Source: Desulfuromonadales bacterium | GTDB taxonomy: Bacteria; Desulfobacterota; JAENJC01 | Length of the DNA: 64,000 bases | Assembly (NCBI GenBank): GCA_919902985.1 | Contig: CAKKSC010000004.1 | Span: forward strand, 32,230-96,229 | Direction of reading: 5' to 3' | In this document: positions 1 through 64,000 of the stretch, piece by piece | How positions within the stretch are numbered: position 1 is the stretch's first letter | How the letters are laid out: every line of letters starts with the position of its first letter | The notes under the pieces: model-generated | What the model was told of the DNA's origin: nothing | What the model saw: only the letters and a program-made list of their open reading frames with translations | Database searches by the model: none | Position numbers and translations under genes: made by a program

Positions 1-543
1 CCACCTGAGCTGACGAATAAGGCCAGAGCCTCTTTAGGTTCGTTATCGGGGCTGAAAATTGTTGCCATATTCCCTGGCGGAAGCATTCCTGAGCGACGAT
101 GGGGGGCGGAGAGGTTCCATAAGGTGGCAATGGAACTGGCGGGAAAGGGTTACGGGATAGTCGTTATTGGCGGAAAGGACGATATTGCGGATGGGGCTGC
201 TATCTCGGAAGGCATTTCGGGGACCATTAACTTATGCGGCAGACTTTCCCTGCCGGAGACGGCTGCGGTATTAAAGTATGTTTCATTGTTGATAACCGGA
301 GACTCGGGTGTTATGCATATCGCATATGGGCTTGGAACAAATATCCTGGCTCTTTTCGGCCCTGGGATTGAAAGAAAATGGGCACCAAGAGGAAGCAATT
401 GTGCTGTTATCAATAGGGGGCTTGGTTGCAGCCCGTGCACGAACTTTGGTTATACCCCAAAATGCGGGAAACGTGCGGAGTGCATGACTTTGATCACTGT
501 GGAAGAGGTTTACGGGAAAGCTATAGAGTTACTGAAAAGATAG
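1..543 (+). CDS. Glycosyltransferase family 9 (LPS heptosyltransferase-like), 5'-truncated by window edge
   Basis: Frame is open from base 1 (IVAIFPGGSIPERRW), then GT9 motifs 'NLCGRLSLPE', 'ITGDSGVMHIAYGLG', 'LFGP' and C-terminal CxPC..C..C. Confidence 0.9.
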   Translation, partial: PPELTNKARASLGSLSGLKIVAIFPGGSIPERRWGAERFHKVAMELAGKGYGIVVIGGKDDIADGAAISEGISGTINLCGRLSLPETAAVLKYVSLLITGDSGVMHIAYGLGTNILALFGPGIERKWAPRGSNCAVINRGLGCSPCTNFGYTPKCGKRAECMTLITVEEVYGKAIELLKR

Positions 544-627
544 AAAGGATAATGATGACCAGTTTTCCAAAAGGCCCCACAACTTCCTCTTGATATGACA
601 GTGGCTATATGAGATAATTTTTTATCT

Positions 628-1641
628 ATGAAGAAGCTGCCTATTATCTGGAGCGCATTGGCACTCCTTCTATTATTTACAGGTCAGTCTCTCGCATCAA
701 CCCCTCAGATTGGGCGGATGCGGGTTGCCATATGGCCGGAGTTTGACGACCCTGGCGCCTTGGTCATTTATGACGGCAGGTTCATAGATGACAGCTCTTT
801 CCCCATTGAAACGACCTTCCTTGTCCCGAAAGGCGCTGTAATAAGCGATGCATGCAGTCTCTCGCCAAAAGGACAGCACTTCTGCCAGTTGTTCACACAG
901 AGGAATGCCGGGGATATGGACGAGGTGCTGTTAAAGCTTCCTTACCCCAACTTCTATCTCAGCTTCCATATCAAGCCGTTCAAGGGCGACAACCCTTTGA
1001 GAAGGTTCAATTATGTCATAAAGACCAGCCATCCTGTGAGCAAGCTGGAAGTAGACATTCAGAGGCCCCTAAGGGCTGAGAATTTCACCATTAATCCCGA
1101 AACCCATGAGAAGGAAGAATTAAAGGGGTTTGAGCATTACCGCTATCTGATTAAAGACGGAGAAGCTGGGATGGTTATCCCCTTTGACATCTCATACAGG
1201 AAAGACGACAGCAGGCCGTCCGTGAGCATAAAATACTCGCCCATGAAGGGGGCAAAGACCTGGGGTGAGACCGACTACGCCAAGATTAATGATGTGGCGA
1301 GGGAGCTTGCATGCCCCTGCGAGTGCCCGTTGGTCTTGGAGGACTGCAATATGAGTTGCGGCCTTGACTGGAAAGACCAGATAGGGGAGATGCTAAGGGC
1401 AGGGAAGACAAAGGATGAGATAATAAAGGCATTCATTGCAAAGTATGGCAATGAATGCAAGATAACGCCGATAATGAGGATACAGGGAAAGTTTTTCCAG
1501 TACACAAGAAGGTTTGATACAATGGACTGGGCCCTTTTATGGGGTGGTGTCGCAGTGTCAGCAGGGTCTTTATTTTTAGGCATATATATGGTCGTCAGGA
1601 GGTTCCTGAAAAAGAGGACAACGGCTGGAGTGGACGGTTGA
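628..1641 (+). CDS. Exported protein with C-terminal CcmH/NrfF-like domain and membrane anchor
   Basis: Signal peptide; 'VARELACPCEC...LEDC...C...IGEMLRAGKTKDEIIKAFIAKYG' resembles CcmH/NrfF; C-terminal TM helix. Confidence 0.65.
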   Translation: MKKLPIIWSALALLLLFTGQSLASTPQIGRMRVAIWPEFDDPGALVIYDGRFIDDSSFPIETTFLVPKGAVISDACSLSPKGQHFCQLFTQRNAGDMDEVLLKLPYPNFYLSFHIKPFKGDNPLRRFNYVIKTSHPVSKLEVDIQRPLRAENFTINPETHEKEELKGFEHYRYLIKDGEAGMVIPFDISYRKDDSRPSVSIKYSPMKGAKTWGETDYAKINDVARELACPCECPLVLEDCNMSCGLDWKDQIGEMLRAGKTKDEIIKAFIAKYGNECKITPIMRIQGKFFQYTRRFDTMDWALLWGGVAVSAGSLFLGIYMVVRRFLKKRTTAGVDG

Positions 1642-2444
1642 GGGCATTTTTCATTGCTTCTTCTATATTTATAGGATTTCTGGCCGCCCTTGCCCTTGCA
1701 GCCTTTCTTATCCTCGTAGATACAAGCCCAATGGGAAGGATGGAGTATCTCTTTGAAATTGGCAGGCTGAGTGTATTCCGGTATACCGGCCTCGGCAACA
1801 TGAGTGACCGGGATGTAAAATTAATATATGAGGGCAGATGCACAAGGAAGTGCCACAGCCGTGATGTTGTAGAGCGTTCCGCCCATAATGTCAGGGAGTG
1901 GGAGGAGATTATAGGAAGGATGCGGACCGTAAATAAGGCAAATGTGACAAACAGCGAGGGAACAGTGATTACAACCTATCTCACAAAACGCTATGGGAGC
2001 AATATCCCCACCATCCTTACAGCCGAAGGCGGCAAATACCTGAAAAAATATCTTTGGCGGAGCGACTTCGGGGAAAGCGACCTGTATGTAGATATCATAT
2101 TCACCCCTATGGAGTATTTCAACTTTACAGGAGGGGGCAGCACTCTTGAAGGGTATGATGCCGGTAAATATATACTCTTCAAGGTTTATTTAAACACACA
2201 TCAGAACAAGCTTGCGCCCTACCCCCTTGAGCGTCTGGCAATACTTAAGACCGGCGAAGGCAAAGAATATAAACCTGAGATGTGGAAGGTGCTTTATGAA
2301 AGCGCTGATTATCACCACAGGGAAGGATTATTTGTATTTAAGGGTGTTGGCAACGACGCTACATCCATGTCTCTCTTCCTGATGGATTTACCGGGGCAGA
2401 AGGAGAGGATATTTCAGTGGGACCTTCCGATACCGGAAAAATGA
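1638..2444 (+). CDS. Membrane-anchored putative c-type cytochrome with CX3CH motif
   Basis: In-frame TTG at 1638 overlaps upstream TGA (ORF-track start 1539 less likely); N-terminal TM; 'CTRKCH' followed by 'WEEIIGRM' (candidate Met axial ligand). Confidence 0.6.
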   Translation: MRAFFIASSIFIGFLAALALAAFLILVDTSPMGRMEYLFEIGRLSVFRYTGLGNMSDRDVKLIYEGRCTRKCHSRDVVERSAHNVREWEEIIGRMRTVNKANVTNSEGTVITTYLTKRYGSNIPTILTAEGGKYLKKYLWRSDFGESDLYVDIIFTPMEYFNFTGGGSTLEGYDAGKYILFKVYLNTHQNKLAPYPLERLAILKTGEGKEYKPEMWKVLYESADYHHREGLFVFKGVGNDATSMSLFLMDLPGQKERIFQWDLPIPEK

Positions 2445-3022
2445 ATATACTACACAATAAACTAACCACGGAGACACAGAGACACAGAGTAAATATTTTT
2501 ATGCCTCTTCTCCGTGCCTCCGTGCCTCTGTGGTTAATCATTGTCCTTTTCCTGGGTTGCAGCAAAGAGCCCAGGGGGACGCAGCCAACAATCAAGATTG
2601 GGGAAACTGCCCCCCCTTTTTCCCTTGAACTGATAGACGGGAGGACCGTAACGCTTGACACATTCAAGGGGAAGCCCCTGGTATTAATAAATATGGCATC
2701 CTGGTGTCCCTGCTCCCACGATAGCGCACCTGTCTTCAAGGAGGTTTATGAAATATACCATCCTAAGGGTGTTGAGTTCCTGATGCTCGGGATACAGGAC
2801 TCAAAGAAAAAGTTTGAAAAATTTGTGAAGAAGAAGGAGTTCAAATTCCCTGCTGGGTTTGACAAGGGGGATGTTATTTCCAAAACATACGGTGTAAGCG
2901 CCCCTCCGACAACATTCTTTATAGACAGTGATGGAAAGGTAGTAAGCGCCTTCTATGGCAAGATAATAGAGAAAGAAAGGCTATCTGCATGGATCGACGA
3001 GATAGTTCCCAGGGAGGAGTAA
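2441..3022 (+). CDS. TlpA/ResA-family thioredoxin-like lipoprotein (atypical WCPCS active site)
   Basis: Lipobox 'FLGC', 'APPFSL..IDG', 'NMASWCPCS', 'YGVSAPPTTFFID..G'; start uncertain (2441 or 2501). Confidence 0.85.
   Translation: MNILHNKLTTETQRHRVNIFMPLLRASVPLWLIIVLFLGCSKEPRGTQPTIKIGETAPPFSLELIDGRTVTLDTFKGKPLVLINMASWCPCSHDSAPVFKEVYEIYHPKGVEFLMLGIQDSKKKFEKFVKKKEFKFPAGFDKGDVISKTYGVSAPPTTFFIDSDGKVVSAFYGKIIEKERLSAWIDEIVPREE
2464..2535. repeat. REP-like palindrome built of 8-bp units
   Basis: aaccacggagacacagagacacagag (2464-2489) ... ctccgtgcctccgtgcctctgtggtt (2510-2535), imperfect inverted repeat. Confidence 0.75.
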
Positions 3023-3802
3023 TTGATTATAAAGGACGTCGGTTTCCTCATCGCCTTCTGGGGCGGTTTTTCATCCTTTTTTACACTCTGGCAGCTATGC
3101 CTGATGCAGATAACGCCATTCTTTCTTGCCTTTGCGGCAGGTCTATATTTGCTGGAAGATAACAGCAATTCCGCAGCCCGCAATCCGCAATCCGCACTTG
3201 TCAGCCTTCTCCTGGCATGCGCTGGGTACATTCTCGGTTTCAGCATCGTATTTGCTTTGATGGGAACATCTGGATGGGGAACTGCTTCATACATACTTTA
3301 CAACATTGATGACTTCAGGACCGCAGCCGCTATCTATATAACAATTATCGCCCTGTTGATGGCGCTTTACAACTTTTATGGAAGCCTCGCCAGCTCTTTA
3401 GACAAGCTCAGGATGAACGATGATATAACCTTATTTGACAAACCTATCCTGTTCCGCATCTTATATCTTCCAGCAGGCCTTCTCCTTGGGGCATCCTTTG
3501 CCCTGGCCTATTCACCGTGCATCCCGCCTGTTATGTCCGATATAATGAACTTTGCCGGCAAGCCTAACAATGCCCTCAGGGGCTTTCAACTTCTGATTGT
3601 ATACGGTTTTGGAGTGACTTTGGCATTCTCCATTTCAGGGTCTGCGCTCGCCATTCTGGCTGGTTATTTCACAGAGAGAAGGTCTGTAAAGGTCACTATT
3701 GCCTATCTGTCTTCAGGGACCTTGTTCCTCATGGCATTTCTGATATTCACAGACCTGATGATCCGCTATAAGTCGTTTCTGGTGGGGCTGGTCCTCGATT
3801 GA
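3023..3802 (+). CDS. ccdA: CcdA/DsbD-transmembrane-family cytochrome c biogenesis protein
   Basis: About 6 TM helices; 'AFWGGFSSFF..LCL', 'GFSIVFALMG', 'FALAYSPCIPP', 'YGFG'; adjacent to TlpA. Confidence 0.8.
   Translation: MIIKDVGFLIAFWGGFSSFFTLWQLCLMQITPFFLAFAAGLYLLEDNSNSAARNPQSALVSLLLACAGYILGFSIVFALMGTSGWGTASYILYNIDDFRTAAAIYITIIALLMALYNFYGSLASSLDKLRMNDDITLFDKPILFRILYLPAGLLLGASFALAYSPCIPPVMSDIMNFAGKPNNALRGFQLLIVYGFGVTLAFSISGSALAILAGYFTERRSVKVTIAYLSSGTLFLMAFLIFTDLMIRYKSFLVGLVLD
3167..3199 (+). repeat. 7-bp tandem repeat (aatccgc) inside ccdA
   Basis: attccgc agcccgc aatccgc aatccgc. Confidence 0.6.
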
Positions 3803-3835
3803 CAGCAGCATGACCTTTCATATTTTTTCAGTATG

Positions 3836-4945
3836 TCAACCCAAGACAGTCAATATAGTAGATACTACCTTCTTGATCTCTTCCTCTGTCAATTCCGGAA
3901 ATATCGGAAGGGAAAGTACCTCCTGAGATACCTTCTCCGTTATTGGGAGGGAAAGCCCCTGGTAATCTTTTTTATAGACATCCTGCTTGTGCAGAGGCAC
4001 TGGATAGTATATGGCTGAGGCAATACCCTCTTTAGCAAGGGCCTCTATTATCCTGTCCCTGCTACTGGTCTTCACTGTGTACTGATGGTAAACGTGCATT
4101 CCGTTACCATCTTCGAAAGGCGGAGTTACGCCGGTCCCTTCGAGCATCTTTGAATAGAGGTGGGCGTTCCTGTTCCTCAGTTCATTAAATCTCTTCATCC
4201 TCTTAAGCTTGACCCTCAGTATGGCGGCCTGGATCTCATCCAGCCTTGAGTTGTATCCTATTACGGAATGATAGTAACGGACCTTGCTTCCGTGGTTCCT
4301 GAGCATCTTCACCTTCTCCGCCAGTTCAGGATCGTTTGTAGTCACCATCCCGCCGTCGCCATAGCAGCCAAGGTTCTTGCTCGGGAAGAAGGAGTAGCAG
4401 CCGAATTCGCCGAAGCTGCCCGTCATCTTACCCTTGTAATCCCCACCGAAAGACTGGGCGCAGTCCTCTATGACCTTCAGCTTATGCTTCTTCGCTATGG
4501 CCATTATGGGGTCCATGTCAGCGGCCTGGCCGTAGAGATGTACAGGGATGATCGCCTTCATCCTTGAGACGCCATGGGCGACTATGTATTCCTCCATCTT
4601 CTTTGGGTCTATATTGAAGGTCCTTGGGTCTATGTCAACAAACACCGGCTTTGCACCTACATAGCTGATCGCCTCTGCTGTTGCAATGAAGGTAAAGGGC
4701 GTTGTTATGACCTCATCCCCCTTTCCAATTCCGCTGGCAAGAAGGGCCAGGTGCAGAGCTTCGGTGCCGTTGGCCAGGCTTACGGCATGCTTGACGCCAA
4801 GGAATGCGGCTGCCTCCTCCTCGAATCTCTGTACGTTGGGGCCGAGAATAAATTGGGTTGCCTCCAGCGCATTGAGAACCGCTTCATCTATCTCGCTCTT
4901 GATTTCGTGGTACTGCCTCTTCAGATCAACCATGGGTATCTGCAT
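3836..4945 (-). CDS. DegT/DnrJ/EryC1/StrS-family PLP aminotransferase (nucleotide-sugar)
   Basis: 'NGTEAL', 'IIPVHLYGQ', 'EDCAQSFG', '[15 protein letters not shown]', '[12 protein letters not shown]'. Confidence 0.95.
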
Positions 4946-4959
4946 AATCTCTCCTCGTG

Positions 4960-5763
4960 TTAAACTGCCACTATCGTAACGCCGTTTCTGTCAGCCTCTT
5001 TTATCACATCCTCCATATCAACCACAAATGTCTTTTCCGCCTCTATGGCAAGAACCTTACCGTTAGCATCTTTGATAGAGGTTAAAGTATTCATTCCAAT
5101 TGTGGGGATATCAAACCTCAGGTCCTGGTCAGGTTTTGCAACCTTGACGACTACAATGCCGCCTCTTCCCAGTGCCCCTCCCCTCTTTATCGCCTCGTCA
5201 GTACCCTCAATAGCCTCTACAGCCATTACTGCCTTATCTTTAATAATAACCGTTTGACCTATGTCAAGTCCAGCTATCCCTTTTGCCATCTCCATCCCAA
5301 ACTCTATATCCGCCATCTCTTCCCTGGTTGGCTTTCTCTTAGTAAGTATGCCGGGGCCAGGCATCATCTCCTCAAGGAATATGGTCTGCTCAATGACATC
5401 GATCCCCTCTTTTTTAAGCTCATCAACTATGGCCAGCATTATGGTGTCATCCTTCCTGTCCTTGAGCCTTGCCATCAGTGTAATGGCCCTGAGATCAAAC
5501 TTTATATCCTTGAATATGAGGGACTTGTTGACCTTCCCTATGAAGACCAGTTCCTTTATCCCTTCATCCTTGAAGGTCTTTATGATCTTACCTACCTGCC
5601 CCACGCTGAACGAATGAAGCTGGCTGACGATCCCGTCAAGCCCCTTCCTTGCCTCCTCTGCAATGGCAACGGCAACGATCTCCGCACCTTTTGCCCTGGC
5701 CGCTTTCGCCCATATAAATGGCATCTCTCCGGCGCCTGCGATGAGGCCTATCTTATTTGTCAT
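4960..5763 (-). CDS. lpxI: UDP-2,3-diacylglucosamine diphosphatase LpxI
   Basis: 'IGLIAGAG', 'DIGQTV', 'AVEAIEGTD', '[11 protein letters not shown]'. Confidence 0.92.
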
Positions 5764-8144
5764 TATGTAACAACCTCAATATTCACAAAACAAGGGCCGC
5801 CGTCTGGTGAGAAGAGCTTCTGTGAGCCGTTGATAGGATGAATAGGCAGATATACATTTCCAGGCAAGACCGAATCCTTGACGGAGACCTTTACAATAAC
5901 GCCTCCGGCCTCTGAATTAACTCTGACCGTTGAGCCATTCTTGATGTTGAGCTTATCTGCATCATGCGAGTTCATTTCCAGAATGGCCTCAGGGGCCGCA
6001 TCGAAGAGGGGTTTACATTTTTCAAACAGAGAGTAAGAACCATATAGCCTTTTGCCGGTGAGGAGAAGGAATGGATAATCTCTTTTTGGTTCCAGGGCTG
6101 ATAATATTGAAACAGGAACGATATTCCTTCCTGATACATTTACACCTGGATTTTTCTGTGAGGAGACTTCCCTTGGAATATCCATTGACCACCTCAGTCT
6201 CGTTGCCAGTTCACCAATTATCTCAAATCCCGGCCTGGCGTTTCCAAATGGTTTAAGGGATCCCTTAATTCTCCTTGCATTTCCTTGATGGTCCCAATAT
6301 GTCCCATCCATTTCAGCGAATGCCTGGGAATTAAGAACCACATCAGCGGCTTCAGCTGTCTTTGTCATATTGGAGTCCTGGACTATAAGGAACTCCAAAG
6401 TCCTTAACACCTCACCCCAGCCGCCTGGCCAGTCACCAATCGGGTCCTCGCCTGCAACGTAAAGGGCCTTGACCCTTCCTTCTTTTATCGCTTGGTAAAG
6501 GGCCCTAATGTCCCTTGCGTCCTTATGGATGGCTACAGCCCCCCAACTGTTACTCTCATCTAATACCGGAAACAGGCCGGAACCTTCCGTATCCGCTTTT
6601 CTCGTCAGTATCAGAAGGTTAGCAGCGGCAACACCTAAAGAGCGATTGTCACCGTAAGAATAATCATCGCCAACAACAATGCATGGCCTTTCTGCCTCTG
6701 ATATGGCACTGGCCACCTCTTCAATCAACCTTCCGCTGACACCAGTCAATGACTCTAACTGCTTTTCATCGAGGGCCTTCAACCAGTCCGCTGTAGAGGC
6801 AGATTTTAAACTTGCCCCTACACGTTTCCCTATCCAGGTCAGCAGCAGAGCCTCAGTCCCAGGTTTGGGCGCTAACCATCTCCACGATGATTTACATAAC
6901 TCGATCTTCCTTGGATTTATAACAACCGACCTTGACTCTTTAAGCCTTGCAGTCCTGCTGATCCTGTTTGCCAGGAAGGGGTTGGTCTCTGTAAGGTCGG
7001 AGCCTATTACAATGATGAGGTCTGATTTATCTATGCAAGTCAGCGGCCTCGAATAGCCCTCGCCCATGACCTCCCGAATACCGACGATGGCAGTATTACC
7101 AACACCGCTTGATAGTATTACATTCCCCTCTCCCAATGAAGAAAATAGTGAGGCAAAAGCCAGGTGTTCCTCATTGGTAAGCCTTGGAGATGCTATCCCC
7201 CAAACGGCCTCGGGGCCATATTTTTCCTTGATATCCTTTATGTTAGAGGCCGCCCTCGCAAGGGCGTCATCCCAGCTCGCCTCCTTCTGAACTCCGGCAA
7301 TCTTGTTCAAAGGGGCCTTCAGCCTGGATGGATGATTGATGAAGCCATACCCGAACCTGCCCCTCAGACAGGGGTGTCCCTGGGAGAAGTCGGTCTCTGA
7401 GACAGCTGTAACCCTGTAAATCTCATCACCGGAAGTGTTCAATACCAGTTGGCATCCGTCAGAACAATGGGGGCAAGTGGTCTGAGTCTTTTTAAGGTCC
7501 CAGGACCTTCTGGAATGGAGTTTAAACGGGTGATCGAGCAGTGAACCCACCGGGCAGACCGCTATCACTCCAGCGATAGACTCCGCATCAGGGTCCTTCT
7601 CAAGATGCCTGTCCATCTCAGACGAATATCCGCCGCTGCCATGATAGTCAAAGGCCCTGACCCCTTCAATATCCTCAGTATACCTTGCGCATCTGACACA
7701 CTGGATACACTTCTGGAAGTCAATGTAAAGGAAAGGGTTTGCTCCGACCTTTGTCCGAAGCGGGTTATTGAGTTTATATCTATTCTCCTTGACCTCAAAG
7801 GCATGGGTAATGTCCTGGAGCTCACACTCCCCCCCTTTGTCGCATATGGGGCAATCCAGCGGATGGGTGGCAAGGATAAGCTCCAGCATCATCTTCCTGA
7901 GTTCCCACAGTTTTGGGGTATCGGTCCTCACTACCATACCATTTTGAGCAGGGACATGGCAGGAGGCCACAGGTTTCCTCTCCCCTTCCACCTCCACCAC
8001 GCAGACCCTGCAAGCACCGATTGGGGACAGCCCCTTATAGGCGCAAAGTGTCGGTATATAGATACCCACGGACCTCGCAGCATCAAGGATGGTTGTATTG
8101 GCCTCTACAGAAATCGTTTTCTCGTCTATGGTAAGTTCAATCAT
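5763..8144 (-). CDS. NuoG/FdhF-like Fe-S, molybdopterin-fold oxidoreductase subunit (SfrA-like)
   Basis: 2Fe-2S 'IPTLC..GACRVC..ASC', 'HPLDCPICDKGGECELQ', 'CIQCVRC', 'CPHCSDGC', C-terminal molybdopterin dinucleotide-binding fold. Confidence 0.85.
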   Translation of the reverse strand: MIELTIDEKTISVEANTTILDAARSVGIYIPTLCAYKGLSPIGACRVCVVEVEGERKPVASCHVPAQNGMVVRTDTPKLWELRKMMLELILATHPLDCPICDKGGECELQDITHAFEVKENRYKLNNPLRTKVGANPFLYIDFQKCIQCVRCARYTEDIEGVRAFDYHGSGGYSSEMDRHLEKDPDAESIAGVIAVCPVGSLLDHPFKLHSRRSWDLKKTQTTCPHCSDGCQLVLNTSGDEIYRVTAVSETDFSQGHPCLRGRFGYGFINHPSRLKAPLNKIAGVQKEASWDDALARAASNIKDIKEKYGPEAVWGIASPRLTNEEHLAFASLFSSLGEGNVILSSGVGNTAIVGIREVMGEGYSRPLTCIDKSDLIIVIGSDLTETNPFLANRISRTARLKESRSVVINPRKIELCKSSWRWLAPKPGTEALLLTWIGKRVGASLKSASTADWLKALDEKQLESLTGVSGRLIEEVASAISEAERPCIVVGDDYSYGDNRSLGVAAANLLILTRKADTEGSGLFPVLDESNSWGAVAIHKDARDIRALYQAIKEGRVKALYVAGEDPIGDWPGGWGEVLRTLEFLIVQDSNMTKTAEAADVVLNSQAFAEMDGTYWDHQGNARRIKGSLKPFGNARPGFEIIGELATRLRWSMDIPREVSSQKNPGVNVSGRNIVPVSILSALEPKRDYPFLLLTGKRLYGSYSLFEKCKPLFDAAPEAILEMNSHDADKLNIKNGSTVRVNSEAGGVIVKVSVKDSVLPGNVYLPIHPINGSQKLFSPDGGPCFVNIEVVT

Positions 8145-8161
8145 TGTTAACCTTTGAAAAG

Positions 8162-8245
8162 AGGATTAGAGGGGTAAGGGGTAGAGGGGTAAGAACCTTT
8201 AATCTCAAATTCTTAATCCTATATCCCTTTAATCCTTTACCCCTG
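8162..8245. repeat. Intergenic imperfect palindrome of ~8-bp units
   Basis: aggattagaggggtaaggggtagaggggtaag ... atcctatatccctttaatcctttacccctg. Confidence 0.55.
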
Positions 8246-8248
8246 AAT

Positions 8249-10216
8249 TCATTCCGGCACAATCACAAGGGACCTGTAACACCTGGTACAGCGCATTGCC
8301 TCTCTTATGTATGAGTCCCTTGGGAAACCGCACTCTATCTCCATAAAACCGGGGACCCTGTGCTCATGAGGTATACAGAGCATCATCTCCCTGGCGCGGC
8401 CCTTTATTGCCTCCAGTGAGTTCCCCTCTATCTTAGTGAGTTCAATGAGCAGCCTGTTAAACCTGTCCTGAAGCATGAAAGCCTCATAGGTCTTTTCAAC
8501 CTCAGGGGAGCTCTTCCCGCCGTTCAGATATCTGTCCATATGTAATGCCGCCCTGTGGCCCGTACCTATGGCCTCTACCACTGTAGCAGGCCCCAGCACA
8601 GCGTCCCCTGCTGCAAAGACCCCGGGTCTGTTGGTTTCAAAGGTTACAGGGTTCACCTCAAAGGTCTTTTTTCTGGAAATAGCAAGGCCCGCCTTCCCGA
8701 AATAATCTGTCTCAGGCTCCTGACCTATGGCAGCAATCACGGAATCGCATTCAATGACAAAGGTTGAGCCTTCAATCGGCACAGGGGCCCGTCTCCCCTT
8801 TTCATCCGGGGGACCGAGCTCCATCCTCTGGAGCTCCATACCTGTAATCCGGCCATTCTCGCTAAATATCCGCAATGGGGCTGCAAGGAAATGCATTATC
8901 GCCCCTTCCTGTTCAGCCTCATTGATCTCTATAAGCCCGGCTGGAGCCTCGTCCTTAGTCCTTCTATATGCAAGATGAGACTCCGTGCAAGCGATTCTCA
9001 CACAATCCCGGACAGCGTCAAAGGCAACGCTCCCACCGCCAATGACAACCACCTTATCACCAGGTTTTGAGTCATCTCCCATGGAAACATTTCTCAGGAA
9101 GGTCGCTGCGTCTATATATCCCTGGAGCCGTTCATCTTCGCCAGGTATCCCGAGCTTTGACCCTTTATGGGCGCCAACTGCAACAAATACAGCCTCATAA
9201 CCGTCTTTAAAGAGGTCATCTATGGTATAGTCTTCACCTATTTTGGTGTTGACCTTGAATTCAACCCCTTCTTCCCCAATCTGCCGGATCTCTTCGTCCA
9301 GTATCTCCTGGGGGAGCCTGAAGTCAGGGATGCCGACACGGAGCATACCGCCTAACACCGGGAGTGATTCAAATACAGTAGGCCTGTAACCAATCAGGGC
9401 AAGGTAGTATGCAACGGCAAGGCCGGCAGGTCCGCTTCCGACCACTGCAACCCTGGCCCTTGGGTTCTTGATTCTCTCATCCCTTGCCATCCTCCCCTTA
9501 AACTTCCAGGCATCAACCTTCTCATCCTTGTTTGGGAAGCTCCTTACCTCGTCAGCCAGGACCCTCTTAAGCTGGCATATGGCAATAGGTTCGTCGTACT
9601 TGTTCCTTTGACAGGCCGTCTCGCATGGATGAAAGCAGACCCTTCCCAGGACGCCGGGAAGCGGTATCGTCTCCATGACTATGTCGCGGCCCGGACCGAA
9701 CCTTCTCTCCAGTATGGCCTCAATATAAGTTGGTGCATCACAGTAGGCAGGACAGGCATTCTGGCATGGAGCAGTAGTCAGGGATTGATAGAACAACGGC
9801 TTGCAGCGCTTACCTTTCAGGTGGGCCTCATACTCCTCTCTAAAATAGGTGACACTGTCTTTTACTGCGTTCTGGGCAGTCTCACCCCAGACGCATAAGG
9901 CAGTATCTTTAATACCGGCAGAAAGCTCATACATCTTGTCAATATCTTCAATAGCCCCTCTTCCGGCTGCGATATCTGTTACCATGTCCAGGAGGACCTT
10001 TGTCCCGACCCGGCAGGGGGTGCACTTCCCGCAGGACTCCTTCTGAATGACCTCCAGAAGCGACTTTATAAGCTCAACAACACAAACATCTCTATCGAGT
10101 ATTATCAGGCCGCCCCAACCGGCAATGGCCCGTATCCCCTGAAGAAGCTCCGGCTTCACGCCGGTATTGCGTCTCCTCTCAGCCCCGCCCCAGCTATCGA
10201 GAACTATCTCTTTCAT
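8249..10216 (-). CDS. NuoF-type 4Fe-4S plus GltD-like FAD/NAD(P)H oxidoreductase (SfrB-like)
   Basis: 'ESCGKCTPCRVG', 'APCQNACP', 'GRVCFHPCE', 'GSGPAGL', 'GGMLRVGIPDFRLP', 'FAAGDAVLGP'. Confidence 0.88.
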   Translation of the reverse strand: MKEIVLDSWGGAERRRNTGVKPELLQGIRAIAGWGGLIILDRDVCVVELIKSLLEVIQKESCGKCTPCRVGTKVLLDMVTDIAAGRGAIEDIDKMYELSAGIKDTALCVWGETAQNAVKDSVTYFREEYEAHLKGKRCKPLFYQSLTTAPCQNACPAYCDAPTYIEAILERRFGPGRDIVMETIPLPGVLGRVCFHPCETACQRNKYDEPIAICQLKRVLADEVRSFPNKDEKVDAWKFKGRMARDERIKNPRARVAVVGSGPAGLAVAYYLALIGYRPTVFESLPVLGGMLRVGIPDFRLPQEILDEEIRQIGEEGVEFKVNTKIGEDYTIDDLFKDGYEAVFVAVGAHKGSKLGIPGEDERLQGYIDAATFLRNVSMGDDSKPGDKVVVIGGGSVAFDAVRDCVRIACTESHLAYRRTKDEAPAGLIEINEAEQEGAIMHFLAAPLRIFSENGRITGMELQRMELGPPDEKGRRAPVPIEGSTFVIECDSVIAAIGQEPETDYFGKAGLAISRKKTFEVNPVTFETNRPGVFAAGDAVLGPATVVEAIGTGHRAALHMDRYLNGGKSSPEVEKTYEAFMLQDRFNRLLIELTKIEGNSLEAIKGRAREMMLCIPHEHRVPGFMEIECGFPRDSYIREAMRCTRCYRSLVIVPE

Positions 10217-10502
10217 TACAAGGTATCCTGCACAAAAAAAGGTCTGAACTGCTAATACCCATCCGGGTATAATACCAAGTAAGCTTTCATTAACCTTAAA
10301 AGTAGATATTTGAAAGCAACTTGGTATAAAAGATGCGCATCAACAAAACGTGTCAACAGAAGGACAAAGTGGGCAAAAAAATAACACAATAAAGCGATGC
10401 CTGTCAACATAAACCATCCACTGGCTTCATGTTAAGAAAATACTTGACGCTTAACCAGGCAGTGATGTAATATCATAAAAATAATAAGCAGTTGGAGGAT
10501 GT

Positions 10503-10778
10503 ATGAACAAGTCCGAACTCGTAATTGCCCTGGCCAAAAAGGAAAACCTTACAAAACAAAAGGCCGAAGATGTCATAAATACAATATTCGATACCATGTC
10601 TGATGCCCTGCTTGCTGGACAAAGGATTGAGATAAGGGGTTTTGGCAGCTTTATTGTGAGGGAATACAGCTCCTATACAGGCAGGAACCCCAAGACCGGT
10701 GAGTCCATTTCCGTTGCGCCAAAGAAACTTCCCTTCTTTAAAGTGGGCAAGGAGTTGAAAAAGATAGTAGATAACTAA
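10503..10778 (+). CDS. ihfB: Integration host factor beta / HU family protein
   Basis: 'MNKSEL', 'IEIRGFGSF', 'GRNPKTGE', 'PFFKVGKELK'. Confidence 0.9.
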   Translation: MNKSELVIALAKKENLTKQKAEDVINTIFDTMSDALLAGQRIEIRGFGSFIVREYSSYTGRNPKTGESISVAPKKLPFFKVGKELKKIVDN

Positions 10779-10785
10779 TATCCTG

Positions 10786-11481
10786 ATGCTTAAGCTCACC
10801 AAGGTTCACATCCACTATGGAAAAATTGAGGCCCTGAAAGGAATCTCTTTAGAAATAAATCAGGGCGAGATTGTTTCCCTCATCGGCGCTAATGGGGCTG
10901 GGAAATCTACAGCTCTCATGGCCATATCAGGTATAATCAAACCATCCAAAGGGCATATTGAGTTCGAAGGAAAGAGGATAGACTCAATATCTCCTGACGC
11001 TGTTGTAAGGCTTGGAATATCCCAGGTCCCTGAAGGGAGAAGGATTTTCCCCAGGCTTACTGTGAAGGAGAATCTCTCGCTGGGCGCCTACCTTAGAAAA
11101 GACCGGATAGAAAATGATTTAGAACACATCTTTGGGATTTTCCCTATTCTTAAAGAAAGGCTGAATCAGACAGGAGGGACTCTCAGCGGTGGGGAACAGC
11201 AGATGCTGGCGATAGGAAGGGCCCTGATGGGAAAGCCCAGACTTCTTCTCCTTGATGAACCATCTCTGGGACTTGCGCCGATATTTGTAAACAAGATATT
11301 TGAGGTGATCCAGGAAATAAACAGAGAGGGAGTAACCGTTCTCCTCGTAGAACAAAACGCCCACCTCGCGCTCCAGGTGTCCCACAGGGGGTATATCCTT
11401 GAAACCGGCAGGGTCGTCAACCATGACGAGTCGCACAGACTTCTAAACAACGAAGAGGTCAGAGAGGCCTACTTGGGATAA
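10786..11481 (+). CDS. livF: Branched-chain amino acid ABC transporter ATP-binding protein (LivF family)
   Basis: 'GANGAGKS', 'VPEGRRIF', 'LSGGEQQMLA', 'LLLDEPSLGLAP', 'LVEQN'. Confidence 0.92.
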   Translation: MLKLTKVHIHYGKIEALKGISLEINQGEIVSLIGANGAGKSTALMAISGIIKPSKGHIEFEGKRIDSISPDAVVRLGISQVPEGRRIFPRLTVKENLSLGAYLRKDRIENDLEHIFGIFPILKERLNQTGGTLSGGEQQMLAIGRALMGKPRLLLLDEPSLGLAPIFVNKIFEVIQEINREGVTVLLVEQNAHLALQVSHRGYILETGRVVNHDESHRLLNNEEVREAYLG

Positions 11482-11495
11482 TCTCCAAAAAGCGC

Positions 11496-11567
11496 AGAGG
11501 TTAAGAGGTTGAGGAGTTGAGAGAAGTTTTTTATTAATTTCTGAACTTCCTAACTTCTTAACTTCTT
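11496..11567. repeat. Imperfect palindrome of ~8-bp units between convergent genes (possible terminator)
   Basis: agaggttaagaggttgaggagttgagag ... tctgaacttcctaacttcttaacttct. Confidence 0.6.
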
Positions 11568-11570
11568 TCT

Positions 11571-14204
11571 TTACTTCCCATGGCACTTCTTATACTTCTT
11601 CCCGCTTCCACAGGGGCATGGATCGTTCCTCCCGACCTTTTCCCCTTCGTTATGGACAGTCGTGGGCCTAGCTTCCTGGGCGTCCCCTCGGCTCATGATA
11701 AACTTCTGGGGCCTTCTCATTTCTACTATCTCAGGGACCTCTTCTTCCCTTGCCAACTGGACCCTGAAGAGCTTTTCAACAACGTCCTCCTTGACACGGA
11801 AGACCATGTCCATAAACATGTCATAACCCTCCCTCTTGTACTCAATAAGGGGGTCTTTCTGGCCGTATCCCCTGAGGCCGATGCCTTCCTTCAGGTGGTC
11901 CATTGACAAGAGGTGGTCTTTCCAGTGTCCGTCTATGGATTGAAGCATCAGGAATTTCTCCATCTGCCTCATTATCTCGCTGCCAAGTTCATCTTCTTTC
12001 TTTTTGTAGGCATTAAGGGCTGCATTAAGGATGTCCTCTCTGGCGATATCCTTTGTTATACCCTCTCTGCTCCCGCCGGATGGGTCATAATGTATGGAAA
12101 ACTGCTTGAATAAGGAATCCCTGAGGCCTTCCCATTCCCATTCTTCGGAATATCCCTTCTCTTCGGTGTGAATATCGACAATCCCATCCACCAATTCCTC
12201 TATCATCTCCCGGATATCTTCTTTTAAGGCCTCTCCTGACAAGACCTTTTTCCTCTGTTCGTAAATCACCTTCCTCTGCTGATTCATGACATCGTCATAT
12301 TCGAGGACGTGTTTTCTTATATCGAAGTTATGGGCCTCCACCCTCTTCTGGGCCGTTTCTATGGCCCTCGTAACAAGGGCATGCTCTATAGGCTCATCCT
12401 CTTCCATCCCGAGGCGGTCCATGATGCCTGATATCCTCTCGGAACCGAATATGCGCAGCAGGTCGTCTTCCAGCGCCATGTAAAACTTTGAAGAACCTGG
12501 GTCTCCCTGCCTCCCCGCCCTGCCCCTCAGCTGGTTGTCTATCCTTCTCGATTCATGTCTTTCAGTGCCAAGGATATGCAACCCTCCGGCATCCACAACC
12601 TGCACCCTCTCAGTGGAACATGCCTCCTCGAACTCAGTGAGGGCCTTTTTGTATTCTTCAGTATTAGGGTCCTTTCCTGCCTTGGCGACTGTAAGGAATT
12701 CAGGGTTTCCACCAAGGACAATGTCCGTTCCACGACCTGCCATATTAGTTGCAATGGTGACCGCCCCGAAACGGCCCGCCTGGGCCACTATCTCCGCCTC
12801 TTTCTCGTGGTGCTTGGCATTCAGGACATGGTGCCTTACCCCCTCCCTCTTAAGGAGAGAACTGATTATTTCAGAGTTTTCAATGGATATGGTGCCAACA
12901 AGGACAGGCTGGCCCTTTTCATGGAGGAGCTTTATCTCATTTACTACCGCCCTGAACTTTTCCTTCTCTGTCTTGTAAATAACATCAGAGTAATCCTTCC
13001 TTATCGTAGGCCTGTTTGGTGGTATGACCATCACATCAAGCTTATATATCTTTTGGAACTCCTCTGCCTCTGTCTCCGCAGTACCGGTCATGCCGGAGAG
13101 TTTTTCATACATCCTGAAATAGTTCTGAAATGTGATGGAGGCGAGGGTCTGGTTTTCATTCTCTATCTTTACTCCCTCCTTAGCCTCCAGGGCCTGATGG
13201 AGACCGTCGCTATAGCGTCTTCCCGGCATCAGACGGCCGGTAAACTCGTCAACAATAAGTACCTCCCCATCCTTTACGACATAATCGACATCGACCTTGA
13301 ATAAAGCATGTGCCTTTAGCCCCTGGTTTACATGGTGCAGGGTCTCGATGTTATGGGGATCGTACAGGTTATCTACACCAAGCGCCTTTTCAACCTTTTC
13401 AACACCCTCTTCCGTTAGTACAACGCTTCGTGCCTTTTCGTCTATAGTGTAATCAGAATCCTTTTTCAGCCTCGGGATAACCTTGTCTATGGAATAATAT
13501 TTATCCGTGGAATCTTCGGCAGACCCGGATATTATAAGAGGAGTCCTCGCCTCATCGACCAGGATGCTGTCCACCTCGTCAACTATAGCGTAATGAAGTT
13601 TCCTCTGGACATATTCGTCCAGGGAAAATTTCATATTGTCCCTAAGGTAATCAAATCCGAATTCGTTGTTTGTCCCGTAAGTAATGTCTGAACCATAGGC
13701 GACCTTCCTCTCGGCGTCAGTCAGGTGATGAAGTATGCAACCAACAGAGAGGCCGAGGAAACTGTACAACCTCCCCATCCACTCGGAGTCCCTTCTGGCC
13801 AGGTAGTCGTTTACTGTAACCACATGAACACCCTCACCCTTCAGGGCGTTAAGATATGCGGGGAGGGTTGCAACCAAAGTCTTTCCTTCACCTGTTCTCA
13901 TCTCGGAGATATTCCCTTCATGCAGGACTATGCCGCCTATAAGCTGGACATCGAAGTGCCTCATCTTGAGAACTCTCCAGGATGCCTCCCTCACAACAGC
14001 AAAGGCCTCTGGGAGTATAGAATCAATAGGTTCTCCTCCTGAAAGCCGCTCCTTGAACTCTATAGTTTTACCCTGTAACTCCGAATCAGACAGGCTCTTT
14101 ACAGAACTATCCAGATCATTGATCTTCTGCACTATAGGCTGTATCCTCTTGAGCTCCCGCTCATTCTTTGTGCCAAATATCTTCTTAAGTAATGGAACTA
14201 TCAT
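11571..14204 (-). CDS. secA: Preprotein translocase ATPase SecA
   Basis: 'MRTGEGKT', '[19 protein letters not shown]', 'NMAGRGTDI', '[13 protein letters not shown]', C-terminal SEC-C '[18 protein letters not shown]'. Confidence 0.99.
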
Positions 14205-14346
14205 TTAACCTCCAAACATCCGTAAATGCGGGCTATTTTAAGCAGAAACTCATGAAAAAAGCAAGGGGTAAGTAAGCTGAATATAAAAAGGCCCTGCTTT
14301 GTCAAGCAAGGCCAATTAACTGCAACGTGAGTGATTGTTTATACGA

Positions 14347-15249
14347 CTAATTTAAATAGTTCCTGGGATTTACCTTGGAGCCGGCCACCTTGACAAGATA
14401 ATGCAGGTGAGGACCTGTGCTCCTGCCAGTGCTGCCTACTCTTCCTATCTCCTGACCTCGTTCAACCCTCTGCCCTTCCTTTACACTGATATGCGACATG
14501 TGACCATAACCCGTCTCATAGCCATAACCATGGCTTATTGTAACTGTGTTCCCTGTGTCACCGTAATGGCCTGCTAATGTTACCACTCCATCAGCAGTTG
14601 CCATAACTGGGGCGCCTGATGGCGCGGAGATATCCAAGCCATCATGAAACTCATAATTGCTGCCAAAGGGAGATTCACGATAGCCAAACCCGGAGGATAC
14701 GTATCCATTAGCAGGCCAGATAGAAGGGGTCGCTACAAGTATTGATTCCTGGTCCTGAAGGGAAGCATGCAGTTCGTGCAGACTCTTTTCCTGGAACTTT
14801 ATCTCAAAGTCCATTCTGTCAAGCCTGCTCACCATCTCGGCAAGAGACGCCTCGTTCTTAAACGATAACTGTACTGGTTCAGGTCCCCCCTGCCCTCCAA
14901 GGGACAATCTCCTGCTTTTTACTTCCGGTTCCTCATTATTAGTGTTAGTCAATACCCTTATCTTTGTATCAAGGCTCCTTAAGCGGGCCAACTCCGCCTC
15001 CATGTCGTTTATCTTATCAGCAAACGTCTGAAGTTGGACATTCTGTATCTTTGTCTTTTCTTTAAGGCCGACGAGGTCTATCTCCTGCTTCTTTACATTA
15101 ACATAATCAAAGAATATGACAGCGGATGCAAGTAGAATTATCATTGCAGATATGGCAAGAGACTTTATAAGGAACCCCGATAGCGTCAGTTTTTTTACCC
15201 CCGCCGGGTGAGAGGGAAGGAAAAGGATTGTGAAGAATCTATTTTTCAT
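14347..15249 (-). CDS. M23-family peptidase with N-terminal TM and coiled coil
   Basis: 'HDGLD', 'YGHM', 'GRSTGPHLHY'. Confidence 0.93.
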   Translation of the reverse strand: MKNRFFTILFLPSHPAGVKKLTLSGFLIKSLAISAMIILLASAVIFFDYVNVKKQEIDLVGLKEKTKIQNVQLQTFADKINDMEAELARLRSLDTKIRVLTNTNNEEPEVKSRRLSLGGQGGPEPVQLSFKNEASLAEMVSRLDRMDFEIKFQEKSLHELHASLQDQESILVATPSIWPANGYVSSGFGYRESPFGSNYEFHDGLDISAPSGAPVMATADGVVTLAGHYGDTGNTVTISHGYGYETGYGHMSHISVKEGQRVERGQEIGRVGSTGRSTGPHLHYLVKVAGSKVNPRNYLN

Positions 15250-15362
15250 TAATATGCACCCTCATGATTATTCTTCAACTGCTATAACCAAGATTTTTAT
15301 AAAAATATCATACAAGTACGCTTTATGTCAAGTTGTTTCAATTCCTGTCTGTACCCAAGAGC

Positions 15363-15674
15363 CTATCGATCCACTTCAACATCTTCACGTGGTTCGAGAG
15401 CTGATTTCGCACAAGGACGGTGATTGAGCCCCTCCATGAAATATCCTAAATAGCAGATGGATACCTCGTCGGGATCAAGTTTCAGACAGATTGCATACTG
15501 CTCAAGGTACCCCTTCAAGTAAGAAATCGCTGGCAGATAGCTGTATTTGTCACCTTCTATATATTCAAGATAACGTTTAGATATTCTCGTTATCTCTGCT
15601 ATTTCTGTAAGCTCTATCCCTTCTGAATTTCTAATCCTTCTAAGCTCCTCCCCATTATAGCGTAACTGCCTCAT
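15363..15674 (-). CDS. RodZ-like (HTH_25) helix-turn-helix protein
   Basis: 'GEELRRIRNSEGIELTEIAEITRISKRYLEYIE...LP...YLKGYLEQYA..LKLD'. Confidence 0.85.
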   Translation of the reverse strand: MRQLRYNGEELRRIRNSEGIELTEIAEITRISKRYLEYIEGDKYSYLPAISYLKGYLEQYAICLKLDPDEVSICYLGYFMEGLNHRPCAKSALEPREDVEVDR

Positions 15675-15694
15675 GCTATATTCCCCTAAAAAAT

Positions 15695-15730
15695 AAAAAA
15701 GCCGCCGAAGGTTTTTATTCCTTTGGCGGC
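15695..15730 (-). terminator. Intrinsic terminator forming the riboswitch expression platform
   Basis: Minus strand gccgccaaaggaataaaaaccttcggcggc followed by tttttt; its 5' arm overlaps the aptamer 3' end. Confidence 0.8.
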
Positions 15731-15810
15731 TCGACTGGCATGTCCTTTAGGGATTTAGCCTCGGTACTCTGCGTCACCCGGTTTCTCGGGTTTTGCTCTG
15801 GACAAAGGAT
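15720..15810 (-). ncRNA. GEMM-I (c-di-GMP-I family) riboswitch, A20 variant (candidate 3',3'-cGAMP sensor)
   Basis: Minus strand: ccuuug..AGAGCAAAACCCGAGAAACCGGGUGACGCAGAG..GGCUAA..AUGCCAGUCGAGCCGC caaagg; GCAAA/GAAA loop/GACGC/CUAA..AUG hallmarks; P1 ccuuug/caaagg. Confidence 0.85.
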
Positions 15811-15849
15811 CGGCTGACCGATCTTTAATTTATAGTCTTTTGTGTCTAT

Positions 15850-15878
15850 AATTTACCAAATAAAAAAAATCGTGTCAA
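15850..15878 (-). promoter_or_regulatory. Sigma70-like promoter upstream of riboswitch
   Basis: Minus strand TTGACA-N17-TAAATT. Confidence 0.6.
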
Positions 15879-15926
15879 AAACTTTTTTCAGGTTGTCCTG
15901 TTAAATTCCTTGATTTAATCCCACAA

Positions 15927-15973
15927 CCACAATATATAGTCAATACAAAATAAATAACTACAATACACAGGGT
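15927..15973. promoter_or_regulatory. Candidate tandem NrdR boxes
   Basis: ccacaatatatagtca (13/16 to acaCwAtATaTwGtgt) and degenerate ctacaatacacagggt 31 bp later. Confidence 0.4.
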
Positions 15974-15979
15974 AAGCAG

Positions 15980-17533
15980 CTATTCCCATTCTATGGTACT
16001 TGGAGGCTTGGAAGAGATGTCGTAGACAACCCTGTTAACACCCTTAACTTCATTGATTATACGGCTTGATATCTCAGCCAACAGGTCATAAGGGAGCCTT
16101 ACCCAGTCGGCCGTCATCCCATCCAGAGACTCTACAGCCCGGAGCGCGATGACGTTCTCGTATGTCCTTTCATCTCCCATCACTCCTACCGTCTTCACTG
16201 GAAGGAGCACTGCAAATGACTGCCATATCTTGGTATAAAGACCGACCTTTTTTATCTCATCCAGTATTATTACATCTGCGTTCCTCAGTATCTCAAGCCT
16301 TTTCTTTGTCACCTGTCCGAGGACCCTTATTGCAAGGCCTGGACCTGGGAAAGGCTGCCTGTCAATCACCTCATCCGGCATACCAAGCTCCCTTCCGAGG
16401 GCCCTTACCTCGTCCTTAAAAAGTTCTCTCATGGGTTCTACAAGCTTGAGGCTCATCTTGTCAAGGAGGCCTCCTACATTGTGGTGGCTTTTTATAGTTG
16501 CTGAAGGCCCCTTGAATGAGACGCTCTCTATCACATCAGGATAAAGCGTCCCCTGGGCGAGAAAGCCTATATCTTTCAGTTTTAAAGCCTCTTCCTCAAA
16601 CAGATAGATGAACTCGTTGCCTATGATCTTCCTCTTTTTTTCAGGGTCTTCCACTCCGTTAAGCCTGTTTAAGAACCTGTCTGATGCATCAATAGCAACA
16701 AGGTTTATATGGAAGTATTTCCTGAATACCTCCTCAACCTTCCTGGCCTCTCCGGCCCGGAGAAGGCCGTTATCAACAAATATACATGTAAGCTGATCTC
16801 CTATCGCCTTATGGATAAGGACCGCTGTTACGGCAGAGTCTACTCCACCGCTAAGTCCGCAGATAACACCTCTTCTCCCAACCCTTTCCCTGATCTCTTT
16901 AACCTGGCTATCTATGAAAGAACCCATAGTCCAGGCAGGTTTGCACTCACATATCTCAAAGAGGAAGTTCCAAAGGATTTCTTTGCCTCTGGGTGTGTGC
17001 ACAACCTCTGGATGGAACTGTACACCATAAAAACGTCTCTTTGCATCCTTCATGGCCGCAACCGGAGAGTTGTCAGTATGAGCTATAGGACTGAAACCGT
17101 CAGGGAATTTTTCAATCCTGTCTCCATGGCTCATCCAGACTACCTCTGAACCGGAAAGCCCTTTGAAGAGGTCGCTATTATCATCAAGAGTCACATCCGC
17201 CCTGCCATATTCCCTTCTATGGGCCTTTGCAACAACTCCGCCAAGGAGGTGGGTCATAAGCTGCATCCCGTAGCATACCCCAAGGACAGGAAGACCAAGG
17301 GCAAACAAACCTTTATCTACAACAGGCGCATCCTTGTCATAAACGCTCGAAGGCCCGCCGGACAGGATTATCCCTTTTCCCCCAAACCCCTTTATCTTCT
17401 CAAGCCCGATATTGTACGGGTGTATCTCGCAGTACACCTTCTGTTCCCTGACCCTCCTCGCTATAAGCTGGGTGTACTGGGAGCCAAAATCAAGTATTAA
17501 TATCTTCTGAGAATGAATATTTTCGGGCATCAT
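15980..17533 (-). CDS. guaA: GMP synthase (glutamine-hydrolysing)
   Basis: '[14 protein letters not shown]', 'GVCYGMQ', 'QFHPEV', 'LSGGVDS', 'IKSHHNVGG', 'KPPSTIEWE'. Confidence 0.99.
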
Positions 17534-17554
17534 CTATACCTTGAACATTAGTGA

Positions 17555-18100
17555 TTACAACAGCGGTTTTACTATATTCTCTATAGATTCTTTATTGAGG
17601 TCTCCGAATATCCGTTCCCTGATTATACCTTTCCTGTCTATTAAGAAGGTGGTCGGGACGCCATACACCTGGTAAAGGTTTGTTACCTCCTTGTCCTCAT
17701 CAATAAGGTTCGGGAATGTCAACCCCAGCTCTCTAACAAACTGACCGGTCTTTTCAGGCGGGTCTTCCACGTTTACGGCAATTACTACAAACCCGTCAGC
17801 CATCATATTACGAAAGCTGGATTGAAGTTTTGGCATTTCTATTTTGCAGGATTCACACCGGGTCGCCCAAAATCTGAGTAGTACAACTTTACCCTTCCAT
17901 TGGTCAAGAGAGTAGCTGTTGCCGTTAAAATCTTTTAGTGTAAATCCCGGCGAAGGCTTCCCTAACTGCTCTTCCTGGTCGGTTCGTTTTTTATTTTCAC
18001 AGGCGTTAAGAAATAGGAGTGAGAGGATGAGGGGTAACTGTAAAATCAGGGACCGTCTAAGGTTTTTCTTCTCAGTATCCTTCATATCATGACAAATCAT
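17555..18100 (-). CDS. TlpA/ResA-family disulfide reductase lipoprotein
   Basis: Lipobox 'LNAC', 'FWATRCESC', 'YQVYGVPTTFLID..G'. Confidence 0.9.
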   Translation of the reverse strand: MICHDMKDTEKKNLRRSLILQLPLILSLLFLNACENKKRTDQEEQLGKPSPGFTLKDFNGNSYSLDQWKGKVVLLRFWATRCESCKIEMPKLQSSFRNMMADGFVVIAVNVEDPPEKTGQFVRELGLTFPNLIDEDKEVTNLYQVYGVPTTFLIDRKGIIRERIFGDLNKESIENIVKPLL

Positions 18101-19260
18101 TTTACCAGACGTAATTCAGGAGATGTCTCTCCCTTTTCCACGAGAATGATAAACGGGGTTCTGATGGTCTGGGCATCTTCACTCATAGAGATTTCGCCGG
18201 AAACACCTCGAAATCCTTTTATTTCAGTAAGCGCAGTCCTGACCTTTGAAGGTTCTGTACTCCCGGCTTTCTTTATGGCCTCTGCAATTAGCATAAAGGA
18301 GTCATAACTCGCGGCAACCACAGGTGAAGGGTCCTTCCCCTTAGCATTCCTGTAAGACTCAATAAACTTCACGGTTACGGGGTCGTCAGAGAGGGTAGTG
18401 AAGCTCGTGTAGAGGACAGAGCCAATGGTGGCCTCCCCGCCTGCCTTCAAAAACTCGGCAGCATTCAGGTTCTCACTGCCCACGAATGGCGCTTTTATAC
18501 CCTGTCTTCGCAACTCCTTCAATACTTCTATCGCCCCCTTACTGTTTCCGGTAAATACGACGGCATCAATATTTGCACCTGATTCCTTTTTTAACTTGGC
18601 AATCGCCTCTTTAGTACTAAGATCAAAATGGACATAGGCCTGGGAAACCACCTCTCCCTTGTGTTTCTGTATCGCCCTCATGTAAAGGCTTACCGCATTC
18701 ATGGTAGATTCCTCATCCCGCATGGATGTTATAATTGCATACCTCTTGTATTTGAGCTTTTCAATACAGTATTTTATTGTTTCATCTGTAGCAATCTCTT
18801 CTGGAAGGGCGTTTCTAAATATATAAGGCCCGCTCTTTTCTATATGCCGCCTGCTTCCAGCAGACATAAAAATAGTCCCTGACTCGTTCGCCATCGAAAC
18901 CGGCGCAAAAGATGACAACCCGTCAGGGGAGGCAATAATCGCCACAACCTTGTCATCAATGAGCTTGCCTGCCGCCTGCATCGTCTCACGCATGACACCT
19001 TTGTTATCTACAAATGAGGTCTCAACTTTTTTACCCTGTATCCCCCCCGCCTTGTTGAATTCCCTTGCAGCCATCGCCACACCTTCAAATACATATTTGC
19101 CGAATTCAGCTGAACCTTCGCCAGTTTTCGGCCCGAGAATGCCAATCTTGAGCTTTCTGGAAGGCTCCGCTGCCGTTTCCGCTGCTGCCTTCTCTATATT
19201 TGAGGTAAAGACAATCAGCAGGAAACATGCAATTTGAATTATTAGTGACACCTTTCTCAC
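18097..19260 (-). CDS. LivK/LivJ-type periplasmic substrate-binding protein
   Basis: Signal peptide; 'KIGILGPKTG', 'FNKAGGIQGK', 'YIFRN', 'SYDS', 'GVSGEI'. Confidence 0.85.
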   Translation of the reverse strand: MRKVSLIIQIACFLLIVFTSNIEKAAAETAAEPSRKLKIGILGPKTGEGSAEFGKYVFEGVAMAAREFNKAGGIQGKKVETSFVDNKGVMRETMQAAGKLIDDKVVAIIASPDGLSSFAPVSMANESGTIFMSAGSRRHIEKSGPYIFRNALPEEIATDETIKYCIEKLKYKRYAIITSMRDEESTMNAVSLYMRAIQKHKGEVVSQAYVHFDLSTKEAIAKLKKESGANIDAVVFTGNSKGAIEVLKELRRQGIKAPFVGSENLNAAEFLKAGGEATIGSVLYTSFTTLSDDPVTVKFIESYRNAKGKDPSPVVAASYDSFMLIAEAIKKAGSTEPSKVRTALTEIKGFRGVSGEISMSEDAQTIRTPFIILVEKGETSPELRLVK

Positions 19261-20210
19261 TTCTCTTTTACCTCTAAATCAGTCGCTTCATCAGGAACAC
19301 CATCCAGGAACTCCTCTTCAAGGAGGAAAACATTCCTGTCTCCTCCCCTTTTTGCAAAAAAACCCCTGAGCTTCTTGTCCTTTTCACCGATTAACAGTGT
19401 CTCGAGGAGGTTCTTATTGTCAATGAATTTTATCTTCAGTCTTGGGTTATCGAGGCCATATGTACTAAGGCTTTGCGGGTTCTCATCTATGAACGCCTTG
19501 ACCTTCGACTTTTTTATGCCGTACAGGGTATCAAGTATCTTGGTCAGATCACTTTTACCTTTCAGGACTCCTTCCACATCCCATATATTCTCCTGCGGAT
19601 GGAGTATGGTTATGGCCTGTTTGCCGTTCCAGAGTATATCAACCTCTTTAACCATCTTAGGGTCCGTCGCTACTACAGTCTTGTCCCTGAGGTCGTAAGG
19701 CATCTTGTCAATTTCCGACCTCACATCAGCATGGACACGCAATATCCTCTTGTCCCCGCTTAATGTGGCAAATGCAACGTTCTGTGTAGGCCCTCTGTCA
19801 CCCAATGACAAGGAGGTCGACATCCCTAATGAGGTCTTCAGGGAAATGGTTATATATGGCGGCTCCAAACCCATTTCTTTCAATTTATCTACAGGAGTTT
19901 CTGTAAACAACACACCGTCAATCTTTGCCTTTACTGTGTTATTCAGCATATCGCTGACGGCAACCTGGTCGGCATAAGCCATAACCGGCTTTTCAATCAC
20001 CCAGCCTGCGGTCCCCTTCTTTGCCGAAATTACGGAATCACTCTTAGATATCTCAATACTTATCACATCTGCAGGTTCAAAGGCAAATATCCGGCGCTGT
20101 TCTTCCTCTGCAATCTCTTTATCAGTCACCTTCTCATCAAAGAAGTAGAAAATGCCGCTGAGTACTGAAAGGATTATGAGCCAGAATATGGTCTTCTTGA
20201 AAAATCTCAC
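19257..20210 (-). CDS. DUF4340-family membrane-anchored periplasmic protein
   Basis: N-terminal TM; two repeats with 'W..EKP....AD' and 'YGLD.P'; follows GldG-like gene. Confidence 0.75.
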   Translation of the reverse strand: MRFFKKTIFWLIILSVLSGIFYFFDEKVTDKEIAEEEQRRIFAFEPADVISIEISKSDSVISAKKGTAGWVIEKPVMAYADQVAVSDMLNNTVKAKIDGVLFTETPVDKLKEMGLEPPYITISLKTSLGMSTSLSLGDRGPTQNVAFATLSGDKRILRVHADVRSEIDKMPYDLRDKTVVATDPKMVKEVDILWNGKQAITILHPQENIWDVEGVLKGKSDLTKILDTLYGIKKSKVKAFIDENPQSLSTYGLDNPRLKIKFIDNKNLLETLLIGEKDKKLRGFFAKRGGDRNVFLLEEEFLDGVPDEATDLEVKEK

Positions 20211-21763
20211 TATTTGATCCTGCGGCGTGTAAGAACAGCAACGCCAATAACAAGGATTATGGAAGGAACAACGACTACAGGAATCCAGAAGATAAATCTC
20301 CCCTGAGAGGCCGTCAAAATGAGTGGGGTCAGGTTGGAATCCTTCTTTCTCACAGAGATAAGCTCTGCCTCCTCTGTAAGCCAGTTTACCATATTAAGAA
20401 AAAAGTCCTTGTTGCCTGCAAGATTAACATGGGTAGTATTTACGAACGAGGAATTCCCAACAACAACAAACTTTGCATAGACCTTCTTTCCAGAAGCATC
20501 ATCTCCGCCTTCAACCTTTTTGCTGACATCGCTTATAGCTACTGCGGCGATGGAGAGAGGGCCTTTCTTCTCGACCCTTTCATCATACTCGGCCTTTCCT
20601 TCCTCAAGCGCCTTCCTGTCCGTTTCCCCCCAACTTGCCTCTGACGTTAAAGCAAGGGGGAAAAAACCTTTTGATGGGTCCCTGTCCACCTCTACAGACC
20701 TTGCCAGGGGAAAGAAGGTCATTACATTAAATTCTTCTGTGATAGGGTGCTGCTTCTCGTACTGGGTAACAACCGGGACAAGATAGTTTGCACCATAGAC
20801 CTGCGATAATTTATCTATTATTATATCATTCCCAAGACGAAAACCATAACCCTGAAGGAATTCTGCCAATTTAGGCGTTGTCCCCGGGTCGAGCATAAAG
20901 AGGAGACTCCCCCCCCTGTTTATGTAACTGGTAAGTCTCTCAAGCTCGTCCGGCAGCGGGTCCTTCTTTGGACCGCTCACAATAAGAAGCGCACAGTCGT
21001 CCGGCACTTCAACTGCGCCCGGCAGGAGCAATTCTTTGACCTGATAATTCTCCTTCTCAATAGACTCTTTTATCGCCTTGTACCCTAAGTTCTGAAAGTC
21101 AGCTATATCATTTTCTCCATGACCTTTAAGAAAATATACACTTTTTATCTCATCCCTTGTTACCTTTACTATTGCATTGATCAGCTTATCTTCCGATTCA
21201 AATCCAACCTCCTGCTGATTCGCTCCACTCCTGACAAGGGTTGTCCTATATGCGGTAACTCCGTATTTTGCTGCAGCCCCAGGCTGTTTATCAGGGTCTA
21301 TGAACTGGTATGAAAACTTCGAGGATAACTGGGAAAACTCGGAAAGAAGGTCTTCCATCGCCTGTCTCGTCCTTTCATCGCTCCTGTAAAAGGCAACAGC
21401 CATGACATCTTTTTTCAGCGTCTTTACTATCTTCTTACTCTGAATAGAAAGGGTATAACGACCTGTCTTGGTCAGGTCCCACCTTACTTTGTATCTCGTA
21501 GTAAAGAATGAAACTACACCAATCATAGTAATAAAGATTATGATCATCACCGCTGTATTTGCACCATATTTAGCAGACCTGAGTGTTAATAATGTCCTGA
21601 GTTCAGGGAAGCTCACATAGAAATAGAAGAGGAGGATGAGCAACCCAATCCATAAGAGGGCAATTATATAGCTCTCCATTGCACCGCTTATAGCATATGT
21701 AATCCCTCCAGCGGCTACGGTTAAAAGACCTATAATCCCTATTATTGGCAGAAACCTTTTCAT
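20210..21763 (-). CDS. GldG-family ABC auxiliary protein
   Basis: 'RWDLTKTGRYTLS', 'IDPDKQP', 'YFLKGHGE', 'GNKDFFLNMVNWL', C-terminal TM. Confidence 0.88.
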   Translation of the reverse strand: MKRFLPIIGIIGLLTVAAGGITYAISGAMESYIIALLWIGLLILLFYFYVSFPELRTLLTLRSAKYGANTAVMIIIFITMIGVVSFFTTRYKVRWDLTKTGRYTLSIQSKKIVKTLKKDVMAVAFYRSDERTRQAMEDLLSEFSQLSSKFSYQFIDPDKQPGAAAKYGVTAYRTTLVRSGANQQEVGFESEDKLINAIVKVTRDEIKSVYFLKGHGENDIADFQNLGYKAIKESIEKENYQVKELLLPGAVEVPDDCALLIVSGPKKDPLPDELERLTSYINRGGSLLFMLDPGTTPKLAEFLQGYGFRLGNDIIIDKLSQVYGANYLVPVVTQYEKQHPITEEFNVMTFFPLARSVEVDRDPSKGFFPLALTSEASWGETDRKALEEGKAEYDERVEKKGPLSIAAVAISDVSKKVEGGDDASGKKVYAKFVVVGNSSFVNTTHVNLAGNKDFFLNMVNWLTEEAELISVRKKDSNLTPLILTASQGRFIFWIPVVVVPSIILVIGVAVLTRRRIK

Positions 21764-21800
21764 TTAACAGTTTATCTCCTTAGAGTAAATCATGTAACCC

Positions 21801-22580
21801 CTATCCCCTCCACTTCTTTGACTCCAGCACCCTGAGCGTCAGAAAGTTAAAAAGTATAATAAAGAGAAAATAGTATATTATGTCCGTCGTATCGACTATG
21901 CCCTTTGCAAACCCTTCCAGATGCCCGATCAACGATATGTGCACCATGATATTTCCAATCGTGGGACCCATTAAGGAGACTGAAGTCCCCATCATGAAGA
22001 ACAGGATCAGCACCCCAAAAGACAAGGTGGCCGCGATTATCTGGTTCTCTGTCAGGGAGGATGTAAATATTCCAAGAGAGATAAAGGCCGCACCTGTAAG
22101 GATGAGCCCTATATACCCGGTAATAGTCGGTCCTATTTCAGGCTCACCTAAGAAAATCAACAATGCCGGAAATGTAGCTGTAAGCAGGAGCATTAAAAGG
22201 AATACAACAAAGCAGGCAATAAATTTCCCGATTATGACCTCCATATCAGTCACCGGATAAGTTAACAGAAGCTCAATTGTTCCACTCTTCTTCTCCTCTG
22301 AGAAGAGGCGCATAGTTAGAAGCGGCATCATAAGGAGCATGATCATGCTTATATTGCCAAAAAGAGGTCTGACTACCGTCTCCGTGATATTTAAAAGGTT
22401 CTGCTGTTTAGCTATAGCAGGGTTTGTAGAGGCCTGGAAGCTAAGGGTTGAAAAAGAAGCAAGCAGATTATAAAAATAATATCCGGTGACAACAAGAAAG
22501 ATCGTTATTACGACGTAGGCGACAGGCGACGAAAAATAAGAATTGAGTTCCTTCTTAGCTATAAGATAAAAGTTTCTCAT
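21801..22580 (-). CDS. GldF-like ABC-2 permease
   Basis: 'KELNSYFSSPVAY', 'PLLTMRLFSEEKKSGTIELLLT.P', 'SSLTENQIIAA'. Confidence 0.9.
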   Translation of the reverse strand: MRNFYLIAKKELNSYFSSPVAYVVITIFLVVTGYYFYNLLASFSTLSFQASTNPAIAKQQNLLNITETVVRPLFGNISMIMLLMMPLLTMRLFSEEKKSGTIELLLTYPVTDMEVIIGKFIACFVVFLLMLLLTATFPALLIFLGEPEIGPTITGYIGLILTGAAFISLGIFTSSLTENQIIAATLSFGVLILFFMMGTSVSLMGPTIGNIMVHISLIGHLEGFAKGIVDTTDIIYYFLFIILFNFLTLRVLESKKWRG

Positions 22581-22587
22581 TTATCAG

Positions 22588-23520
22588 CTACTCCTTTGTC
22601 ACCAGTTTGATAAAAATATCCTCAAGACTCATCTCAACCGGTCTCAGTTCCAGCAGACCCCAGCCGCTTCTTACAATGCCGGCGGCAATGTCCCTTCTGA
22701 CATCAATACCCTTTTCGGTATCTAATATGAACTCGGATACGCCATTGCTGCTCTCTTTTTTGTTAACCCTGTTTATTCCCCGAATCTTCTGAAGTCCGGT
22801 TATAACCTCCTGCGCCGGTCCGTCCACTTTCACAATAAGGCGGCTCGCCCCCTGTATGTTAGATGTAAGGTTCTGAGGCGTATCAACTGCCACCACCTTC
22901 CCCTTATTTATAATGACCACCCTGTTGCAGGTCATGCTTACTTCAGGGAGGATATGGGTGCTCAGGATTATCGTCCTTTTACCGGCCAAACTTTTTATCA
23001 GTTTTCTAATCTCTATAATCTGTTTCGGGTCAAGCCCAACTGTGGGCTCATCCAGTATCAGCACCTCGGGTTCATTTACAAGCGCCTGGGCCAGTCCGAC
23101 CCTCTGGCGATACCCCTTTGAAAGCTCATTTATCATCTTATGGGACATGTCGGAAAGACCACACTCTTCGAGGGCATTCCCAACCCGGTTCTTCAAGTCC
23201 TGCCGCCTCACACCCTTGATCCCTGCGACAAATGTGAGGTAGTCAACTACCTTCATATCCCTGTAAAGCGGCACATTTTCCGGCAGATAACCTATCCTCT
23301 TTTTTACCTCATGAGGCTCTTCAAATACGTCATAACCAGCAATACTGGCCTTGCCGCTTGTAGCAGGAAAGAAACAGGTAAGGATTCTCATTGTGGTTGT
23401 CTTGCCCGCGCCGTTAGGCCCGAGAAACCCCAATATCTCTCCCTTTTCTACAGAGAAAGTGATCTCATTAAGGGCTTGATAGCTACCGTAACTCTTTGTC
23501 AGCTTCTCTACTTGAATCAT
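22588..23520 (-). CDS. GldA-like ABC transporter ATP-binding protein
   Basis: 'GPNGAGKTT', 'LSKGYRQRVGLAQA', 'LDEPTVGLDP', 'STHILPEV'; ATG at 23520 preferred over the ORF-track start 23556. Confidence 0.92.
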   Translation of the reverse strand: MIQVEKLTKSYGSYQALNEITFSVEKGEILGFLGPNGAGKTTTMRILTCFFPATSGKASIAGYDVFEEPHEVKKRIGYLPENVPLYRDMKVVDYLTFVAGIKGVRRQDLKNRVGNALEECGLSDMSHKMINELSKGYRQRVGLAQALVNEPEVLILDEPTVGLDPKQIIEIRKLIKSLAGKRTIILSTHILPEVSMTCNRVVIINKGKVVAVDTPQNLTSNIQGASRLIVKVDGPAQEVITGLQKIRGINRVNKKESSNGVSEFILDTEKGIDVRRDIAAGIVRSGWGLLELRPVEMSLEDIFIKLVTKE

Positions 23521-23539
23521 TATATAACCTGCCTGATTT

Positions 23540-24067
23540 CTATTTTGAACCTGCACCTTCAGGATTAAATGTGCCTTCCTTATGCGTGCCTGGGATCGAT
23601 TTCTTCATCAATGCCTGCTCAATCTTTCGTTGAGAGAACGGCGTATCCAATAACTTTATAAGTGCCTCATCACCTTTTAGGAGTTTCTTCAGGTCTTCTT
23701 TCCTCCAGCCCTCCTCCCAGTTCCCGATAAGACCGCTCCATACCTGAGAGATGGCCACAGCCTCGGCATCGGTGATGGTTGGGAGATATTCTTTTCCCGG
23801 TTTTGCCCTTTCAATATCAATAAGGCTCTTCATGTTATGAACAACAACAATAAACGGTGGGCCGCACCTGAAGCAATATTTTGTTATCTTATCTATATTA
23901 TGGCATGAGGAACACTTTGCATACGCAAGAGAAACCGCTTCATCCGGGGTATATTCAAGATAACCTCGAGTCTTGGATGCTGAAAGTATCTTGTCTTTAA
24001 ATGCCAATGAAATAACTACGATAAGAAGGAAAACTATAGATATTAAAATCAGATATTTAGATTTCAC
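23540..24067 (-). CDS. Membrane-anchored monoheme c-type cytochrome with extra CxxC
   Basis: N-terminal TM, 'CSSCH', 'CFRC', downstream 'HNM'. Confidence 0.65.
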   Translation of the reverse strand: MKSKYLILISIVFLLIVVISLAFKDKILSASKTRGYLEYTPDEAVSLAYAKCSSCHNIDKITKYCFRCGPPFIVVVHNMKSLIDIERAKPGKEYLPTITDAEAVAISQVWSGLIGNWEEGWRKEDLKKLLKGDEALIKLLDTPFSQRKIEQALMKKSIPGTHKEGTFNPEGAGSK

Positions 24068-24090
24068 AGTATAACCAGAAACTCCTTAGT

Positions 24091-24133
24091 AAAAAATACA
24101 GGGCACGACCAGTATTTTCCGGCCATGCCCTGT
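24091..24133 (-). terminator. Intrinsic terminator after the cytochrome c genes
   Basis: Minus strand acagggcatggcc-loop-ggtcgtgccctgt followed by atttttt. Confidence 0.7.
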
Positions 24134-24183
24134 CAATGTCAATGCTGCAAAAATGACATTATTAATGATACCTGTGCATATCC

Positions 24184-25128
24184 TTATTTTTTGAACATCT
24201 TTGCTTCATCTGCAGCACTCTTTCTCAAGCCGCCTTCGACATAACCTGCACCCTTCAGACCGCCGCCGCGTCCTGCGAGCGATGCCTCAGCAAGTTCATT
24301 AGCTTCAGCAAATGCCGGGTCGGTTGCAGCATTCAATGCATTTACCTTGTTGGCTGCGGATTTAGGATCGAATGAAGACTTCGGGTTTAAATAATCGGCA
24401 ACGCTTGTAATTTTCTTAGTGTCGGCGTTTGCCCTTATCCAGGCGATAACATTCCAGATATCCTGGTCATGAAGAAGATTTCCCCACTGTGGCATAACGT
24501 CCGCAAGGTCAACTGCTCCACCACCTCCCTTTATGACCGTGAACAGCTCAACATTGGTCTTCTTGTTCATGTACGCAGCACCTGCAGTGAGGTCCCTTGG
24601 ATACGGATCGAGGTATGTGGCGTTGGGTCCATCACCCTTAAGAAGCCAGCCATGACATCCAACGCAGTAAACATAATACCACTGCTTCCCTTCGTTCGGG
24701 TTTGCGCCTGGAACCAGGCTTTCCTTGAACGATGGAGACCAGTTGTTTGTCCACTGATTGTATGCGGCTTCACCGCTTAGCGGCTTTGCAGCCCTGTCCC
24801 ACATCTCCGTCTTGCCAGTGCCCTTTGAGTAGCCACTCTCGGTCGCGAAGGTCTTCGTGTTCGCCTTGGATGTCCTCTTTCCTACGCCTGTCAAATAGTC
24901 AAAGGGGGCTATGCCGTACGTGCTTCCGCCTATACCCTTGGCCATATTCATGGCTTCCTTTTCGTAATTAGCTGCTGCATCACTCAGCTCAGCCTCTGTA
25001 CGAGTCGGACACTCCACCTTCACTCCCTCAGCCGTACACCTCTTTTCTGCAGCATTCCCCGCCGCTGCAAATACAAAGATGCTTAAAACTGTACACACTG
25101 TAATTCCTCTTACTTTGCCTTTCATCAT
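24184..25128 (-). CDS. Periplasmic monoheme cytochrome c with long N- and C-terminal extensions
   Basis: Signal peptide, 'CVGCHG..LKGDGP', 'PRDLT', 'MPQWG'. Confidence 0.85.
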   Translation of the reverse strand: MMKGKVRGITVCTVLSIFVFAAAGNAAEKRCTAEGVKVECPTRTEAELSDAAANYEKEAMNMAKGIGGSTYGIAPFDYLTGVGKRTSKANTKTFATESGYSKGTGKTEMWDRAAKPLSGEAAYNQWTNNWSPSFKESLVPGANPNEGKQWYYVYCVGCHGWLLKGDGPNATYLDPYPRDLTAGAAYMNKKTNVELFTVIKGGGGAVDLADVMPQWGNLLHDQDIWNVIAWIRANADTKKITSVADYLNPKSSFDPKSAANKVNALNAATDPAFAEANELAEASLAGRGGGLKGAGYVEGGLRKSAADEAKMFKK

Positions 25129-25168
25129 CTTTCACCTCCTTTTAGGTTTAGATTAATTACTACAACAA

Positions 25169-25534
25169 TTATTTAGCCGTGCAGTTACACAGCTTCCGTA
25201 AGTAGGACACCATATCCTTTATTTCGTCAGCAGTCAAGGTCTTCCCAAATGGAGGCATAAGAGGAGACTTGCTGTTTGCCGGCCCACCGTCCGTAATAGC
25301 GTTCGTGATATCTGCATCGGAAAGCTTGCTCATATCCTCAGCGCTTGCATGGTTTCTTGGGGTTACGGCCATGTCCTTTGTGACATTGATCCCGTCGCCC
25401 TTGCCTTGAGGGCCATGACACTGAGTACAGTAAAATTTATAATTCTCTTCAGCAGTAGCCGCGTAAGAAACCCCGGTTCCCAAAGTCATCATTACAGCAA
25501 AAATCATTAAGAGATAAAGTGCTTTTTTGTTCAT
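25169..25534 (-). CDS. Periplasmic monoheme cytochrome c
   Basis: Signal peptide, 'CTQCHG..GKGDG', 'MPPFG'. Confidence 0.92.
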   Translation of the reverse strand: MNKKALYLLMIFAVMMTLGTGVSYAATAEENYKFYCTQCHGPQGKGDGINVTKDMAVTPRNHASAEDMSKLSDADITNAITDGGPANSKSPLMPPFGKTLTADEIKDMVSYLRKLCNCTAK

Positions 25535-25601
25535 CTATAACTCCTTATAAATTAGGTTTGAGGCGGTTAATAAAACCGCATGGGACTAACTCCCTTTCAA
25601 T

Positions 25602-26285
25602 TTAAAAACTTGCAATGAGGGCAGCTACGTTCTTCATGTCAACGTCACTCAAATAACCTTCATAAATAGGCATCCTCTTAACAGGCTTAAACACCTTAGG
25701 CTTCTTCAGATATGCATATACCCAGTCGCCCTGAAGCCTCTCACCGGCCTTAACCAGGCTCGGCGCAACCATTCCGCCAACAACCTTGCCGGTCTTCTCT
25801 ATCTGATGACATGCCTGACATGCCTGCTTTTTCTCAAATGCCTGTTTCCCCTGAATGTTCTTATTTGCCTGAATCACTCCTGCCTCTACATCCTTTGATG
25901 TAAGGGTCATAAGATATTCTGCAACCTCGTCAGCCTCTGCCTTTGACAGTTTTGGGTGGTTGCCTGCGTTCTTCTTCTCCAATGAATTATACTCGATAGG
26001 CCTTATGACTATAGGGTCCTGAAGCCACTTTTCCAGCCATTCCTTCTTAAATTTACTGCCGGCATACCACAGCTCCGGCCCTTTCTTCTTAAGCTGGTCC
26101 GCAAAGGTCTTCTCAGTAGCAGGCCCCTGAGTTATATGACAATCACCGCTGCCGCACTTCTTTGCCTCAAACACACCCTTACCCTTGGCCGCGTCAGCGC
26201 GGCTGCTCTCCGCACCAAATCCAATCATGGCAGATGCGAGGAGCGATACTACAACAACACGACTGCAAGTTACTCTTTTAACCAT
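25602..26285 (-). CDS. Periplasmic diheme cytochrome c (CX4CH + CX2CH)
   Basis: Signal peptide; 'CGSGDCH' then 'GPELWYAG'; 'CQACH' then 'APSL' and 'MP'. Confidence 0.82.
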   Translation of the reverse strand: MVKRVTCSRVVVVSLLASAMIGFGAESSRADAAKGKGVFEAKKCGSGDCHITQGPATEKTFADQLKKKGPELWYAGSKFKKEWLEKWLQDPIVIRPIEYNSLEKKNAGNHPKLSKAEADEVAEYLMTLTSKDVEAGVIQANKNIQGKQAFEKKQACQACHQIEKTGKVVGGMVAPSLVKAGERLQGDWVYAYLKKPKVFKPVKRMPIYEGYLSDVDMKNVAALIASF

Positions 26286-26341
26286 TCGAACCCTCCTTTG
26301 TAAATTTATGAACCATTGTATATATCACCTAAACAGAGTTG

Positions 26342-27394
26342 TCAAGGGGATAATTGCTTAAGCATATTTTTTTCTGTTTCATCTATACTTATAGACATCT
26401 TTGGCGATTCCACTTTTACAATGCCGTTGCCATCAATCACACCCAGTTCATTGGTGCCTATGACAGTAAACCACACCTTATTGGAAGCTGCTACCGTTAT
26501 ATCTACCGGCGCCCGGTCCCCGCCGACCAGATCGAACTCAATAAATCCCTTATCCTTAGGTGAATAACGGCCAACACGCTTTTTATACTTGTCGCAATAC
26601 CATATATTCCCGGCACTGTCGACGGCAAGCCCTTCAGGGACGCCCTTTCCCGGCAGCTCAAACTCATCGAATCTTTCCGATACCGGATCAAACTTCACAA
26701 GCTTCCTGTCTTTCCTCGCACTGAACCAGAGTTGCCCCTGTCCATCTATTGTAAGCTCTGTAGGCACACAGAACGGCTTTGGTATGATGTATTCCTTTAT
26801 CTTCCCTGTCTCAGGAATCAGTTTGCTAATTTTGTTCCCCTGAGTTTCAATAAACCATACTGCGCCCTTATTGGTTGCCACTATCCCCACTGGCTGGCTC
26901 TTTGGCGTTGGGATTGGGTGCTCCTTGAAACTCTTGGTGACCGGATCAAACTCACCGATCCTGTTCCCGGCAAACTCCGTAAACCAGACCCTGCCGTCTT
27001 TATCCACGGAAAGCCTCATTGACTGGCTCTTTGGAGACGGGATATCATACTCTTCAAATCTCTTGGTTTCCAGATCAAAAGTTCCTATCTGGTTCCCGTC
27101 CTCTTCAACAAACCAGATCCTGCCTTTATGATCAACTGTTATATCTGTGGCCGAGCTGCGCGAGGTTGGTATCTCGTATTTAGTGAACTGCTCGTCTTTC
27201 TGGTTGAATATAAATATTAAGTTATTTCTAAAATCAACGAACCAGATGCGCCCGCTTACATCAGAGCTGATTGCAACAGGAACACCATTGGAAGAGGGTA
27301 TCGAATAATATTTTACCTTTGACTCCTCTGCAAAAGCCTGAGCGGCTACAGCTGTGAATAATCCTATACCTATGATCACATTTCTACATCTCAT
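26342..27394 (-). CDS. Exported Vgb (virginiamycin B lyase)-like beta-propeller
   Basis: Signal peptide; ~7 repeats of 'IP...S.P..I.VD..GRVWF.E..GN.IG.FDP'. Confidence 0.85.
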   Translation of the reverse strand: MRCRNVIIGIGLFTAVAAQAFAEESKVKYYSIPSSNGVPVAISSDVSGRIWFVDFRNNLIFIFNQKDEQFTKYEIPTSRSSATDITVDHKGRIWFVEEDGNQIGTFDLETKRFEEYDIPSPKSQSMRLSVDKDGRVWFTEFAGNRIGEFDPVTKSFKEHPIPTPKSQPVGIVATNKGAVWFIETQGNKISKLIPETGKIKEYIIPKPFCVPTELTIDGQGQLWFSARKDRKLVKFDPVSERFDEFELPGKGVPEGLAVDSAGNIWYCDKYKKRVGRYSPKDKGFIEFDLVGGDRAPVDITVAASNKVWFTVIGTNELGVIDGNGIVKVESPKMSISIDETEKNMLKQLSP

Positions 27395-28563
27395 TTATTT
27401 CCCTTTCCTCTTAATATAAATCGAATAACGATTGCGAGAAGAGATATGGATACGAGAGCAATAAAAACCATCATGAGCATCTGCGATATCCTGTCCGATT
27501 TATCATCTTTCGCGCTTTCCTCCTGTTTTTTCCCAACCTTAAGAGTATCTGATATATCCAGTTTTCCTATCCTGTTAGCGTCCCTGTCTGATTCAGTAAA
27601 CCATGCGATGCCTTCCCTGTCAACCGCAATACTGGTAGGCAGAGACTTTGACGTCGGGATCTCATATTCACTCACAACAGCGCTTACGGGATCGAAGACC
27701 CCTATCTTGTTACCCCTGTTCTCCACAAACCAGACCAACCCTTTCTGGTCTATAGCTATGCTCGAGATCACAGGAGAAAGGGTCGGCACGATCACCTCGT
27801 TAAAGGCCTTCAATGAGGGATTGAACATCCCTATCCTTCCTGTAAGCATCTCAGCAAACCAGACCATACCATTGCCGTCAATTGCGATAGATGAAGGATT
27901 TGCAAAAGGAGTTGGTATAATATGCTCAATGATCTTGCCCTTGACAGGGTCAAGGCTTGCGAGCTTATTACCATCCATCTCCGTAAACCAGACAATTCCC
28001 ATCTTATCTATGGCAACTGCCGATGGATGACTGGATGGAGTTGGTATCGTATGCTCCTTTATAACTCCCGTCTCAGGTGAAAGGCTCGCAACCTTATTGC
28101 CTTCACGCTCTATAAACCATACAGTCCCGTTCTCCGCTATCGCCAGATCGTAAGGGTTGCTATCTACCGTTTTGATTGGAAAGCTCTTGTATTTATCTGT
28201 TGATGGATTAAAATTAATGATGCTGTTCCCGCTTGAATTAGCTATCCAGATACTACCATCCTTCGCTGCAACTATTCCTGCTGGAACTCCAGGGTAAGGA
28301 ATTACATGCTCCTTGAATGCATTATCTGATGGTGTAAACCTCAGTATCTTGTTTTCATTCTGATAGGCAAGCCATATATGTCCGCTTCCATCATTTACAA
28401 TAGCAATGCGGGCAGGAGAAACGGCAGGTATTGGAATAACAAACTCTTTAATGACGGAATCGGCGGCAGTCGAGCCCCCTGCCATTATTAAACAGAAGAA
28501 TATAGAGGCAAATAAAATTTGTGCCATTATAGGGAAAATACGGAGTTTAACTGTTTTTGCCAT
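27391..28563 (-). CDS. Exported, C-terminally anchored Vgb-like beta-propeller
   Basis: Signal peptide (start 28563 preferred over 28623), ~7 Vgb-type repeats, C-terminal TM. Confidence 0.85.
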   Translation of the reverse strand: MAKTVKLRIFPIMAQILFASIFFCLIMAGGSTAADSVIKEFVIPIPAVSPARIAIVNDGSGHIWLAYQNENKILRFTPSDNAFKEHVIPYPGVPAGIVAAKDGSIWIANSSGNSIINFNPSTDKYKSFPIKTVDSNPYDLAIAENGTVWFIEREGNKVASLSPETGVIKEHTIPTPSSHPSAVAIDKMGIVWFTEMDGNKLASLDPVKGKIIEHIIPTPFANPSSIAIDGNGMVWFAEMLTGRIGMFNPSLKAFNEVIVPTLSPVISSIAIDQKGLVWFVENRGNKIGVFDPVSAVVSEYEIPTSKSLPTSIAVDREGIAWFTESDRDANRIGKLDISDTLKVGKKQEESAKDDKSDRISQMLMMVFIALVSISLLAIVIRFILRGKGNK

Positions 28564-28999
28564 CAGGAGTGCTTTCACCGGTAAAATCGATCTTCCAGCT
28601 CCTTGATTTCTCATCAAGGTCAAGGTTTATATCCGTAGTAACGCAAACTTCTCCGCCGAATGCAGATGTACACTTATATTCTATCGTAACAACGGCCCGG
28701 TCTTTAACAACCTTAGAGCCGACAATCTTCACTACCATATTTTTTGGATAGTTCAACACTATTCCCTTGAACTTATCTTCAGTTAGAGTGAACCGCTTGG
28801 AGCTGACCTGCCTGTATGCCTCACTGATAGAGGAACTTCCACCTTCGGCAATGTAACTGTAGAACTTCTTTACGACCTCCTCAGGAGACTCTGAAGTCTT
28901 GATCTTAACAGAACCACTGTATTGATAAACATAAACCCCGATAATGATGATTAAAAAAAGAAATAATGTCCCCACTGCCAATAACTTTTTTTTACTCAT
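28547..28999 (-). CDS. Membrane-anchored periplasmic hypothetical protein (NTF2/DUF4878-like)
   Basis: N-terminal TM; 'SPEEVVKKFY', 'A.V.IEY', 'WKI'. Confidence 0.6.
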   Translation of the reverse strand: MSKKKLLAVGTLFLFLIIIIGVYVYQYSGSVKIKTSESPEEVVKKFYSYIAEGGSSSISEAYRQVSSKRFTLTEDKFKGIVLNYPKNMVVKIVGSKVVKDRAVVTIEYKCTSAFGGEVCVTTDINLDLDEKSRSWKIDFTGESTPDGKNS

Positions 29000-29014
29000 T
29001 AATTACATCCTCTC

Positions 29015-29072
29015 AAAAAACAAATGGTTCGGCCGCAGACATTAAGACATTAATTGACTGCGGCCGAACCAT
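29015..29072 (-). terminator. Long stem-loop / intrinsic terminator directly after nosZ-like gene
   Basis: atggttcggccgcag...ctgcggccgaaccat perfect 15-bp stem, followed on minus strand by ttgtttttt. Confidence 0.8.
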
Positions 29073-29089
29073 CGCATTATCCTTAACTA

Positions 29090-30832
29090 TTATATCTGAT
29101 TAAGATTATCTACCCTCTCTGCCCTTTCAAATTCGTCTTCATCGGCAGCAACGTTCTTCTTCTGGGCCTCATCATAATCGCCTACAGCAAGGTTGGAAGG
29201 ACCTTTCTTCGGATCGTCTACGAAGAACGCGCCCCTCATCTCGAGGTGCAGAGGACCGCAGAAGTGCTGGCAGTAAACCTCATATTCACCAGCTGTATCA
29301 GCGACAAACTCACCAACAGCACTCACACCCCTCGGGATAGTAATCATGGTCTTGAGACCATATGGCCCGTTTATGTTGTAACCCATAATAACATCGGGGT
29401 TTTTGGTTATGCCTGCTGCCTTATCAATATTGGTTACAATAAGCCTGACCTTATCGCCCTTATTGACCCTGACCTGCCTTGGGACATAACCGTAGCTGAA
29501 TGCCTTTACCCTAACTTCCTTAACACCGTCCTTAGTTGTGGTCACGCCCGGCCTGCCTGTATCCATCGGCACATAGTAAGACTTGCCGCCTCTATGGTGC
29601 CCCGGCTCAATCCTGCCGGACTTACCAGCGCCTGCAAAGAGGGTTGATACACCCTTCTCGGCCTCACCCATGTTCCAGTTCTTGATTGCGCTTGCAAAAA
29701 GGATCTTTGCGTTGTGCGGCTCACCGTCAACAGGGATAATCTTGAGGGTCTTACCATATGTCTTGCTCTTCTCCTCAATGTCGATCATCTCATGGTTGAC
29801 CGGCCAGGCAATGCCTGTCGGGCTGAAAAGCCCGGTAGAGAACTTGTTCAAGGCAAATACATACTTATTGTCAGGGCTAACACTTATATGCCCGATCCTG
29901 TAGTGAACCGGGAACTCGTCAACAACCTCCAGCTTGTCCAGGTCTGTCTTCACGATGCTGTCTGCCACAAAGCAGCTTGTATACGCATACTTGCCGTTTG
30001 TGTCAAACACGTTGTGCAACGGACCGGCTCCGGCAGGGATAACCTTCTTGACAGCAAGCTTTTCAACATCTATGATGCTGAGCGTTGCGGAGAGCTTGTC
30101 CGCGACCTGGATATACCTTCCGAGTGGGTCGGCGTCCGTACCGTGCGGGTTCTTACCAACTGGGATCTCCTTTATGAGCTTGAACGGATTCAGCTCGAAG
30201 ACACCGACTGTTGAGTGGTAGTAGTTGTTGGAGAAAACATACTGCTTCCTGTCTGCCTTACCGGCCTTCTTGTTTATGTCAAGATAGTCCGGGGCGCTTG
30301 GCGCAGGACCCCAGTCTATGACCTGGGTCTTGCCGGTTGCTATATCGGTCTTGGCCATCTTTCCTGTGAGCTCGCCTGTTGAATAAAGGGTCTTTCCGTC
30401 AGGTCCGAGTGTGATGTGGTGAATGCCGAACGGGAAAGGCAAAGAAATGAGCCTGTCCAGCATACCCATCTGGAGGTTGATTATCCCGATGGTGTTTGCC
30501 CCCTTATCGTTCACATAGAGGTATTTGCCATCAGGCCCTTTGCTGTACGGACCATACCAGCTCTTCATACCTTCGTTTGTAGGTGCGCTGAATGTTGGCT
30601 CATGCAGGTCAACACCAACAGGTATATGCCTGTATGTCCTCAAGCTTGGCACACCCATCACAGCCACAGCTCCGTCAACCCCACCTGCGTTATACATGAT
30701 CATAGGGTCCTGAAGCGGGGCGTCATTTGGAGACGATTCCGTCTCGTGCCAGTCCCTCTCACCCGCCACCGCAGTGCCGCCAACCATAAGCAGCAGTGCA
30801 AGCACTATAAATAATGAATTGCGATATCTCAT
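29090..30832 (-). CDS. nosZ: Divergent nitrous-oxide-reductase-like multicopper protein (beta-propeller + CuA cupredoxin), Sec-type signal
   Basis: NosZ motifs 'GVPSLR', 'DGKYLYVNDK', 'KNPHG', 'ADKLS', 'GPLH', 'VHY.IGH', 'LNKFS', 'EPH', CuA 'CQHFCGPLHLEM'; deviations DLHE, GIHH, DVIMG; no twin-arginine motif. Confidence 0.8.
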   Translation of the reverse strand: MRYRNSLFIVLALLLMVGGTAVAGERDWHETESSPNDAPLQDPMIMYNAGGVDGAVAVMGVPSLRTYRHIPVGVDLHEPTFSAPTNEGMKSWYGPYSKGPDGKYLYVNDKGANTIGIINLQMGMLDRLISLPFPFGIHHITLGPDGKTLYSTGELTGKMAKTDIATGKTQVIDWGPAPSAPDYLDINKKAGKADRKQYVFSNNYYHSTVGVFELNPFKLIKEIPVGKNPHGTDADPLGRYIQVADKLSATLSIIDVEKLAVKKVIPAGAGPLHNVFDTNGKYAYTSCFVADSIVKTDLDKLEVVDEFPVHYRIGHISVSPDNKYVFALNKFSTGLFSPTGIAWPVNHEMIDIEEKSKTYGKTLKIIPVDGEPHNAKILFASAIKNWNMGEAEKGVSTLFAGAGKSGRIEPGHHRGGKSYYVPMDTGRPGVTTTKDGVKEVRVKAFSYGYVPRQVRVNKGDKVRLIVTNIDKAAGITKNPDVIMGYNINGPYGLKTMITIPRGVSAVGEFVADTAGEYEVYCQHFCGPLHLEMRGAFFVDDPKKGPSNLAVGDYDEAQKKNVAADEDEFERAERVDNLNQI

Positions 30833-31074
30833 TTTTCCCTCCTTGTCTTGGATTTTGGGTTAATGTTCCAAAAACTTTAGCCTCTTGCCTGATGCCATAA
30901 AAATCTAAAACCATACCTTCAAAATACTAAAATACCACCTCCTCCCTCTTTATCTTTGTTGGAACCGGAACTACCTGCTAATAACGCTCAGAACGATTTG
31001 AAATAGTTGCCAGGCACAAGCTTTTATTGTACCTGACAACGCACCGAAATAAGGTGTTCAACTTTGGTAGTTGT

Positions 31075-31103
31075 TATATAGACCAACGCTTTAAAATTGT
31101 CAA
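31075..31103 (-). promoter_or_regulatory. Sigma70-like promoter for the nosZ-like operon
   Basis: Minus strand TTGACA-N17-TATATA, ~240 bp upstream of ATG. Confidence 0.5.
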
Positions 31104-31271
31104 GATTTTTTTTAACAGTTAAAGTAAGCTTATAACAAAATGGCCACTGGCCACAAATAGAATATTCCTTTTTTACGATAAGCATTGCATCTTATATATT
31201 ATTTCTTATATAATAATTCAAATGATGTGTGGACTGCAACTTCTTAAGTAGTTGTCATCCGGAAACCGAAA

Positions 31272-31317
31272 ATCCCCCCTCACCCCCCTTTGGAAAAGGG
31301 GGACTTAGGGGGAGTTT
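31272..31317. repeat. GC-rich REP-like palindrome
   Basis: atccccctcacccccctttggaaaagggggacttagggggagttt; related elements near 44826-44870 and 45146-45180. Confidence 0.6.
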
Positions 31318-31455
31318 CGGGTAGAGACTAAGTAACAATATCGTAACATGACATAGATTGCAACCTGGAAAAATTAACGTGATAAAATTGCCTGATCCAC
31401 TAAGCACCGAAGGACAAAGTCCCAGCCAGACAACCAAACAGATCATGGAGGGCGA

Positions 31456-32841
31456 GTGATAGACAAACCTAAAATCCTTATAGTTGATGATGAACCTCTT
31501 ATGAGGATAGCAATTATTGATGCCCTTCTTGCAGAGGGTTATGATGTAAAAGGAGTGGGGTCGGGTAAAGAAGGTAAGAATCTGATTCTCGATAATGGCT
31601 ACGATGTATTAATTACAGACCTCAGACTGCCTGAAATAGACGGCCTTGAGATACTAAAAACCGTCATGGAGCATTCTCCAAAAACTAAGGTCATTATGAT
31701 AACAGCTTACGGCTCGGTCAACACTGCGGTTGAGGCTATTAAACAGGGTGCTTACGATTATCTGACCAAACCATTTTCCATGGAAGAACTTTTGATTATA
31801 GTCAGGCGTTTGCTGGAGTTTAGAGAGCTGGAATTCGAGAACCGGCAACTGAAAGAAAAGATAGATGAATTGTGTCATTTTGAGGGAATAATCGGAAGCA
31901 ACAGCAAGATGAGAGATGTCATGGACAAGATAAAGGTGGTGGCAGAAACTGGGGCCACAATCCTGATTTCAGGTGAAAGCGGAACAGGAAAGGAACTGAT
32001 CGCCAACGCCATCCACCACAGCAGCAGAAAAGACAGGCCCTTCATCAAGGTAAGCTGTGCCGCCCTGCCGGAAAGCCTTTTGGAAACCGAACTTTTTGGG
32101 CATGAAAAGGGGGCGTTTACCGGGGCGGTCAAACAAAAAAAGGGCAGATTCGAACTGGCCAATGGCGGGACACTGTTCCTTGATGAAATTGGCGAGATCT
32201 CACCTACCGTTCAGGTAAAGCTTCTCAGGGTTCTCCAGGAAAGGCAGTTTGAAAGGGTGGGTGGTACAGAGACCATAGATATAGATGTAAGGATTATATG
32301 CGCAACCAACAAGGATCTGAAAAAAGAGGTACAGAGAAACGCCTTTAGAGAGGACCTTTATTACAGATTAAACGTCGTGCATATCCATGTCCCCTCTTTG
32401 AGGGAAAGGAAAGAGGATATTATTCTTCTGGCAAACAGTTTTGTAAAGAAATTCGCTTCACAGAACAACAGAGAGATAGAAGGTATCTCGCCCGAGACCA
32501 GGGAGTTATTACTTAACTACCCCTTCCCTGGAAATGTCAGGGAGTTGGCGCACGCCGTCGAAAGGGCTGTGATACTTGGGAACACTAAATATATCCAGCC
32601 AAAAGACCTGCCTGAAGATCTCCTGACCTATTACAATGATGCTCTTGGAACGTCAGCGAAATCCCGATATTCAGAACCATTATCAGAGGCAATAGAGCGT
32701 TTTGAAAAGGAATATATAATCAAGACCTTAGAGGCAACGGAAGGGAATAAAACCCTCGCTGCTGAAAAACTTGGTTTATCCAGAAAGACCCTCTGGATGA
32801 AATGCAAAAACCATGGGTTGGTCCAGGACACTGTAATATAA
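31456..32841 (+). CDS. Sigma54-dependent response regulator (NtrC/AtoC family)
   Basis: Receiver 'LIVDDE..TDLRLP..TAYG..KP', 'GESGTGKE', '[13 protein letters not shown]', 'LFLDEIGE', 'FPGNVREL', Fis-type HTH. Confidence 0.96.
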
Positions 32842-32862
32842 GGATTAAGGTTGAGGTAGATC

Positions 32863-35499
32863 ATGAAAAATAAAATGCTAAAGATGGGGATACAGAGAAG
32901 GGTTATTACCTCGATCCTTATTGTAAGCATCCTCCCCCTTGTGGCTGGCCTGTATCTTACATATCGGGATGGGACAACTACTCGCAGGAACTCTATAGGC
33001 ACGAGTTTCCAGGAGATAGCAAAAGAGACAGCCTACAAGATCGATATGATAATCGAAAAAGAGGTTGACGATGTCCAAAGGCTTGCTATTTCGCCTGATG
33101 TCAGAGAGGCTGTTTTTCAGACCAGTCAGAATAACGAGGAACTGAATAATTATCTCGGACAGCTCGTTAATTATAATGAAAAAGAGATATACAGCCTTAC
33201 CGTAGTTGATACTGAAGGTAAGTACATAACCGGCGTTGGGACAACAACAAAAAGAAACTACAGTAACGAAAAATGGTTTATAGAGGCGTTCAATGCCGGC
33301 AGGGGGAAGGTGTCTGTTGGTAATTTAGAGTTTAATAAGATATCCGAAGTGTATATTATAAGCATCGCTGCACCTGTCATGGATAATTTAAAGGCCATGG
33401 GTGTAGTTGTAATAAAATACAATATTGATAATCTCCTTGAAGTCATTACCAACGTGAGGATTGAAAAGACCGGCCACGCAAACCTTGTAGATTCCTCAGG
33501 CACAATAATCATGTGTCCGATCTTCCCCCCACGCAGTCACCAGATAAACCCCGGCCTCCTTAACATAATAAAAAACACAAAACCAGGATGGGGAACAGCA
33601 GAGGATGATGCCCATGGCGGGGAAAACTCAATTATCGGCTTTGCCCCCGTTAACTCTACTTTGGATCCAGATAATGGCTGGTTTGATGGACATACATGGC
33701 ACATCTTCATAAGACAAAACCCTGATGAGACATACGAACCTATTTATTCTCTCGTCATCCAGATATCTATATTCGGCTCTGCACTTATAATATTACTGTC
33801 TCTCGCTGGAGTATATGCAACCAGGAAAATCGTCAGACCGATTAATCAGCTATATGAGGGAGTGGGGCGTATAGGGCAGGGGGACCTTGACTATCGTCTC
33901 AACATAAAGACCAATGACGAGATAGAAAAACTGGCGGATGAATTTAATCTCATGGCAGGGAAGCTTCAAGAGACCTACTCCAAACTCGAAAACAGGACGA
34001 CGGAACTTGAGACATCGGAAGAAAGATACAAAGACCTTATTGAAAACTCACCCGAGATGATACACTCTGTTGATTCTAACAGGTTCTTTGTAGGGGTGAA
34101 TAAAACGGAACTCGATATACTTGGCTATACCCTTGACGAAATGATGCAGATGAGGATAGAGGACATCATGCCTGAGGAGTTCAAATGCCAGGGCATAAAC
34201 CACATTGCAACATCAAGAGATAAAGGTGTCAGCACTATAGAGGGACAATTTATTTCAAAGGATAGTAGAAGAATCGATGTGGAGATTACAGCTACTGCTT
34301 GTTACCACCCGCTAACAGGTGAATTTGTCAGAACAAGGGCGTTTGTAAGGGACATTACGGACAGGAAGAAGCTGGAGATGCAGTTGAAAGAATACTACGA
34401 AATCCTGGAGCAGAAGGTGCAGGACAGGACGAGGGAGTTGAAACAGACCAAGGATTATCTTGAAAACCTTCTTGAAACAGCAAACGATGTTATTTATACG
34501 CTAAATCCAGATGGGATAGTTACTTATGTCAACAAAAAGATAGAGGAGTGGGGCTACACTAAAGATGAGCTGATTGGGAAATCCTTTTTGACCGTCTTTT
34601 CAAAGGTACATAAGGGTGAGAGGTTTAAAAAGACAGTACGGGATGGGATAAAACAGACTTACGGAGTAGAGGTTGTAAGCAAAACAGGTGAGCCGAAATA
34701 TGCAATATTAAGCATTTCACCTATCAGGGAGAACAACGGAATAATAACAGAGGTATTAGGCATAGCTAAGGATATAACAGATCAGAAAATGCTCGAAAAG
34801 CAGGTAGCAGATACGGAGAAGATGTCAGCCATCGGACAGCTTGCTGCAGGAGTCGCTCATGAAGTAAATAACCCTCTCGGCGGGATATTAAACTGCCTTT
34901 ATAATCTCAGGAAAAATGAATTCTCGGAGGAAAAGGAGGAAGAGTATTACATGGCCATGGAGGATGGCATCCACAGGGTCAAGAAGATCGTCAGCCAGTT
35001 GCTTGACTTTTCTCAGCAGCATGAACCTGAATTCACTTATGAGGATATAAATACCCTGGTAGAAAATGTCTTCTTCCTGATGAACTGCACCTTTTCCAAG
35101 AACGGGATCACTTTTAAAAAGAAACTCTCCCCACGCCTTCCAAAGCTATTTATAGATAAGCACAAGATATCACAGGTATTAACCAATATACTCATAAATG
35201 CTGTTCAGGCAACAAAAGAGAAGGGACAGATAACCGTCCGGACAACACATAAGGAAGGCTGGTGCATAATAGATATTGCTGATTCCGGCCCAGGAATCCC
35301 GGAAGATATTTTCCCCAAGATATTCGACCCGTTCTTTACAACAAAAGACGTTGGAGAGGGCACAGGTCTTGGTCTTTCGGTAAGCAGGGGTATAATAGAG
35401 ATGCACAACGGGAAGATAGATGTTAAGAGCACGGCTGGCGTCGGCGCTATCTTTACTATTAAACTCCCTATTGCCTCACCGCAACATCCGGCAGTTTAA
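32863..35499 (+). CDS. Sensor histidine kinase (TM-Cache-TM-HAMP-PAS-PAS-HisKA-HATPase)
   Basis: Two TMs around periplasmic domain, HAMP 'DEIEKLADEFN.M', two PAS ending 'RDITDRK' and 'KDITDQK', 'AHEVNNPL', 'FDPFFTTK..GTGLGL'. Confidence 0.95.
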   Translation: MKNKMLKMGIQRRVITSILIVSILPLVAGLYLTYRDGTTTRRNSIGTSFQEIAKETAYKIDMIIEKEVDDVQRLAISPDVREAVFQTSQNNEELNNYLGQLVNYNEKEIYSLTVVDTEGKYITGVGTTTKRNYSNEKWFIEAFNAGRGKVSVGNLEFNKISEVYIISIAAPVMDNLKAMGVVVIKYNIDNLLEVITNVRIEKTGHANLVDSSGTIIMCPIFPPRSHQINPGLLNIIKNTKPGWGTAEDDAHGGENSIIGFAPVNSTLDPDNGWFDGHTWHIFIRQNPDETYEPIYSLVIQISIFGSALIILLSLAGVYATRKIVRPINQLYEGVGRIGQGDLDYRLNIKTNDEIEKLADEFNLMAGKLQETYSKLENRTTELETSEERYKDLIENSPEMIHSVDSNRFFVGVNKTELDILGYTLDEMMQMRIEDIMPEEFKCQGINHIATSRDKGVSTIEGQFISKDSRRIDVEITATACYHPLTGEFVRTRAFVRDITDRKKLEMQLKEYYEILEQKVQDRTRELKQTKDYLENLLETANDVIYTLNPDGIVTYVNKKIEEWGYTKDELIGKSFLTVFSKVHKGERFKKTVRDGIKQTYGVEVVSKTGEPKYAILSISPIRENNGIITEVLGIAKDITDQKMLEKQVADTEKMSAIGQLAAGVAHEVNNPLGGILNCLYNLRKNEFSEEKEEEYYMAMEDGIHRVKKIVSQLLDFSQQHEPEFTYEDINTLVENVFFLMNCTFSKNGITFKKKLSPRLPKLFIDKHKISQVLTNILINAVQATKEKGQITVRTTHKEGWCIIDIADSGPGIPEDIFPKIFDPFFTTKDVGEGTGLGLSVSRGIIEMHNGKIDVKSTAGVGAIFTIKLPIASPQHPAV

Positions 35500-35505
35500 C
35501 CCTAT

Positions 35506-38181
35506 TTACTGGAGCCTTAATCCGGTTTCAATAACCCTGTTTTGGTCCCCATATATCAAAGATAGATGGCCGGTTTCATTGACATGTATTTGTATGTCAA
35601 CCTCGCTGTTCACCTTTGCTTCAAACGGCAGAGTTACTGTCTTTAATCCTGTCAATGTAACATCCCTGGTCTGATTAAGCTCCTGTGTTATGAATTCAAT
35701 ACCGGATTCCGCTACCCACCTCCTGGCTATTATGTTCTCAGGGACCTCGAACAATTCAAGGGACAACTCATTCTGAATACCCAGTTTACACGCCGGTCTT
35801 ATCTTGAAGGTCTTCTTAATGGGGAGAAGCTCCCCTTTCTCAAGGACAATGCTGTATGAATATGGGACATCCTTATCGTCAGTCACGTAACGAACGGCAT
35901 AAGCCATACTGAGATGCCTATCGGTGACAGCTTTCGTCCCATAAACGGCAGCCCCAAGGGCTACAGCAGAAAGGGGGCTGTGATCATAAATAAGATTCTG
36001 CCTACTGAGTTTAGGGAATATATATTCTATCTTCTCCCTGAAAGATGGGATCTGGGAGGACCCCCCGGTCATAAGAACGCCCTCTATCTTATCTTTTTTT
36101 AATCCAACTTTTTCAGCTCTTTTAAGCACATTAGATATATTACGGTCTACGACCTTATAAAAATCATGTTGTTCGAGAAGCTCTTCCAGTTCCTCGCGAG
36201 TTATAGTGCCAATATAACCACCTTCCAATTCAAATGGGACATCCTTCCTTTTGGAAAGATCGATCTTGATCTCCTCTGCAAGGACCAAAAGCCTGTGTTG
36301 GGTCGCATCGGTCAACGGCAGCCCGGCTTTTATTGCCAGATGTTCCCGAAGCCAGTTGTCTATGTCATGACCTCCCAGCATCTGGGCCCTGTCCTGCTTG
36401 GCGACGACATGGGCCAAGCCGGTATTTACCCTGATTATCATAATGTTCAGGGTACTCCCGCCAAAGTCTATAATCATAATTACCTTGTCTCTGTTTTCAA
36501 CCACCTGATAACCTATTGCCGCCGCAAGTGGTTCTTCTATAAATTCGATATTAACTCCCCGGATAGTCTTCTCCACTATCTCTCTCATCGCCTTTTTATA
36601 ATACTGGAACCCCACAGGAACGGTAATATAGATGATGTCCGCCATATTCCTTGAGACTATCGAAAACCACCCTCCGCTCACAGTCGCTTTTTTCAGGTGT
36701 TGGTAAAGGATCCGGAAAAACCTTTCCATATGGACCTTCCCCTTCGGGTTCCCTTCCAGAAGCATCTGTTTAATGTTTATCAGAGGGTTTTCCTCGATAA
36801 CTTCGGCGCCTATGCTGTTTGTCTCGGAACTCAGGATTGTAGGTATTACATAAGCCGAATCATATTTTTTGCATACAGAGGGTAAAACTATAAACTCCGG
36901 CTGTTCATCCCCCTTCTTCCTCATGATAACCGTATTTGTGGCGCCTACGTCTATTGATATGAAATTGTTCACTACTGGAGCGGCATAGACTTCCTGACTC
37001 TGAGAGACAGGCAGAATGCCTGCTCCAACAGGGTGTACCTCCTTTAAGAATACCGGCCTCTCTATCTCTCTCCCGTGGAAGATCTCCTGCAACGTTTCCA
37101 GATGTGCCACTGCCGTTCGAACCGAGTCCCTCAATCTTTTTGGCTGTATCCAGATATGGGTGTATGGCTTCAGGGCTTCTATAAAGCGGATATCGTTTAA
37201 TCGCGCCCCGAATTTATCTATCTCGGCAGATAATATATCCGAGTATTTCTCCCTGGAGAACCTTCTCTTTTTTGACTCCTTGATCCCGGGCTCCTCGGCT
37301 GAAAGCATATAATCAACAACATCTACGGCCTCTATATCCTCCATCCACTTTCTGACAGTAAAGAAGTTCAGGGCCTGCTGAATTGCATCCATAAGGAGTA
37401 CAGAATATTCCCGCGTCTTCGGAATCTCCACGATGACCTCAATTAATGCATGCTCTCTGGCGAACGGGTCCTTTATTACTATTGCAGCTTTATACGCATC
37501 TGTTAGCGCCCGCCTGTAAATATCCGGGAATTCTCCAGTCTTTCTAAGTTCATTAGCAATAAACAGAAGGACATACTTCCTGTAATAAGGCTCTTCAATG
37601 AGCGCAGTAGCATCAATAGCAAGCGAGACGGCTTCCAAATATAAATCGAGGAAGACCCCCACTTTCGGAAGCTCACTGGCGACCCCGAGAAGTGTATATC
37701 TTCTGTAAAAAGAATAATCGCAGGTCTTTGGCAACTGCCTGGCTATGAAATCAAGAGATGGTTTTTCATAGCGGGGTTTATCCGGGAGGTTAAGGGCCAG
37801 CCTCCATGCATGGAGGCGGAGATTCGCAAATCCTTCTGTCTTTGGGAGCTCATGGGCAATCCTGACGAGCTCATTTATCCGATACTGGCCTTCCTTGACG
37901 GCATCGGCCGCTACGATCACGGCCTCCATAGCCTTTAAATATAATTGCTCGAAGGGATCAGTCCGGGGGATGTCTTTTACGAAATCAAGGAGGGCGCTCC
38001 TGTGTGCTGATGGGTCGTCAATCCTGTTTATCAGATCCAGACCCTGCTCAAAGAAATCAATATATTCGGTATTCTTAGGGATCTCCCTTAAAATACTAAT
38101 AAGAGACGATCTGGAGGCTGGCTGGTCTGCTGAATCTCTTATGCCATTAAGGGTCTGCCTTATTCGTTCTATATTTATCAT
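35506..38181 (-). CDS. Atypical Hsp70-family ATPase with ~400-aa N-terminal helical-repeat region
   Basis: 'ISIDVGATNT', 'ITVP', 'EEPLAAA', 'IDFGGSTL', 'LGGHDID', 'TGGSSQIP'. Confidence 0.85.
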   Translation of the reverse strand: MINIERIRQTLNGIRDSADQPASRSSLISILREIPKNTEYIDFFEQGLDLINRIDDPSAHRSALLDFVKDIPRTDPFEQLYLKAMEAVIVAADAVKEGQYRINELVRIAHELPKTEGFANLRLHAWRLALNLPDKPRYEKPSLDFIARQLPKTCDYSFYRRYTLLGVASELPKVGVFLDLYLEAVSLAIDATALIEEPYYRKYVLLFIANELRKTGEFPDIYRRALTDAYKAAIVIKDPFAREHALIEVIVEIPKTREYSVLLMDAIQQALNFFTVRKWMEDIEAVDVVDYMLSAEEPGIKESKKRRFSREKYSDILSAEIDKFGARLNDIRFIEALKPYTHIWIQPKRLRDSVRTAVAHLETLQEIFHGREIERPVFLKEVHPVGAGILPVSQSQEVYAAPVVNNFISIDVGATNTVIMRKKGDEQPEFIVLPSVCKKYDSAYVIPTILSSETNSIGAEVIEENPLINIKQMLLEGNPKGKVHMERFFRILYQHLKKATVSGGWFSIVSRNMADIIYITVPVGFQYYKKAMREIVEKTIRGVNIEFIEEPLAAAIGYQVVENRDKVIMIIDFGGSTLNIMIIRVNTGLAHVVAKQDRAQMLGGHDIDNWLREHLAIKAGLPLTDATQHRLLVLAEEIKIDLSKRKDVPFELEGGYIGTITREELEELLEQHDFYKVVDRNISNVLKRAEKVGLKKDKIEGVLMTGGSSQIPSFREKIEYIFPKLSRQNLIYDHSPLSAVALGAAVYGTKAVTDRHLSMAYAVRYVTDDKDVPYSYSIVLEKGELLPIKKTFKIRPACKLGIQNELSLELFEVPENIIARRWVAESGIEFITQELNQTRDVTLTGLKTVTLPFEAKVNSEVDIQIHVNETGHLSLIYGDQNRVIETGLRLQ

Positions 38182-38188
38182 CTTTCAT

Positions 38189-38761
38189 TCAGTGCAAAAT
38201 ATTTATTCTGCTGAAACCTGTCTCCTTTATCATGCCGTCACTCTCAATAATGACCTCAACCTTCCCCTGCATGTAGAAGTCAGCAAGTCCATAGCAGTCA
38301 GTCAAGAAATGGAACCTCTGGTTCGTTGAGCCCCTTGCCAGGAGGCTCTTCTCTTTTTTTTCGTCTTCATAAGCTCCGTCTATCAGTACATCAATATATG
38401 GCAGGGACAGATATAAAGACGGCATCTTCAATATCTCCTCATATGTGAAACCGGTATATACAACCGTATTAAGATTATAAACTTCCTTGGCGACCTTAAG
38501 CAGGCAGATGAGACCGTCCGGCTGCAGAAACGGCTCTCCTCCGCTCACGGTAATCCCCTCGACTCCAGCAGAATGGAACCTGCTGAATATCTCTTCAACA
38601 CTCAATGATTCACGGATTTCTAATGGGTGGGTGTCTGGATTGAAGCAATCGGGGCAACCCCTGGTGCACCCCTGAAAAAATATGACCATCCTGGAGCCAG
38701 GTCCGTTTACCCTGGATGACGGCAGCACGGCATGTACGTTCAAAGATAATTTGCTAATCAC
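38189..38761 (-). CDS. Small NrdG-like radical SAM protein
   Basis: 'NGPG.R..IFFQGCTRGCPDCFNP', 'TVSGGEP', 'YTG', 'DVLIDG.Y', 'GSTNQR'. Confidence 0.88.
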   Translation of the reverse strand: MISKLSLNVHAVLPSSRVNGPGSRMVIFFQGCTRGCPDCFNPDTHPLEIRESLSVEEIFSRFHSAGVEGITVSGGEPFLQPDGLICLLKVAKEVYNLNTVVYTGFTYEEILKMPSLYLSLPYIDVLIDGAYEDEKKEKSLLARGSTNQRFHFLTDCYGLADFYMQGKVEVIIESDGMIKETGFSRINILH

Positions 38762-38767
38762 TGCGGC

Positions 38768-38950
38768 TCACCGGTCTGTCTCTATATTTATTCGAGCAGC
38801 TGTGTCAAATTCGTCTTTTTCAATAAAACTTTCGACCTTGCCTAACACCTTCGAAAGATGCTGCGCCACTTCCTTGCAATCAGTGAATACGGTTGAATCT
38901 ATCTCAACCTTTCCGTCAGGGGTTATCCTTACTCTGATCTCACGATCCAT
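38768..38950 (-). CDS. DUF2997-family small protein
   Basis: 60 aa, 'IRVRITPDGKVEI....F..C.......LGKV'; RBS aggag; typical partner of Ycf46/DUF1257. Confidence 0.75.
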   Translation of the reverse strand: MDREIRVRITPDGKVEIDSTVFTDCKEVAQHLSKVLGKVESFIEKDEFDTAARINIETDR

Positions 38951-38972
38951 GAAGCATCTCCTGCGCCTTTTT

Positions 38973-39025
38973 AGGGGCCGTTACGAAATAACCATTACAT
39001 TTCCAACCCTTTCGTTACGGCCCCT
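38973..39025. repeat. 16-bp inverted repeat inside the AAA operon
   Basis: aggggccgttacgaaa ... tttcgttacggcccct (1 mismatch). Confidence 0.6.
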
Positions 39026-39073
39026 TATGCCGATCACTGTATTGCGATGTTACAGTTGTTTTTTTACAACGGC

Positions 39074-39415
39074 TTACCCTTTCAGGACTATCCTGATCTC
39101 CCCGGAAGTCTCAGTCTCCTTGGCTATCTCAAAATCCAGGGGAAGATTGTCTTTAATCGACTCGTATGCGTACAACTGTTTCAGCCTGTTTGAAAAGCCC
39201 TGAACAACACGATTGTCTCCTGCCAATTCGAAACTGTTCCCCGATTTTTCCCTGACAATATTCATTATATCACCGCCCCGGTCAATCTCTATTGTCTCCT
39301 TCCTTTCATTCACAAGAAAATTTGTGACCTCTCCCCTCTCCTTCAGTTCTTCAAGGGCGCATATGATATATTTCTTATTCGACAGTTCGGTCTTTATGAC
39401 TGTATAAAAAGACAT
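39074..39415 (-). CDS. DUF1257/Ycf35-like protein
   Basis: 'MSFYTVIKTEL.....I..ALEEL', 'L.QLYAY', 'GEIRIVL'. Confidence 0.75.
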   Translation of the reverse strand: MSFYTVIKTELSNKKYIICALEELKERGEVTNFLVNERKETIEIDRGGDIMNIVREKSGNSFELAGDNRVVQGFSNRLKQLYAYESIKDNLPLDFEIAKETETSGEIRIVLKG

Positions 39416-39423
39416 ACCATGCC

Positions 39424-41556
39424 TCAGTTTAATGGATTTTGATTGAAAAACACGGCCAGGCTGTCCCCGTTCATCAATATATCCTTGGTCAGCCTGTCAA
39501 CCAGGCGCACCAGAACATCCCTGTTTTTCGAGATAGTCGTTGCAGTTGCTTCCTTTGAGTTATCAAGTATCTTCTGGATATCGTCAAGGATATCGCTTCC
39601 AGAGGTAAGGGCATAGTCCTGAAGCACAACCAGGCTCTTGTTCTTCATTATCTCGCCAAACCCATATTCAACAACCATCTTTCTCGCTATTACAGTGGCC
39701 TGCATAAGGTCCTGGGAGGCGCCCAGCGTCTTGGAGTCACTTCCGTTTAACTCATCCTCTGTTACCATGCCACCCAGTATAACGCCTATCTCCTTTTCGA
39801 GGTCTGTCTTGGTAAAGGTAGTCCTTATGGTCTCATCGAACGGCACAAAAGAGCTGTAGTTTTTATAGTTGTCAACGCTGACAAATGTCGGCGTCCTGGC
39901 AAAATGGTGCCACATCATGATGGAGTGGCCGGCCTCGTGCAGGGCTATATTCCTCTTTTCAGCATCAGTCAGCAACTCAGCCCTCTGGACAAACAGCGAG
40001 CGGGATGCCGGCCTCGCCCTCTGGTGACTCCATCTCCTAAGCTCCTCTATCTCTTCCTTCTTTAATACAGAGAGGGGGGTAATGGTCCTTAAGGAGGTCA
40101 AGAGGGTCTCCTGAGTCAAGTCCAGGGAGAGGAGGCCGTCTATCATATCCTCAATCTCTTTCGAACTCTGACCGCCATGTATCTTATTGAAGGTAGCCAC
40201 TATGGCATCTTTTACAGCCTGCTCTATCTCCGCTCCGGTAAAACCCTGGCTGTTCTGGGCCAGTTCTCTCAGGTTCAACCTGTTTATGTTCCCGATTCTC
40301 TTTTCAAGGTGGATCCTGAATATCTCCTCTCTTTCCTCGATACTCGGCAGGTCAACAAAGAAGACCTCATCGTACCTGCCCTTCCTCCACAACTCAGGAG
40401 GAAGGTTCTTTGGTTCATTAGCTGTAGAGATGACGAAGACAGGGTCTTCCTTCTCCTGAAGCCAGGTAATAAATGTCCCGAATACCCTCATCTGGGTCCC
40501 GGAATCTCCCTGATAACCACCTATTCCGCCAAAGGCCTTGTCAATCTCATCTATCCAGAGTATGCATGGACTCACTGCCTCTGCAAGCTGGATACACCTT
40601 CTGATATTCTTTTCCGATTCCCCGACAGTAGACCCAAAGAGCCTTCCCACATCCATCCTCAGAAGTGGAAGGTTCCATATCCCTGCCAACGCCTTGCAGC
40701 AAAGGGATTTACCGGACCCCGGAACGCCGATGAGTAGAAGCCCTTTGGGGATATCCAGCCCGAGGGTCTCAACCTTATCCCTGCTCAGACGGAATACGTG
40801 CTCCCTCTCCACAAACCACTTCTTTATCTCGGTCAGGCCGCCTATATGTTCAATGGCTTCCTTATGAGGATAATAGTCCAGTATCTTCTGTTTTCTGATG
40901 ATCTGCTGCTTTTCGTCCTGTATGGAGGAGATGCACTCCTCATTAAGTACGCCTTTATTCATGCTTATGGCCTTCCTCATGACACGCTTTATGTTGTCCA
41001 TGGAAAGCCCCTGAAGGGACTTGTACAGTATGGACCTTGTGGAGGCATGCCACTTCTCAGGGATCATGTGGCCGTAAGTATTAGATACCATTTCGGCTAT
41101 CTCATCATAGTCAGGGAGGGAAAGCTCCAGCACAATTATGTCTTCCTCAAGCTCAGGCGGGATTTCACTTAGTGTAGGGGAGAGAATGCAGATCGTGTTA
41201 ACAGTCCTCTGCTCATCAATTATTGCGGGGAGGTCTCTGAATTTCCTCAAAAACTCATGAGAAGTGAAATATCCAGCTATGTCTTTGAGCAAAAATATAT
41301 TGTTGCTGTCGCCTTTTGATATCTTCTCTTCTATGGTGGAAAGTACCTTCTCCCTTCCCAACTGTTCCCTTTTCTTCTTCTCCCCGCCGTAAAGCCCACG
41401 GGATACAGACCAGGACCAGAAGGTGAATCTCATAGACTCAGAGAGGTTCTCAACTATCCTTTCTACCCTTCGTTCCTCAAAGGACACAAGCCATAAAATA
41501 GGGTACTTGGCCTCGACATGTATCTTTATCTCGTTCTCAAAATCTTTAGTTTTCAT
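39424..41556 (-). CDS. Ycf46-like AAA+ ATPase fused to an FtsH-type M41 zinc peptidase domain, no TM
   Basis: Ycf46 N-terminus 'YPILWLVSFEERR', 'IGGL..IK.W', Walker A 'GVPGSGKS', Walker B 'LWIDEIDK', 'RKGRYDE'; M41 'HEAGH..LGG...E..GASQDL..A..IA..MV..YG'. Confidence 0.88.
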   Translation of the reverse strand: MKTKDFENEIKIHVEAKYPILWLVSFEERRVERIVENLSESMRFTFWSWSVSRGLYGGEKKKREQLGREKVLSTIEEKISKGDSNNIFLLKDIAGYFTSHEFLRKFRDLPAIIDEQRTVNTICILSPTLSEIPPELEEDIIVLELSLPDYDEIAEMVSNTYGHMIPEKWHASTRSILYKSLQGLSMDNIKRVMRKAISMNKGVLNEECISSIQDEKQQIIRKQKILDYYPHKEAIEHIGGLTEIKKWFVEREHVFRLSRDKVETLGLDIPKGLLLIGVPGSGKSLCCKALAGIWNLPLLRMDVGRLFGSTVGESEKNIRRCIQLAEAVSPCILWIDEIDKAFGGIGGYQGDSGTQMRVFGTFITWLQEKEDPVFVISTANEPKNLPPELWRKGRYDEVFFVDLPSIEEREEIFRIHLEKRIGNINRLNLRELAQNSQGFTGAEIEQAVKDAIVATFNKIHGGQSSKEIEDMIDGLLSLDLTQETLLTSLRTITPLSVLKKEEIEELRRWSHQRARPASRSLFVQRAELLTDAEKRNIALHEAGHSIMMWHHFARTPTFVSVDNYKNYSSFVPFDETIRTTFTKTDLEKEIGVILGGMVTEDELNGSDSKTLGASQDLMQATVIARKMVVEYGFGEIMKNKSLVVLQDYALTSGSDILDDIQKILDNSKEATATTISKNRDVLVRLVDRLTKDILMNGDSLAVFFNQNPLN

Positions 41557-41597
41557 AGTGTTAAATTATACCCTGTGGAATGACATCTTAATATCAA

Positions 41598-41625
41598 AGG
41601 GAGACCTTCCGGAGGGACTCCCTGA
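41598..41625 (-). terminator. Possible intrinsic terminator
   Basis: Minus strand agggagtcc-loop-ggtctccct followed by ttgatatt. Confidence 0.5.
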
Positions 41626-41631
41626 AAGAGA

Positions 41632-41991
41632 CTAAACCGGTATGTTAATGTAGAAAACAAGGAGCCAGATGGTGATAAGAGTCCCACCCATCCAGCTGAC
41701 GTATTTCAAAAAACGCTTATGCCTCCTGATTATCCGGAGCTTGACCAGAAAGACCGCCAAACCGGTGAGAGGCAACAGTAATGCTGCTATATTTATCATA
41801 CTGCTTGAAATTGCAATAAGGGCTAATACGTTAAAGAGGATTACTGTCAGGTATCCATTTGCTCGATGGATCATCCCTTCAATCGATGCTCTCGTAGCCC
41901 TGATCAGCTGCAGACCACTGATGAAACTGGTTACAGCCAGGACAATCCCGATACTCGCCAATATTATAGACGCACTTGAAAATATAAACAT
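41632..41991 (-). CDS. Small 4-TM membrane protein
   Basis: Four hydrophobic segments, 'IHRANG'; co-oriented with neighbours, 1-bp gap to upstream gene. Confidence 0.6.
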   Translation of the reverse strand: MFIFSSASIILASIGIVLAVTSFISGLQLIRATRASIEGMIHRANGYLTVILFNVLALIAISSSMINIAALLLPLTGLAVFLVKLRIIRRHKRFLKYVSWMGGTLITIWLLVFYINIPV

Positions 41992-41992
41992 T

Positions 41993-42784
41993 TTAAACCC
42001 TGTAGATAGTCTTCAATACACGCCTTTGAATAAAATATGAGATGATCCCTATATATGCCAATATCAATGGCATTATTATGTAAATATTCGACCATGTCGA
42101 GTTGTTGATTAATGTGTTGTTGCCGCCCCCGCTAATAACGATTCCAAACCTGTTCCTCCATGCCCTGTTGTCCTTCAAGGTATTGTTGCTTGAATCCCAA
42201 AGTAGGATCCCGTTCCAGGTGTTATGGTTAACATTATTGTCCGTAAGGTTATTATAGCTGGAGGAGCTCAGGAATATCCCATTGTCTTTATTTGAACTTG
42301 CGCTGTTTTTTTCCAGGCTGTTCCTATTGGATGAATCAAGATATATCCCATAGCTTTCGTTTAAATCGGCTGAGTTGCCTGCTATCGTATTGTTGCTGGA
42401 ACCATAGAAAATAATTCCATTACCGTTCTTTACACTCTTGTTATCAGTAATCGTCCCATTATTGGAATTATAAAGGTATATGCCGGAAAGAAGAGAACCT
42501 GTGGTCGTAAAGCCCGATATCGTTACATTATTAACGTTGCTTATCTTAAACACAGGCTCGCTGGGAACAGCTGCCAAGATAGTTGTGAAATCCGGGCCTC
42601 TGCGCGACCTTATCGAAACCGGCCTCGTGATCGAAACATTTTCTTTATAAATTCCTTCACTCACAATTATAGTATCTTCCTTGGAGGCGTTAATTACCGC
42701 CTCCTGGATAGTCTTATAGTTTTCAGGAACAATGATTGTAGAATAAATAAGTAATAATGCTGTTAATGACAGCATGTGTCGCAC
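41993..42784 (-). CDS. NosD/CASH-type right-handed beta-helix protein with C-terminal TM
   Basis: 'VPENYKTIQEAV', repeated 'GI.L..SSNNT...N....N' units; signal-like N-terminus. Confidence 0.8.
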   Translation of the reverse strand: MRHMLSLTALLLIYSTIIVPENYKTIQEAVINASKEDTIIVSEGIYKENVSITRPVSIRSRRGPDFTTILAAVPSEPVFKISNVNNVTISGFTTTGSLLSGIYLYNSNNGTITDNKSVKNGNGIIFYGSSNNTIAGNSADLNESYGIYLDSSNRNSLEKNSASSNKDNGIFLSSSSYNNLTDNNVNHNTWNGILLWDSSNNTLKDNRAWRNRFGIVISGGGNNTLINNSTWSNIYIIMPLILAYIGIISYFIQRRVLKTIYRV

Positions 42785-43584
42785 GCAATCTCTTTTGATT
42801 CAACAGCCTTCTGGTGGAATCTCGCCCTTTCAACTGCTTTTTCCTCATCCGGTTTGCGTTCTCCCGGCTCAACTGGAATAAATGAATGCTCTGCATGCCT
42901 CATCCCTTTCATCAAGGACCCTTTCATATCTTCTGTGATATACTTCCTCACAAATTCAAAAAACTCATTGTCCTCCTTGCGGACATGGCTTCTGAGAGCA
43001 ACAAGCGCCGAGCCGATTATCTTATCGTTTATGGTTCCATCCCTGAGGGCCTCGCGGAAAGAGTATATTAGAGATATAATCTCGCGGTGGTCCTCGTTTA
43101 TGCAGGCGACAAGACCTTCGCCAAAAGGCACAAGCCCCCTCAAAGCAGGGAACAGAACCTCTTCCTCTTTGATGCCGGAATGCAGCTGGAGGAGGTTATC
43201 GAGCTCTGCGGTAGAAACCCAGAGTTCATCAATATTCCTCTTGACCAGAATAGCGTCAACTTTGTCAGCCATCTCCAGTATCTTTTGATGCTCCGAAATC
43301 AGAGCTGCAATTGGGTCCGTCCTCGGGTCGGTTGCTGGAGACAGCTCTTCTCTTCCACCCAGCACATCCTCATCCTTAGCTGCTTCAATACTTAATGCCT
43401 CAAACTGCTGGGAATAGCCCATACGACATGCATGTCTGGGACTTTTAAAATACCTGGCATCCTCATATGAAGCCGCCAACCGGGCATATTCAGACTCTGT
43501 CAGGAACAATATTCCATTCTTGCAATGAACAACGCAGGATGAATGGTGACATGTATACTTTATTTCTAAAACCTTATCCGACAT
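42763..43584 (-). CDS. Hemerythrin-like (HHE) domain protein with Cys/His-rich termini
   Basis: 'LISEH', 'H...KEEEVLFP', 'EDH', 'HVRKED'; N-terminal 'CHHSSCVVHC..HAC', C-terminal 'CDTCCH'. Confidence 0.8.
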   Translation of the reverse strand: MSDKVLEIKYTCHHSSCVVHCKNGILFLTESEYARLAASYEDARYFKSPRHACRMGYSQQFEALSIEAAKDEDVLGGREELSPATDPRTDPIAALISEHQKILEMADKVDAILVKRNIDELWVSTAELDNLLQLHSGIKEEEVLFPALRGLVPFGEGLVACINEDHREIISLIYSFREALRDGTINDKIIGSALVALRSHVRKEDNEFFEFVRKYITEDMKGSLMKGMRHAEHSFIPVEPGERKPDEEKAVERARFHQKAVESKEIACDTCCH

Positions 43585-43602
43585 AATTACATACTCCTTA
43601 TC

Positions 43603-44118
43603 TTAAGCGTGACCTGGAATATCATGCTCGATCGGCGCAGATTGCAGTGTTGGTATTCCAAACCTGTCGTTAAATGTACTTATTATATATAAAAGTGTCC
43701 TGTGGTTTAACAGTAGCCCTTTATATAGATTTGTCTTGGAAAGACCATCAAAGTACAACTCATATGAAAATGAAACCTGTTTTACTATACCTTTTTCATC
43801 CATGTTTAAATCGTAGCTGTTATCCAAAAACAAGAGGTCTTTTCTAATTGACTCATAAAAGCTGTCTCTCTCATCCTCCGTAAGCTCAGACAGCTTCCCC
43901 ATATGTTCAGGTGCCAGAGAGACGCCGTTTAATAAAACAATAAGTCCAGGATACTCCTTTGGCTGTATGACCCGCTGTCTTTTCTGTGAAGCAAGCGGAT
44001 AATCTATCTCAAAATGAAAATTTGCATTCTCGTCTTTTGCATCACTTACCTGATGATGATTCTCAGTAAGCCATTTCTTAATCCCATCTTTTGCCTGTTC
44101 TACAGTCGTAATCTCCAT
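43603..44118 (-). CDS. DUF2299-like protein
   Basis: 'IKKWL.E', 'D.NANFHF', 'V.L.PEH', 'LYFDGLSK'; RBS aggag. Confidence 0.6.
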   Translation of the reverse strand: MEITTVEQAKDGIKKWLTENHHQVSDAKDENANFHFEIDYPLASQKRQRVIQPKEYPGLIVLLNGVSLAPEHMGKLSELTEDERDSFYESIRKDLLFLDNSYDLNMDEKGIVKQVSFSYELYFDGLSKTNLYKGLLLNHRTLLYIISTFNDRFGIPTLQSAPIEHDIPGHA

Positions 44119-44218
44119 TCAACAACTCTCCTTTTTTAATTATTTACTGGTTATAATTTTACTACACTTGATAAAACCTGTCCAGCTTTTTTGGCATAGA
44201 CCTTTCCATTTTTTCATT

Positions 44219-44352
44219 TGAGGCTTTTGCAAATCTCTAAGAAACGCAGTTTTGTCATTTCGACCAGCGGGAGAAATCTTTGTTTTTATTACACTGAAAG
44301 ATTCCTCACTTCGTTCGGAATGACACAAAAGCGGACTTTTGCAAGAGGCTCA
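44219..44352. repeat. Nested REP/MITE-like palindrome
   Basis: Outer gaggcttttgcaaa...ttttgcaagaggctc; inner tgtcatttcgacc..gagaaatct ... agattcctcac..tcggaatgaca. Confidence 0.7.
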
Positions 44353-44399
44353 TTTGACTATAGTGCAGTCCGGTATATGTCCAAAAAAGAGAGATTAAA

Positions 44400-44430
44400 C
44401 AGGCACGAAGGAGGTCTTCCCTCGTGCCTG
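44400..44430 (-). terminator. Stem-loop after DUF2769-like gene
   Basis: caggcacga...tcgtgcctg followed on minus strand by tttaat. Confidence 0.55.
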
Positions 44431-44445
44431 GAATGAACTCAACAC

Positions 44446-44757
44446 TTACTCATGGCCTCCACCGACTTCCTTTTTGAAAGTCTGACAAAGCTGTGAACAG
44501 CGTGTGCAATAATAGGTGTGGTCCAGTTCATACTCCTTATAGATCGGACATGTCTCACATAGGCACTCCTTTTCCCACTGTATCGCCTTGCTGGTACCTA
44601 CCATAGGGAAGCAATAAGCGCCTTCAGGGTTATCCCCTTTCACAAATGTTGGGCACCCTGTACATTTGCATTTACTCAGGACATAATCCTGCCTCTTTGC
44701 ATATTCCTCCTTGCTCAACCCCTCCTCGCCAAACCTGTCATAATCACTGATCCTCAT
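44446..44757 (-). CDS. DUF2769-like Cys-rich small protein
   Basis: 'CKCTGCPTF', 'YC...G.S..I..EKECLCETCPIY.EY.L...YYC'; RBS aggaggtg. Confidence 0.7.
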   Translation of the reverse strand: MRISDYDRFGEEGLSKEEYAKRQDYVLSKCKCTGCPTFVKGDNPEGAYCFPMVGTSKAIQWEKECLCETCPIYKEYELDHTYYCTRCSQLCQTFKKEVGGGHE

Positions 44758-44875
44758 AGTATCACCTCCTTTTAGATTTTTATCTAATTAAAGATTAACA
44801 CTGATTTTCAGGGTGTCAAGTTCACTCCCCTATCCTCCCCTTTAATAATGGGGATGTCAGGTAGGAGTAGTATTC

Positions 44876-45085
44876 TCATCCAGCCATTAATGAATAGATG
44901 CTGTACCCAGCAAACAAGAGGCCGACGACCAGATTCAAGGGTCGGGTGTTATCAGTGGGTTGCGGCATCAACAGAGCATCTATACGTATTGACTCAGTTA
45001 CCTTATTTCGAACAAAGGTAGCCAGGATGAGCAAGAGCCCGTAGATTATGCCTATTACAGTAACAATATTATCCAAATTATCCAT
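44876..45085 (-). CDS. Small 2-TM hypothetical protein
   Basis: MDNLDNIVTVIGIIYGLLLILATF...LNLVVGLLFAGYSIYSL; ATG at 45085 (upstream part of ORF-track ORF runs through a terminator and repeat). Confidence 0.55.
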   Translation of the reverse strand: MDNLDNIVTVIGIIYGLLLILATFVRNKVTESIRIDALLMPQPTDNTRPLNLVVGLLFAGYSIYSLMAG

Positions 45086-45092
45086 AATTAAG

Positions 45093-45121
45093 AAAAAAGA
45101 GGGAAGGCATCGCCCTCCCTC
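45093..45121 (-). terminator. Intrinsic terminator downstream of narK
   Basis: Minus strand gagggagggc-gat-gccttccctc followed by tttttt. Confidence 0.65.
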
Positions 45122-45211
45122 ATGTATATCGCATACTCTAAGGCAACCCATCCCCACCCCGCCCCTTAAAGGGGAGGGGAGATGTGTCAGACATCAACTG
45201 CCTTCCGGTAT

Positions 45212-46852
45212 TTATGGGTTCTGGCTTACGTATCTTTGTCTCTCAGACTCGGTTATCCTGTCCCACCATGTGTTGCCAACACCCCAGTCACCCCTCTCAG
45301 CGCCAGGTTTGGTGTAGAACCACCAGTTAAGCAAACTGCCAATTGCGCAGAATACGATTAACCCCGTAAAGAACGGTATCGCGGAACCATATTTGCTTAT
45401 AGAACCTCCGATGAGGGAAGAAAATATGAACGGCCCATAGGCAGCCCATGCTCCTGTCCAGCCCAGTATTTGAGATCCCAGCCTAGGAGAGTAGGCATAA
45501 ACAATCGGGTACTGGCGGAAGGTAGCAAAGTTACCGATTCCTGCCGATAAGAATATTCCTAACATAATCCAGACGAACATCGGGAACTGGTCCAGGGATG
45601 TTGGCGTCAGATATCCACCGAATATCAATGCCAGAGACCCTATGATCAGGCCTGCCCCGGAGATTTGCGTAAATATGCTTCCGCCAAATTTGTCGGCTAA
45701 AGGTCCACCGCCGAAGCGGACAACAGAACCTATGAGGGGGCCGAGGTACGCATATTTCAGCGGGTCCGGCGCCAGGGCGGCATCCATTCCCGGGATGCTT
45801 CCATATAAAGTCTTTATCATGAGCGGAAACGCTGCCGCAAAGCCGGCGAAGGAACCGAAGGTCATGATATATGTCCAGACCATGAAATACGCATGCTTGT
45901 TATTAGTCATGTCACCCACCATCTTGCCGAAGGAGGGCTTTTTCATAGGTATACTTCTAAGTAAAAACCAGCAGAGGATACCGGCAATAATAAGGTACGG
46001 CACATACCAGAAGGCCGCATTCTGCAGCCATATATCCTTCTTGATGATCTTCTTGACCGTTACGTCCGAAACCACTCCAGCCTCATTTTTCTTGACCTCG
46101 GCCTTCATGCCCTTTGTCGCATCCGTTTCTGTAATGACTATGTCCTTAACTGCTCCTGCTTCATCTTTCACAACAGTTATCGCTTTAGCAAGGCCCTCAT
46201 CTTTAACTACTACGTCCTTGACAACCCCTGCTTCTTTCATAATCTTCACTGCAAAGACCGGGGTTGCCTTTGTAAAGAGCTGCGGCGCTCCGGCTGCTCC
46301 AATTACTGCAAAGCCTATAATCCAGGGGGTTATAAACTGAGTAACACTCACGCCCAGGTTGCCGATTCCAGCCTGTAGACCCATGGCAGTGCCCTGCAAC
46401 CTCTTTGGGAAAAAGAGACTGGTTGAAGGCATGAAGGAGGAGAAATCTCCGCCTCCAAAACCGCAGAGGAACGATATTATCAGGAAGTGCATGTAAGGAG
46501 TTTCGGGGTTCTGAACAGCATATCCGAGCCATATCATCGGAATAAGCTTAATAAAAGTTGCAACCGTAACAGTGATCCTGGTGCCATATATAGGTATCAG
46601 GAATGAGTGTATTGTTCTCATCGCGCCAGCTGCAAGGCCCGGCATCGCGGCAAGCCAGAAGAGCTGCATCGTATCGAACTTAAACCCTATAGCAGGAAGG
46701 CGCACAGCGACAGCGCTCATAACAAACCATGTAGCAAATGATGCAAGAAGGCTGAACGTGGTAACACTAAGAGTCGTCCAGGCCCGAGCGCTACCTTCCT
46801 TAGCCCAGAATTGCAGATCTTCAGGCTCCCATTTTTTTAACCATGATGACAT
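45212..46852 (-). CDS. narK: NarK-family nitrate/nitrite MFS transporter (NarK2-like) with repeat insertion
   Basis: 'WEPED..FW', 'GFGGGDFSSFM', 'FPKRLQG.A.GLQAGIGNLG', 'TFGSFAGF', 'GIGN.ATF'. Confidence 0.92.
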   Translation of the reverse strand: MSSWLKKWEPEDLQFWAKEGSARAWTTLSVTTFSLLASFATWFVMSAVAVRLPAIGFKFDTMQLFWLAAMPGLAAGAMRTIHSFLIPIYGTRITVTVATFIKLIPMIWLGYAVQNPETPYMHFLIISFLCGFGGGDFSSFMPSTSLFFPKRLQGTAMGLQAGIGNLGVSVTQFITPWIIGFAVIGAAGAPQLFTKATPVFAVKIMKEAGVVKDVVVKDEGLAKAITVVKDEAGAVKDIVITETDATKGMKAEVKKNEAGVVSDVTVKKIIKKDIWLQNAAFWYVPYLIIAGILCWFLLRSIPMKKPSFGKMVGDMTNNKHAYFMVWTYIMTFGSFAGFAAAFPLMIKTLYGSIPGMDAALAPDPLKYAYLGPLIGSVVRFGGGPLADKFGGSIFTQISGAGLIIGSLALIFGGYLTPTSLDQFPMFVWIMLGIFLSAGIGNFATFRQYPIVYAYSPRLGSQILGWTGAWAAYGPFIFSSLIGGSISKYGSAIPFFTGLIVFCAIGSLLNWWFYTKPGAERGDWGVGNTWWDRITESERQRYVSQNP

Positions 46853-46891
46853 ATTAGCTCCTTTGAGAAAAATATTTTACTCTCAATATAC

Positions 46892-46922
46892 AAAAAAGGC
46901 GGGCGTTGCGCCCGCCTTTTTT
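46892..46922. terminator. Bidirectional-type intrinsic terminator after narI
   Basis: aaaaaaggcgggcg ttg cgcccgcctttttt. Confidence 0.85.
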
Positions 46923-46939
46923 GTTTTGTCTTATTTGTC

Positions 46940-47641
46940 TTACTTGTACTGGACTATGTTTTCAGTCTTTGGGTTCCTGCCGTACCATCTGACAACCTGA
47001 TAAGGCCTGACCAGATACTTGTAGATATTAATAGTGAATAGGTGCGCTAACCTCGTAAATGGTATTATGAGGACAATGAGCATGGCGTTAAAAATATGAA
47101 CCTTGGTGAAGAGCGGCAAATTAGCCACGTATTCAACCTCAGGGTTAAGTTTGATAACTGACCATATCCATGGCACGGCGGTTGCTGCGTACCAATTGGA
47201 GCCCCATCTGTAAAGCAATGCGTTAGCCAGTCCGGTCACGACCTGAATCAAAAGAACTATCAGTAAAAATACATCCCAACCGGAAGTTACAGCCTTTGCC
47301 CTGCTGTTGGTGAGTCTCCTGTAAGTGAGGGCCAATAGTCCAAATAGCGCAAGAAAGCCGAGCGCAAGTCCTGAAGCCTCAAAGACATAAAGTCTGACAG
47401 GGACGCTGTTCCAGGCAAGAATACTGCCTGGAATCAGAAAACCCACAAAATGCGTCAAGAGAATTGTAACTATCCCGTAATGCCATGGAAATGACCCAAA
47501 AAACAGTGTCCTGTTTTCAAGGAACTGTGAGGATTGGGAAGACCATGTAAATCTGTTTGAATTATACCTGTAGATCGCCCCTACAATTCCAACCGCAAGA
47601 AGCACATACGGCAACGCGCCAAATAACAATCTGTCCATCAA
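46940..47641 (-). CDS. narI: Respiratory nitrate reductase gamma subunit (cytochrome b)
   Basis: 'WSSQSSQFLE', 'WHYGI', 'THFVG', 'KVHI', 'PFTRLAH', 'YLVRPYQVV'. Confidence 0.96.
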   Translation of the reverse strand: MMDRLLFGALPYVLLAVGIVGAIYRYNSNRFTWSSQSSQFLENRTLFFGSFPWHYGIVTILLTHFVGFLIPGSILAWNSVPVRLYVFEASGLALGFLALFGLLALTYRRLTNSRAKAVTSGWDVFLLIVLLIQVVTGLANALLYRWGSNWYAATAVPWIWSVIKLNPEVEYVANLPLFTKVHIFNAMLIVLIIPFTRLAHLFTINIYKYLVRPYQVVRWYGRNPKTENIVQYK

Positions 47642-48198
47642 CTTACCTCCTTAATATCTTTAATGTCATTATCTAATACTCTATAAACTGCATTTATAAG
47701 ATGCTTATAAGCGTTCCTCTTGGTTTGAAAATTTCTATTTAGCTTCTCCATAGACCTGATCACATACGTCTTTACAAAATCCCTTTTTAGCTCCTCATTC
47801 TTTAGATGACCTATAAAAAAGAGTATCACTGCAAGATTATCAGGAAGTTCCCCTTTGGCAACTTCATCAAAGGGGAACCCCTGATCCTTATACATTGATT
47901 TTATGGTAAGCAAGTTTCCTGCTCGCTTAAACCCCTCATAGCTATACCATCCCATATCCAGTGTAGTTTCCGACGTAAACTCAAAGGTGTAAGAGTATAG
48001 CTCTTGAAGTTCTTCGATGGTCAACCTCTCCACGTCTTTCTTAAAAGACCTGAGTTCCTTTAATATTTCCTCAGGATACTGCCCCTTCTCAAGGATATCA
48101 ATACACTCGTTTAGTTGAGGCATTATATCATTATGTGGAAATCTCAGGGATTGACCCAGGCACGTGTACAAGTTATTAACCTCAAGCATAACCATCAA
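47638..48198 (-). CDS. narJ: Nitrate reductase Mo-cofactor assembly chaperone
   Basis: 'LQELYSYTFE', 'GELPD.L'; between narH and narI. Confidence 0.88.
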   Translation of the reverse strand: MMVMLEVNNLYTCLGQSLRFPHNDIMPQLNECIDILEKGQYPEEILKELRSFKKDVERLTIEELQELYSYTFEFTSETTLDMGWYSYEGFKRAGNLLTIKSMYKDQGFPFDEVAKGELPDNLAVILFFIGHLKNEELKRDFVKTYVIRSMEKLNRNFQTKRNAYKHLINAVYRVLDNDIKDIKEVS

Positions 48199-48201
48199 TC
48201 T

Positions 48202-49725
48202 TTACCACTGCCTCCCGATGACTTCCTGCTTTTTAAATCCAAATCCTATGGTTCCTCTCTTTTCGTACATAGTCCTTGGATCTATAGTAGTCTTAGTCTC
48301 GCGATGAGTCTCAGGAATTACGAATCTCTCCTTAAATGTCGCAAGTGTATTTAGTCTGAGTATGCCTTCAGCGTCCAGGACAGTTAAACCACATTGAGAT
48401 AACGCAGTCTTGACCTCACTTTCGCTGATATCGCCAACACGCTTCATACGAGCCCACATCCTGACGGCCATCTGCTTCTTCAAGGACTCAACAACCAGGC
48501 TCTCGTTACCGGCGGCAAACAGATTTGCCAGATACTTTACCGGGACCCTCATTTTCTCCAACTCATTAAAGAAGCCATCTGACTCAGGGTCAAATAGTCC
48601 GCCTCTGTCGGCCTTCACCTGGTGGAGTATTGGCGATAGTGGTGGTATATAGAAGTTCATTGCAAGCGTCCTGAATTCAGGATGAGTTGGCAGCGATATT
48701 CTCCATCTCTTGAATAAATTGTAAGCCGGAGAATTCTGTGCAGCGGCAATCCAGTTATCCTCGATACCTGCATTTCTTGCGGCCTCAATAACCTTCGGAT
48801 CATAAGGATCCAGAATTATGCTCCTCAACCCTTCAACAATCCTGTCATCGGAAAGCTTGGCTGTCTCCTCAATCCTTTCAGCGTCATAAAGCAGTGCGCC
48901 AACAGTTCTGATCCTTCCGGTACAGGCATGACCGCATGCGTTAGCCTGACCAGTCTCGGTCCTTGGATAGCAGAAGATGCACTTTTCAGACTTGCCTGTC
49001 GCCCAGTTATAAAAAGGTTTTTTGTACGGGCAGGCACTTATGCAGAACCTCCATGCCCGGCATGTATTCTGGTCGATAAGGACTATGCCGTCCTCCCCTC
49101 TCTTATATATTGCGCCGGACGGACATGCAGCTACGCATGCCGGGTTCAGGCAATGATTGCATATCCTCGGCACATAGAAATAGAACAGCTTATGGAACTT
49201 GGTAAGACATTCCTTCTGGGAATCTGATAAGTTCTTCAGGTTCGGGTCGTTTGTGGCATAAAGAGGCGAGCCACCAAAGTCGTCGTCCCAGTTTGGTCCC
49301 AAGACAATCTTTTCCATAAATTCACCGGTAATCAGTGACTTTGGACGGGCCGTCGGCTGGTCATCGCCTGCAGGGGCGTTGAACAGGTTCTGATAATCAT
49401 ACGTAAAGGGCTCGTAGTAATCATCAATTGTCGGCAGATTCGGTTGGAAAAAGATGCTGGCCAGAGTCCTCAGCTTATTGTCCTTTATAAGCTTCAATCG
49501 GAGCGTTCCGCCAACAACCTCCCAGCCGCCCCTGTATCTCTCCTGGTCCTCCCAGGTCAGCGGATATCCAGCGCCTGGCTTGGTCTCTACGTTGTTCCAC
49601 CACATATACTCTGCACCCTGACGGCTGGTCCAGACGTTCTTGCAAGAGACACTGCATGTATGACAGCCTATGCACTTGTCCAGATTAAAACTCATTGATA
49701 GTTGGGCTCTTATATCCATTACCAC
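48202..49725 (-). CDS. narH: Respiratory nitrate reductase beta subunit
   Basis: 'NLDKCIGCHTCSVSCKNVW', 'RICNHCLNPACVAACP', 'CRAWRFCISACPYKK', 'EKCIFCYPR'. Confidence 0.97.
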   Translation of the reverse strand: MVMDIRAQLSMSFNLDKCIGCHTCSVSCKNVWTSRQGAEYMWWNNVETKPGAGYPLTWEDQERYRGGWEVVGGTLRLKLIKDNKLRTLASIFFQPNLPTIDDYYEPFTYDYQNLFNAPAGDDQPTARPKSLITGEFMEKIVLGPNWDDDFGGSPLYATNDPNLKNLSDSQKECLTKFHKLFYFYVPRICNHCLNPACVAACPSGAIYKRGEDGIVLIDQNTCRAWRFCISACPYKKPFYNWATGKSEKCIFCYPRTETGQANACGHACTGRIRTVGALLYDAERIEETAKLSDDRIVEGLRSIILDPYDPKVIEAARNAGIEDNWIAAAQNSPAYNLFKRWRISLPTHPEFRTLAMNFYIPPLSPILHQVKADRGGLFDPESDGFFNELEKMRVPVKYLANLFAAGNESLVVESLKKQMAVRMWARMKRVGDISESEVKTALSQCGLTVLDAEGILRLNTLATFKERFVIPETHRETKTTIDPRTMYEKRGTIGFGFKKQEVIGRQW

Positions 49726-52700
49726 TCCACCTCCTGATTCTTCATTTTTCTAAGCAAGACAGTCGTGTCCCTGATAATTGGAATCGGACCCCATGCGTTA
49801 AATCCGTAAGAGAACTGTCCATACCCACCAACTGCCAGCGTCGGCATCTTCAGCCTCTGCCTTGGAAGGCTATTATGGAACCCTCCTCTGATCTTGTTTC
49901 TGGTCTGCGCCTTCGGTACGTTGATCGTCCTCTCTTGAGAGTGATAAGCGAACATAGTGCCACTTGGTATCCTTGCGCTGACAACGGCACGCGCTACATA
50001 AACTCCATTGTCGTTATAGGTCTCTACCCAGTCATTGTCCTTGATCCCGATGCTTGCGGCATCCCTGTCGTTGACCCATACGGAATTGCCGCCTCTGGAA
50101 AGAGTCAACATCCTCAAGTTGTCATAGTGAGTTGAATGGATCGCCCACTTCCCATGAGGAGTTATGTAATTGAGATGTAACGCTCCAGACCTGTCGCTCC
50201 TCTTAAGCTCGTTCATCTTGTTTGGATCCAGCTTGTACTTATGTGTACACAATGCCTCACCAAACTGAAGGTATGTAGGATGATCGAGATAGAAGTGCTG
50301 CCTTCCGGTCAGCGTCCTCCAGGGGAGCCTGAAATCTATCTGGTTTGTGTATGCATTGTACGATCTTCCGTTCCTTGTATCACCAGTCCACAACGGGCTG
50401 TTTAATGCCCTCCTTGGCTGAGCGACAATGTCATCATACGTCAACCGGCAATTTCTATCAGGTCCGGCTATTTCATCTGCAAGGCCGTGATATTCAGTCT
50501 CCGTCACAGCCTGTGCTTTGGGGAGTAACTCTTTATGTTTCAAAGTCCAGACCCTCGATGGATCATGATCAAATATCTTTTTGACCGACTCCTTGGCTTC
50601 CTTGTAAACCTCACCATGGAGGCCTGTATGATGTTCCTCAATCAACCACTGCTGGTAGTTTGTTTCACCGTTAGTCACGCCGGAGAAGAAGAAGACCACA
50701 TTTGCGGCTTCCTTGGCAGTCTGAAGAGAAACATACCTTTCTCCGCCCCATTCTACTTTATCTATGTGCGGGTCATTGATGTATTCTTCAACAAACGGCT
50801 TCCCCTCAAGCATAATGCCATGGAATCCGTATTTGGTCTTCATGAGAGGTCCGAGTGTTATCTGCTTGTTATACGTGTTCGGGTAATCTCTTGTCACGAC
50901 GTTCAGATTCGGCATGGTTACACCGGGAATAGCCTCACATTCTCCCTTCTTCCAATCCTTGACATCTGGTATGGCAGGCTGCGCTATCTCGCCAGGTGTA
51001 TCGTGTGCGAGAGGCGTCATTACGACATCCTTCACAGGATTCGGCAAATGCTTGGCTGCCAGCGCCGAGAACTTCTGTCCGATAAACTTGAATGCATCCC
51101 AGTCGCTCTTAGCCTCCCAGTTAGGTGGAACGGCAGCTCCCATAGGGTGAATATAGGAATGCAGGTCAGTCGTATTCATATCTTCCTTCTCGTACCAGTG
51201 AGCAGCAGGAAGTACAATATCGCTGTACGTCGGCGTAGTATTCATACGCATGTTCAGGTCGACAACGAGATCGAGCTTGCCGAGCGGTGATTCCCTGTAC
51301 TTCATATCCTTGATATGTGGCTTGGCCACCTCTTCGCAGTCCAGATTATTATGGGTCCCAAGGAGGAACTTCAGGAAATACTCCTGCCCTCTTGCACTGG
51401 AGCCAAGGGCATTCCCACGCCATATCATCCAGACTCTCGGCCAGTTCTCAGGCGCGTCAGGATCCTCAACACCAAACTGCAGCGCGCCGCTTTTGAGCTG
51501 TTTAACAGTATAATCAACTATTTCAGCGTCCGTCTTTGCTCCTGCCTTCATCGCTTCGGCAGCCACAACAAGCGAGCTCTTGTTCCACTGACTATACCAG
51601 GGAAGCCCACCCAACCTTACTGACCTGACCTGCCAGTCAGCGCAATGCTCGTATGTAACCTGGCTCTTATCCGGCATTACAGCGTATTCCGTCAGTTTAT
51701 CATCAAACTTAAACATCTGGGTATGTATGTACCACATGCTCGGTGTATTCTGGAATCTTGCAGGTCTTTGCCAGTCGAGACTATGAGATATCTGGCCCCA
51801 AGAATCAAAGCAGGCAAGTTTTTCCTGCCCGACATAGTGGTTCTGGCCGCCGCCGTTCCTGCCGATGCAACCGCAGAGCATCAATGCTCCAATGAATGAC
51901 CTGTATATAAGGTCAGAGTGATAGTAGTGGTTAGCGCTGGCGCCGCTAAGAACCATTGACCGGCCCTTTGTAACTTCAGCGTTAGATGCGAACTCCCTGG
52001 CTATCTGTATTATCGTTGCCCTGCCGATGCCTGTATATTTCTCCTGCCATGCAGGAGAGAAGGCCTTGTCGTCGTCATAATTCTTGGCAAAGTCGCCTTT
52101 AAGTCCTTGACGCGCGACACCTAAGTGCGACATTTGCATGTCAAATACCGTAGTTACAGGTATTCTGCCTTCGGTAGCCGTCTCGATGTATTTTATTGGG
52201 ACCTCTCTCTTATAGATCTCACCGGAGTCAAGCTCGTAGAACACGCACTCCAAGGCTTCGTCCTTGTCGTTTAAGAATGTAAGTGCGGGGTCTATCGTCT
52301 CGCCCGTCTTTCCATCCTTAAGAAGAGTATTCCATTTGCCTTCGCTTTCCTTATTTTTATGCCATCTGTACCCTACCCCCCCGTTAACAACTCTTGCCTT
52401 CTTGGTCTTGGTATCCCACATCGAATACTTCCACTCAGGGTTGTCTGTATCGGCATACTCCTTAAGGTCCTTAGCATTCAAAAATCTGCCCATCTCATAA
52501 CCGTTCTTTGTTTTCCTGAGCTTTATAAGGTGAGGCAGGTCGGTATAGGCCTTTGAATAATCAACAAAATACGGAACCTGTCTGTCTACATAGAACTCCT
52601 TGAGTATGACATGGTTTATTGCCATCCAGATAGCGCCGTCAGACCCTGGTTTCACTGGCACCCAGAGGTCGGCATACTTCGCTGCCTCTGAGTAATCCGG

Positions 52701-53498
52701 CGTCATAACGACCAGCTTGGCTCCACCATGGCGGAGTTCAGAGATAAAATGACAATCCGGTGTCCTGGTCCTGTTAGGGGTAGCAGCCACAATAACCACA
52801 TATCCCGAATGATACCAGTCCGCGCTTTCTGAAACGTCGGTCTGTTCACCCCATATCTGTGGATGGGCATTCGGAAGGTCTGTATAGTAGTCATAGAAGC
52901 TCATGCTCACAGCACCAATCATCTGGTGATAACGTGCGCCTGATGCATAACTTATTTGCGACATAGCCGGGATAGGAGAAAAACTGATGTTCCTGTCCGG
53001 TCCGTACTTCTTGATAGTATATATCTGAGCAGCTGTTATTATTTCCGCTGCGGTGTCCCAGTCAAATCTGCGGAATCCGCCTTTTCCTCTGGACCACTTC
53101 ACCTTCTTGCTTAACTCAGCGTTCTCAACAATGCTTCCCCACGCGTCAACCGGGTCGGTATGCTTTGTTTTAGCCTCTTTCCATGCATCAATAAGAGTGC
53201 CGCGAACATATGGATACTTAATTCTAACAGGGCTATAAACATACCAGGAAGCGGATATACCCCTCTGACAACCTCTCGGCTCATAAGGTGGAACACTCGG
53301 CTCCAACAATGGATAATCAATAGCCTGCAGTTCCCAGGTGATGATACCGTCCTTTACATACACCATCCAGCTGCATCCGCCTGTACAGTTATTTCCATGA
53401 GTGCTCCGTACAGTCTTGTCATACTGCCAGCGATTCCTATAAAACTCTTCCCAACCTCTCTTACTTGGATTAACCTCGTCTTGGATCCATGTAGCCAT
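49719..53498 (-). CDS. narG: Respiratory nitrate reductase alpha subunit (cytoplasmic, no Tat signal)
   Basis: 'RSTHGNNCTGGCSW', 'EPRGCQRG', 'FSPIPAMS', 'SFYDYYTDLP', 'WGEQTDV.ES', 'HYVGQEK', 'TPHGKW.IHS'. Confidence 0.96.
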   Translation of the reverse strand: MATWIQDEVNPSKRGWEEFYRNRWQYDKTVRSTHGNNCTGGCSWMVYVKDGIITWELQAIDYPLLEPSVPPYEPRGCQRGISASWYVYSPVRIKYPYVRGTLIDAWKEAKTKHTDPVDAWGSIVENAELSKKVKWSRGKGGFRRFDWDTAAEIITAAQIYTIKKYGPDRNISFSPIPAMSQISYASGARYHQMIGAVSMSFYDYYTDLPNAHPQIWGEQTDVSESADWYHSGYVVIVAATPNRTRTPDCHFISELRHGGAKLVVMTPDYSEAAKYADLWVPVKPGSDGAIWMAINHVILKEFYVDRQVPYFVDYSKAYTDLPHLIKLRKTKNGYEMGRFLNAKDLKEYADTDNPEWKYSMWDTKTKKARVVNGGVGYRWHKNKESEGKWNTLLKDGKTGETIDPALTFLNDKDEALECVFYELDSGEIYKREVPIKYIETATEGRIPVTTVFDMQMSHLGVARQGLKGDFAKNYDDDKAFSPAWQEKYTGIGRATIIQIAREFASNAEVTKGRSMVLSGASANHYYHSDLIYRSFIGALMLCGCIGRNGGGQNHYVGQEKLACFDSWGQISHSLDWQRPARFQNTPSMWYIHTQMFKFDDKLTEYAVMPDKSQVTYEHCADWQVRSVRLGGLPWYSQWNKSSLVVAAEAMKAGAKTDAEIVDYTVKQLKSGALQFGVEDPDAPENWPRVWMIWRGNALGSSARGQEYFLKFLLGTHNNLDCEEVAKPHIKDMKYRESPLGKLDLVVDLNMRMNTTPTYSDIVLPAAHWYEKEDMNTTDLHSYIHPMGAAVPPNWEAKSDWDAFKFIGQKFSALAAKHLPNPVKDVVMTPLAHDTPGEIAQPAIPDVKDWKKGECEAIPGVTMPNLNVVTRDYPNTYNKQITLGPLMKTKYGFHGIMLEGKPFVEEYINDPHIDKVEWGGERYVSLQTAKEAANVVFFFSGVTNGETNYQQWLIEEHHTGLHGEVYKEAKESVKKIFDHDPSRVWTLKHKELLPKAQAVTETEYHGLADEIAGPDRNCRLTYDDIVAQPRRALNSPLWTGDTRNGRSYNAYTNQIDFRLPWRTLTGRQHFYLDHPTYLQFGEALCTHKYKLDPNKMNELKRSDRSGALHLNYITPHGKWAIHSTHYDNLRMLTLSRGGNSVWVNDRDAASIGIKDNDWVETYNDNGVYVARAVVSARIPSGTMFAYHSQERTINVPKAQTRNKIRGGFHNSLPRQRLKMPTLAVGGYGQFSYGFNAWGPIPIIRDTTVLLRKMKNQEVEW

Positions 53499-53501
53499 TA
53501 G

Positions 53502-54155
53502 TTATATCCCTCCCTTTCCACCGTAATTTCTCCACAAAGCATCATGGGCAGTATTCCTTGTTCTTTTGCTATACCTTCCGCTCCAAATAATGGTGAAGAG
53601 GATAAGTATTGCCACAAATCCGATTATTCCGATACCGGCAAAAGTCGCAGACTGCGACGGTGCAACATCATTCGCACCCTGAACCTTAAGGAATGCCCTC
53701 AAATTCTCCATTTCCGACTCAGTGATATTCTTTGCCGTAAAAATTGGACCCATAGTCGGGCTGCCGCCGCCGTTAACCCATGCTGTGCTGAGGAGAGGAT
53801 TCTTGGACTCGTCAACATAAGCCTTCGTGAGGTTTGGACCAAGGGTCCCACCATTCAAAGCTCCAACTCCAGTACTATGACATGATATACATGGAGGTCC
53901 AGCATTTTCAAATCTAATCTCCCCCGTAAACAGCGCTCTGCCGACATTAGCATCGCCGGCTTCTACCGGGGCCGCCACTGCAGCAGGCTCAGACGCCGCC
54001 TGCGTTTCAGCCTGGACTGCCTCAGCCGGCTGTCCAGATTCTGCCTGTTGAGCCCCTACGGCTGCTGGAAGCATCACCATTCCAGCTACAAGGGGTACTG
54101 CCAGTAAAGATTTAAAACCTTTCTTACATAAATCCAGATAACCACTCACCACCAT
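53502..54155 (-). CDS. narC: NarC-like periplasmic monoheme cytochrome c with C-terminal anchor
   Basis: Signal peptide, 'G.ALFTG..RFENAGPPCISCH', 'LGPNLT', 'M.PIF', C-terminal TM; immediately upstream of narG. Confidence 0.78.
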   Translation of the reverse strand: MVVSGYLDLCKKGFKSLLAVPLVAGMVMLPAAVGAQQAESGQPAEAVQAETQAASEPAAVAAPVEAGDANVGRALFTGEIRFENAGPPCISCHSTGVGALNGGTLGPNLTKAYVDESKNPLLSTAWVNGGGSPTMGPIFTAKNITESEMENLRAFLKVQGANDVAPSQSATFAGIGIIGFVAILILFTIIWSGRYSKRTRNTAHDALWRNYGGKGGI

Positions 54156-54270
54156 AACCTTGCACCTCCTTTGAAAGATTTTTTTGAACCTCGTGTAACC
54201 TTTTACAACTCCCTTAGAACGCTTGCAAATAGTTCATTCGGGGCAAAATAAAAAATGTTTATCGTTTGCT

Positions 54271-54708
54271 CTATTTAAAGACCCATAAAACCGGGCAAGT
54301 CGACCTTTTTGTAACTCGGTCTATAACACTTCCATGAAATAGTTTTCCAACTGGAGAATAGCGATGACTTGCCATAACTATAAGGTCAGCGCCTTTCTCC
54401 ATGGCCTCCGATATAACCTCGTTTGAAACCTCTCCATCTCTTAAAACCTGATCACAATCCTTGATTCCACTGGCCTCAACCTTTGCCCTTTCCTTCAGCA
54501 AAAGCTCTCTTCCTTCAGCCAGCCATCCCTCGCGAATCGAATCCCATTCATTGGAATCCGACATAAGAACCGCTTTATAAGCCTTCTCCGATACATATAA
54601 AAGTGTAAGTTTAGCGCCTGAAATCTTGCTTAAATAAATAGCCTCATCTAGCGCCCTGTCCCCTAATTCAGAGCCATCTACCGGGCAAATAATGTTCTTG
54701 TAGCTCAT
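54271..54708 (-). CDS. Universal stress protein (UspA family)
   Basis: 'YKNIICPVDGS', 'ADLIVMAS', 'GSV..RV.KRS.CPVL'. Confidence 0.92.
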   Translation of the reverse strand: MSYKNIICPVDGSELGDRALDEAIYLSKISGAKLTLLYVSEKAYKAVLMSDSNEWDSIREGWLAEGRELLLKERAKVEASGIKDCDQVLRDGEVSNEVISEAMEKGADLIVMASHRYSPVGKLFHGSVIDRVTKRSTCPVLWVFK

Positions 54709-54770
54709 TATGTCTTTCCCCTTTTAAATTGGTTTTTCAATCGTCCGACAAAATACAAGCATGCGCATTT

Positions 54771-55982
54771 TTATCTATGCACTTTCGCCTTACCACCCTT
54801 TTCCATCCACTTCTTTTCCCAAATCTTCTCTTCTCTTTTCATACCGAAAAAGACAAGCGCTGCAAAAATAGCGAATGCAATAAAACCCAATTGAAAGTGT
54901 CCGGTATACTGCTTTGACAATCCCATTGCATTAGGTATAAATCCACCCCCCAGAGCGCCTATCTCGCCTATCATGCTTCCTGTAACAGCTGTCGTAGTGG
55001 GCCATCTCAACGGGACCAACTGAAATACGGCGCCGTTGCCCATACCAAGTAGGCCAAAGACAACCATAAACATGATAGTGGTAAGGGTAAGTGAGAGCTC
55101 AAAGCTAATTCCGACCATTGCAACAATTACCGCAAGATATACAAAAGTAAGGGTATTGAGGCCGCCCCATCTATCTGAGATATAACCCCCCACAACTCTG
55201 ACGCCACTGCCCATTATAGTGGCGAGCATGGTTAACTGACCGGCTTGGATCTTAGTCACTCCGAACTGGTCATGAAAGAATGTAGGAAGGAAATTTGCAA
55301 GACCGATAAACCCTCCGAAGGTAATTATATACATGGAATTAAAAGCCCATCCATCCTTCTCCACCAGACACTTTAACAGCTCCTTAAGAGAATGATGCTC
55401 TTTATCTGGCGGCTCTTTTGCAAAAACCATCATTACCCCCATTGGCAGCAGCATAGTAAATGCGGCAAGACCATATACTGTTGCCCAACCATAGGCCTGT
55501 GCTAATGGGGGTGCAAATAAAACCGCAAGGACCGTGCCGCTGTTTCCAGCTCCGGCTATCCCCATTGCCAGCCCCTTCTTCTCAGGAGGAAACCAGCCGG
55601 AACCGAGCGACAACGCAACCCCAAAACTCGCGCCTGCTATGCCCAGAAGAACACCCATGTTCAAGACTTCAGAGTATGTGTCAACCATGAAATAACCGTA
55701 CGCAAGTGCAATGGTTATCAAGCCCATTTCCACCAGTGCGGCGTTCTTCCTCCCTATATACTGCGCGATTACCCCAAGCGGAAAACGCATTAGAGCGCCG
55801 GACATTATCGGCACAGATATCATGAACCCTTTCTGGGCAGGTGTTAAATTAAAAGACTCGCTTATAAAAGGAGCCATTGCGCCATTCAAGACCCATATTG
55901 CGAAACAAAAGTCAAAATACAGAAATGATGCGAAAAGAGTACCTGGATGTCCTGACTTCAGAAAAGCTTTAAACCCCGCCAC
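54771..55982 (-). CDS. narK: NarK/NasA-family nitrate transporter
   Basis: 'SGH..TLFASFLYFD', 'GIAGASFGVAL', 'GIAGAGNSG', 'TFGGFIG', 'GMGNGAVFQLVP.R'. Confidence 0.92.
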   Translation of the reverse strand: MAGFKAFLKSGHPGTLFASFLYFDFCFAIWVLNGAMAPFISESFNLTPAQKGFMISVPIMSGALMRFPLGVIAQYIGRKNAALVEMGLITIALAYGYFMVDTYSEVLNMGVLLGIAGASFGVALSLGSGWFPPEKKGLAMGIAGAGNSGTVLAVLFAPPLAQAYGWATVYGLAAFTMLLPMGVMMVFAKEPPDKEHHSLKELLKCLVEKDGWAFNSMYIITFGGFIGLANFLPTFFHDQFGVTKIQAGQLTMLATIMGSGVRVVGGYISDRWGGLNTLTFVYLAVIVAMVGISFELSLTLTTIMFMVVFGLLGMGNGAVFQLVPLRWPTTTAVTGSMIGEIGALGGGFIPNAMGLSKQYTGHFQLGFIAFAIFAALVFFGMKREEKIWEKKWMEKGGKAKVHR

Positions 55983-56047
55983 AATCGCCTCCTTATTATA
56001 TATTTTTTGAATATCTTGAAATTTACCGATATAAGTCGTGGATAATA

Positions 56048-56063
56048 AGCAAACGGTATGCCA
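56048..56063 (-). promoter_or_regulatory. Sigma54 (-24/-12) promoter for narK-usp-narCGHJI
   Basis: Minus strand TGGCATA-CCGT-TTGCT, 65 bp upstream of the narK start. Confidence 0.85.
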
Positions 56064-56178
56064 ACAGTTTATTTGAAAGCTGCTTTCTCGCCAGAACCTG
56101 TTGAATTACTTGACTATATTACTTATTTTTCTGTGGTCAGACAACCATTGGTTGGTGATCGCTACATGTATGCATCGT

Positions 56179-56261
56179 GTTACCTTTCAGTAACGACTAT
56201 TTAAGCTTTTGAGGATTTATCCAATGAAATCAGTAAGTAACATGCGCTACCTTTTGGTAAC
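56179..56261. promoter_or_regulatory. Two palindromic GYTAC-N6-GTAAC sites (candidate enhancer-binding-protein sites)
   Basis: gttacctttcagtaac (56179-56194) and gctaccttttggtaac (56246-56261), ~115-200 bp upstream of the sigma54 promoter. Confidence 0.55.
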
Positions 56262-56545
56262 AGATTGATTATTAGGTAATCAGTAAGCCTTTTACGAAAA
56301 ACTTTCAGCCCCTCAAAAAAAGACTTGACAGTTAAAATATAAATTGATATTTATCGTTGCCATTGAAGAAATCAACGGGTGAAATAATAAATCAGTAAAG
56401 TTACTATCACCAGAATGTTAACAGCAAGACCAATAAAAATTACTATTCCAGATATGTCTTCTTTTTTAAACATGTTGAAGAAGATAGCAGAAAATTAAAT
56501 GGTGTCAAGTAGGTTGTTGATTAATTTAATATAAAGAGGTGATAT

Positions 56546-56644
56546 ATGCATGGAACGACAGAATCAAATGCGGGATGGGCAGGGCCGATATTATTTATTT
56601 CGGTAGCAGTAGCAATGCTGGCTTTTTTAATTTGGTTTCTATGA
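56546..56644 (+). CDS. 32-aa single-TM microprotein (not in ORF track)
   Basis: RBS aagaggtg; MHGTTESNAGWAGPILFISVAVAMLAFLIWFL*. Confidence 0.65.
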   Translation: MHGTTESNAGWAGPILFISVAVAMLAFLIWFL

Positions 56645-56663
56645 TTACATTATCAAGGAGGAT

Positions 56664-56783
56664 ATGATGAAATCGTTTTATGGTACGTTTGCGGTAGCTC
56701 TTGTGGTCAGTGTTGTTTTCTTTATCTTGTTCGACGCGGGGCTGATGAAGCTCCAGGGACTATCACTGATTTTTCACAAGTAG
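56664..56783 (+). CDS. 39-aa single-TM microprotein (not in ORF track)
   Basis: RBS aaggagg; MMKSFYGTFAVALVVSVVFFILFDAGLMKLQGLSLIFHK*. Confidence 0.7.
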   Translation: MMKSFYGTFAVALVVSVVFFILFDAGLMKLQGLSLIFHK

Positions 56784-56806
56784 AAACAAAATTCTATTCA
56801 AGAGGT

Positions 56807-58654
56807 GTGTGTATGAGTTTTTTTTCTGGATTTAAGAGATTAACTTGCCTTACTCTGCTATTAACTGTTTTATTTGCGGGTGGTTTCACCTTCACCTCCT
56901 TACCTGTTTTTGCCAATACCGCCAATCCTGAAGAGGCGGTAAAGTCAGAGGGCACGACTACTGAGGCAGTTAAAGAGGGGGAAAAGAAAGTAGAATATCC
57001 TCCTGCGCCAAAATTAACTGTTGCCGATTATCCTCAGATTGGAAGCTTTAACCCAAGGATTCTGGTTTGGATAGTTGCCCAGCTACATCTCTGGTTTGCA
57101 GCATTCGTCCTTGCAGTACCTATCTTTGTCCTTATAATAGAGGCCCTTGGCATGGCTACCAAGGACCAACGATACGACAATATGGCGTATGAGTTCATTA
57201 AGGTCAGCATGGCTGCATACTCTATTACTGCCATTATAGGCGGACTACTGACATTTTCACTCCTCGTATTTTATCCCGATCTGTTCAAATATATGGCAAG
57301 CCTCTTCAGCAGGTCAATGCTGGCTTACGCCTTCCTGTTCTTTGCAGAAAGCGCTTCCTTATATATATATTATTATGGATGGCACTGGCTTGAGGGTGGA
57401 TTCAAGAAGTGGGTACATCTCACAATAGGATTGGTCCTTAATTTTGTCGGCACAGTCCTGATGCTGCTTGCAAATGCGTGGGTCTCATTTTCAATGAGTC
57501 CAAACGGGGTTGACCCTGCAACAGGCGCCTTTTTAGGCAGTGAGTGGAATGTAATCCATAACTTCCTCTGGAATCCATTGAACCTTCACAGGGTTATAGC
57601 GAACATAGCGTATGGCGGATCTATCATCGGCGCCTATGCAGCTTATAAGTTCCTTGGCAGCAGTTCAAAAGAAGACAAGGCTCATTATGACTGGATGGGT
57701 TATACAGCAAATGTTATTGCAGTTGGCGGGCTCCTGCCTCTTCCTTTCGCTGGTTACTGGCTGACAAAGGAGATTTATGCCTACAGTCAGCAGATGGGGA
57801 TAACCCTGATGGGTGGCGTCTTCGCCTGGCTGTTTATCATGCAGGCAGTTCTTATTGGCGCCCTTTTCCTTTCCGTAAACTACTACCTCTGGTGCGGAAT
57901 GGAGAGAAGCGAAGGTTCCGTCAGGTATACGAAGAATATCAAGTGGATAGCGGCAGCGGTAGTTGCATGCTTCCTCGTCTGGTTCACTCCTCATACGCTG
58001 GTTCTAACTAACCAGGAGTTAAAGGCATTAGGCGGTCCTTACCATAAGTACCTCGGACCTCTTGGGATCATGCCCGCTAAGAATACTGCCGTCAACATCA
58101 TGATCATACTTACATTCCTGAGCTTTACGCTATACAGAAGGGCCAATAAGATTGCAACTGTCTCTTGGGCTGCTGCCGGAAGTGCAGTTCAGGCAGCTAT
58201 ATTTGCCGGCGCCATTGCAAATATTATCTTCCTCGGAGTGTTCTATGGATATTTCACAAATACGGCTTATAAGGTAGCTGCATCAATCCCACAGGTCTCG
58301 ACTACAGCGGTAGTTATTATATTCACATTGATCATAGATTCAATGATGTTTAAGGGCGCTAAAGATGTGGCGCCTTTAAAGTGGGGAAATGTTCCAGGCC
58401 GATCTCAATATGCGCTTTTTACATTGGCCGTTTCATTTACGTGGCTTATGGGTCTGATGGGTTACATCCGGTCTGGAATAAGACAGCACTGGCATGTAAA
58501 TTCGATAATGAGGGATAATTCTATAAACGCGTTCACTCCAACGATTGGTTATGCCGCACAGGTAGTCACTTTGGCGGCAGTGATATTTATGGCTATAGTT
58601 ATATTCATCTTCTGGCTCAGCAATATCAGTGCGAAGAAATCTGCGGCTCATTGA
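56807..58654 (+). CDS. Cytochrome bd subunit I (CydA)-like 'bd-like' oxidoreductase, no CydB partner in view
   Basis: 'QLHLWFAAFVLAVP', 'DQRYDNMA', 'AES..LYIYYYGW', 'H...G', 'ANAW.SF..SP', 'NLHR', 'MGYIRSGIRQHWH'; >10 TM. Confidence 0.8.
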   Translation: MCMSFFSGFKRLTCLTLLLTVLFAGGFTFTSLPVFANTANPEEAVKSEGTTTEAVKEGEKKVEYPPAPKLTVADYPQIGSFNPRILVWIVAQLHLWFAAFVLAVPIFVLIIEALGMATKDQRYDNMAYEFIKVSMAAYSITAIIGGLLTFSLLVFYPDLFKYMASLFSRSMLAYAFLFFAESASLYIYYYGWHWLEGGFKKWVHLTIGLVLNFVGTVLMLLANAWVSFSMSPNGVDPATGAFLGSEWNVIHNFLWNPLNLHRVIANIAYGGSIIGAYAAYKFLGSSSKEDKAHYDWMGYTANVIAVGGLLPLPFAGYWLTKEIYAYSQQMGITLMGGVFAWLFIMQAVLIGALFLSVNYYLWCGMERSEGSVRYTKNIKWIAAAVVACFLVWFTPHTLVLTNQELKALGGPYHKYLGPLGIMPAKNTAVNIMIILTFLSFTLYRRANKIATVSWAAAGSAVQAAIFAGAIANIIFLGVFYGYFTNTAYKVAASIPQVSTTAVVIIFTLIIDSMMFKGAKDVAPLKWGNVPGRSQYALFTLAVSFTWLMGLMGYIRSGIRQHWHVNSIMRDNSINAFTPTIGYAAQVVTLAAVIFMAIVIFIFWLSNISAKKSAAH

Positions 58655-58703
58655 TTTACATATAGCAATTAGGTAGAAATAAATATTTTAAGGAGCAGCC
58701 AAG

Positions 58704-59540
58704 ATGAAAATTTTTTTGAAGATTGTATTTTTTTGTATTCTTGCTTTTTCTGGCTTTGTAGGATTTGCAAATTTTGGAATACCCCAGGTCAAACCGGCTC
58801 CGCCTCCAACAGAGGAGAAGCTTGACCTCGGGAACATGACAATGGACCAGTTTATCGCCCTCGGAGACAAGATATTCAATGGGAAAGGTACCTGTACCCT
58901 TTGCCACAACAATGTTGGTAAGAGGGCGCCAATGCTTGACGGTGCGGGTGAGGAAGCGGTTGCCAACAACGCCCTGCTCAGGCTTAAGGATCCGAGGTAT
59001 AAGGGTAAGGCTACAACGCCTGAAGAGTATATCAGAGAATCAATGAAGACACCTTCCGCCTTTGTAGTTGCTGGATTTGGTTCAGACAATGACACAAAGA
59101 GCCCAATGCCGGTGATAACGCAGGGCTCTATAGGGCTGTCCGACGCTGAGGTTGATGCTGTCATCGCCTTCTTGCTGAACAAGGCAGGAGTTGAAGTGAC
59201 AGTAAAGATACCGGTAGGAGCACCCCCGTCTGAAAAGGCAGAGGAAGCAAAGCCGGCTGAACCCGCTAAGACACCTGAGGAAGTGATCGCAAAATTCGGC
59301 TGTGGAGCATGTCACAAGATAGGTAAGGAAGAAGGAGCTCTTGGTCCAGATCTGACTCGTGTTGGTAAATCAAAAAATGAACCTTATCTGAGAAGGGCTA
59401 TACTTGACCCTAATGCCGATATTGCAAAGAACTGTCCTGGTGGACCTTGTGCTCCAGGCATGATGCCGCCTGATTTCGGCGCAAAGATGACAGGCTCTGA
59501 GTTTGAAATGCTGGTACAATATTTAGTTAAATCTAAATAA
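58704..59540 (+). CDS. Membrane-anchored diheme cytochrome c
   Basis: N-terminal TM, 'CTLCH', 'YIRES...P.AFVV.GF', 'CGACH', 'MMPP'. Confidence 0.9.
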   Translation: MKIFLKIVFFCILAFSGFVGFANFGIPQVKPAPPPTEEKLDLGNMTMDQFIALGDKIFNGKGTCTLCHNNVGKRAPMLDGAGEEAVANNALLRLKDPRYKGKATTPEEYIRESMKTPSAFVVAGFGSDNDTKSPMPVITQGSIGLSDAEVDAVIAFLLNKAGVEVTVKIPVGAPPSEKAEEAKPAEPAKTPEEVIAKFGCGACHKIGKEEGALGPDLTRVGKSKNEPYLRRAILDPNADIAKNCPGGPCAPGMMPPDFGAKMTGSEFEMLVQYLVKSK

Positions 59541-59567
59541 TAAATAAACCTAAAAAGAGGTAAAGAG

Positions 59568-60335
59568 ATGAAGTTACCTAAGTTGTTACAGGCGGTTTTA
59601 GTAGTAGTTGCGGTTTATATTGCGTTTAAGCTGGTATTCAGCGTTGGACTCCAGCAGCCAATACCATCCAGCCTTCTGACCATGTATATGTTCTTTGTCG
59701 TGGTGGCTACGTTGCTTGTCACAACTGCAACAGAGGAGAGTGCCAAGGAAATGTCAGGCCCTATCAAGGCGCTGGTGGAAGACCCGAGCAAGAAGACAAT
59801 CAGGAATATAGTATTTGTCCTTGTCCCTCTTCTTGCAGGCTGGATGACATACAGCAATTTGCGGCCAAGCTTCGAGGCACCGGTTGAACTAAGAACCATT
59901 CACCCTGCACCCCCGGGAAGCATGAAGGCTTTTGGCAAGTCTTACGACCTCGCAAAGCTTGAGAACCCTTTCAGGAAATATCAGAAGGAAGATCCTGAAA
60001 AATTCAAGGCTCTTGTGAAAGAGGGTGGAGCGGTATATTACAAGAACTGTCATTACTGTCACGGCGATAAGCTGGATGGACAGGGACAATATGCCCAGGG
60101 ATTCAATCCTCTGCCTCTGAATTTTCAGGATATTGGAACAATAGCTCAGTTGCAGGAGTCGTTCCTTTTCTGGAGGATTGCGACTGGTGGGCCGGGGCTT
60201 CCTAAAGAGGCTACACCGTGGCTATCAGCCATGCCGGTCTGGAAGGACTTCCTGACTGAGGATGAGATATGGAAGGTGATTCTATTCCTCTATGATTATA
60301 CAGGACAGGCTCCAAGATCATGGGCTGCGCATTAG
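59568..60335 (+). CDS. Membrane (3 TM) monoheme cytochrome c
   Basis: Three N-terminal hydrophobic helices, 'LRTIHPAPP', 'CHYCHGD', 'SAMP.W'. Confidence 0.88.
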   Translation: MKLPKLLQAVLVVVAVYIAFKLVFSVGLQQPIPSSLLTMYMFFVVVATLLVTTATEESAKEMSGPIKALVEDPSKKTIRNIVFVLVPLLAGWMTYSNLRPSFEAPVELRTIHPAPPGSMKAFGKSYDLAKLENPFRKYQKEDPEKFKALVKEGGAVYYKNCHYCHGDKLDGQGQYAQGFNPLPLNFQDIGTIAQLQESFLFWRIATGGPGLPKEATPWLSAMPVWKDFLTEDEIWKVILFLYDYTGQAPRSWAAH

Positions 60336-60441
60336 ATTATTGAGTAGTTAGCTTTCAGATGTGTTACTAAAGGGATTCTTGCATCTTTAACCCTCTTGGG
60401 ACTCAAATACCAGAGGATAAAAAACGATCAGGACGGTCAAA

Positions 60442-61962
60442 ATGAAAATGAGAACAAAGTTAGTATCAATGCTGTCAATTGCTGTCTTCGCAGCGCCCTT
60501 AACCAGCTATTCGGCCCAGGGGAACGCGGAAAACGGAAAAAAGATTTATGACAAGAGGTGCGTCTGGTGTCATGGTGAAGAGGGAGCGGGTGACGGTCCG
60601 GCTGCTGAGCGAGTAAACCCTGCGCCAAGGGATTTTACCTCAGGGATGTACAAAATTAAGACTACTCCATTCGATGAGGTAAGTCCAAAGGATGAGGATA
60701 TCTTCAGGATGATCAGTGACGGTATGCCGGATTCTTCAATGCCGCCGTGGAAAGATATGCTTTCTGAACAGGAGAGATGGGACCTCGTAGCTTATTTGAA
60801 GAAATTTGCAGGCCTTGAAAATCCCAAGAAGGAGTTGGACTTCAGCAAGCAGGTGAAGACCTCTGCTGAGAGTATTGAACGGGGCAAGAAGCTGTTCCTG
60901 GATCGTTGCGCCGAGTGTCATGGAGAGACAGGCAAAGGAGTTTCCATAAAAAAGCTTAAGGATGACCTCGGATTCAGGACATGGCCAAGGAACTTTACTA
61001 AACCATGGACATTCAGAGCAAGTAACGATCCAAAAGATATATTTGCTCGTATGTCGGTAGGTATTCCTGGGACACAGATGCCGTCTTTCGCCGACCCCTC
61101 AAGTAAAAAGAAACTTTCTGATGAAGAAAGATGGGATGTCGCAAATTATGTTGTGTCATTGGCAGACAGCACAAAGGAAGTCAGGGCAGAGAACACTGTT
61201 GTGAAGGCTTCCAGGATTGAGGGGGAACTCCCGTCTGAGCCGGGTGACCCCAAGTGGATGGAAGCAGAACCCTCTACCTTCCTTCTGGTCCCTCAGATAA
61301 TCGGACAGGAAAGGTTCTTTACTCCCTCTAATAACAGCATCACGTCCAGGGCATATTATAATGATAAGGATATCTCAATATTAATCGAATGGGATGACAG
61401 GACAGCAAGCGCTCCCGGTGATCCAAAAGCTGCCGAGATTGCTGAAGGAGAAGTTTCAGCTGATGCGGTTGCAGTTCAATTCCCTGTTACAATTCCTCTG
61501 GAAATGGAAAAACCCTACTTTGGTCATGGCGATGCGGCGTGGCCTATTAATATCTGGTACTGGAACACCGGGGAAGCTGGGGCTTCGCAGGTGACCAAGC
61601 TTCTGAATGCCACCGGATTTGCAAAGAAGGATGAAAGGGATGCTGCCAAGGCCGGGTTGGTAACTAAAGGAGTTTATGATAAAGGTACCTGGCGTGTTGT
61701 TATGAAGAGGCCACTTGTAACAGGTGAGAAAGATAAGGATATACAGTTTGTCGAAGGAAGGTTTACTCCGATCGCTTTTGCAGCATGGGATGGCACCAAT
61801 GGCGAGAAGGGGTCAAAGCATACAATGACAACCTGGTACTGGATCCTCCTTAAACCGAAGGTGGGAATGAGTGTTTATTTTATTCCCCTCATTGTGGCCG
61901 GTTTAGTGGTGGGAGCTGAGTTGCTCTGGCTTGCCAGCGCACGTAAGAAGAAAAGTTCTTGA
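60442..61962 (+). CDS. Diheme cytochrome c fused to an ethylbenzene-dehydrogenase-gamma-like (heme b) domain, C-terminal anchor
   Basis: 'CVWCH', 'CAECH'; 'LIEWDD.T', 'DAVAVQFP', 'KPYFGHGD', 'W.VVMKRPL', 'AFAAWDG..GE.G.K'. Confidence 0.85.
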   Translation: MKMRTKLVSMLSIAVFAAPLTSYSAQGNAENGKKIYDKRCVWCHGEEGAGDGPAAERVNPAPRDFTSGMYKIKTTPFDEVSPKDEDIFRMISDGMPDSSMPPWKDMLSEQERWDLVAYLKKFAGLENPKKELDFSKQVKTSAESIERGKKLFLDRCAECHGETGKGVSIKKLKDDLGFRTWPRNFTKPWTFRASNDPKDIFARMSVGIPGTQMPSFADPSSKKKLSDEERWDVANYVVSLADSTKEVRAENTVVKASRIEGELPSEPGDPKWMEAEPSTFLLVPQIIGQERFFTPSNNSITSRAYYNDKDISILIEWDDRTASAPGDPKAAEIAEGEVSADAVAVQFPVTIPLEMEKPYFGHGDAAWPINIWYWNTGEAGASQVTKLLNATGFAKKDERDAAKAGLVTKGVYDKGTWRVVMKRPLVTGEKDKDIQFVEGRFTPIAFAAWDGTNGEKGSKHTMTTWYWILLKPKVGMSVYFIPLIVAGLVVGAELLWLASARKKKSS

Positions 61963-62008
61963 TAAGCTATCAGTCTCCTGATATATTAATTAATAAAGGA
62001 GGTGTTTA

Positions 62009-62491
62009 ATGAAGGTATCAGTTGGTGTTGTTGTGTCGTTAAGCTCGCTGTTATTATTTGGAGGTGTTGCTTCATCCTCCATAGCAGAAGGGAAAACAAG
62101 CCTCTCTATGCAGGCTAAGGAAAAGGCTATAGCGCATCAAGAAAAAGGTTCCACGTTTGATGATGAAGGTAATTTTGCAGCAGCTATAGAGGAGTTTAAG
62201 AAGTCACTTGAATATGACTCTGAAGAACCTAATACGCTCTTTAATCTCGGGGTTGTCTATCTTAAGACAAATAAGCCCTCTGAAGCAGAAAAGATCTTTG
62301 AAAAACTCAGCAAGATTTTACCTAACGACAGCGAAGTGTTCAATTTACTCGGCATAGCTCGCAGCGGAGCGGAGAAGAAGCAAGAAGCGATTGAGGCATG
62401 GGAAAGGTCCCTTGCTTTACAGCCCGACCAGCAGAAGGTAAAAGATATGATCACGGAGATTAAGACTGTTGCTTCAAACAGTGCCAAATAG
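62009..62491 (+). CDS. Exported TPR protein
   Basis: Signal peptide; three TPR units ('FNLGVVY', 'FNLLGIA'). Confidence 0.85.
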   Translation: MKVSVGVVVSLSSLLLFGGVASSSIAEGKTSLSMQAKEKAIAHQEKGSTFDDEGNFAAAIEEFKKSLEYDSEEPNTLFNLGVVYLKTNKPSEAEKIFEKLSKILPNDSEVFNLLGIARSGAEKKQEAIEAWERSLALQPDQQKVKDMITEIKTVASNSAK

Positions 62492-62538
62492 GAGTTTATT
62501 CGTGACTGTGGTCTGTTAGCTTCTGGAGTATAGGTATT

Positions 62539-62577
62539 AGCCCTCACTTTATTTTGATAAGTGAGGGCTTTTATTTT
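62539..62577 (+). terminator. Intrinsic terminator after the bd-like cluster
   Basis: agccctcactt-loop-aagtgagggct followed by tttatttt. Confidence 0.8.
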
Positions 62578-62695
62578 AGATATAGCCTCTTGTGTAAATC
62601 ATAATTTTCTGTATGCATTCTGCAACCTGTTTCCTTCTGTTCTCTAATTGTTTTCTATTTATTTTGCTTATTCTTTATTGTAAGGAGTAAATCTA

Positions 62696-63832
62696 ATGTC
62701 TGATCTGTTAAAGCTGGAAAAAATCCACTGGAAACACTATTTCGCTGGTTTTGGTTTCATTACTATAATCCTTCAGCTAATAACAGGCCTGTATTTGATG
62801 TTCTTTTTCGACCCTACCCTGGAGGGCGCTTATAAAAGCATTCAATATATCTCCAATCAGCTCTTCATGGGAAGCCTGAGCAGGAACCTTCACCGTTGGA
62901 TACCAGCCCTTTTGTTTGTGGCAGTCTTTGTTCATACCGTTAGATGTTTCCTCAGATGGGACTTCGAGAACAGGAATAAAAGGGTATTATGGTTAACCGG
63001 TGTACTGCTTCTTCTTCCAATATTTCTGTTTATAGTGACGGGTCTTATAGTGCCATGGGAATGGAAGGGTTACTTCTTCATGGAAATGATCCCCAATTAT
63101 TTCGAGCCCATCCCTTACATAGGGCAGGCGCTGAAAGACTTTTTCCTTGTTTCATTTACAATCCCAAGATACTACGTCTTTCATGTAGTGCTTCTTCCGC
63201 TTATATCTATCGTCCTGATAGACTATCACATACTTGCAAAGCTCAGGAAAAGAGGGATATTTCGTTATCTGCTGAAGCATTCCATTATCTCTCTGCCTTT
63301 TATAATACTACTCTTTGTCCTTGCCTGGAAGATAATTATTCCTTCCAATGACCCTGTTGATGTTCCTATGCCTTTAGAGGGCGAGTGGGTCCCTGCGCCA
63401 GAATGGTACTTCCTTACGGTTTTGCTGCCTTACATGTATATAAGGAGCGGTATCTGGATACCAGTTCTTTCCTTTTTCTTACCTTTGGCACTATTTTTTG
63501 GTGTGGCATTTATGCCTTATTATCTCAGAAACATAACTATTGCCGAGGAAGATGACGACGCGCCAACTCCGCAGGCGAATGTGAAGAGGACTGCATCAAA
63601 AAAGATCATTAACGGGATTATCGTTACAATTATCACCTTTGTCTTTATAGGGCTAATTACCTGGGGTAATTACAACTCTCCGACCTTGGGCTGTAACTCT
63701 TGTCATCATTTAGCAAACGGCGCAAGGATGGGTGTCCCGCCGCCCTCATTCAGAGACAAGACAAGTCTCCCTCACCTTAGCGAAAATGACTGGATGATGA
63801 AGCACTGGTATTATCCGACTCAAGTGTGGTAG
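62696..63832 (+). CDS. Cytochrome b (bc/b6-type) + subunit IV-like region fused to C-terminal heme c motif
   Basis: 'QLITGLYL', 'RNLHRW', 'VHTVR', 'VFHV', 'DYH' (four heme-b His), 'PEWYF', 'CNSCH'. Confidence 0.85.
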   Translation: MSDLLKLEKIHWKHYFAGFGFITIILQLITGLYLMFFFDPTLEGAYKSIQYISNQLFMGSLSRNLHRWIPALLFVAVFVHTVRCFLRWDFENRNKRVLWLTGVLLLLPIFLFIVTGLIVPWEWKGYFFMEMIPNYFEPIPYIGQALKDFFLVSFTIPRYYVFHVVLLPLISIVLIDYHILAKLRKRGIFRYLLKHSIISLPFIILLFVLAWKIIIPSNDPVDVPMPLEGEWVPAPEWYFLTVLLPYMYIRSGIWIPVLSFFLPLALFFGVAFMPYYLRNITIAEEDDDAPTPQANVKRTASKKIINGIIVTIITFVFIGLITWGNYNSPTLGCNSCHHLANGARMGVPPPSFRDKTSLPHLSENDWMMKHWYYPTQVW

Positions 63833-63912
63833 AAAAAGGAAATAGGCTATGATAAAGCTGGGAAAGACTTATTAATAAAGTTTTTGCATGTATTGCAGAG
63901 GAGGCTTTGAAA

Positions 63913-64000
63913 ATGAAACGATTTATGTTTTTTTTGGTAACGGCGACCCTATGCATTTCTTTCGTGGCATGTGCCAGCGGGACATCCAAGGCCAGGCAGG
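63913..64000 (+). CDS. Putative lipoprotein, 3'-truncated by window edge
   Basis: RBS gaggagg; MKRFMFFLVTATLCISFVAC.. lipobox-like. Confidence 0.5.
   Translation, partial: MKRFMFFLVTATLCISFVACASGTSKARQ

What the first reader, a model, noticed from the sequence alone, without database searches (positions are those of the whole stretch)
17555..30832. Non-canonical N2O-reductase-like operon with a wholly different accessory gene set
Seen: 14 co-oriented genes: nosZ-like, anchored NTF2-like protein, two Vgb propellers, four c-type cytochromes, GldA/F/G, DUF4340, LivK-type binding protein and TlpA. None is recognisable as nosD, nosL, nosR, nosX, nosB, nosG/H or a typical nosFY. Known: clade I and II nosZ clusters depend on NosDFY(L) for CuZ assembly and NosR or NosB/GH/C for electron supply. 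A divergent 'clade III / lactonase-type' N2O reductase family has recently been reported, and I cannot verify membership from sequence alone. Inference: an alternative maturation and electron-delivery system for a divergent N2O reductase or a related multicopper enzyme; this is the best candidate for an undescribed system here.
Basis: partly seen in the sequence, partly recalled or inferred. Interest (0 to 1): 0.92.

Follow-up and report, generated by a model that had tools for sequence, protein, structure and literature searches.

The report
Clade III nitrous-oxide reductase gene cluster
This is a gene cluster for the third, "lactonase-type" kind of nitrous-oxide reductase described in 2025, carried by a groundwater bacterium with its own conserved helper genes instead of the classical ones; it belongs to a published family and is not a new system.

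Summary
The nosZ-like gene is a clade III lactonase-type N2O reductase. It scores 700.9 bits on NCBIfam equivalog NF052460 (cut-off 700) and lies far below the clade I/II cut-offs. Its best fold matches in the PDB are NosZ structures.

The genome (95% complete) has no canonical nosZ and no NosD above cut-off. It has two stray NosL-family genes.

The accessory genes are conserved across 80 public L-nosZ loci. In a 301-genome phylum sample, the NTF2-like protein and the strong Vgb-propeller hits occur in exactly the six L-NosZ genomes. The ABC permease's only meaningful PDB match is NosY.

This lineage lacks the split cytochrome b pair found inside 37 of 80 loci. Three other L-nosZ-linked modules lie elsewhere on the contig.

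Papers citing He et al. (Nature 2025) already state that clade III clusters lack nosDFYL and carry cytochromes and ABC transporters. Verdict: a new member of a known kind. The functions of the helper genes remain untested.

The parts
29090..30832 (-). L-NosZ, clade III lactonase-type N2O reductase (580 aa). Sec-type signal peptide, beta-propeller plus C-terminal cupredoxin domain.
   Evidence: NF052460 scores 700.9 bits (cut-off 700); TIGR04246 188 and TIGR04244 151 bits (cut-offs 625). Pfam families. Top PDB fold hits are NosZ, e.g. 1fwx_C, E 1.7e-32. CuA motif C521-x3-C525-x3-H529-x2-M532 and ten invariant propeller His.
28547..28999 (-). g02: membrane-anchored NTF2-like protein (150 aa). 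Candidate partner or anchor of L-NosZ.
   Evidence: No Pfam or NCBIfam family. AF2 pLDDT 81.6 with an NTF2-like fold. Directly downstream of L-nosZ in 41 of 81 sources. Found in exactly 6 of 301 phylum genomes, the six with L-NosZ. The complex model supports binding to the cupredoxin domain.
27391..28623 (-). Vgb1: Vgb_lyase-family beta-propeller with signal/anchor and a C-terminal TM helix. The ORF as listed starts at TTG; the true start is probably further in.
   Evidence: PF24684, 172 bits. TM-like segments. Present in 45 of 80 loci.
26342..27394 (-). Vgb2: soluble periplasmic Vgb_lyase-family beta-propeller.
   Evidence: PF24684, 193 bits. Present in 45 of 80 loci. Hits at E<=4e-81 occur only in the six L-NosZ genomes of 301.
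25602..26285 (-). g05: c-type cytochrome (227 aa) with CxxCH at residue 156 and a CX4CH-like motif at 44-50.
   Evidence: Present in 24 of 80 loci.
25169..25534 (-). g06: mono-haem c-type cytochrome (121 aa).
   Evidence: Family matched in 54 of 80 loci.
24184..25128 (-). g07: 314-aa c-type cytochrome, the most widely linked cytochrome. Inferred direct donor to CuA.
   Evidence: Present in 48 of 80 loci, and directly after nosZ in the Gallionella-type and Zetaproteobacteria-type loci.
24098..24133 (-). Terminator-like hairpin (15-bp stem followed by a U run) between g07 and g08.
   Evidence: In a 131-nt fold: -41 kcal/mol, z -4.7, 0 of 200 shuffles as stable.
23540..24067 (-). g08: membrane-anchored mono-haem cytochrome c (175 aa, CxxCH at residue 52).
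   Evidence: Present in 25 of 80 loci.
22588..23556 (-). g09: ABC ATPase (GldA-like and NosF-like).
   Evidence: NosF 7o0y_B, E 1.2e-39. Present in 18 of 80 loci.
21801..22580 (-). g10: six-TM ABC-2 permease (GldF-like and NosY-like).
   Evidence: PF12679. NosY 7o0y_D is the only PDB match to the single sequence (E 0.0011) and the only one below E 0.1 to the 13-sequence profile (E 0.0016). The six best of 179 phylum matches are the six L-NosZ genomes.
20210..21763 (-). g11: GldG-like ABC auxiliary protein with TM helices at both ends and a large periplasmic part.
   Evidence: PF09822 and PF23357.. Present in 11 of 80 loci.
19257..20210 (-). g12: anchored DUF4340 protein.
   Evidence: Present in 6 of 80 loci.
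18097..19260 (-). g13: LivK-type periplasmic binding protein with no cognate permease in the operon.
   Evidence: Present in 14 of 80 loci. Same order as in L065.
17555..18100 (-). g14: TlpA/ResA-like periplasmic thiol:disulfide oxidoreductase (CxxC at residue 82).
   Evidence: Present in 13 of 80 loci.
31075..31103 (-). Sigma-70-like promoter (TTGACA, 17 nt, TATATA) about 240 nt upstream of the nosZ start codon.
   Evidence: Read directly. It is not listed by the scan, whose rule requires T at position 6 of the second hexamer.
31456..35499 (+). Divergent two-component pair: sigma-54-type response regulator (31456-32841) and PAS histidine kinase (32863-35499).
   Evidence: A response-regulator homologue lies near L-nosZ in 11 of 80 loci.
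56807..61962 (+). Second linked module: CydA-like 'bd-like' membrane protein, two c-type cytochromes, and a dihaem cytochrome c fused to an EB_dh haem-b domain.
   Evidence: Pfam. 48-81% identical homologues lie next to L-nosZ in 19-21 of 80 loci. The bd-like protein is in 16 of 301 phylum genomes, including all six with L-NosZ.
62696..63832 (+). Fused cytochrome b (378 aa), homologous to the split cytochrome b pair found inside other L-nosZ clusters.
628..3802 (+). Third linked module: CcmH-like protein (628-1641), TlpA-like protein (2417-3022) and a CcdA-like membrane protein (3023-3802).
   Evidence: Pfam. Homologues lie beside L-nosZ in 13, 10 and 9 of 80 loci. 'CcdA-like' rests on my reading of the sequence printed, not on a family hit.

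Best explanation
The 14 genes form the nos cluster of a clade III (lactonase-type) nitrous-oxide reductase in a small-genome groundwater bacterium. The closest named public records are titled Deltaproteobacteria or Thermodesulfobacteriota MAGs.

Shown here:
- Gene 1 is an L-NosZ, a Sec-exported propeller-plus-cupredoxin protein.
- The genes after it co-occur with L-nosZ across phyla.
- Canonical nosZ and NosD were not found in the genome.

Inferred mechanism:
- L-NosZ reduces N2O to N2 in the periplasm.
- The anchored NTF2-like protein g02 binds its cupredoxin domain and holds it at the membrane.
- Electrons reach CuA through the c-type cytochromes. The 314-aa g07 is the likely direct donor, and the anchored g08 is the membrane-side relay.
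- Quinol oxidation is done outside the operon, because this lineage lacks the split cytochrome b pair that sits inside most other clusters. The candidates are the fused cytochrome b at 62.7 kb and the bd-like/cytochrome c module at 56.8 kb.
- The NosFY-like ABC-2 transporter, with its GldG-like and DUF4340 periplasmic partners, does the job of NosDFY in building the Cu-S centre.
- TlpA keeps the CuA cysteines and haem-attachment cysteines reduced.
- The two Vgb-type propellers are L-NosZ-specific, but their role is open.
For: Identity of the enzyme:
- NF052460 scores 700.9 bits against a cut-off of 700. The clade I and II models score 151 and 188 bits against 625.
- Top PDB sequence hits are NosZ, E about 1e-30. 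Top fold hits are NosZ, E 1.7e-32, TM 0.51.
- The CuA motif is present. Five canonical CuZ His positions align: H178, H326, H382, H433 and H494 correspond to H138, H230, H273, H315 and H373 (ligand numbers appear in the entry titles).

No classical system in the genome:
- No clade I/II nosZ over cut-off.
- The only NosD-Pfam hit is a 263-aa beta-helix protein scoring 67 bits on TIGR04247 (cut-off 300).
- 0 of 5 other L-NosZ genomes of the phylum sample have NosD over cut-off.

Linkage in 80 public L-nosZ loci (tblastn, E<=1e-5, coverage>=0.4):
- g02 43; Vgb1 45; Vgb2 45; g07 48; g06 54; g08 25; g05 24.
- ABC ATPase 18; permease 14; GldG-like 11; DUF4340 6; binding protein 14; TlpA 13.
- Among the 33 loci with at least 8 kb fetched on both sides: 18, 27, 27, 25, 26, 17, 17, 10, 8, 5, 3, 10 and 5, in the same order.

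Phyletic pattern in a 301-genome phylum sample:
- L-NosZ is in 6 genomes.
- g02 is in exactly those 6 and in 0 of the other 295.
- Vgb2 at E<=4e-81 is in exactly those 6, with weak hits (1e-16 to 1e-27) in 4 others.
- The six best permease matches (68-100% identity) are those 6 genomes; the next best is 58%.

g02 binding:
- ipSAE 0.65, best of 3 controls 0.00. This mark was reached by 58 of 80 solved complexes and 2 of 110 mismatched pairs.
- The runs share at least 76% of their contacts, and the partner's pLDDT is at least 83.
- The interface lies on L-NosZ residues 419-509.

NosFY likeness:
- NosY is the only PDB match of the permease as a single sequence, E 0.0011. It is the only match below E 0.1 for the 13-sequence profile, E 0.0016.
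- NosF matches the ATPase at E 1.2e-39.

Literature:
- Clade III clusters lack nosDFYL and encode cytochromes and ABC components (PMC13685413, passages; PMC13477213, whole text).
- Clade III NosZ is called 'widespread and active' (PMC13502197, passages).
Against: - The NCBIfam score sits exactly at the cut-off (700.9 vs 700).
- N2O reduction by this protein is untested.
- The canonical H129/H130 pair does not align to His.
- There is no His anywhere in residues 442-520, where the first CuA His ligand (H583 in P. stutzeri) should lie. An invariant Met483 stands in a DVxMG motif instead. The metal sites may therefore differ from classical NosZ.
- Every accessory function is inferred from context.
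- Neither g02 nor the Vgb propellers have conserved Cys, His or Met.
- The ABC-2 permease family is common: 179 of 301 phylum genomes.
- The ABC module is not within 10 kb of L-nosZ in 15 of 15 Nitrospinota and 5 of 5 Zetaproteobacteria loci, judged by the permease.
- A terminator-like hairpin separates genes 1-7 from genes 8-14.
- The NosY match is weak (21-22 bits).
- I could not read He et al. 2025 or any supplement, so I cannot say how far these helper genes are already annotated there.
Confidence: 0.8

Rival explanations
1. Only genes 1-7 (L-nosZ to the 314-aa cytochrome) belong to N2O reduction. Genes 8-14 (anchored cytochrome, ABC-2 transporter, GldG-like, DUF4340, binding protein, TlpA) are a separate envelope-transport operon that merely lies downstream.
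For: - A terminator-like hairpin with a promoter-like site lies at 24098-24142.
- Permease homologues occur in 179 of 301 phylum genomes.
- The permease lies within the fetched flanks of only 14 of 80 loci. It is in none of 15 Nitrospinota and none of 5 Zetaproteobacteria loci.
- guaA follows only 21 nt after TlpA.
Against: - The six best of the 179 permease matches (68-100% identity) are exactly the six L-NosZ genomes.
- In families f1 and f61 the L-NosZ-negative genomes have no match. In f6 they have only remote ones, E about 1e-31.
- The order g07-g08-ATPase-permease-GldG-DUF4340 recurs beside L-nosZ in loci titled Delta-, Alpha- and Gammaproteobacteria and Nitrospiria.
- Permease identity to those loci (58-71%) is as high as nosZ identity.
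Confidence: 0.15
2. The L-NosZ-like protein of this lineage is a copper enzyme with a substrate other than N2O. The cluster would then serve another periplasmic redox reaction.
For: - The score is exactly at the family cut-off.
- The canonical HH pair and the first CuA His are missing.
- No NosD was found.
- No nirK and only a weak nirS-like hit were found, so there is no internal N2O source by those routes.
Against: - The same ligand pattern is invariant in all 20 aligned family members, which come from several phyla, so it is a family trait.
- Papers citing He et al. 2025 treat the family as active N2O reductases.
- Non-denitrifying N2O reducers are well known for clade II (PMC13477213 text).
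Confidence: 0.05

Closest known systems
Clade III / lactonase-type N2O reductase (L-NosZ, L-N2OR) gene clusters (He et al., Nature 2025;646:152; not held here, known to me only through citing papers)
   Same: - The enzyme matches the NCBIfam equivalog.
- No nosDFYL is present.
- Cytochromes and ABC transporter components lie beside nosZ (PMC13685413 passages; PMC13477213 whole text).
- Same core as 80 public loci: NTF2-like gene, two propellers, c-type cytochromes.
   Different: - This lineage and its 95%-identical relative L009 lack the split cytochrome b pair. The 210-aa PF00033 protein and the 240-aa partner are present in 37 and 35 of 80 loci.
- The review describes 'b-type cytochromes' and a 'MacB-type' transporter for its representative. 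I found neither in this operon.
- The thiol-reduction module and the bd-like module that adjoin nosZ in other genomes lie 14-26 kb away here.
NosDFY(L) maturation machinery of clade I/II nos clusters (P. stutzeri structures 7o0y and others)
   Same: - An ABC ATPase plus a six-TM ABC-2 permease, with periplasmic partners, encoded beside nosZ.
- NosY is the permease's only meaningful PDB match, and NosF matches the ATPase at E 1.2e-39.
   Different: - There is no NosD beta-helix protein and no NosL in the operon.
- The periplasmic partners are GldG-like and DUF4340 proteins.
- The NosY match is only 21-22 bits.
Clade II (Sec-dependent) nos clusters with c-type cytochromes and NosB/NosGH
   Same: - A Sec-type signal peptide rather than twin-arginine.
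- c-type cytochromes are encoded next to nosZ.
- The host appears to be a non-denitrifier by the nirK/nirS searches.
   Different: - TIGR04246 scores 188 bits against a cut-off of 625.
- No NosD was found.
- None of the 14 proteins matched a ferredoxin-type domain in Pfam. NosB, NosG and NosH were not searched by name.
GldA/GldF/GldG gliding-motility ABC transporter of Bacteroidota
   Same: These are the best NCBIfam matches of g09, g10 and g11.
   Different: All three score well below the equivalog cut-offs, so this is only the same broad ABC-2 family.

Membership tests
Clade III lactonase-type NosZ (NCBIfam NF052460) | Whole-protein score at or above the curated equivalog cut-off | tested here: met
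   700.9 bits against a cut-off of 700, covering profile positions 1-480 of 480. 701.3 bits in the genome search. The margin is under 2 bits.
Clade III lactonase-type NosZ (NCBIfam NF052460) | Distinct from clade I (TAT) and clade II (Sec) NosZ | tested here: met
   TIGR04244 scores 150.9 bits and TIGR04246 scores 188.2 bits, both against cut-offs of 625. No tree with reference sequences was built.
Clade III lactonase-type NosZ (NCBIfam NF052460) | NosZ-like fold: beta-propeller plus C-terminal cupredoxin domain | tested here: met
   Pfam Lactonase, YNCE, nos_propeller and Cupredoxin_1. AF2 model mean pLDDT 68.4. All top listed PDB matches are NosZ, E 1.7e-32, TM 0.51.
Clade III lactonase-type NosZ (NCBIfam NF052460) | Copper ligands for CuA and CuZ | tested here: inconclusive
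   C521, C525, H529 and M532 are invariant. Five canonical CuZ His positions align and ten propeller His are invariant. However, the H129/H130 pair and the first CuA His have no aligned His. Without model coordinates I could not assign the seven CuZ ligands.
Clade III lactonase-type NosZ (NCBIfam NF052460) | Cluster without nosDFYL, with cytochromes and ABC transporter genes (as described by citing papers) | tested here: met
   Descriptions in PMC13685413 and PMC13477213.
Clade III lactonase-type NosZ (NCBIfam NF052460) | Catalyses N2O reduction to N2 | not testable with these tools
   Needs an enzyme or whole-cell assay.
NosDFY(L) maturation system | NosD periplasmic beta-helix protein over the family cut-off, encoded with the transporter | tested here: not met
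   None in the operon. The only genome hit is the 263-aa protein at 41993-42784, scoring 67.1 bits on TIGR04247 (cut-off 300), beside a hemerythrin-domain gene.
NosDFY(L) maturation system | NosF ATPase and NosY ABC-2 permease | tested here: inconclusive
   Remote likeness only. NosY E 0.0011 and 0.0016. NosF E 1.2e-39, ranking behind the ABCA transporters and two unnamed ATPases.
NosDFY(L) maturation system | NosL copper lipoprotein in the cluster | tested here: not met
   Two NosL-Pfam singletons lie on other contigs (C64 62.9 bits; C53 26.5 bits). Neither is beside an ABC transporter.
Gliding-motility GldA/GldF/GldG | Scores over the equivalog cut-offs | tested here: not met
   336.3 vs 402.6, 146.1 vs 288.5 and 97.3 vs 389.85 bits.
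Streptogramin B lyase Vgb(A)/Vgb(B) | Scores over the NCBIfam cut-offs | tested here: not met
   134-154 bits against cut-offs of 600. Only the broad Pfam Vgb_lyase propeller family is met.

The most novel reading that the evidence does not exclude
The genes that track L-NosZ most tightly form a NosD- and NosL-independent route for anchoring and maturing the Cu-S enzyme. These genes are the anchored NTF2-like protein, the two Vgb-type propellers, and the nosZ-linked subclade of the NosFY-like ABC-2/GldG/DUF4340 transporter.

In this reading, g02 is a stoichiometric membrane-anchor subunit bound to the cupredoxin domain. The family's CuA site has a Met in place of the classical first His ligand.

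None of this is stated in the papers I could read. He et al. 2025 and all supplements were not readable.
Probability: 0.3. Interest if true: 0.75.

Novelty: new member of a known kind. Interest (0 to 1): 0.45.

Why it matters
N2O reductase is the only known biological sink for a major greenhouse gas. [quoted passage not shown]

This window does not reveal a new system. The comparison of 80 loci and 301 genomes does narrow the question to a short list of testable genes:
- an NTF2-like partner predicted to bind the cupredoxin domain;
- two propellers found only with L-NosZ;
- a NosFY-like transporter subclade;
- a cytochrome-b-less variant, which shows that the quinol-oxidising step can be supplied from elsewhere.

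Tried and rejected
Literature that could not be reached:
- He et al. 2025 could not be read; it is not held by DOI or by PubMed id.
- A search for 'L-N2OR' found 0 papers.
- A search for nosZ together with virginiamycin B lyase, streptogramin lyase, Vgb, GldG or DUF4340 listed 15 of 32 papers. None, by title and abstract, is about clade III nosZ. So in the held library I saw no paper linking these families to nosZ.
- Supplements (for example Fig. S4 of PMC13477213, and those of He et al.) are closed and may already show these genes.

Sigma-54 promoter:
- TGGCAC-N5-TTGC with up to 2 mismatches gave 50 matches, against 50.07 expected by chance.
- None lies in the nosZ upstream region 30833-31455.
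- I therefore do not claim control by the neighbouring sigma-54 regulator.

Metal ligands in accessory proteins:
- There is no conserved Cys, His or Met in 41 g02 homologues.
- There is none at the 90% level in 34 Vgb1 and 34 Vgb2 sequences.
- I dropped the copper-chaperone idea for these proteins.

The NosD-like beta-helix protein at 41993-42784 has a homologue in only 1 of 80 loci, so I do not count it as part of the system.

Denitrification and copper-chaperone genes in the own genome:
- nirK: none.
- nirS: only 32.8 bits, in a 421-aa propeller.
- PCuAC: none.
- Four COX1-family hits were not followed up.

RNA evidence:
- Contigs from RNA-seq libraries hold the stretch. X11 covers 30 of 30 bins, X19 covers 9 of 30, and X20 covers 18 of 30 (mostly 95-99% alike, so a relative).
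- The tool warns that DNA can be present in such libraries and that contigs cannot rank genes. No silent control stretch could be laid, because the cap is one call.
- I therefore take this only as compatible with expression.
- The uncovered bins of X19 and X20 say nothing.

Script and input slips:
- The script stopped with an error after printing 36 clusters; the printed part was used.
- In one search I included window:1650-2420:+, a frame I guessed rather than a listed ORF. It matched nothing and is not used.
- The ORF clustering used a crude longest-ORF gene call. The nosZ cluster was recovered in 74 of 81 sources; the rest were truncated or displaced by overlapping ORFs. Offsets were computed only for those 74.

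Full report
**What is there**

Between 17555 and 30832 the minus strand carries 14 consecutive ORFs with short gaps or overlaps. Pfam and NCBIfam and a direct look at the translations give the following, in order of transcription:
- a 580-aa propeller-plus-cupredoxin protein;
- a 150-aa protein with an N-terminal membrane anchor and no family;
- two Vgb_lyase-family propellers, the first with a C-terminal TM helix;
- three c-type cytochromes of 227, 121 and 314 aa;
- a 175-aa anchored protein with a CxxCH motif and no family hit, which is a fourth cytochrome c;
- an ABC ATPase, a six-TM ABC-2 permease, a GldG-like auxiliary protein and a DUF4340 protein;
- a LivK-type binding protein;
- a TlpA/ResA-like thioredoxin-fold protein.

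The Gld names are only best hits below their cut-offs.

**The enzyme**

- The first protein scores 700.9 bits on the NCBIfam equivalog 'clade III lactonase-type nitrous-oxide reductase' (NF052460, cut-off 700). It scores 151 and 188 bits on the clade I and II models, whose cut-offs are 625.
- Against PDB sequences the best hits are NosZ, at E about 1e-30.
- An AF2 model (mean pLDDT 68.4) finds NosZ structures first (E 1.7e-32, TM 0.51).
- The signal peptide is Sec-type.
- In an alignment of 20 family members from several phyla, C521, C525, H529 and M532 are invariant (the CuA motif). H69, H77, H138, H139, H206, H230, H273, H310, H315 and H373 are also invariant.
- From the HMMER alignment to P. 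stutzeri NosZ, H138, H230, H273, H315 and H373 stand at the places of H178, H326, H382, H433 and H494. These ligand numbers appear in the PDB entry titles.
- Two things differ from classical NosZ. The H129/H130 pair has no aligned His. There is no His at all in residues 442-520, where the first CuA His (H583) belongs; an invariant Met483 sits in a DVxMG motif instead.
- These are family traits, not peculiarities of this window.

**Is a classical nos system hidden elsewhere?**

The genome is 2.13 Mb in 88 contigs, 95% complete.
- No clade I or II nosZ scores over cut-off.
- The one NosD-Pfam hit is a 263-aa beta-helix protein at window 41993-42784. It scores 67 bits on the NosD NCBIfam model (cut-off 300) and lies beside a hemerythrin-domain gene.
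- Two NosL-family singletons lie on other contigs, neither beside a transporter.
- None of five other L-NosZ genomes of the same phylum has a NosD over cut-off.

**Are the neighbours conserved?**

I fetched 80 public loci encoding relatives with 51-95% identity. Their records are titled Deltaproteobacteria/Thermodesulfobacteriota, Alpha-, Beta-, Gamma- and Zetaproteobacteria, Magnetococcales, Nitrospirota and Nitrospinota.

tblastn with each window protein (E<=1e-5, coverage>=0.4) finds the following numbers of loci out of 80:

| Gene | Loci of 80 |
|---|---|
| g02 | 43 |
| Vgb1 | 45 |
| Vgb2 | 45 |
| 314-aa cytochrome (g07) | 48 |
| 121-aa cytochrome family (g06) | 54 |
| anchored cytochrome (g08) | 25 |
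| 227-aa cytochrome (g05) | 24 |
| ABC ATPase | 18 |
| permease | 14 |
| GldG-like | 11 |
| DUF4340 | 6 |
| binding protein | 14 |
| TlpA | 13 |

- Many loci are short. Among the 62 with at least 4.5 kb downstream, the propellers are in 44.
- An all-against-all clustering of ORFs shows g02 always directly after nosZ on the same strand (39 of 39 scored).

**Phyletic pattern**

- In an even sample of 301 genomes of the window's phylum, L-NosZ occurs in 6.
- g02 occurs in exactly those 6 and in none of the other 295.
- Vgb2 matches at E<=4e-81 are in exactly those 6. Weak matches (1e-16 to 1e-27) occur in 4 others.
- The permease family is common, in 179 of 301 genomes. However, the six best matches (68-100% identity) are the six L-NosZ genomes and the next best is 58%.
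- Within families f1 and f61 the L-NosZ-negative members have no match. Within f6 they have only remote ones.
- Related genomes are not independent, so these are patterns and not statistics.

**What the accessory proteins look like**

- g02 models with pLDDT 81.6 as an NTF2-like domain behind a helix. Most homologues have a lipoprotein-type signal, and no Cys, His or Met is conserved.
- A complex model of L-NosZ (residues 25-545) with g02 (residues 30-150) supports binding. The ipSAE is 0.65, and the best of 3 controls is 0.00. This mark was reached by 58 of 80 solved complexes and 2 of 110 mismatched pairs. The runs agree in at least 76% of contacts, and the partner's pLDDT is at least 83.
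- The interface lies on L-NosZ residues 419-509, which are the linker and the cupredoxin domain. I know of no solved complex of this kind, so memory of a known structure is unlikely to explain the pass. It is a model, not a measurement.
- The propellers conserve only structural residues.
- The permease's only PDB match as a single sequence is NosY (E 0.0011). As a 13-sequence profile its only match below E 0.1 is again NosY (E 0.0016). The two share an EE..GT..LLLTYP stretch.
- NosF matches the ATPase at E 1.2e-39.
- PMC13477213 likewise speaks of 'NosF/NosY-like homologues' in clade III MAGs.

**How this cluster differs from its relatives**

- In 37 of 80 loci a 210-aa cytochrome b (PF00033) follows g02. 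In 35 loci a 240-aa partner does too.
- That partner is homologous to the C-terminal half of a fused cytochrome b.
- Both genes are missing here and in the 95%-identical relative L009.

The window instead holds three further sets of genes, away from the operon, that adjoin L-nosZ in other genomes:
1. 56807-61962 (+): a CydA-like 'bd-like' protein, two cytochromes c and a dihaem cytochrome c fused to an EB_dh domain. They are 48-81% identical to genes next to L-nosZ in 19-21 loci. The bd-like protein occurs in 16 of 301 phylum genomes, including all six with L-NosZ, so it is broader than L-NosZ.
2. 62696-63832 (+): a fused cytochrome b.
3. 628-3802 (+): a CcmH-like protein, a TlpA-like protein and a CcdA-like membrane protein. 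Their homologues sit directly upstream of L-nosZ in the closest Deltaproteobacteria-labelled loci.

Just past the window's end, the contig also carries radical-SAM/SPASM-PCP_red and Usp-PCP_red genes. These flank L-nosZ in 17 and 24 loci.

**Transcription signals**

- A near-consensus sigma-70-type promoter (TTGACA, 17 nt, TATATA) lies at 31103-31075 (read).
- No sigma-54 consensus lies upstream of nosZ, although a sigma-54-type response regulator and a PAS kinase are divergently encoded.
- A 15-bp hairpin with a U run lies between the 314-aa cytochrome and the anchored cytochrome (z -4.7). Genes 1-7 and 8-14 may therefore be made in different amounts or separately.

**Where it lives and whether it is expressed**

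- The 8-kb stretch is held near-identically by groundwater and aquifer metagenome runs. Leaving out rows marked as possible sources, these come from five studies, P3 to P7.
- It is also held by contigs of RNA-seq libraries from an aquifer study (X11 30 of 30 bins; X19 9 of 30 bins).
- By the tool's own caution, this is compatible with transcription and is not proof of it.

**Comparison with what is known**

- The enzyme family, its absence of nosDFYL, and the presence of cytochromes and ABC transporter components are in print: He et al. 2025, as reported by PMC13685413 (passages) and PMC13477213 (whole text).
- The review names 'b-type cytochromes' and a 'MacB-type' transporter. This operon has neither, so it is a variant architecture of the same kind.
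- I could not read the primary paper or any supplement.
- In the held library I found no paper tying Vgb-family propellers, GldG or DUF4340 to nosZ.

**Verdict**

- The claim of an undescribed system is not supported.
- It is a new member of a known kind.
- The helper-gene functions are inferred and open. The comparative results give a short, testable list.

Noticed in passing
window 29090-30832 (protein residues 442-532): In all 20 aligned L-NosZ proteins, the cupredoxin domain has no His where the first CuA His ligand of classical NosZ (H583) belongs. An invariant Met (M483, in an NPDVxMG motif) stands there instead. The classical H129/H130 pair is also not aligned to His, while H139 next to H138 is invariant.
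   Followed up: partly
window 56807-61962 (+): CydA-like 'bd-like' membrane protein, two c-type cytochromes and a dihaem cytochrome c fused to an EB_dh domain. They are 48-81% identical to genes beside L-nosZ in 19-21 of 80 loci. The bd-like protein is in 16 of 301 phylum genomes, so it is wider than L-NosZ. It could be a quinol:cytochrome c module.
   Followed up: partly
window 62009-63832 (+) and contig just beyond the window (L092:337-945): A TPR protein, a fused 378-aa cytochrome b and a 202-aa protein, syntenic with genes 5-7 kb upstream of L-nosZ in L015-L017.
   Followed up: partly
L092:1276-4995 (own contig, just past the window end): Two radical-SAM/SPASM proteins (one with a PCP_red domain) and a Usp-PCP_red protein. 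Their homologues flank L-nosZ in 17 and 24 of 80 loci, mostly titled Gallionella, Nitrosomonadales or Zetaproteobacteria. Function unknown.
   Followed up: no
window 628-3802 (+): A CcmH-like protein, a TlpA-like protein and a CcdA-like membrane protein. This looks like a periplasmic thiol-reduction chain, and it sits directly upstream of L-nosZ in the closest Deltaproteobacteria-labelled loci.
   Followed up: partly
window 41993-43584 (-): A 263-aa NosD-Pfam beta-helix protein (67 bits on the NosD NCBIfam model, cut-off 300) next to a hemerythrin-domain protein. It has a homologue in only 1 of 80 L-nosZ loci.
   Followed up: partly
L003:1477-3249 (own genome, contig C64): A stand-alone NosL-family protein (137 aa) beside a TlpA-like protein and a class-V aminotransferase (cysteine-desulfurase-like) gene.
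   Followed up: no
window 31271-31303: A G/C-rich inverted repeat lies in the nosZ-regulator intergenic region. Contigs of an RNA run (X11) and a DNA run (X12) break off into unlike sequence there (loose ends). It is a strain-variable spot.
   Followed up: no
window 31140-31154 (-): The palindrome TGGCCA-G-TGGCCA lies upstream of the sigma-70-like promoter. It is a possible regulator-binding site, and the scan also lists it as a weak terminator-like site.
   Followed up: no
window 35506-41556 (-): An 891-aa protein with an Hsp70/MreB-like domain, a radical-SAM-related protein and a 710-aa FtsH-like AAA/M41 protein lie between the nos operon and the other modules. None has a homologue in the 80 loci.
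   Followed up: no

Follow-up and report, generated by a model that had tools for sequence, protein, structure and literature searches.

Is a nitrous oxide reductase (NosZ)-like protein whose first CuZ motif reads DLHE, and whose next motif has gained a histidine, evidence of a new kind of copper site? To our knowledge, no biological sink for N2O other than N2O reductase is known, and the question is raised here by an open reading frame (ORF) of 580 amino acids in the window, by which we mean the whole 64,000-nucleotide stretch of DNA that was analyzed. The original prediction took the site to be a re-wired tetracopper site. We find that the shifted histidine pattern is the already published signature of clade III, not a new kind of copper site; it runs through the whole family, which has its own NCBIfam model (NF052460) and a published motif filter. 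The clade III lactonase-type enzymes (L-NosZ) were reportedly described by He et al. in Nature in 2025 (646:152). The ORF very probably encodes a periplasmic member of this clade, with DxHE and GxHH as a fixed clade signature. Table 1 lists the features discussed below.

Table 1. Features of the L-nosZ ORF and its surroundings (positions are those of the window)
Feature	Coordinates	Strand	Evidence
Predicted L-nosZ: clade III lactonase-type nitrous oxide reductase, 580 aa	29090..30832	-	NF052460.1, Pfam, AF2 model
D75-L76-H77-E78, on canonical DxHH; H77 is the first His, E78 in place of the second	30599..30610	-	MAFFT, hhalign
G136-I137-H138-H139; H138 is the canonical blade-2 His, H139 the extra His	30416..30427	-	MAFFT, hhalign
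NPHG (228-231); H230 predicted CuZ ligand	30140..30151	-	Alignment
GPLH (270-273); H273 predicted CuZ ligand	30014..30025	-	Alignment
RIGH (312-315); H315 predicted CuZ ligand	29888..29899	-	Alignment
LNKFS (328-332); K330 corresponds to P. denitrificans Lys397, the Lys that delivers protons	29837..29851	-	Alignment and review
GEPH (370-373); E371 partner of the Lys, H373 single His of the fourth copper	29714..29725	-	Alignment and review
DVIMGY; M483 in the column of the first CuA His (DxxHGF) of canonical NosZ and the other clade III lineages	29378..29395	-	Alignment
CQHFCGPLHLEM; CuA motif CX2FCX3HXEM (C521, C525, H529, M532)	29237..29272	-	Alignment
Two beta-propeller proteins of the Vgb_lyase/NHL type (350, 410 aa); one membrane-anchored protein of 150 aa, unassigned to any known family	26342..28999	-	Pfam
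Four one-CxxCH proteins: 227, 121, and 314 aa, and 175 aa, membrane anchored	23540..26285	-	Pfam Cytochrom_C, Cytochrome_CBB3; CxxCH counts
ABC-2 type transporter: GldA-like ATPase, GldF-like permease, GldG-like protein, DUF4340	19257..23556	-	Pfam, NCBIfam
Sigma-54 activator gene, divergent from the L-nosZ operon	31456-32841
NosD-family beta-helix gene, 263 aa, 11 kb from L-nosZ	41993-42784

Family membership and fold

NF052460.1, the NCBIfam equivalog HMM named "clade III lactonase-type nitrous-oxide reductase (L-NosZ)," matches the ORF along model positions 1-480 of 480 with 700.9 bits (E 6.9e-211). The curated cutoff is 700 bits, and the margin is thus only 0.9 bit; in a whole-genome search with the same model the L-NosZ protein scored 701.3 bits, and its relatives P0044 and P0126 reach 825 and 914 bits. 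The equivalog models for the canonical enzymes fall well below their cutoff of 625 on this ORF (TIGR04246, 188.2 bits; TIGR04244, 150.9 bits). The expectation that standard nosZ detection would miss the protein therefore holds for these models but not for the published clade III filter, which already accepts GXHH. [quoted passage not shown] All of the filter motifs are found in the ORF (residues 521-532, 136-139, 229-231, 270-273, and 371-373), and its length is also within range.

Pfam recognizes Lactonase, YNCE, nos_propeller, and Cupredoxin_1 in the protein. As read from the sequence, a hydrophobic N-terminal signal that has no twin arginine precedes a seven-bladed beta-propeller (residues ~40-400), a cupredoxin domain (~417-540), and a 40-residue C-terminal tail. 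The best Foldseek matches of the AF2 model (pLDDT 80.2, pTM 0.83) are NosZ structures (probability 1.00, E 7e-30), and in VIA the propeller superposes on NosZ with a best Z of 40.9 (rmsd 2.3 Å, 329 residues, 30% identity); the generic YVTN propeller 1l0q scores nearly as high (Z 39.6). For the cupredoxin domain, the matches (Cupredoxin_1, and CoxB and CuA chains) come from sequence alone. A sequence search of a copy of the PDB found no chain closer than canonical NosZ and no clade III chain (best E 1.3e-30). Several papers report L-NosZ as an active N2O reductase, and we infer that the 580-aa protein reduces N2O as well.

Placement of the CuZ motifs

Consistent with the prediction, a 16-sequence MAFFT alignment and an hhalign comparison of 50 relatives with 10 canonical NosZ proteins (probability 100, E 2e-61, 447 columns) agree in placing DLHE at the site of DxHH. 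In the hhalign pairing, GVDLHEP lies on wgDtHHp and FGIHHI on xxxHGx; E78 falls on the second histidine and H139 on Gly, and the position of H139 is Gly, Ser, or Cys in canonical enzymes. The glutamate for the second histidine of the first motif and the histidine gained in GIHH are both present where the prediction had put them, within 30416-30610, a range whose ends are the codons of H139 and D75. The D75-E78 and G136-H139 codons were checked by hand, and residue positions were also computed. The predicted total of seven histidines (H77, H138, H139, H230, H273, H315, and H373) was borne out, as was the retention of the catalytic pair, with K330 and E371 matching the Lys397/Glu435 pair given for Paracoccus denitrificans NosZ in a review.

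One alignment dissents. The single-sequence phmmer alignment to Pseudomonas stutzeri NosZ sets DCHHPH opposite SWYGPYSK of the query, not DLHE. Because that stretch sits within a six-residue insert (91-96) absent from most relatives, and because MAFFT and hhalign concur otherwise, we read the phmmer pairing as a local misalignment.

Among 288 aligned NosZ-superfamily proteins, HE goes with HH in 163 and HH with H[G/S/C] in 120, and none is mixed; a histidine at the second DxHH position occurs in 120/120 canonical but 0/163 clade-III-type sequences. Ten residues (H77, E78, H138, H139, H230, H273, H315, K330, E371, and H373) are identical in 163/163 clade-III-type sequences, and D75 is invariant too. 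Judged from these aligned sequences, the motif pattern is far beyond chance. Four further histidines, H69, H206, H310, and H412, were considered as alternative CuZ ligands and rejected. In other clade III lineages the columns of H69 and H206 hold Leu/Val/Thr/Met and Arg/Lys, and H310 and H412 vary there too; none of them therefore belongs to the clade-wide ligand set.

One might take the 163/120/0 table as covariation in support of a compensatory swap, but it is not independent evidence of one. In an unrooted tree of 29 representatives of our own sampling, which gives no direction of change, the contrast between HE/HH and HH/HG collapses to a single branch and thus reflects one historical event, not repeated covariation. 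In this tree P0126 and P0283 fall into one group with the query, and all 22 canonical rows lie across one long branch from it (support 100*, length 1.11).

Ligands of the CuZ cluster

We expect that the seven-bladed propeller holds a CuZ-type copper-sulfur cluster, with H77 from blade 1, H138 and H139 from blade 2, and H230, H273, H315, and H373 as the candidate ligands, and that proton delivery at the substrate edge would fall to K330 and E371, as it does to their counterparts in canonical NosZ. In the AF2 model, the proposed ligand histidines lie at or just before the starts of strands 76-81, 139-142, 229-234, 271-276, 315-318, and 374-379, that is, on every fourth strand; strand 181-186 of the remaining blade carries none of them. 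The C-terminal cupredoxin domain would hold CuA via C521, C525, H529, and M532 and would be supplied with electrons by the monoheme c-type cytochromes encoded alongside. The enzyme probably acts as a head-to-tail dimer, and the reaction would be N2O + 2e- + 2H+ -> N2 + H2O.

Which residue takes over from the missing histidine is less clear-cut. With little better than even confidence, we lean toward H139, not E78, as the residue that binds the copper held canonically by His130 (P. denitrificans His80). However, E78 is as invariant as H139 (163/163), which makes a glutamate ligand a live alternative. The enzyme would then be the same, but CuZ would be held by six histidines and the E78 carboxylate, with H139 in the second sphere, where it might relay protons or pair with E78. 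In both alignments E78 occupies the canonical ligand position, and the strand layout of the model suggests that H139, as part of the neighboring blade, would need a longer reach to contact that copper. Against this, the total of seven invariant histidines is exactly kept, the HE+HG combination expected if glutamate alone sufficed occurs in 0/288 sequences, and we know of no precedent for a carboxylate ligand to a CuZ copper. We therefore consider coordination by E78 possible but rather unlikely and retain H139 as the favored ligand. A 2026 review leaves open which form CuZ takes in clade III.

The CuA site and a Met483 sub-clade

The Cys-Cys-His-Met set of CuA is invariant in the aligned sequences. 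Of the 163 clade-III-type sequences, 145 have Met in the column of the first CuA histidine; the remaining 18 have His, as do 120/120 canonical ones. In the query's sub-clade this methionine is invariable and is accompanied by H69, H206, and a conserved C-terminal tail, all three invariant in this sub-clade alone; the tail sets the query apart from the P0126-type lineage of clade III, from which it is absent.

The first CuA histidine (His583 of P. stutzeri) is a gate for electron and proton transfer. With methionine in its place, the electron-entry site of the sub-clade differs from that of every characterized NosZ. One can tentatively envision that the Met483 sub-clade has both of its copper sites rewired, CuZ by the exchanges His to Glu and Gly to His and CuA by that of its first His to Met, although we hold this to be doubtful. 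A Cys2-His-Met2 CuA, or a CuA with a histidine borrowed from elsewhere in the dimer, is known to us from no characterized enzyme. Either would, if true, be a CuA variant that could shift the redox potential or the pH behavior of N2O reduction, and the organisms concerned would be a large group of Thermodesulfobacteriota, Nitrospinota, Gallionella, and Zetaproteobacteria.

Gene neighborhood

The neighborhood was compared across 43 related loci, each 15 kb or longer, and c-type cytochrome genes accompany L-nosZ in 41 of them. The four monoheme cytochromes of the window (227, 121, 314, and 175 aa) are present in 26, 41, 41, and 22 of these loci, respectively; they are likely the electron donors. 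Between them and L-nosZ sit the Vgb-type 350-aa and 410-aa propellers and the 150-aa protein, found in 27, 27, and 20 loci. Components of the ABC-2 transporter recur less often (17, 13, 9, and 7 loci), and the GldA/GldF/GldG-like assignments by Pfam and NCBIfam rule it out as NosDFY. Of the 14 genes that follow L-nosZ downstream, Pfam and NCBIfam identified none as NosD, NosF/Y-type, or NosL; nosDFYL are thus absent from the operon, and no nosR lies near L-nosZ. A NosL-like gene is present on another contig of the same genome, which is 95% complete and has one L-nosZ and no canonical nosZ. The host has a small genome and is nitrate reducing, with no recognizable nitrite reductase.

Given the divergent sigma-54 activator gene, a sigma-54 promoter for the L-nosZ operon was sought in 30833-31455. 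No match to TGGCAC-N5-TTGC with up to 2 mismatches was found there, and the candidate was dropped; over the whole window there were 50 such matches, with 50.1 expected by chance.

Some of these observations would also fit a copper enzyme that resembles NosZ but differs from it in cluster or substrate and does not work as an N2O reductase. Both copper sites are unlike those of characterized enzymes, including M483 for the CuA histidine in the sub-clade; the nosDFYL assembly genes are absent from the operon; the NF052460 score is borderline; and the form of the clade III CuZ is called undetermined in the 2026 review. We nonetheless find such a change of function improbable, since there is no variation in the CuZ ligand columns, in the Lys/Glu pair, or in the Cys-Cys-His-Met set of CuA, NCBIfam names the family as an N2O reductase equivalog, activity is reported in several papers, and the genome carries a NosL-like gene on another contig. 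That the protein is a decayed, noncatalytic paralogue is hardly credible, for although the wider family includes such cases (P0122, with GVNN, its CuA cysteines lost, and a fusion to ~600 extra residues; P0128, with DLHG/GPNS/EPF; and P0138, with all CuZ histidines lost), the query retains every ligand column and is the sole NosZ-type gene in its 95%-complete genome.

Comparison with known systems

A probably active clade III L-NosZ remains our reading of the ORF. Sequence differences of the DxHE/GxHH sort are precisely why clade III stayed overlooked until 2025, and the window contributes one more member of the clade and no new principle. The point of interest is the way in which such an enzyme would hold and assemble a Cu4S cluster with the DxHH pair broken, nosDFYL missing from the operon, and, in the sub-clade, the CuA histidine replaced by methionine.

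The best structural matches of the query are the clade I NosZ proteins of P. stutzeri (3SBP and 6RKZ) and P. denitrificans (1FWX), with VIA Z scores of 38.5-40.9 and rmsd values of 2.2-2.5 Å over ~330 propeller residues, at a sequence identity of 21-31%. In contrast to them, the query lacks a Tat signal, nosR and nosDFYL are missing from its surroundings, and two of its copper-ligand positions are altered (E78/H139 and M483). With 580 aa, it also lacks the long inserts of canonical NosZ (~610-700 aa). It resembles clade II, the Sec-dependent NosZ of TIGR04246, in having a seven-bladed propeller, a cupredoxin domain, and a signal that is free of a twin arginine, and it shares with clade II 5/7 CuZ histidine columns, the Lys/Glu pair, and the CuA motif CX2FCX3HXEM. 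It departs from clade II in having DxHE instead of DxHH and xHH instead of xH[G/S/C].

The cytochromes of the query locus are c-type, unlike the clade III neighborhood in the 2026 review, which has b-type cytochromes and a MacB-type transporter. Otherwise, the surroundings are those of clade III L-NosZ, with cytochromes and a non-Nos ABC transporter and without nosDFYL. The L-NosZ relatives of the query come from Thermodesulfobacteriota, Nitrospinota, Nitrospirota, and iron-oxidizing Pseudomonadota, in line with the clade III hosts of the literature.

RESULTS

Family assignment and fold

The 580-residue product of L-nosZ contains the Pfam domains Lactonase, YNCE-like propeller, nos_propeller and Cupredoxin_1. 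The NCBIfam equivalog "clade III lactonase-type nitrous-oxide reductase (L-NosZ)" (NF052460.1) aligns with it along the full model and gives 700.9 bits, where the curated threshold is 700; the relatives P0044 and P0126 score higher (825 and 914 bits). With the canonical models TIGR04246 and TIGR04244 the L-nosZ product scored 188 and 151 bits, the cut-off being 625 in both cases. The closest database proteins among the matches listed are named "beta-propeller fold lactonase family protein" or (JGI) "nitrous oxide reductase." The hydrophobic N terminus, as read from the protein sequence, lacks a twin arginine. A 132-codon ORF at 30416-30814 (+), antisense to L-nosZ, was taken to be spurious.

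An AlphaFold2 model, built with an alignment of 50 from 121 sequences, had a mean pLDDT of 80.2 and a pTM of 0.83. Its top Foldseek matches were NosZ of P. stutzeri, Shewanella, Paracoccus, Marinobacter and Achromobacter (E ~1e-29, probability 1.00), at a whole-chain TM of ~0.5 and an rmsd of ~16 Å, values that we put down to a different placement of the two domains. The propeller alone superposed on NosZ with Z 40.9 and an rmsd of 2.3 Å over 329 residues (30% identity), followed by a generic YVTN propeller (Z 39.6) and lactonases (~34). Canonical NosZ was the nearest chain in a PDB sequence search (best E 1.3e-30), with nothing closer found, and the PDB copy searched therefore held no clade III chain.

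Alignment of the CuZ motifs

The original prediction held that DLHE stands in place of DxHH and that the next motif, GIHH, gains a histidine. Both statements were borne out by the codons and by two alignments. MAFFT, with 16 diverse proteins, set DLHEP under D[TSL]HHP and FGIHHI under xxxH[GS]x; hhalign, comparing 50 clade III with 10 canonical NosZ sequences (probability 100, E 2e-61, 447 aligned columns), placed E78 at the second His, H138 at the invariant blade-2 His and H139 at the Gly. With the two methods concurring, we read DLHE as the counterpart of canonical DxHH. A pairwise phmmer alignment with P. stutzeri NosZ was discordant, setting DCHHPH against SWYGPYSK; it was misled by the insert SWYGPY (residues 91-96; 30545-30562, -), six residues missing in most relatives. 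Model confidence dips at block 91-100 (pLDDT 65).

In the model, every fourth strand starts at or directly after one of the positions H77, H138/H139, H230, H273, H315 and H373. These strands (76-81, 139-142, 229-234, 271-276, 315-318 and 374-379) fall one per blade; in the one other blade, the equivalent strand (181-186) has no His. This predicted pattern fits the multiple alignments.

Features of the L-nosZ region and of related genes (window positions unless residues or another contig are named; residue n corresponds to bases 30832-3n+1 to 30832-3(n-1))
Feature	Position	Strand	Remark
L-nosZ ORF, 580 codons	29090-30832	-	contains the CuZ motif site
H69	30623-30634	-	invariant in Met483 sub-clade only
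D75-L-H77-E78	30599-30610	-	codons verified by hand and script
G136-I-H138-H139	30416-30427	-	codons verified by hand and script
H206	30209-30223	-	invariant in Met483 sub-clade only
NPHG	residues 228-231	-	script motif check
GPLH	residues 270-273	-	script motif check
RIGH	residues 312-315	-	script motif check
LNKFS	residues 328-332	-	script motif check
GEPH	residues 370-373	-	script motif check
CuA-type CQHFCGPLHLEM	residues 521-532	-	script motif check
C-terminal tail SNLAVGDY...	29174-29197	-	conserved in Met483 sub-clade only
150-aa membrane-anchored protein, no family	downstream of L-nosZ	-	20/43 loci
Two Vgb_lyase/NHL-type six-bladed propeller proteins	26342-28623	-	27/43 loci
175-aa ORF, N-terminal membrane anchor, one CSSCH haem-binding motif	23540-24067	-	22/43 loci
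ABC-2 transporter, GldA/F/G type, with DUF4340 protein	downstream	-	ATPase 17/43, permease 13/43
Periplasmic binding protein	downstream of ABC-2 transporter	-	domain search
ResA-like thiol-disulfide oxidoreductase	downstream of periplasmic binding protein	-	domain search
Sigma-54-dependent response regulator and Cache/HAMP/PAS histidine kinase	31456-35499	+	only 3/43 loci
NosD-family right-handed beta-helix protein, short, 263 aa	41993-42784	-	11 kb from L-nosZ
narGHJI respiratory nitrate reductase operon	46940-53498	-	1259-aa molybdopterin subunit, Fe-S beta, delta, gamma
NosL-family protein, 137 aa	1477-1890 of locus L001 (contig C64, source genome G000)	-	64 bits

Distribution of the HE+HH pattern

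D.HE with G.HH was present throughout the first search set of 121 sequences (the query plus 120 listed relatives, 60-95% identical), and D.HH was absent. Distant relatives were taken from 1.84 billion representatives scanned in full with HMMER, as the best 150 of 7050 matches (E up to 0.001), and further ones from word-indexed searches with the relatives P0126 and P0130 as queries. Of 422 proteins gathered, 288 were aligned: 174 of 420-900 aa with phmmer coverage from query residue ≤120 to ≥500, and 114 from the last search under the same length filter; fragments, very long multi-propeller proteins and lengths outside the range were left out. H-E occurred with H-H in 163 and H-H with H-G, H-S or H-C in 120 (108, 10 and 2, respectively), with no mixed pattern among the 288, a table that is not independent evidence of compensation because the tree described below points to one event. 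The other five (P0123, P0128, P0138, P0224 and P0311) are either fragmentary or decayed.

No variation was seen among the 163 HE+HH sequences at H230, H273, H315, K330, E371 and H373, nor in the C, C, H and M of CuA. Thus, the total of seven His and the retained Lys/Glu pair, both part of the original prediction, hold clade-wide. The canonical residues are given in a review, in P. denitrificans numbering, as His79, 80, 128, 270, 325, 376 and 437, with Lys397/Glu435.

An unrooted maximum-likelihood tree was made from 29 representatives, chosen greedily at <62% identity, with three fragmentary or unrelated rows kept out. All 22 canonical rows grouped together (support 100, branch length 1.11), and every HE/HH lineage, together with two decayed lineages, lay on the opposite side of that branch. 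A single branch implies that the exchange arose once or was inherited once; since the tree is unrooted, the "migration" has no known direction.

Some relatives depart from both patterns. P0122 (1139 aa) keeps DLHE but reads GVNN, lacks the CuA cysteines and carries a fusion of ~600 more residues; P0128 reads DLHG/GPNS/EPF with CuA intact; P0138 has lost all CuZ His and kept CuA. These are decayed relatives, perhaps electron-transfer or structural paralogues.

A Met variant at CuA

M483, in DVIMGY (29378-29395, -), stands where canonical NosZ has DxxHGF with the first CuA ligand His. Of the 163 clade-III-type sequences, a sample biased to the Met sub-clade because the query is a member, 145 have Met in this column; the remaining 18 (lineages of P0126, P0283 and P0130), like 120 of 120 canonical sequences, have His. 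The Met sub-clade forms one clade on the tree (support 100). Other clade III lineages have Leu, Val, Thr or Met at the H69 position and Arg or Lys at that of H206, and stop directly after the CuA domain. A literature search, which did not cover the family's discovery paper, He et al. (Nature 2025;646:152), itself, found no mention of the Met-for-His change.

Gene neighborhood and genome

Neighbors were counted in those 43 of 80 related loci that span 15 kb or more; the MAGs concerned are labelled Deltaproteobacteria/Thermodesulfobacteriota, Nitrospinota, Nitrospirota, Gallionella, Zetaproteobacteria, Magnetococcales and others. Downstream of L-nosZ, on the same strand, follow the 150-aa protein, the two propellers (one with a C-terminal hydrophobic anchor), cytochromes, the ABC-2 transporter, the binding protein and the oxidoreductase. 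Four of the downstream genes encode one CxxCH each, and two of them accompany L-nosZ in 41 of 43 loci. The 175-aa ORF had no Pfam or NCBIfam match. The sigma-54 regulator and kinase lie upstream of and divergent from L-nosZ; the 620-bp intergenic region contains no match to the -24/-12 consensus.

The genome (2.13 Mb, 88 contigs, 95% complete) has one copy of L-nosZ; no canonical nosZ and no match to NirK were found in it, and for the cd1 type there was only a weak propeller match (33 bits). The NosD-family gene adjoins genes for a hemerythrin-domain protein and an FtsH-like AAA protease, with no ABC transporter beside it; it lends little weight to a nos function, because the Pfam NosD model also matches in 6 of 14 control genomes. 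The NosL-like gene adjoins thioredoxin-like and class-V aminotransferase (cysteine-desulfurase-like) genes.

DISCUSSION

By homology, the enzyme would be exported, its propeller would carry a Cu4S cluster and its cupredoxin domain CuA, and N2O would be reduced with electrons from c-type cytochromes. Carrying narGHJI and L-nosZ, with no NirK match and only a weak cd1-type one, the organism may be capable of reducing both nitrate and N2O and yet be an incomplete denitrifier. It is possible that the NosL-like gene and its neighbors supply copper and sulfur for cluster assembly, and one can speculate that the two Vgb_lyase/NHL-type propellers might take NosD's place in maturation.

We lean slightly toward H139 as the ligand of the copper bound by canonical His130, because exactly seven invariant His are kept and no HE+HG form occurs. 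Second comes the carboxylate of E78 as the ligand of that copper; E78 is as invariant as H139 and sits at the canonical ligand position, and we nevertheless consider this unlikely. The original interpretation of the histidine shift, in which H139 would take up the vacant copper, is a reasonable reading of the sequences. The literature search found no discussion of what takes the missing ligand's place at CuZ, a point that the supplements or figures of the discovery paper may well cover.

The idea of a re-wired site that standard filters would miss stands for the canonical TIGR models, far under whose cut-offs the protein falls, and fails for the family as a whole, for which a clade III HMM and a motif filter exist. 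In another paper, hits were validated with "clade III-specific motifs" from the discovery study. The residual value of the finding lies in the structural question at CuZ and in the CuA Met variant; the HE+HH pattern is itself already known, as a published hallmark of this family.

Follow-up and report, generated by a model that had tools for sequence, protein, structure and literature searches.

Nitrite oxidisers are assumed to use the OR-N1 and OR-N2 proteins of the cytochrome bd superfamily as terminal oxidases, but the reaction of these proteins has never been measured. As described by Murali, Gennis and Hemp (bioRxiv 10.1101/2021.01.16.426971), both groups have about 14 transmembrane (TM) helices, lack the Q-loop, are encoded in operons with alternative electron donors, and keep the His19 ligand together with a one-residue deletion between the proton-channel positions. 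OR-N2 (NIDE0901-like) is often the lone cydA-like gene of its operon, while OR-N1 is paired with OR-N2, and a tandem, 40% identical paralogue found in some bacteria has been proposed to form a CydAA' heterodimer. The literature sections dealing with OR-N enzymes take them as cytochrome c-oxidising O2 reductases of the Nitrospinota and Nitrospirales, three cultivated aerobic species of the latter encoding no other type of oxygen reductase, but name no member that has been purified or assayed and state that "experimental confirmation ... still lacking". The enzymes are often found among iron oxidisers and in metagenome-assembled genomes (MAGs) from low-oxygen waters. A related gene set of Ferrigenium straubiae KS has been presented as an "octahaem cytochrome heterotetramer" (bioRxiv 10.64898/2026.01.22.701106, section 6.3.1), in which eight haems are counted; two small ORFs find no mention in that section.

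The window analysed here, a stretch of 64,000 nucleotides from a Desulfuromonadales bacterium (contig CAKKSC010000004.1), carries a well-preserved copy of this widespread membrane haem complex, which is thus of an already known, if uncharacterised, kind. All ORFs of the initial annotation are present, comprising the CydA-like protein with its FTPH (residues 393-396), YHKY (412-415) and GIRQHWH (557-563) motifs, three membrane cytochromes c with five CXXCH motifs in total (2+1+2), one of them an EB_dh fusion, and a TPR protein. The features of the window are as follows:

25169..26285, minus strand: two small cytochromes c of 227 and 121 aa (Pfam), here within the L-NosZ cluster
29090..30832, minus strand: clade III lactonase-type N2O reductase (L-NosZ; NF052460, 700.9 bits against a cut-off of 700)
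56324..56352, plus strand: candidate sigma-70-type promoter upstream of the operon (TTGACA-N17-TATTTA, read by eye)
56546..56644, plus strand: small ORF sp1, candidate small subunit; 32 aa, one TM helix, motif WAGPxLF...FFxWFL, own Shine-Dalgarno sequence
56664..56783, plus strand: small ORF sp2, candidate small subunit; 39 aa, one TM helix, motif LDxxxMxxQGL[ST]L, own Shine-Dalgarno sequence
56807..58654, plus strand: CydA-like core subunit of the OR-N1/N2 type; 615 aa, signal/anchor peptide and 13 TM helices
58704..59540, plus strand: dihaem cytochrome c; 278 aa, CXXCH at residues 64 and 200, hydrophobic N-terminal signal/anchor
59568..60335, plus strand: membrane-anchored monohaem cytochrome c; 255 aa, CXXCH at residue 161
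60442..61962, plus strand: dihaem cytochrome c fused to an EB_dh (EbdC/NxrC-type haem b) domain; 506 aa, two CXXCH, C-terminal TM anchor
62009..62491, plus strand: periplasmic TPR protein (TPR family matches), lineage-specific accessory; 160 aa
62696..63832, plus strand: cytochrome b with a b6-like N-terminal half and a C-terminal CXXCH (CNSCH); PF00033, e-value 7.7e-27

The CydA-like ORF encodes a true CydA homologue of the cytochrome bd superfamily. It matches Cyt_bd_oxida_I (PF01654; Bitscore: 63.7 against a cut-off of 26.2; e-value: 1.5e-17) over profile positions 3-239 of 418 only, with no match among the NCBIfam families. Translation probably starts at the ATG at 56813, which is preceded at 7 nt by AAGAGG and corresponds to M3, a residue kept in at least 90% of the aligned sequences. 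The ten top solved-structure matches of its AF2 model (pLDDT: 88.1; pTM: 0.87) are all CydA chains (VIA-align Z: 31.6-35.1; Foldseek e-values against solved CydA chains: 2e-8 to 3e-5), with the best alignment placing residues 81-612 of the model on residues 6-504 of a CydA chain (Z: 35.1; rmsd: 3.5; 351 residues). Such Z-scores, together with a gene order shared by 68 of the 80 related loci, lie far beyond chance.

Profile alignment with E. coli CydA (hhalign, probability 95%) pairs H94 with H19, the axial ligand of the active-site haem, as well as E181 with E107, Y174 with E99 and H261 with H186, a ligand of haem b558. H94, E181, H261 and Y174 are conserved in at least 90% of the 62 CydA-like sequences compared, as are H413 and H563, while H396 and H561 are kept in 76% and 61%, respectively, of 38 such sequences. 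The alignment ends at E. coli residue 211, with nothing past it, including the quinol site (Lys252, Glu257), aligned to the CydA-like protein; M335, likewise at least 90% conserved, is proposed as the counterpart of the haem b558 ligand Met393 from topology only. Proton-channel position Glu107 is thus kept as E181, Glu99 is replaced by Tyr174 and one residue is deleted between the two, while the cytoplasmic half of helices 1-6 holds the polar residues E112, H204 and D295, each at least 90% conserved.

With canonical cytochrome bd (CydAB(X); E. coli bd-I, PDB 6rko/6rx4) the protein has in common the CydA fold over all nine helices (Z: 32-35), the counterparts of His19, Glu107 and His186, and a GRQPW-like loop (G-I-RQHW-H) that precedes the last helix in the same place as in CydA. 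It differs in an insertion of four helices (residues 369-514) that separates CydA helices 7 and 8, in the Glu99 to Tyr exchange and in the Glu445 position, which, by its place in the motif, is apparently occupied by Arg555. Both of these glutamates are important in cytochrome bd, and their replacement was counted against O2 as the substrate. Furthermore, a Q-loop is not found in the AF2 model, where non-helical periplasmic stretches do not exceed about 29 residues, and CydB is lacking; whereas canonical cytochrome bd takes its electrons from quinol, here they would come from cytochromes c. A functional analogue, not a relative, is the cbb3 oxidase (CcoNOQP), in which a catalytic membrane subunit is similarly fed by anchored mono- and dihaem cytochromes c, and the cytochrome partners match ccoP- and ccoO-related models weakly. 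The catalytic subunit of cbb3 is, however, of an unrelated fold and superfamily, and a copper site would here be only hypothetical.

The complex belongs to the OR-N1/N2 branch, and probably to OR-N2, the N1/N2 label following the descriptions in the paper only. None of the tested features contradicts this membership: the model has 13 TM helices in addition to the hydrophobic N-terminal signal/anchor, the His19 ligand and the one-residue deletion are present, and the protein is the lone PF01654 match of the genome, in keeping with an OR-N2 gene often being the sole cydA-like one of its operon. In a FastTree phylogeny of 72 rows it falls inside a clade of 40 orthologues with 100% support, while E. 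coli CydA, the sole qOR sequence included, is placed on a branch of length 5.26. A qOR (CydAB) assignment was rejected on the lack of Q-loop and CydB and of any grouping with this one quinol-oxidising CydA, and OR-C was rejected as the CydA-like polypeptide carries no CXXCH, all five motifs residing on separate proteins. The description of the protein in the initial annotation as OR-N-type, quinol-site-less, CydB-less, tied to c-type cytochromes and uncharacterised is borne out.

The genomic surroundings were compared across 80 related loci with flanks of up to 10 kb each. In 68/80 loci the four-gene module of the CydA-like gene and three cytochromes c is complete and its gene order unchanged, while the remaining twelve are all interrupted by contig ends. 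In the F. straubiae locus (L048) the same four genes occur in the same order, with a 70% identical CydA-like subunit and two cytochrome c genes upstream; it differs in the Usp-PCP_red gene and other cytochromes alongside, and in having neither nar nor L-NosZ within 10 kb. The loci are frequent in Gallionellaceae, Zetaproteobacteria and Nitrospinia, and MAGs with the labels Rhodospirillaceae, Rhodospirillales or Alphaproteobacteria are another common source. A tandem CydA-like paralogue with 40% identity is found in some bacteria, as in the published description; in 23/80 loci every tandem paralogue has its own three-cytochrome set, which fits two separate complexes better than the heterodimer, and the upstream paralogue is absent from the other 57.

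Directly upstream of the CydA-like gene, same-strand tblastn matches to sp1 are found within 700 nt in 67/80 loci, and sp2 is matched at the same position in 74/80 (75 matches, one being a second, weak match in L058). These conserved small membrane ORFs are candidate additions to the known parts list, and we take their single-helix products to resemble CydX of canonical bd. Downstream, the dihaem cytochrome c is the next gene after the CydA-like one in the 68 complete loci, both its CXXCH motifs being at least 95% conserved (69 sequences). The monohaem cytochrome c is the best-conserved partner, with 55-92% identity across loci and 93 positions conserved to at least 95% (70 sequences). The fusion protein, for which conservation was seen in sets of 65 and 46 sequences, matches PF00034 (e-value: 1.9e-28) and EB_dh (PF09459; Bitscore: 64 against a cut-off of 33.3; e-value: 2.8e-17), while its score for TIGR03477 (102 bits) lies under the cut-off of 169.85. 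Recurrent partners are a haem-type radical-SAM/Usp-PCP_red pair, clade III L-NosZ and the two small cytochromes c, homologues of the 227-aa and 121-aa proteins directly preceding sp1, sp2 and the CydA-like gene in 59/80 and 63/80 loci, respectively. The small ORFs, these two dedicated soluble cytochromes and the radical-SAM/Usp-PCP_red pair give the complex a fuller parts list. A TPR homologue is found at the matching position in a single locus (L050), and homologues of the cytochrome b occur in 4/80, namely in L050 after the module and in L007, L072 and L080 ahead of it, next to L-NosZ. No Rieske gene adjoins this cytochrome b, which is a possible quinol-oxidising entry point.

From this gene set we infer a six-gene membrane complex, in which two single-helix peptides and the 13-helix CydA-like core would be joined by three membrane-anchored cytochromes carrying five haems c and one EB_dh-type haem b. 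Reduced periplasmic cytochrome c would supply the electrons, the likely donors here being the 227-aa and 121-aa cytochromes encoded beside L-NosZ, possibly reduced in turn by the cytochrome b. Electrons would then pass along the haem c chain to the EB_dh haem b, substituting for the absent Q-loop, and on to a low-spin haem on His261 and probably Met335 and a high-spin haem on His94, where a small oxidant, most likely O2, would be reduced. Protons may be drawn from the cytoplasm via Glu181, Tyr174, His204, Glu112 and Asp295; turnover would then, like that of cytochrome bd, contribute to the membrane potential, and the four extra helices may substitute for CydB. As micro-oxic terminal oxidase or O2 scavenger, the complex could keep Nar, an eNOR-like enzyme and L-NosZ working.

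The genome, which is 95.3% complete, contains no match to cydB (PF02322; control positive in 9 of 14 reference genomes), in agreement with the initial annotation, and the CydA-like protein is its sole PF01654 match. The thirteen related genomes holding the CydA-like protein, out of a phylum sample of 201, also lack cydB matches. Four PF00115 matches are present, none with an oxidase-type site: those on contigs C22 and C47 are short fragments, that on C41 lacks the Tyr and retains one His of the HH pair, and that on C11 is a B-family-type haem-copper enzyme with an intact CuA subunit II and all three CuB/FeB histidines, but with the cross-link Tyr replaced by Gln (GHASQQ). The C11 enzyme is 53% identical to an F. 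straubiae protein with the corresponding motif GHSSQQ, and the preprint classes the Tyr-less haem-copper enzyme of that species as eNOR; as such, the C11 protein may be regarded as an eNOR-like candidate NO reductase. Neither a standard O2 reductase nor cNOR/qNOR, nirS, nirK or nrfA was found in the genome. It therefore appears to be short of a standard O2 reductase rather than of an NO reductase, with the complex as its only candidate for the former. An assembly gap could account for this, given the 95.3% completeness and the A-family or cbb3 oxidase in a genome of the same genus (G003).

On balance we favour, at somewhat less than an even chance, a cytochrome c:O2 reductase. This reading is drawn from the kept catalytic core (H94, E181, H261, the whole CydA fold and the GRQPW-like loop), the conserved cytoplasmic polar residues E112, H204 and D295, the fixed subunit set (module, sp1 and sp2), the lack of any other recognisable O2 reductase in the genome and the use of OR-N enzymes as O2 reductases in the literature. 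To this is added G162, a 100% complete genome of the phylum sample that holds the CydA-like protein, with neither a PF00115 match at E ≤ 1e-10 nor cydB. Counted on the other side were the A-family or cbb3 oxidases in 7/13 holders (G003 among them) and the want of a purified or assayed family member in the published accounts. The proposal of the initial annotation, a cytochrome c-fed nitric oxide reductase supplying N2O to L-NosZ, we regard as improbable. It would be consistent with the Glu99 to Tyr exchange in the active site, the frequent position beside L-NosZ, the neighbouring nar genes, the lack of cNOR/qNOR and the statement in a PNAS paper that canonical cytochrome bd and other non-haem-copper enzymes can reduce NO. 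The supposedly missing step has, however, another candidate in the C11 enzyme, and since the same type is present in 6/13 module-holding genomes of the phylum, NO reduction would already be covered, while nirS, nirK and nrfA to make NO were not found. Cultivated aerobic nitrite oxidisers, moreover, are described as depending on OR-N enzymes with O2 as sole acceptor. The orthologous F. straubiae module is, according to the section on it (10.64898/2026.01.22.701106), similarly expressed in microoxic and denitrifying growth, with no induction reported under the latter, and is therefore not nitrate-specific; this similarity does not single out O2 either, and was counted accordingly.

L-NosZ bears on a further reading, in which the complex is an electron hub and no terminal reductase, a membrane redox module through which electrons from the quinone pool, or from the Rieske-less cytochrome b, would reach periplasmic cytochromes c that serve L-NosZ, or iodate reductase in other genomes. 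It would thus be a functional stand-in for NosR/NosGH, which L-NosZ clusters lack. All six L-NosZ genomes of the phylum sample hold the CydA-like protein, as against none among the 188 genomes without it, although the six are not independent (four families, two kin pairs). L-NosZ adjoins the module in 11/80 loci, and the two small cytochromes found upstream of the module elsewhere sit with L-NosZ in the window. In addition, clade III nosZ MAGs have been reported without canonical nos accessory genes, with cytochrome and transporter genes nearby instead, and the F. straubiae preprint proposes a role as quinol oxidase or quinone reductase in the section cited. Against this, the protein lacks the Q-loop, at which CydA is known to bind quinol, a quinone site is only hypothetical, most holders have no L-NosZ (7/13 in the phylum sample; 69/80 loci within 10 kb), and a plain relay would need neither the conserved cytoplasmic polar path nor a His19-type haem site. 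We consider the hub unlikely. The opposite direction of flow, a pmf-driven cytochrome c:quinone oxidoreductase by which lithotrophs (Fe(II), nitrite and Mn(II) oxidisers) would pass electrons uphill into the quinone pool, is very unlikely. The frequency of the module in Gallionellaceae, Zetaproteobacteria and Nitrospinia and the "quinone reductase" left open in the preprint speak for it, but it too calls on a hypothetical quinone site, and the Rhodospirillaceae-, Rhodospirillales- and Alphaproteobacteria-labelled MAGs and this Nar-bearing bacterium have no evident need of it.

The strict nesting of the newly described L-NosZ inside complex-carrying genomes hints at an N2O or NO role rather than O2. 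It is doubtful, but conceivable, that L-NosZ has the OR-N2 complex as its obligatory partner in the membrane, which would either deliver electrons via the two shared small cytochromes c in place of NosR/NosGH, or make the L-NosZ substrate by NO reduction. Such a partnership would explain both the L-NosZ clusters without canonical nos accessory genes and the presence of the complex in every L-NosZ genome of the sample, and a functional link would be relevant to the way in which a widespread N2O sink connects to respiration.

The module is divergent from a nar cluster consisting of narG (TIGR01580; Bitscore: 1389.6 against a cut-off of 1084), narH, narJ, narI and two narK genes, and the NarG N-terminus has no twin-arginine signal; the NosZ-like enzyme of the initial annotation is likewise real. 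The back-to-back arrangement with narGHJI exists in the window, but not as a conserved association: Nar proteins lie beside the module in 0/80 related loci, among them the relatives L006 (93% identical) and L008 (91%), which also weighs against the NO reductase. The proximity of module and nar is a local accident. FNR-type boxes show no excess over chance in the window, 33 being counted where 46 would be expected. Contigs with 0-1 differences to the window, from an aquifer metatranscriptome (an RNA library may contain DNA as well), span portions of the nar operon as well as of the module.

The open reading frames called by the initial annotation are present where it placed them, and its assignment of the CydA-like protein to the quinol-site-less OR-N branches of the cytochrome bd superfamily is correct. 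The core gene and the two short reading frames preceding it are as follows, with conservation given for the 80 related loci compared.

56546-56644: sp1, 32 amino acids, one hydrophobic helix, own ribosome-binding site; in the same place in 67/80 loci
56664-56783: sp2, 39 amino acids, one hydrophobic helix, own ribosome-binding site; in the same place in 74/80 loci
56807-58654 (+): CydA-like core protein, 615 amino acids; Pfam CydA profile at 1.5e-17, covering profile positions 3-239 of 418 (first half only)

No NCBIfam model matched the 615 amino acid protein. A PDB sequence search with the core extended over the first four to five helices only (1.8e-07 to 9r2g) and the hhalign alignment with E. 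coli CydA ended at residue 211; as both stop early, we infer the C-terminal ligand equivalences of the core. The AlphaFold2 model, built with 62 sequences, is confident (pLDDT 88.1; pTM 0.87), and its ten best solved-structure matches are all CydA chains (Foldseek E-values: 2e-8 to 3e-5). VIA-align superposed approximately 350 residues (Z: 31.6-35.1), from residue 81 to 612 of the model and from 6 to 504 of the chain, such that all nine CydA helices have counterparts. The modelled protein consists of a hydrophobic N-terminal signal or anchor followed by 13 helices, and includes no periplasmic loop of sufficient length for a Q-loop.

Profile alignment with E. coli CydA (probability 95%) equates H94, E181 and H261 with H19, E107 and H186, respectively, while the E99 position is occupied by Tyr174 and one residue is deleted between the E99 and E107 positions. 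These four residues are at least 90% conserved across the 62 sequences, as are H204, H413, H563, E112, D295, E404 and M335. In E. coli CydA the GRQPW motif comes straight after E445; the matching loop of the core reads R555-S-G-I-R-Q-H-W-H563, from the position of which E445 appears to be replaced by an arginine. On the basis of topology, M335 would be the equivalent of Met393, and residues 369-514 would form four extra helices between CydA helices 7 and 8. The latter may take the place of CydB, for which there are no PF02322 matches in the 95.3% complete genome.

More than 7,000 relatives of the core were found in a large protein collection, the best 120 of which are all at least 66% identical to it, and 1,057 in a library of 50%-identity representatives. 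In a FastTree phylogeny of 72 rows, the protein groups inside a clade of 40 orthologues that has 100% support; the source records of this clade carry the labels Nitrospinia, Deltaproteobacteria, Gallionellaceae, Magnetococcales, Alpha- and Gammaproteobacteria. The clade stands apart from the tandem paralogues and is distant from E. coli CydA. The OR-N1 and OR-N2 proteins, as described by Murali, Gennis and Hemp (bioRxiv 10.1101/2021.01.16.426971), have no quinol site and 14 helices, retain His19 and show a deletion between the positions of the two glutamates; OR-N2 is often alone in its operon, and tandem paralogues of approximately 40% identity occur in some bacteria. The features of the core agree with this description, and it is probably an OR-N2 protein, by its match to the published description rather than to labelled sequences. 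It is not an OR-C protein, since the CydA-like chain contains no CXXCH.

The core gene is followed by three cytochrome c genes with two, one and two CXXCH motifs, respectively, the third of which also encodes an EB_dh domain (2.8e-17) and an anchor at the C-terminus, and then by genes for a 160 amino acid TPR protein and for a cytochrome b with a CXXCH in its C-terminal part. The order of the core and the three cytochrome c genes is kept in 68 of the 80 loci, all from species-representative genomes; the remaining 12 end before all four genes can show. The sp1 and sp2 products presumably constitute small subunits of the complex. Prediction of a complex between core residues 70-615 and the EB_dh/TM part (245-506) of the 506 amino acid cytochrome gave no answer (0.00 against a mark of 0.32) and is neutral on binding. 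A second module, approximately 42% identical and with its own three cytochromes, is located upstream in 23/80 loci. A CydAA' heterodimer has been proposed in the literature for tandem bd-like paralogues, but two separate complexes fit these upstream modules better, given their own cytochrome sets.

Upstream of the module and divergent from it lies a genuine narK-usp-cytochrome c-narGHJI-narK cluster, in which NarG clears its model cut-off of 1084 with 1389.6 bits and has no twin-arginine signal in its N-terminus. The linkage of nar and module drawn in the initial annotation did not hold beyond this genome: Nar proteins matched none of the 80 loci, and the back-to-back position is therefore local. 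The cytochrome directly upstream of narG (53502-54155, -) is a 217 amino acid monohaem protein (CISCH); it has both a signal peptide and, at the C-terminus, a membrane anchor. Matches to the sigma-54 pattern in the window are as numerous as expected (50 vs 50); the one worth noting is a -24/-12-type element, TGGCATACCGTTTGC, at 56049-56063 (-), with one mismatch and approximately 67 nt ahead of the start of narK, which belongs to nar and not to the module. A sigma-54 activator and dCache-PAS histidine kinase pair is encoded at 31456-35499 (+), 20 kb from this element. FNR/CRP-type boxes (TTGAT-N4-ATCAA, up to two mismatches) number 33 in the window, fewer than the 46 expected, and the box at 56344-56357 was accordingly given no weight.

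An aquifer metatranscriptome library contains 72% of the words sampled from the module. RNA-library contigs with zero or one difference to the window overlap parts of nar and of the module, although they give no expression levels and the library may include DNA. In RNA run X1 the contig depth of the divergent intergenic bin (56007-56673) is 0.43, compared to 2.6-17.3 in the other bins, which is no gauge of transcription or of its absence; runs X2 to X4 contain small shares only. A preprint on Ferrigenium straubiae (bioRxiv 10.64898/2026.01.22.701106) names the orthologous set an "octahaem cytochrome heterotetramer" and describes their expression as alike in microoxic and denitrifying autotrophic growth.

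Several genes recur beside the module. Homologues of the 227 and 121 amino acid cytochromes c (window 25169-26285) are found directly upstream of it in 59/80 and 63/80 loci, respectively, while nearby genes encode a Usp-PCP_red protein (41/80), an AhbD/NirJ2-like radical-SAM/SPASM/PCP_red enzyme (39/80) and a 314 amino acid cytochrome c (12/80). Here the set is split over one contig, with L-NosZ, the clade III lactonase-type N2O reductase, and its cytochromes at 17.5-30.8 kb and the module at 56.5-63.8 kb of the window.

Window 17555-30832 (-): clade III L-NosZ cluster; L-NosZ at 700.9 bits (cut-off 700)
Contig C4 97075-100794 (= L088:1076-4795), just past the window end: radical-SAM pair and Usp-PCP_red gene

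The L-NosZ cluster also encodes a 150 amino acid ORF, two Vgb-lyase-like beta-propellers, three cytochromes c, a 175 amino acid ORF, an ABC ATPase, an ABC-2 permease, a GldG-like ABC_transp_aux protein, a DUF4340 protein, a periplasmic binding protein and a redoxin. Some components of this ABC set are again found next to the module in loci L015, L067, L074 and L078. One radical-SAM protein scores 493.5 bits with the haem b synthase AhbD model (cut-off 500); the other, a radical-SAM/SPASM paralogue, has a C-terminal PCP_red domain, which the Usp protein also bears. It is the two PCP_red proteins that recur beside the module, sometimes joined by a protoporphyrinogen-oxidase-like flavoprotein. 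A short NosD-like beta-helix protein (263 amino acids) adjoins a hemerythrin-domain protein at 41993-43584 (-), 11 kb from L-NosZ.

The initial annotation suggested that the complex may be a cytochrome c-fed NO (or O2) reductase filling a missing step; the missing NO reductase is not supported. Four PF00115 matches were found in the genome.

Contig C11 7118-9189: haem-copper enzyme, 502 amino acids, and 183 amino acid subunit II with intact CuA motif
Contig C41 21084-22478: degenerate haem-copper oxidase-like protein, 464 amino acids, Tyr absent and HH pair reduced to a single His
Contigs C22 19780-20763 and C47 4961-5362: short fragments, 327 and 133 amino acids

The C11 enzyme is nearest to ba3-type oxidases (1e-33 to 1e-39) and keeps the HH pair, with GHASQQ at the ba3 His-Tyr cross-link site (Tyr to Gln). 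It shares 53% identity with a F. straubiae protein with GHSSQQ; a preprint classes the Tyr-less haem-copper enzyme of that organism as an eNOR, and a purified eNOR is reported to reduce NO and not O2 (Murali et al. 2024). With C11 eNOR-like, C41 degenerate and the other two short fragments, the genome encodes a candidate NO reductase and no recognisable O2 reductase besides this complex. The step that the complex was thought to fill thus has another candidate, and we consider its function as an NO reductase decidedly unlikely. Cytochrome c-driven O2 reduction at a bd-type haem site is the function we tentatively favour as the likeliest. There are caveats to this, all from classes assigned by motif only: a same-genus genome (G003) encodes an A-family-type oxidase, and of the 13 genomes in a 201-genome phylum sample with the CydA-like protein, an oxidase of the A-family or cbb3 type is encoded in seven and an eNOR-like or NorB-like protein in seven. 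Neither nirK (TIGR02376) nor nrfA (PF02335) was matched in the genome, and a PF02239 match on contig C43 (32.8 bits) comes from a YVTN beta-propeller of generic type and not from NirS. The C41 gene adjoins a cNMP-binding regulator, and the F. straubiae counterparts of the C11 and C41 proteins (GHSSQQ and GHVLQF types) lie approximately 5 kb apart. The likeness of the C22 and C47 proteins, which have an HAH motif, to cbb3 CcoN is limited to the haem-ligand helices.

The complex could also serve as an electron hub for L-NosZ. When the phylum sample was searched for both proteins at E <= 1e-50, the six L-NosZ genomes were all among the 13 CydA-like holders and none among the 188 others; as these six represent four families, with two pairs being kin, the count overstates their independence. 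L-NosZ lies near the module in 11/80 loci, and no link between OR-N and L-NosZ appears in the titles or abstracts found by a literature search. We regard this role as rather unlikely, and uphill electron entry through the complex as highly improbable; O2 reduction remains our preferred reading. The organism's class is represented by four species-level genomes in the collection searched, three of which encode the bd-like protein.
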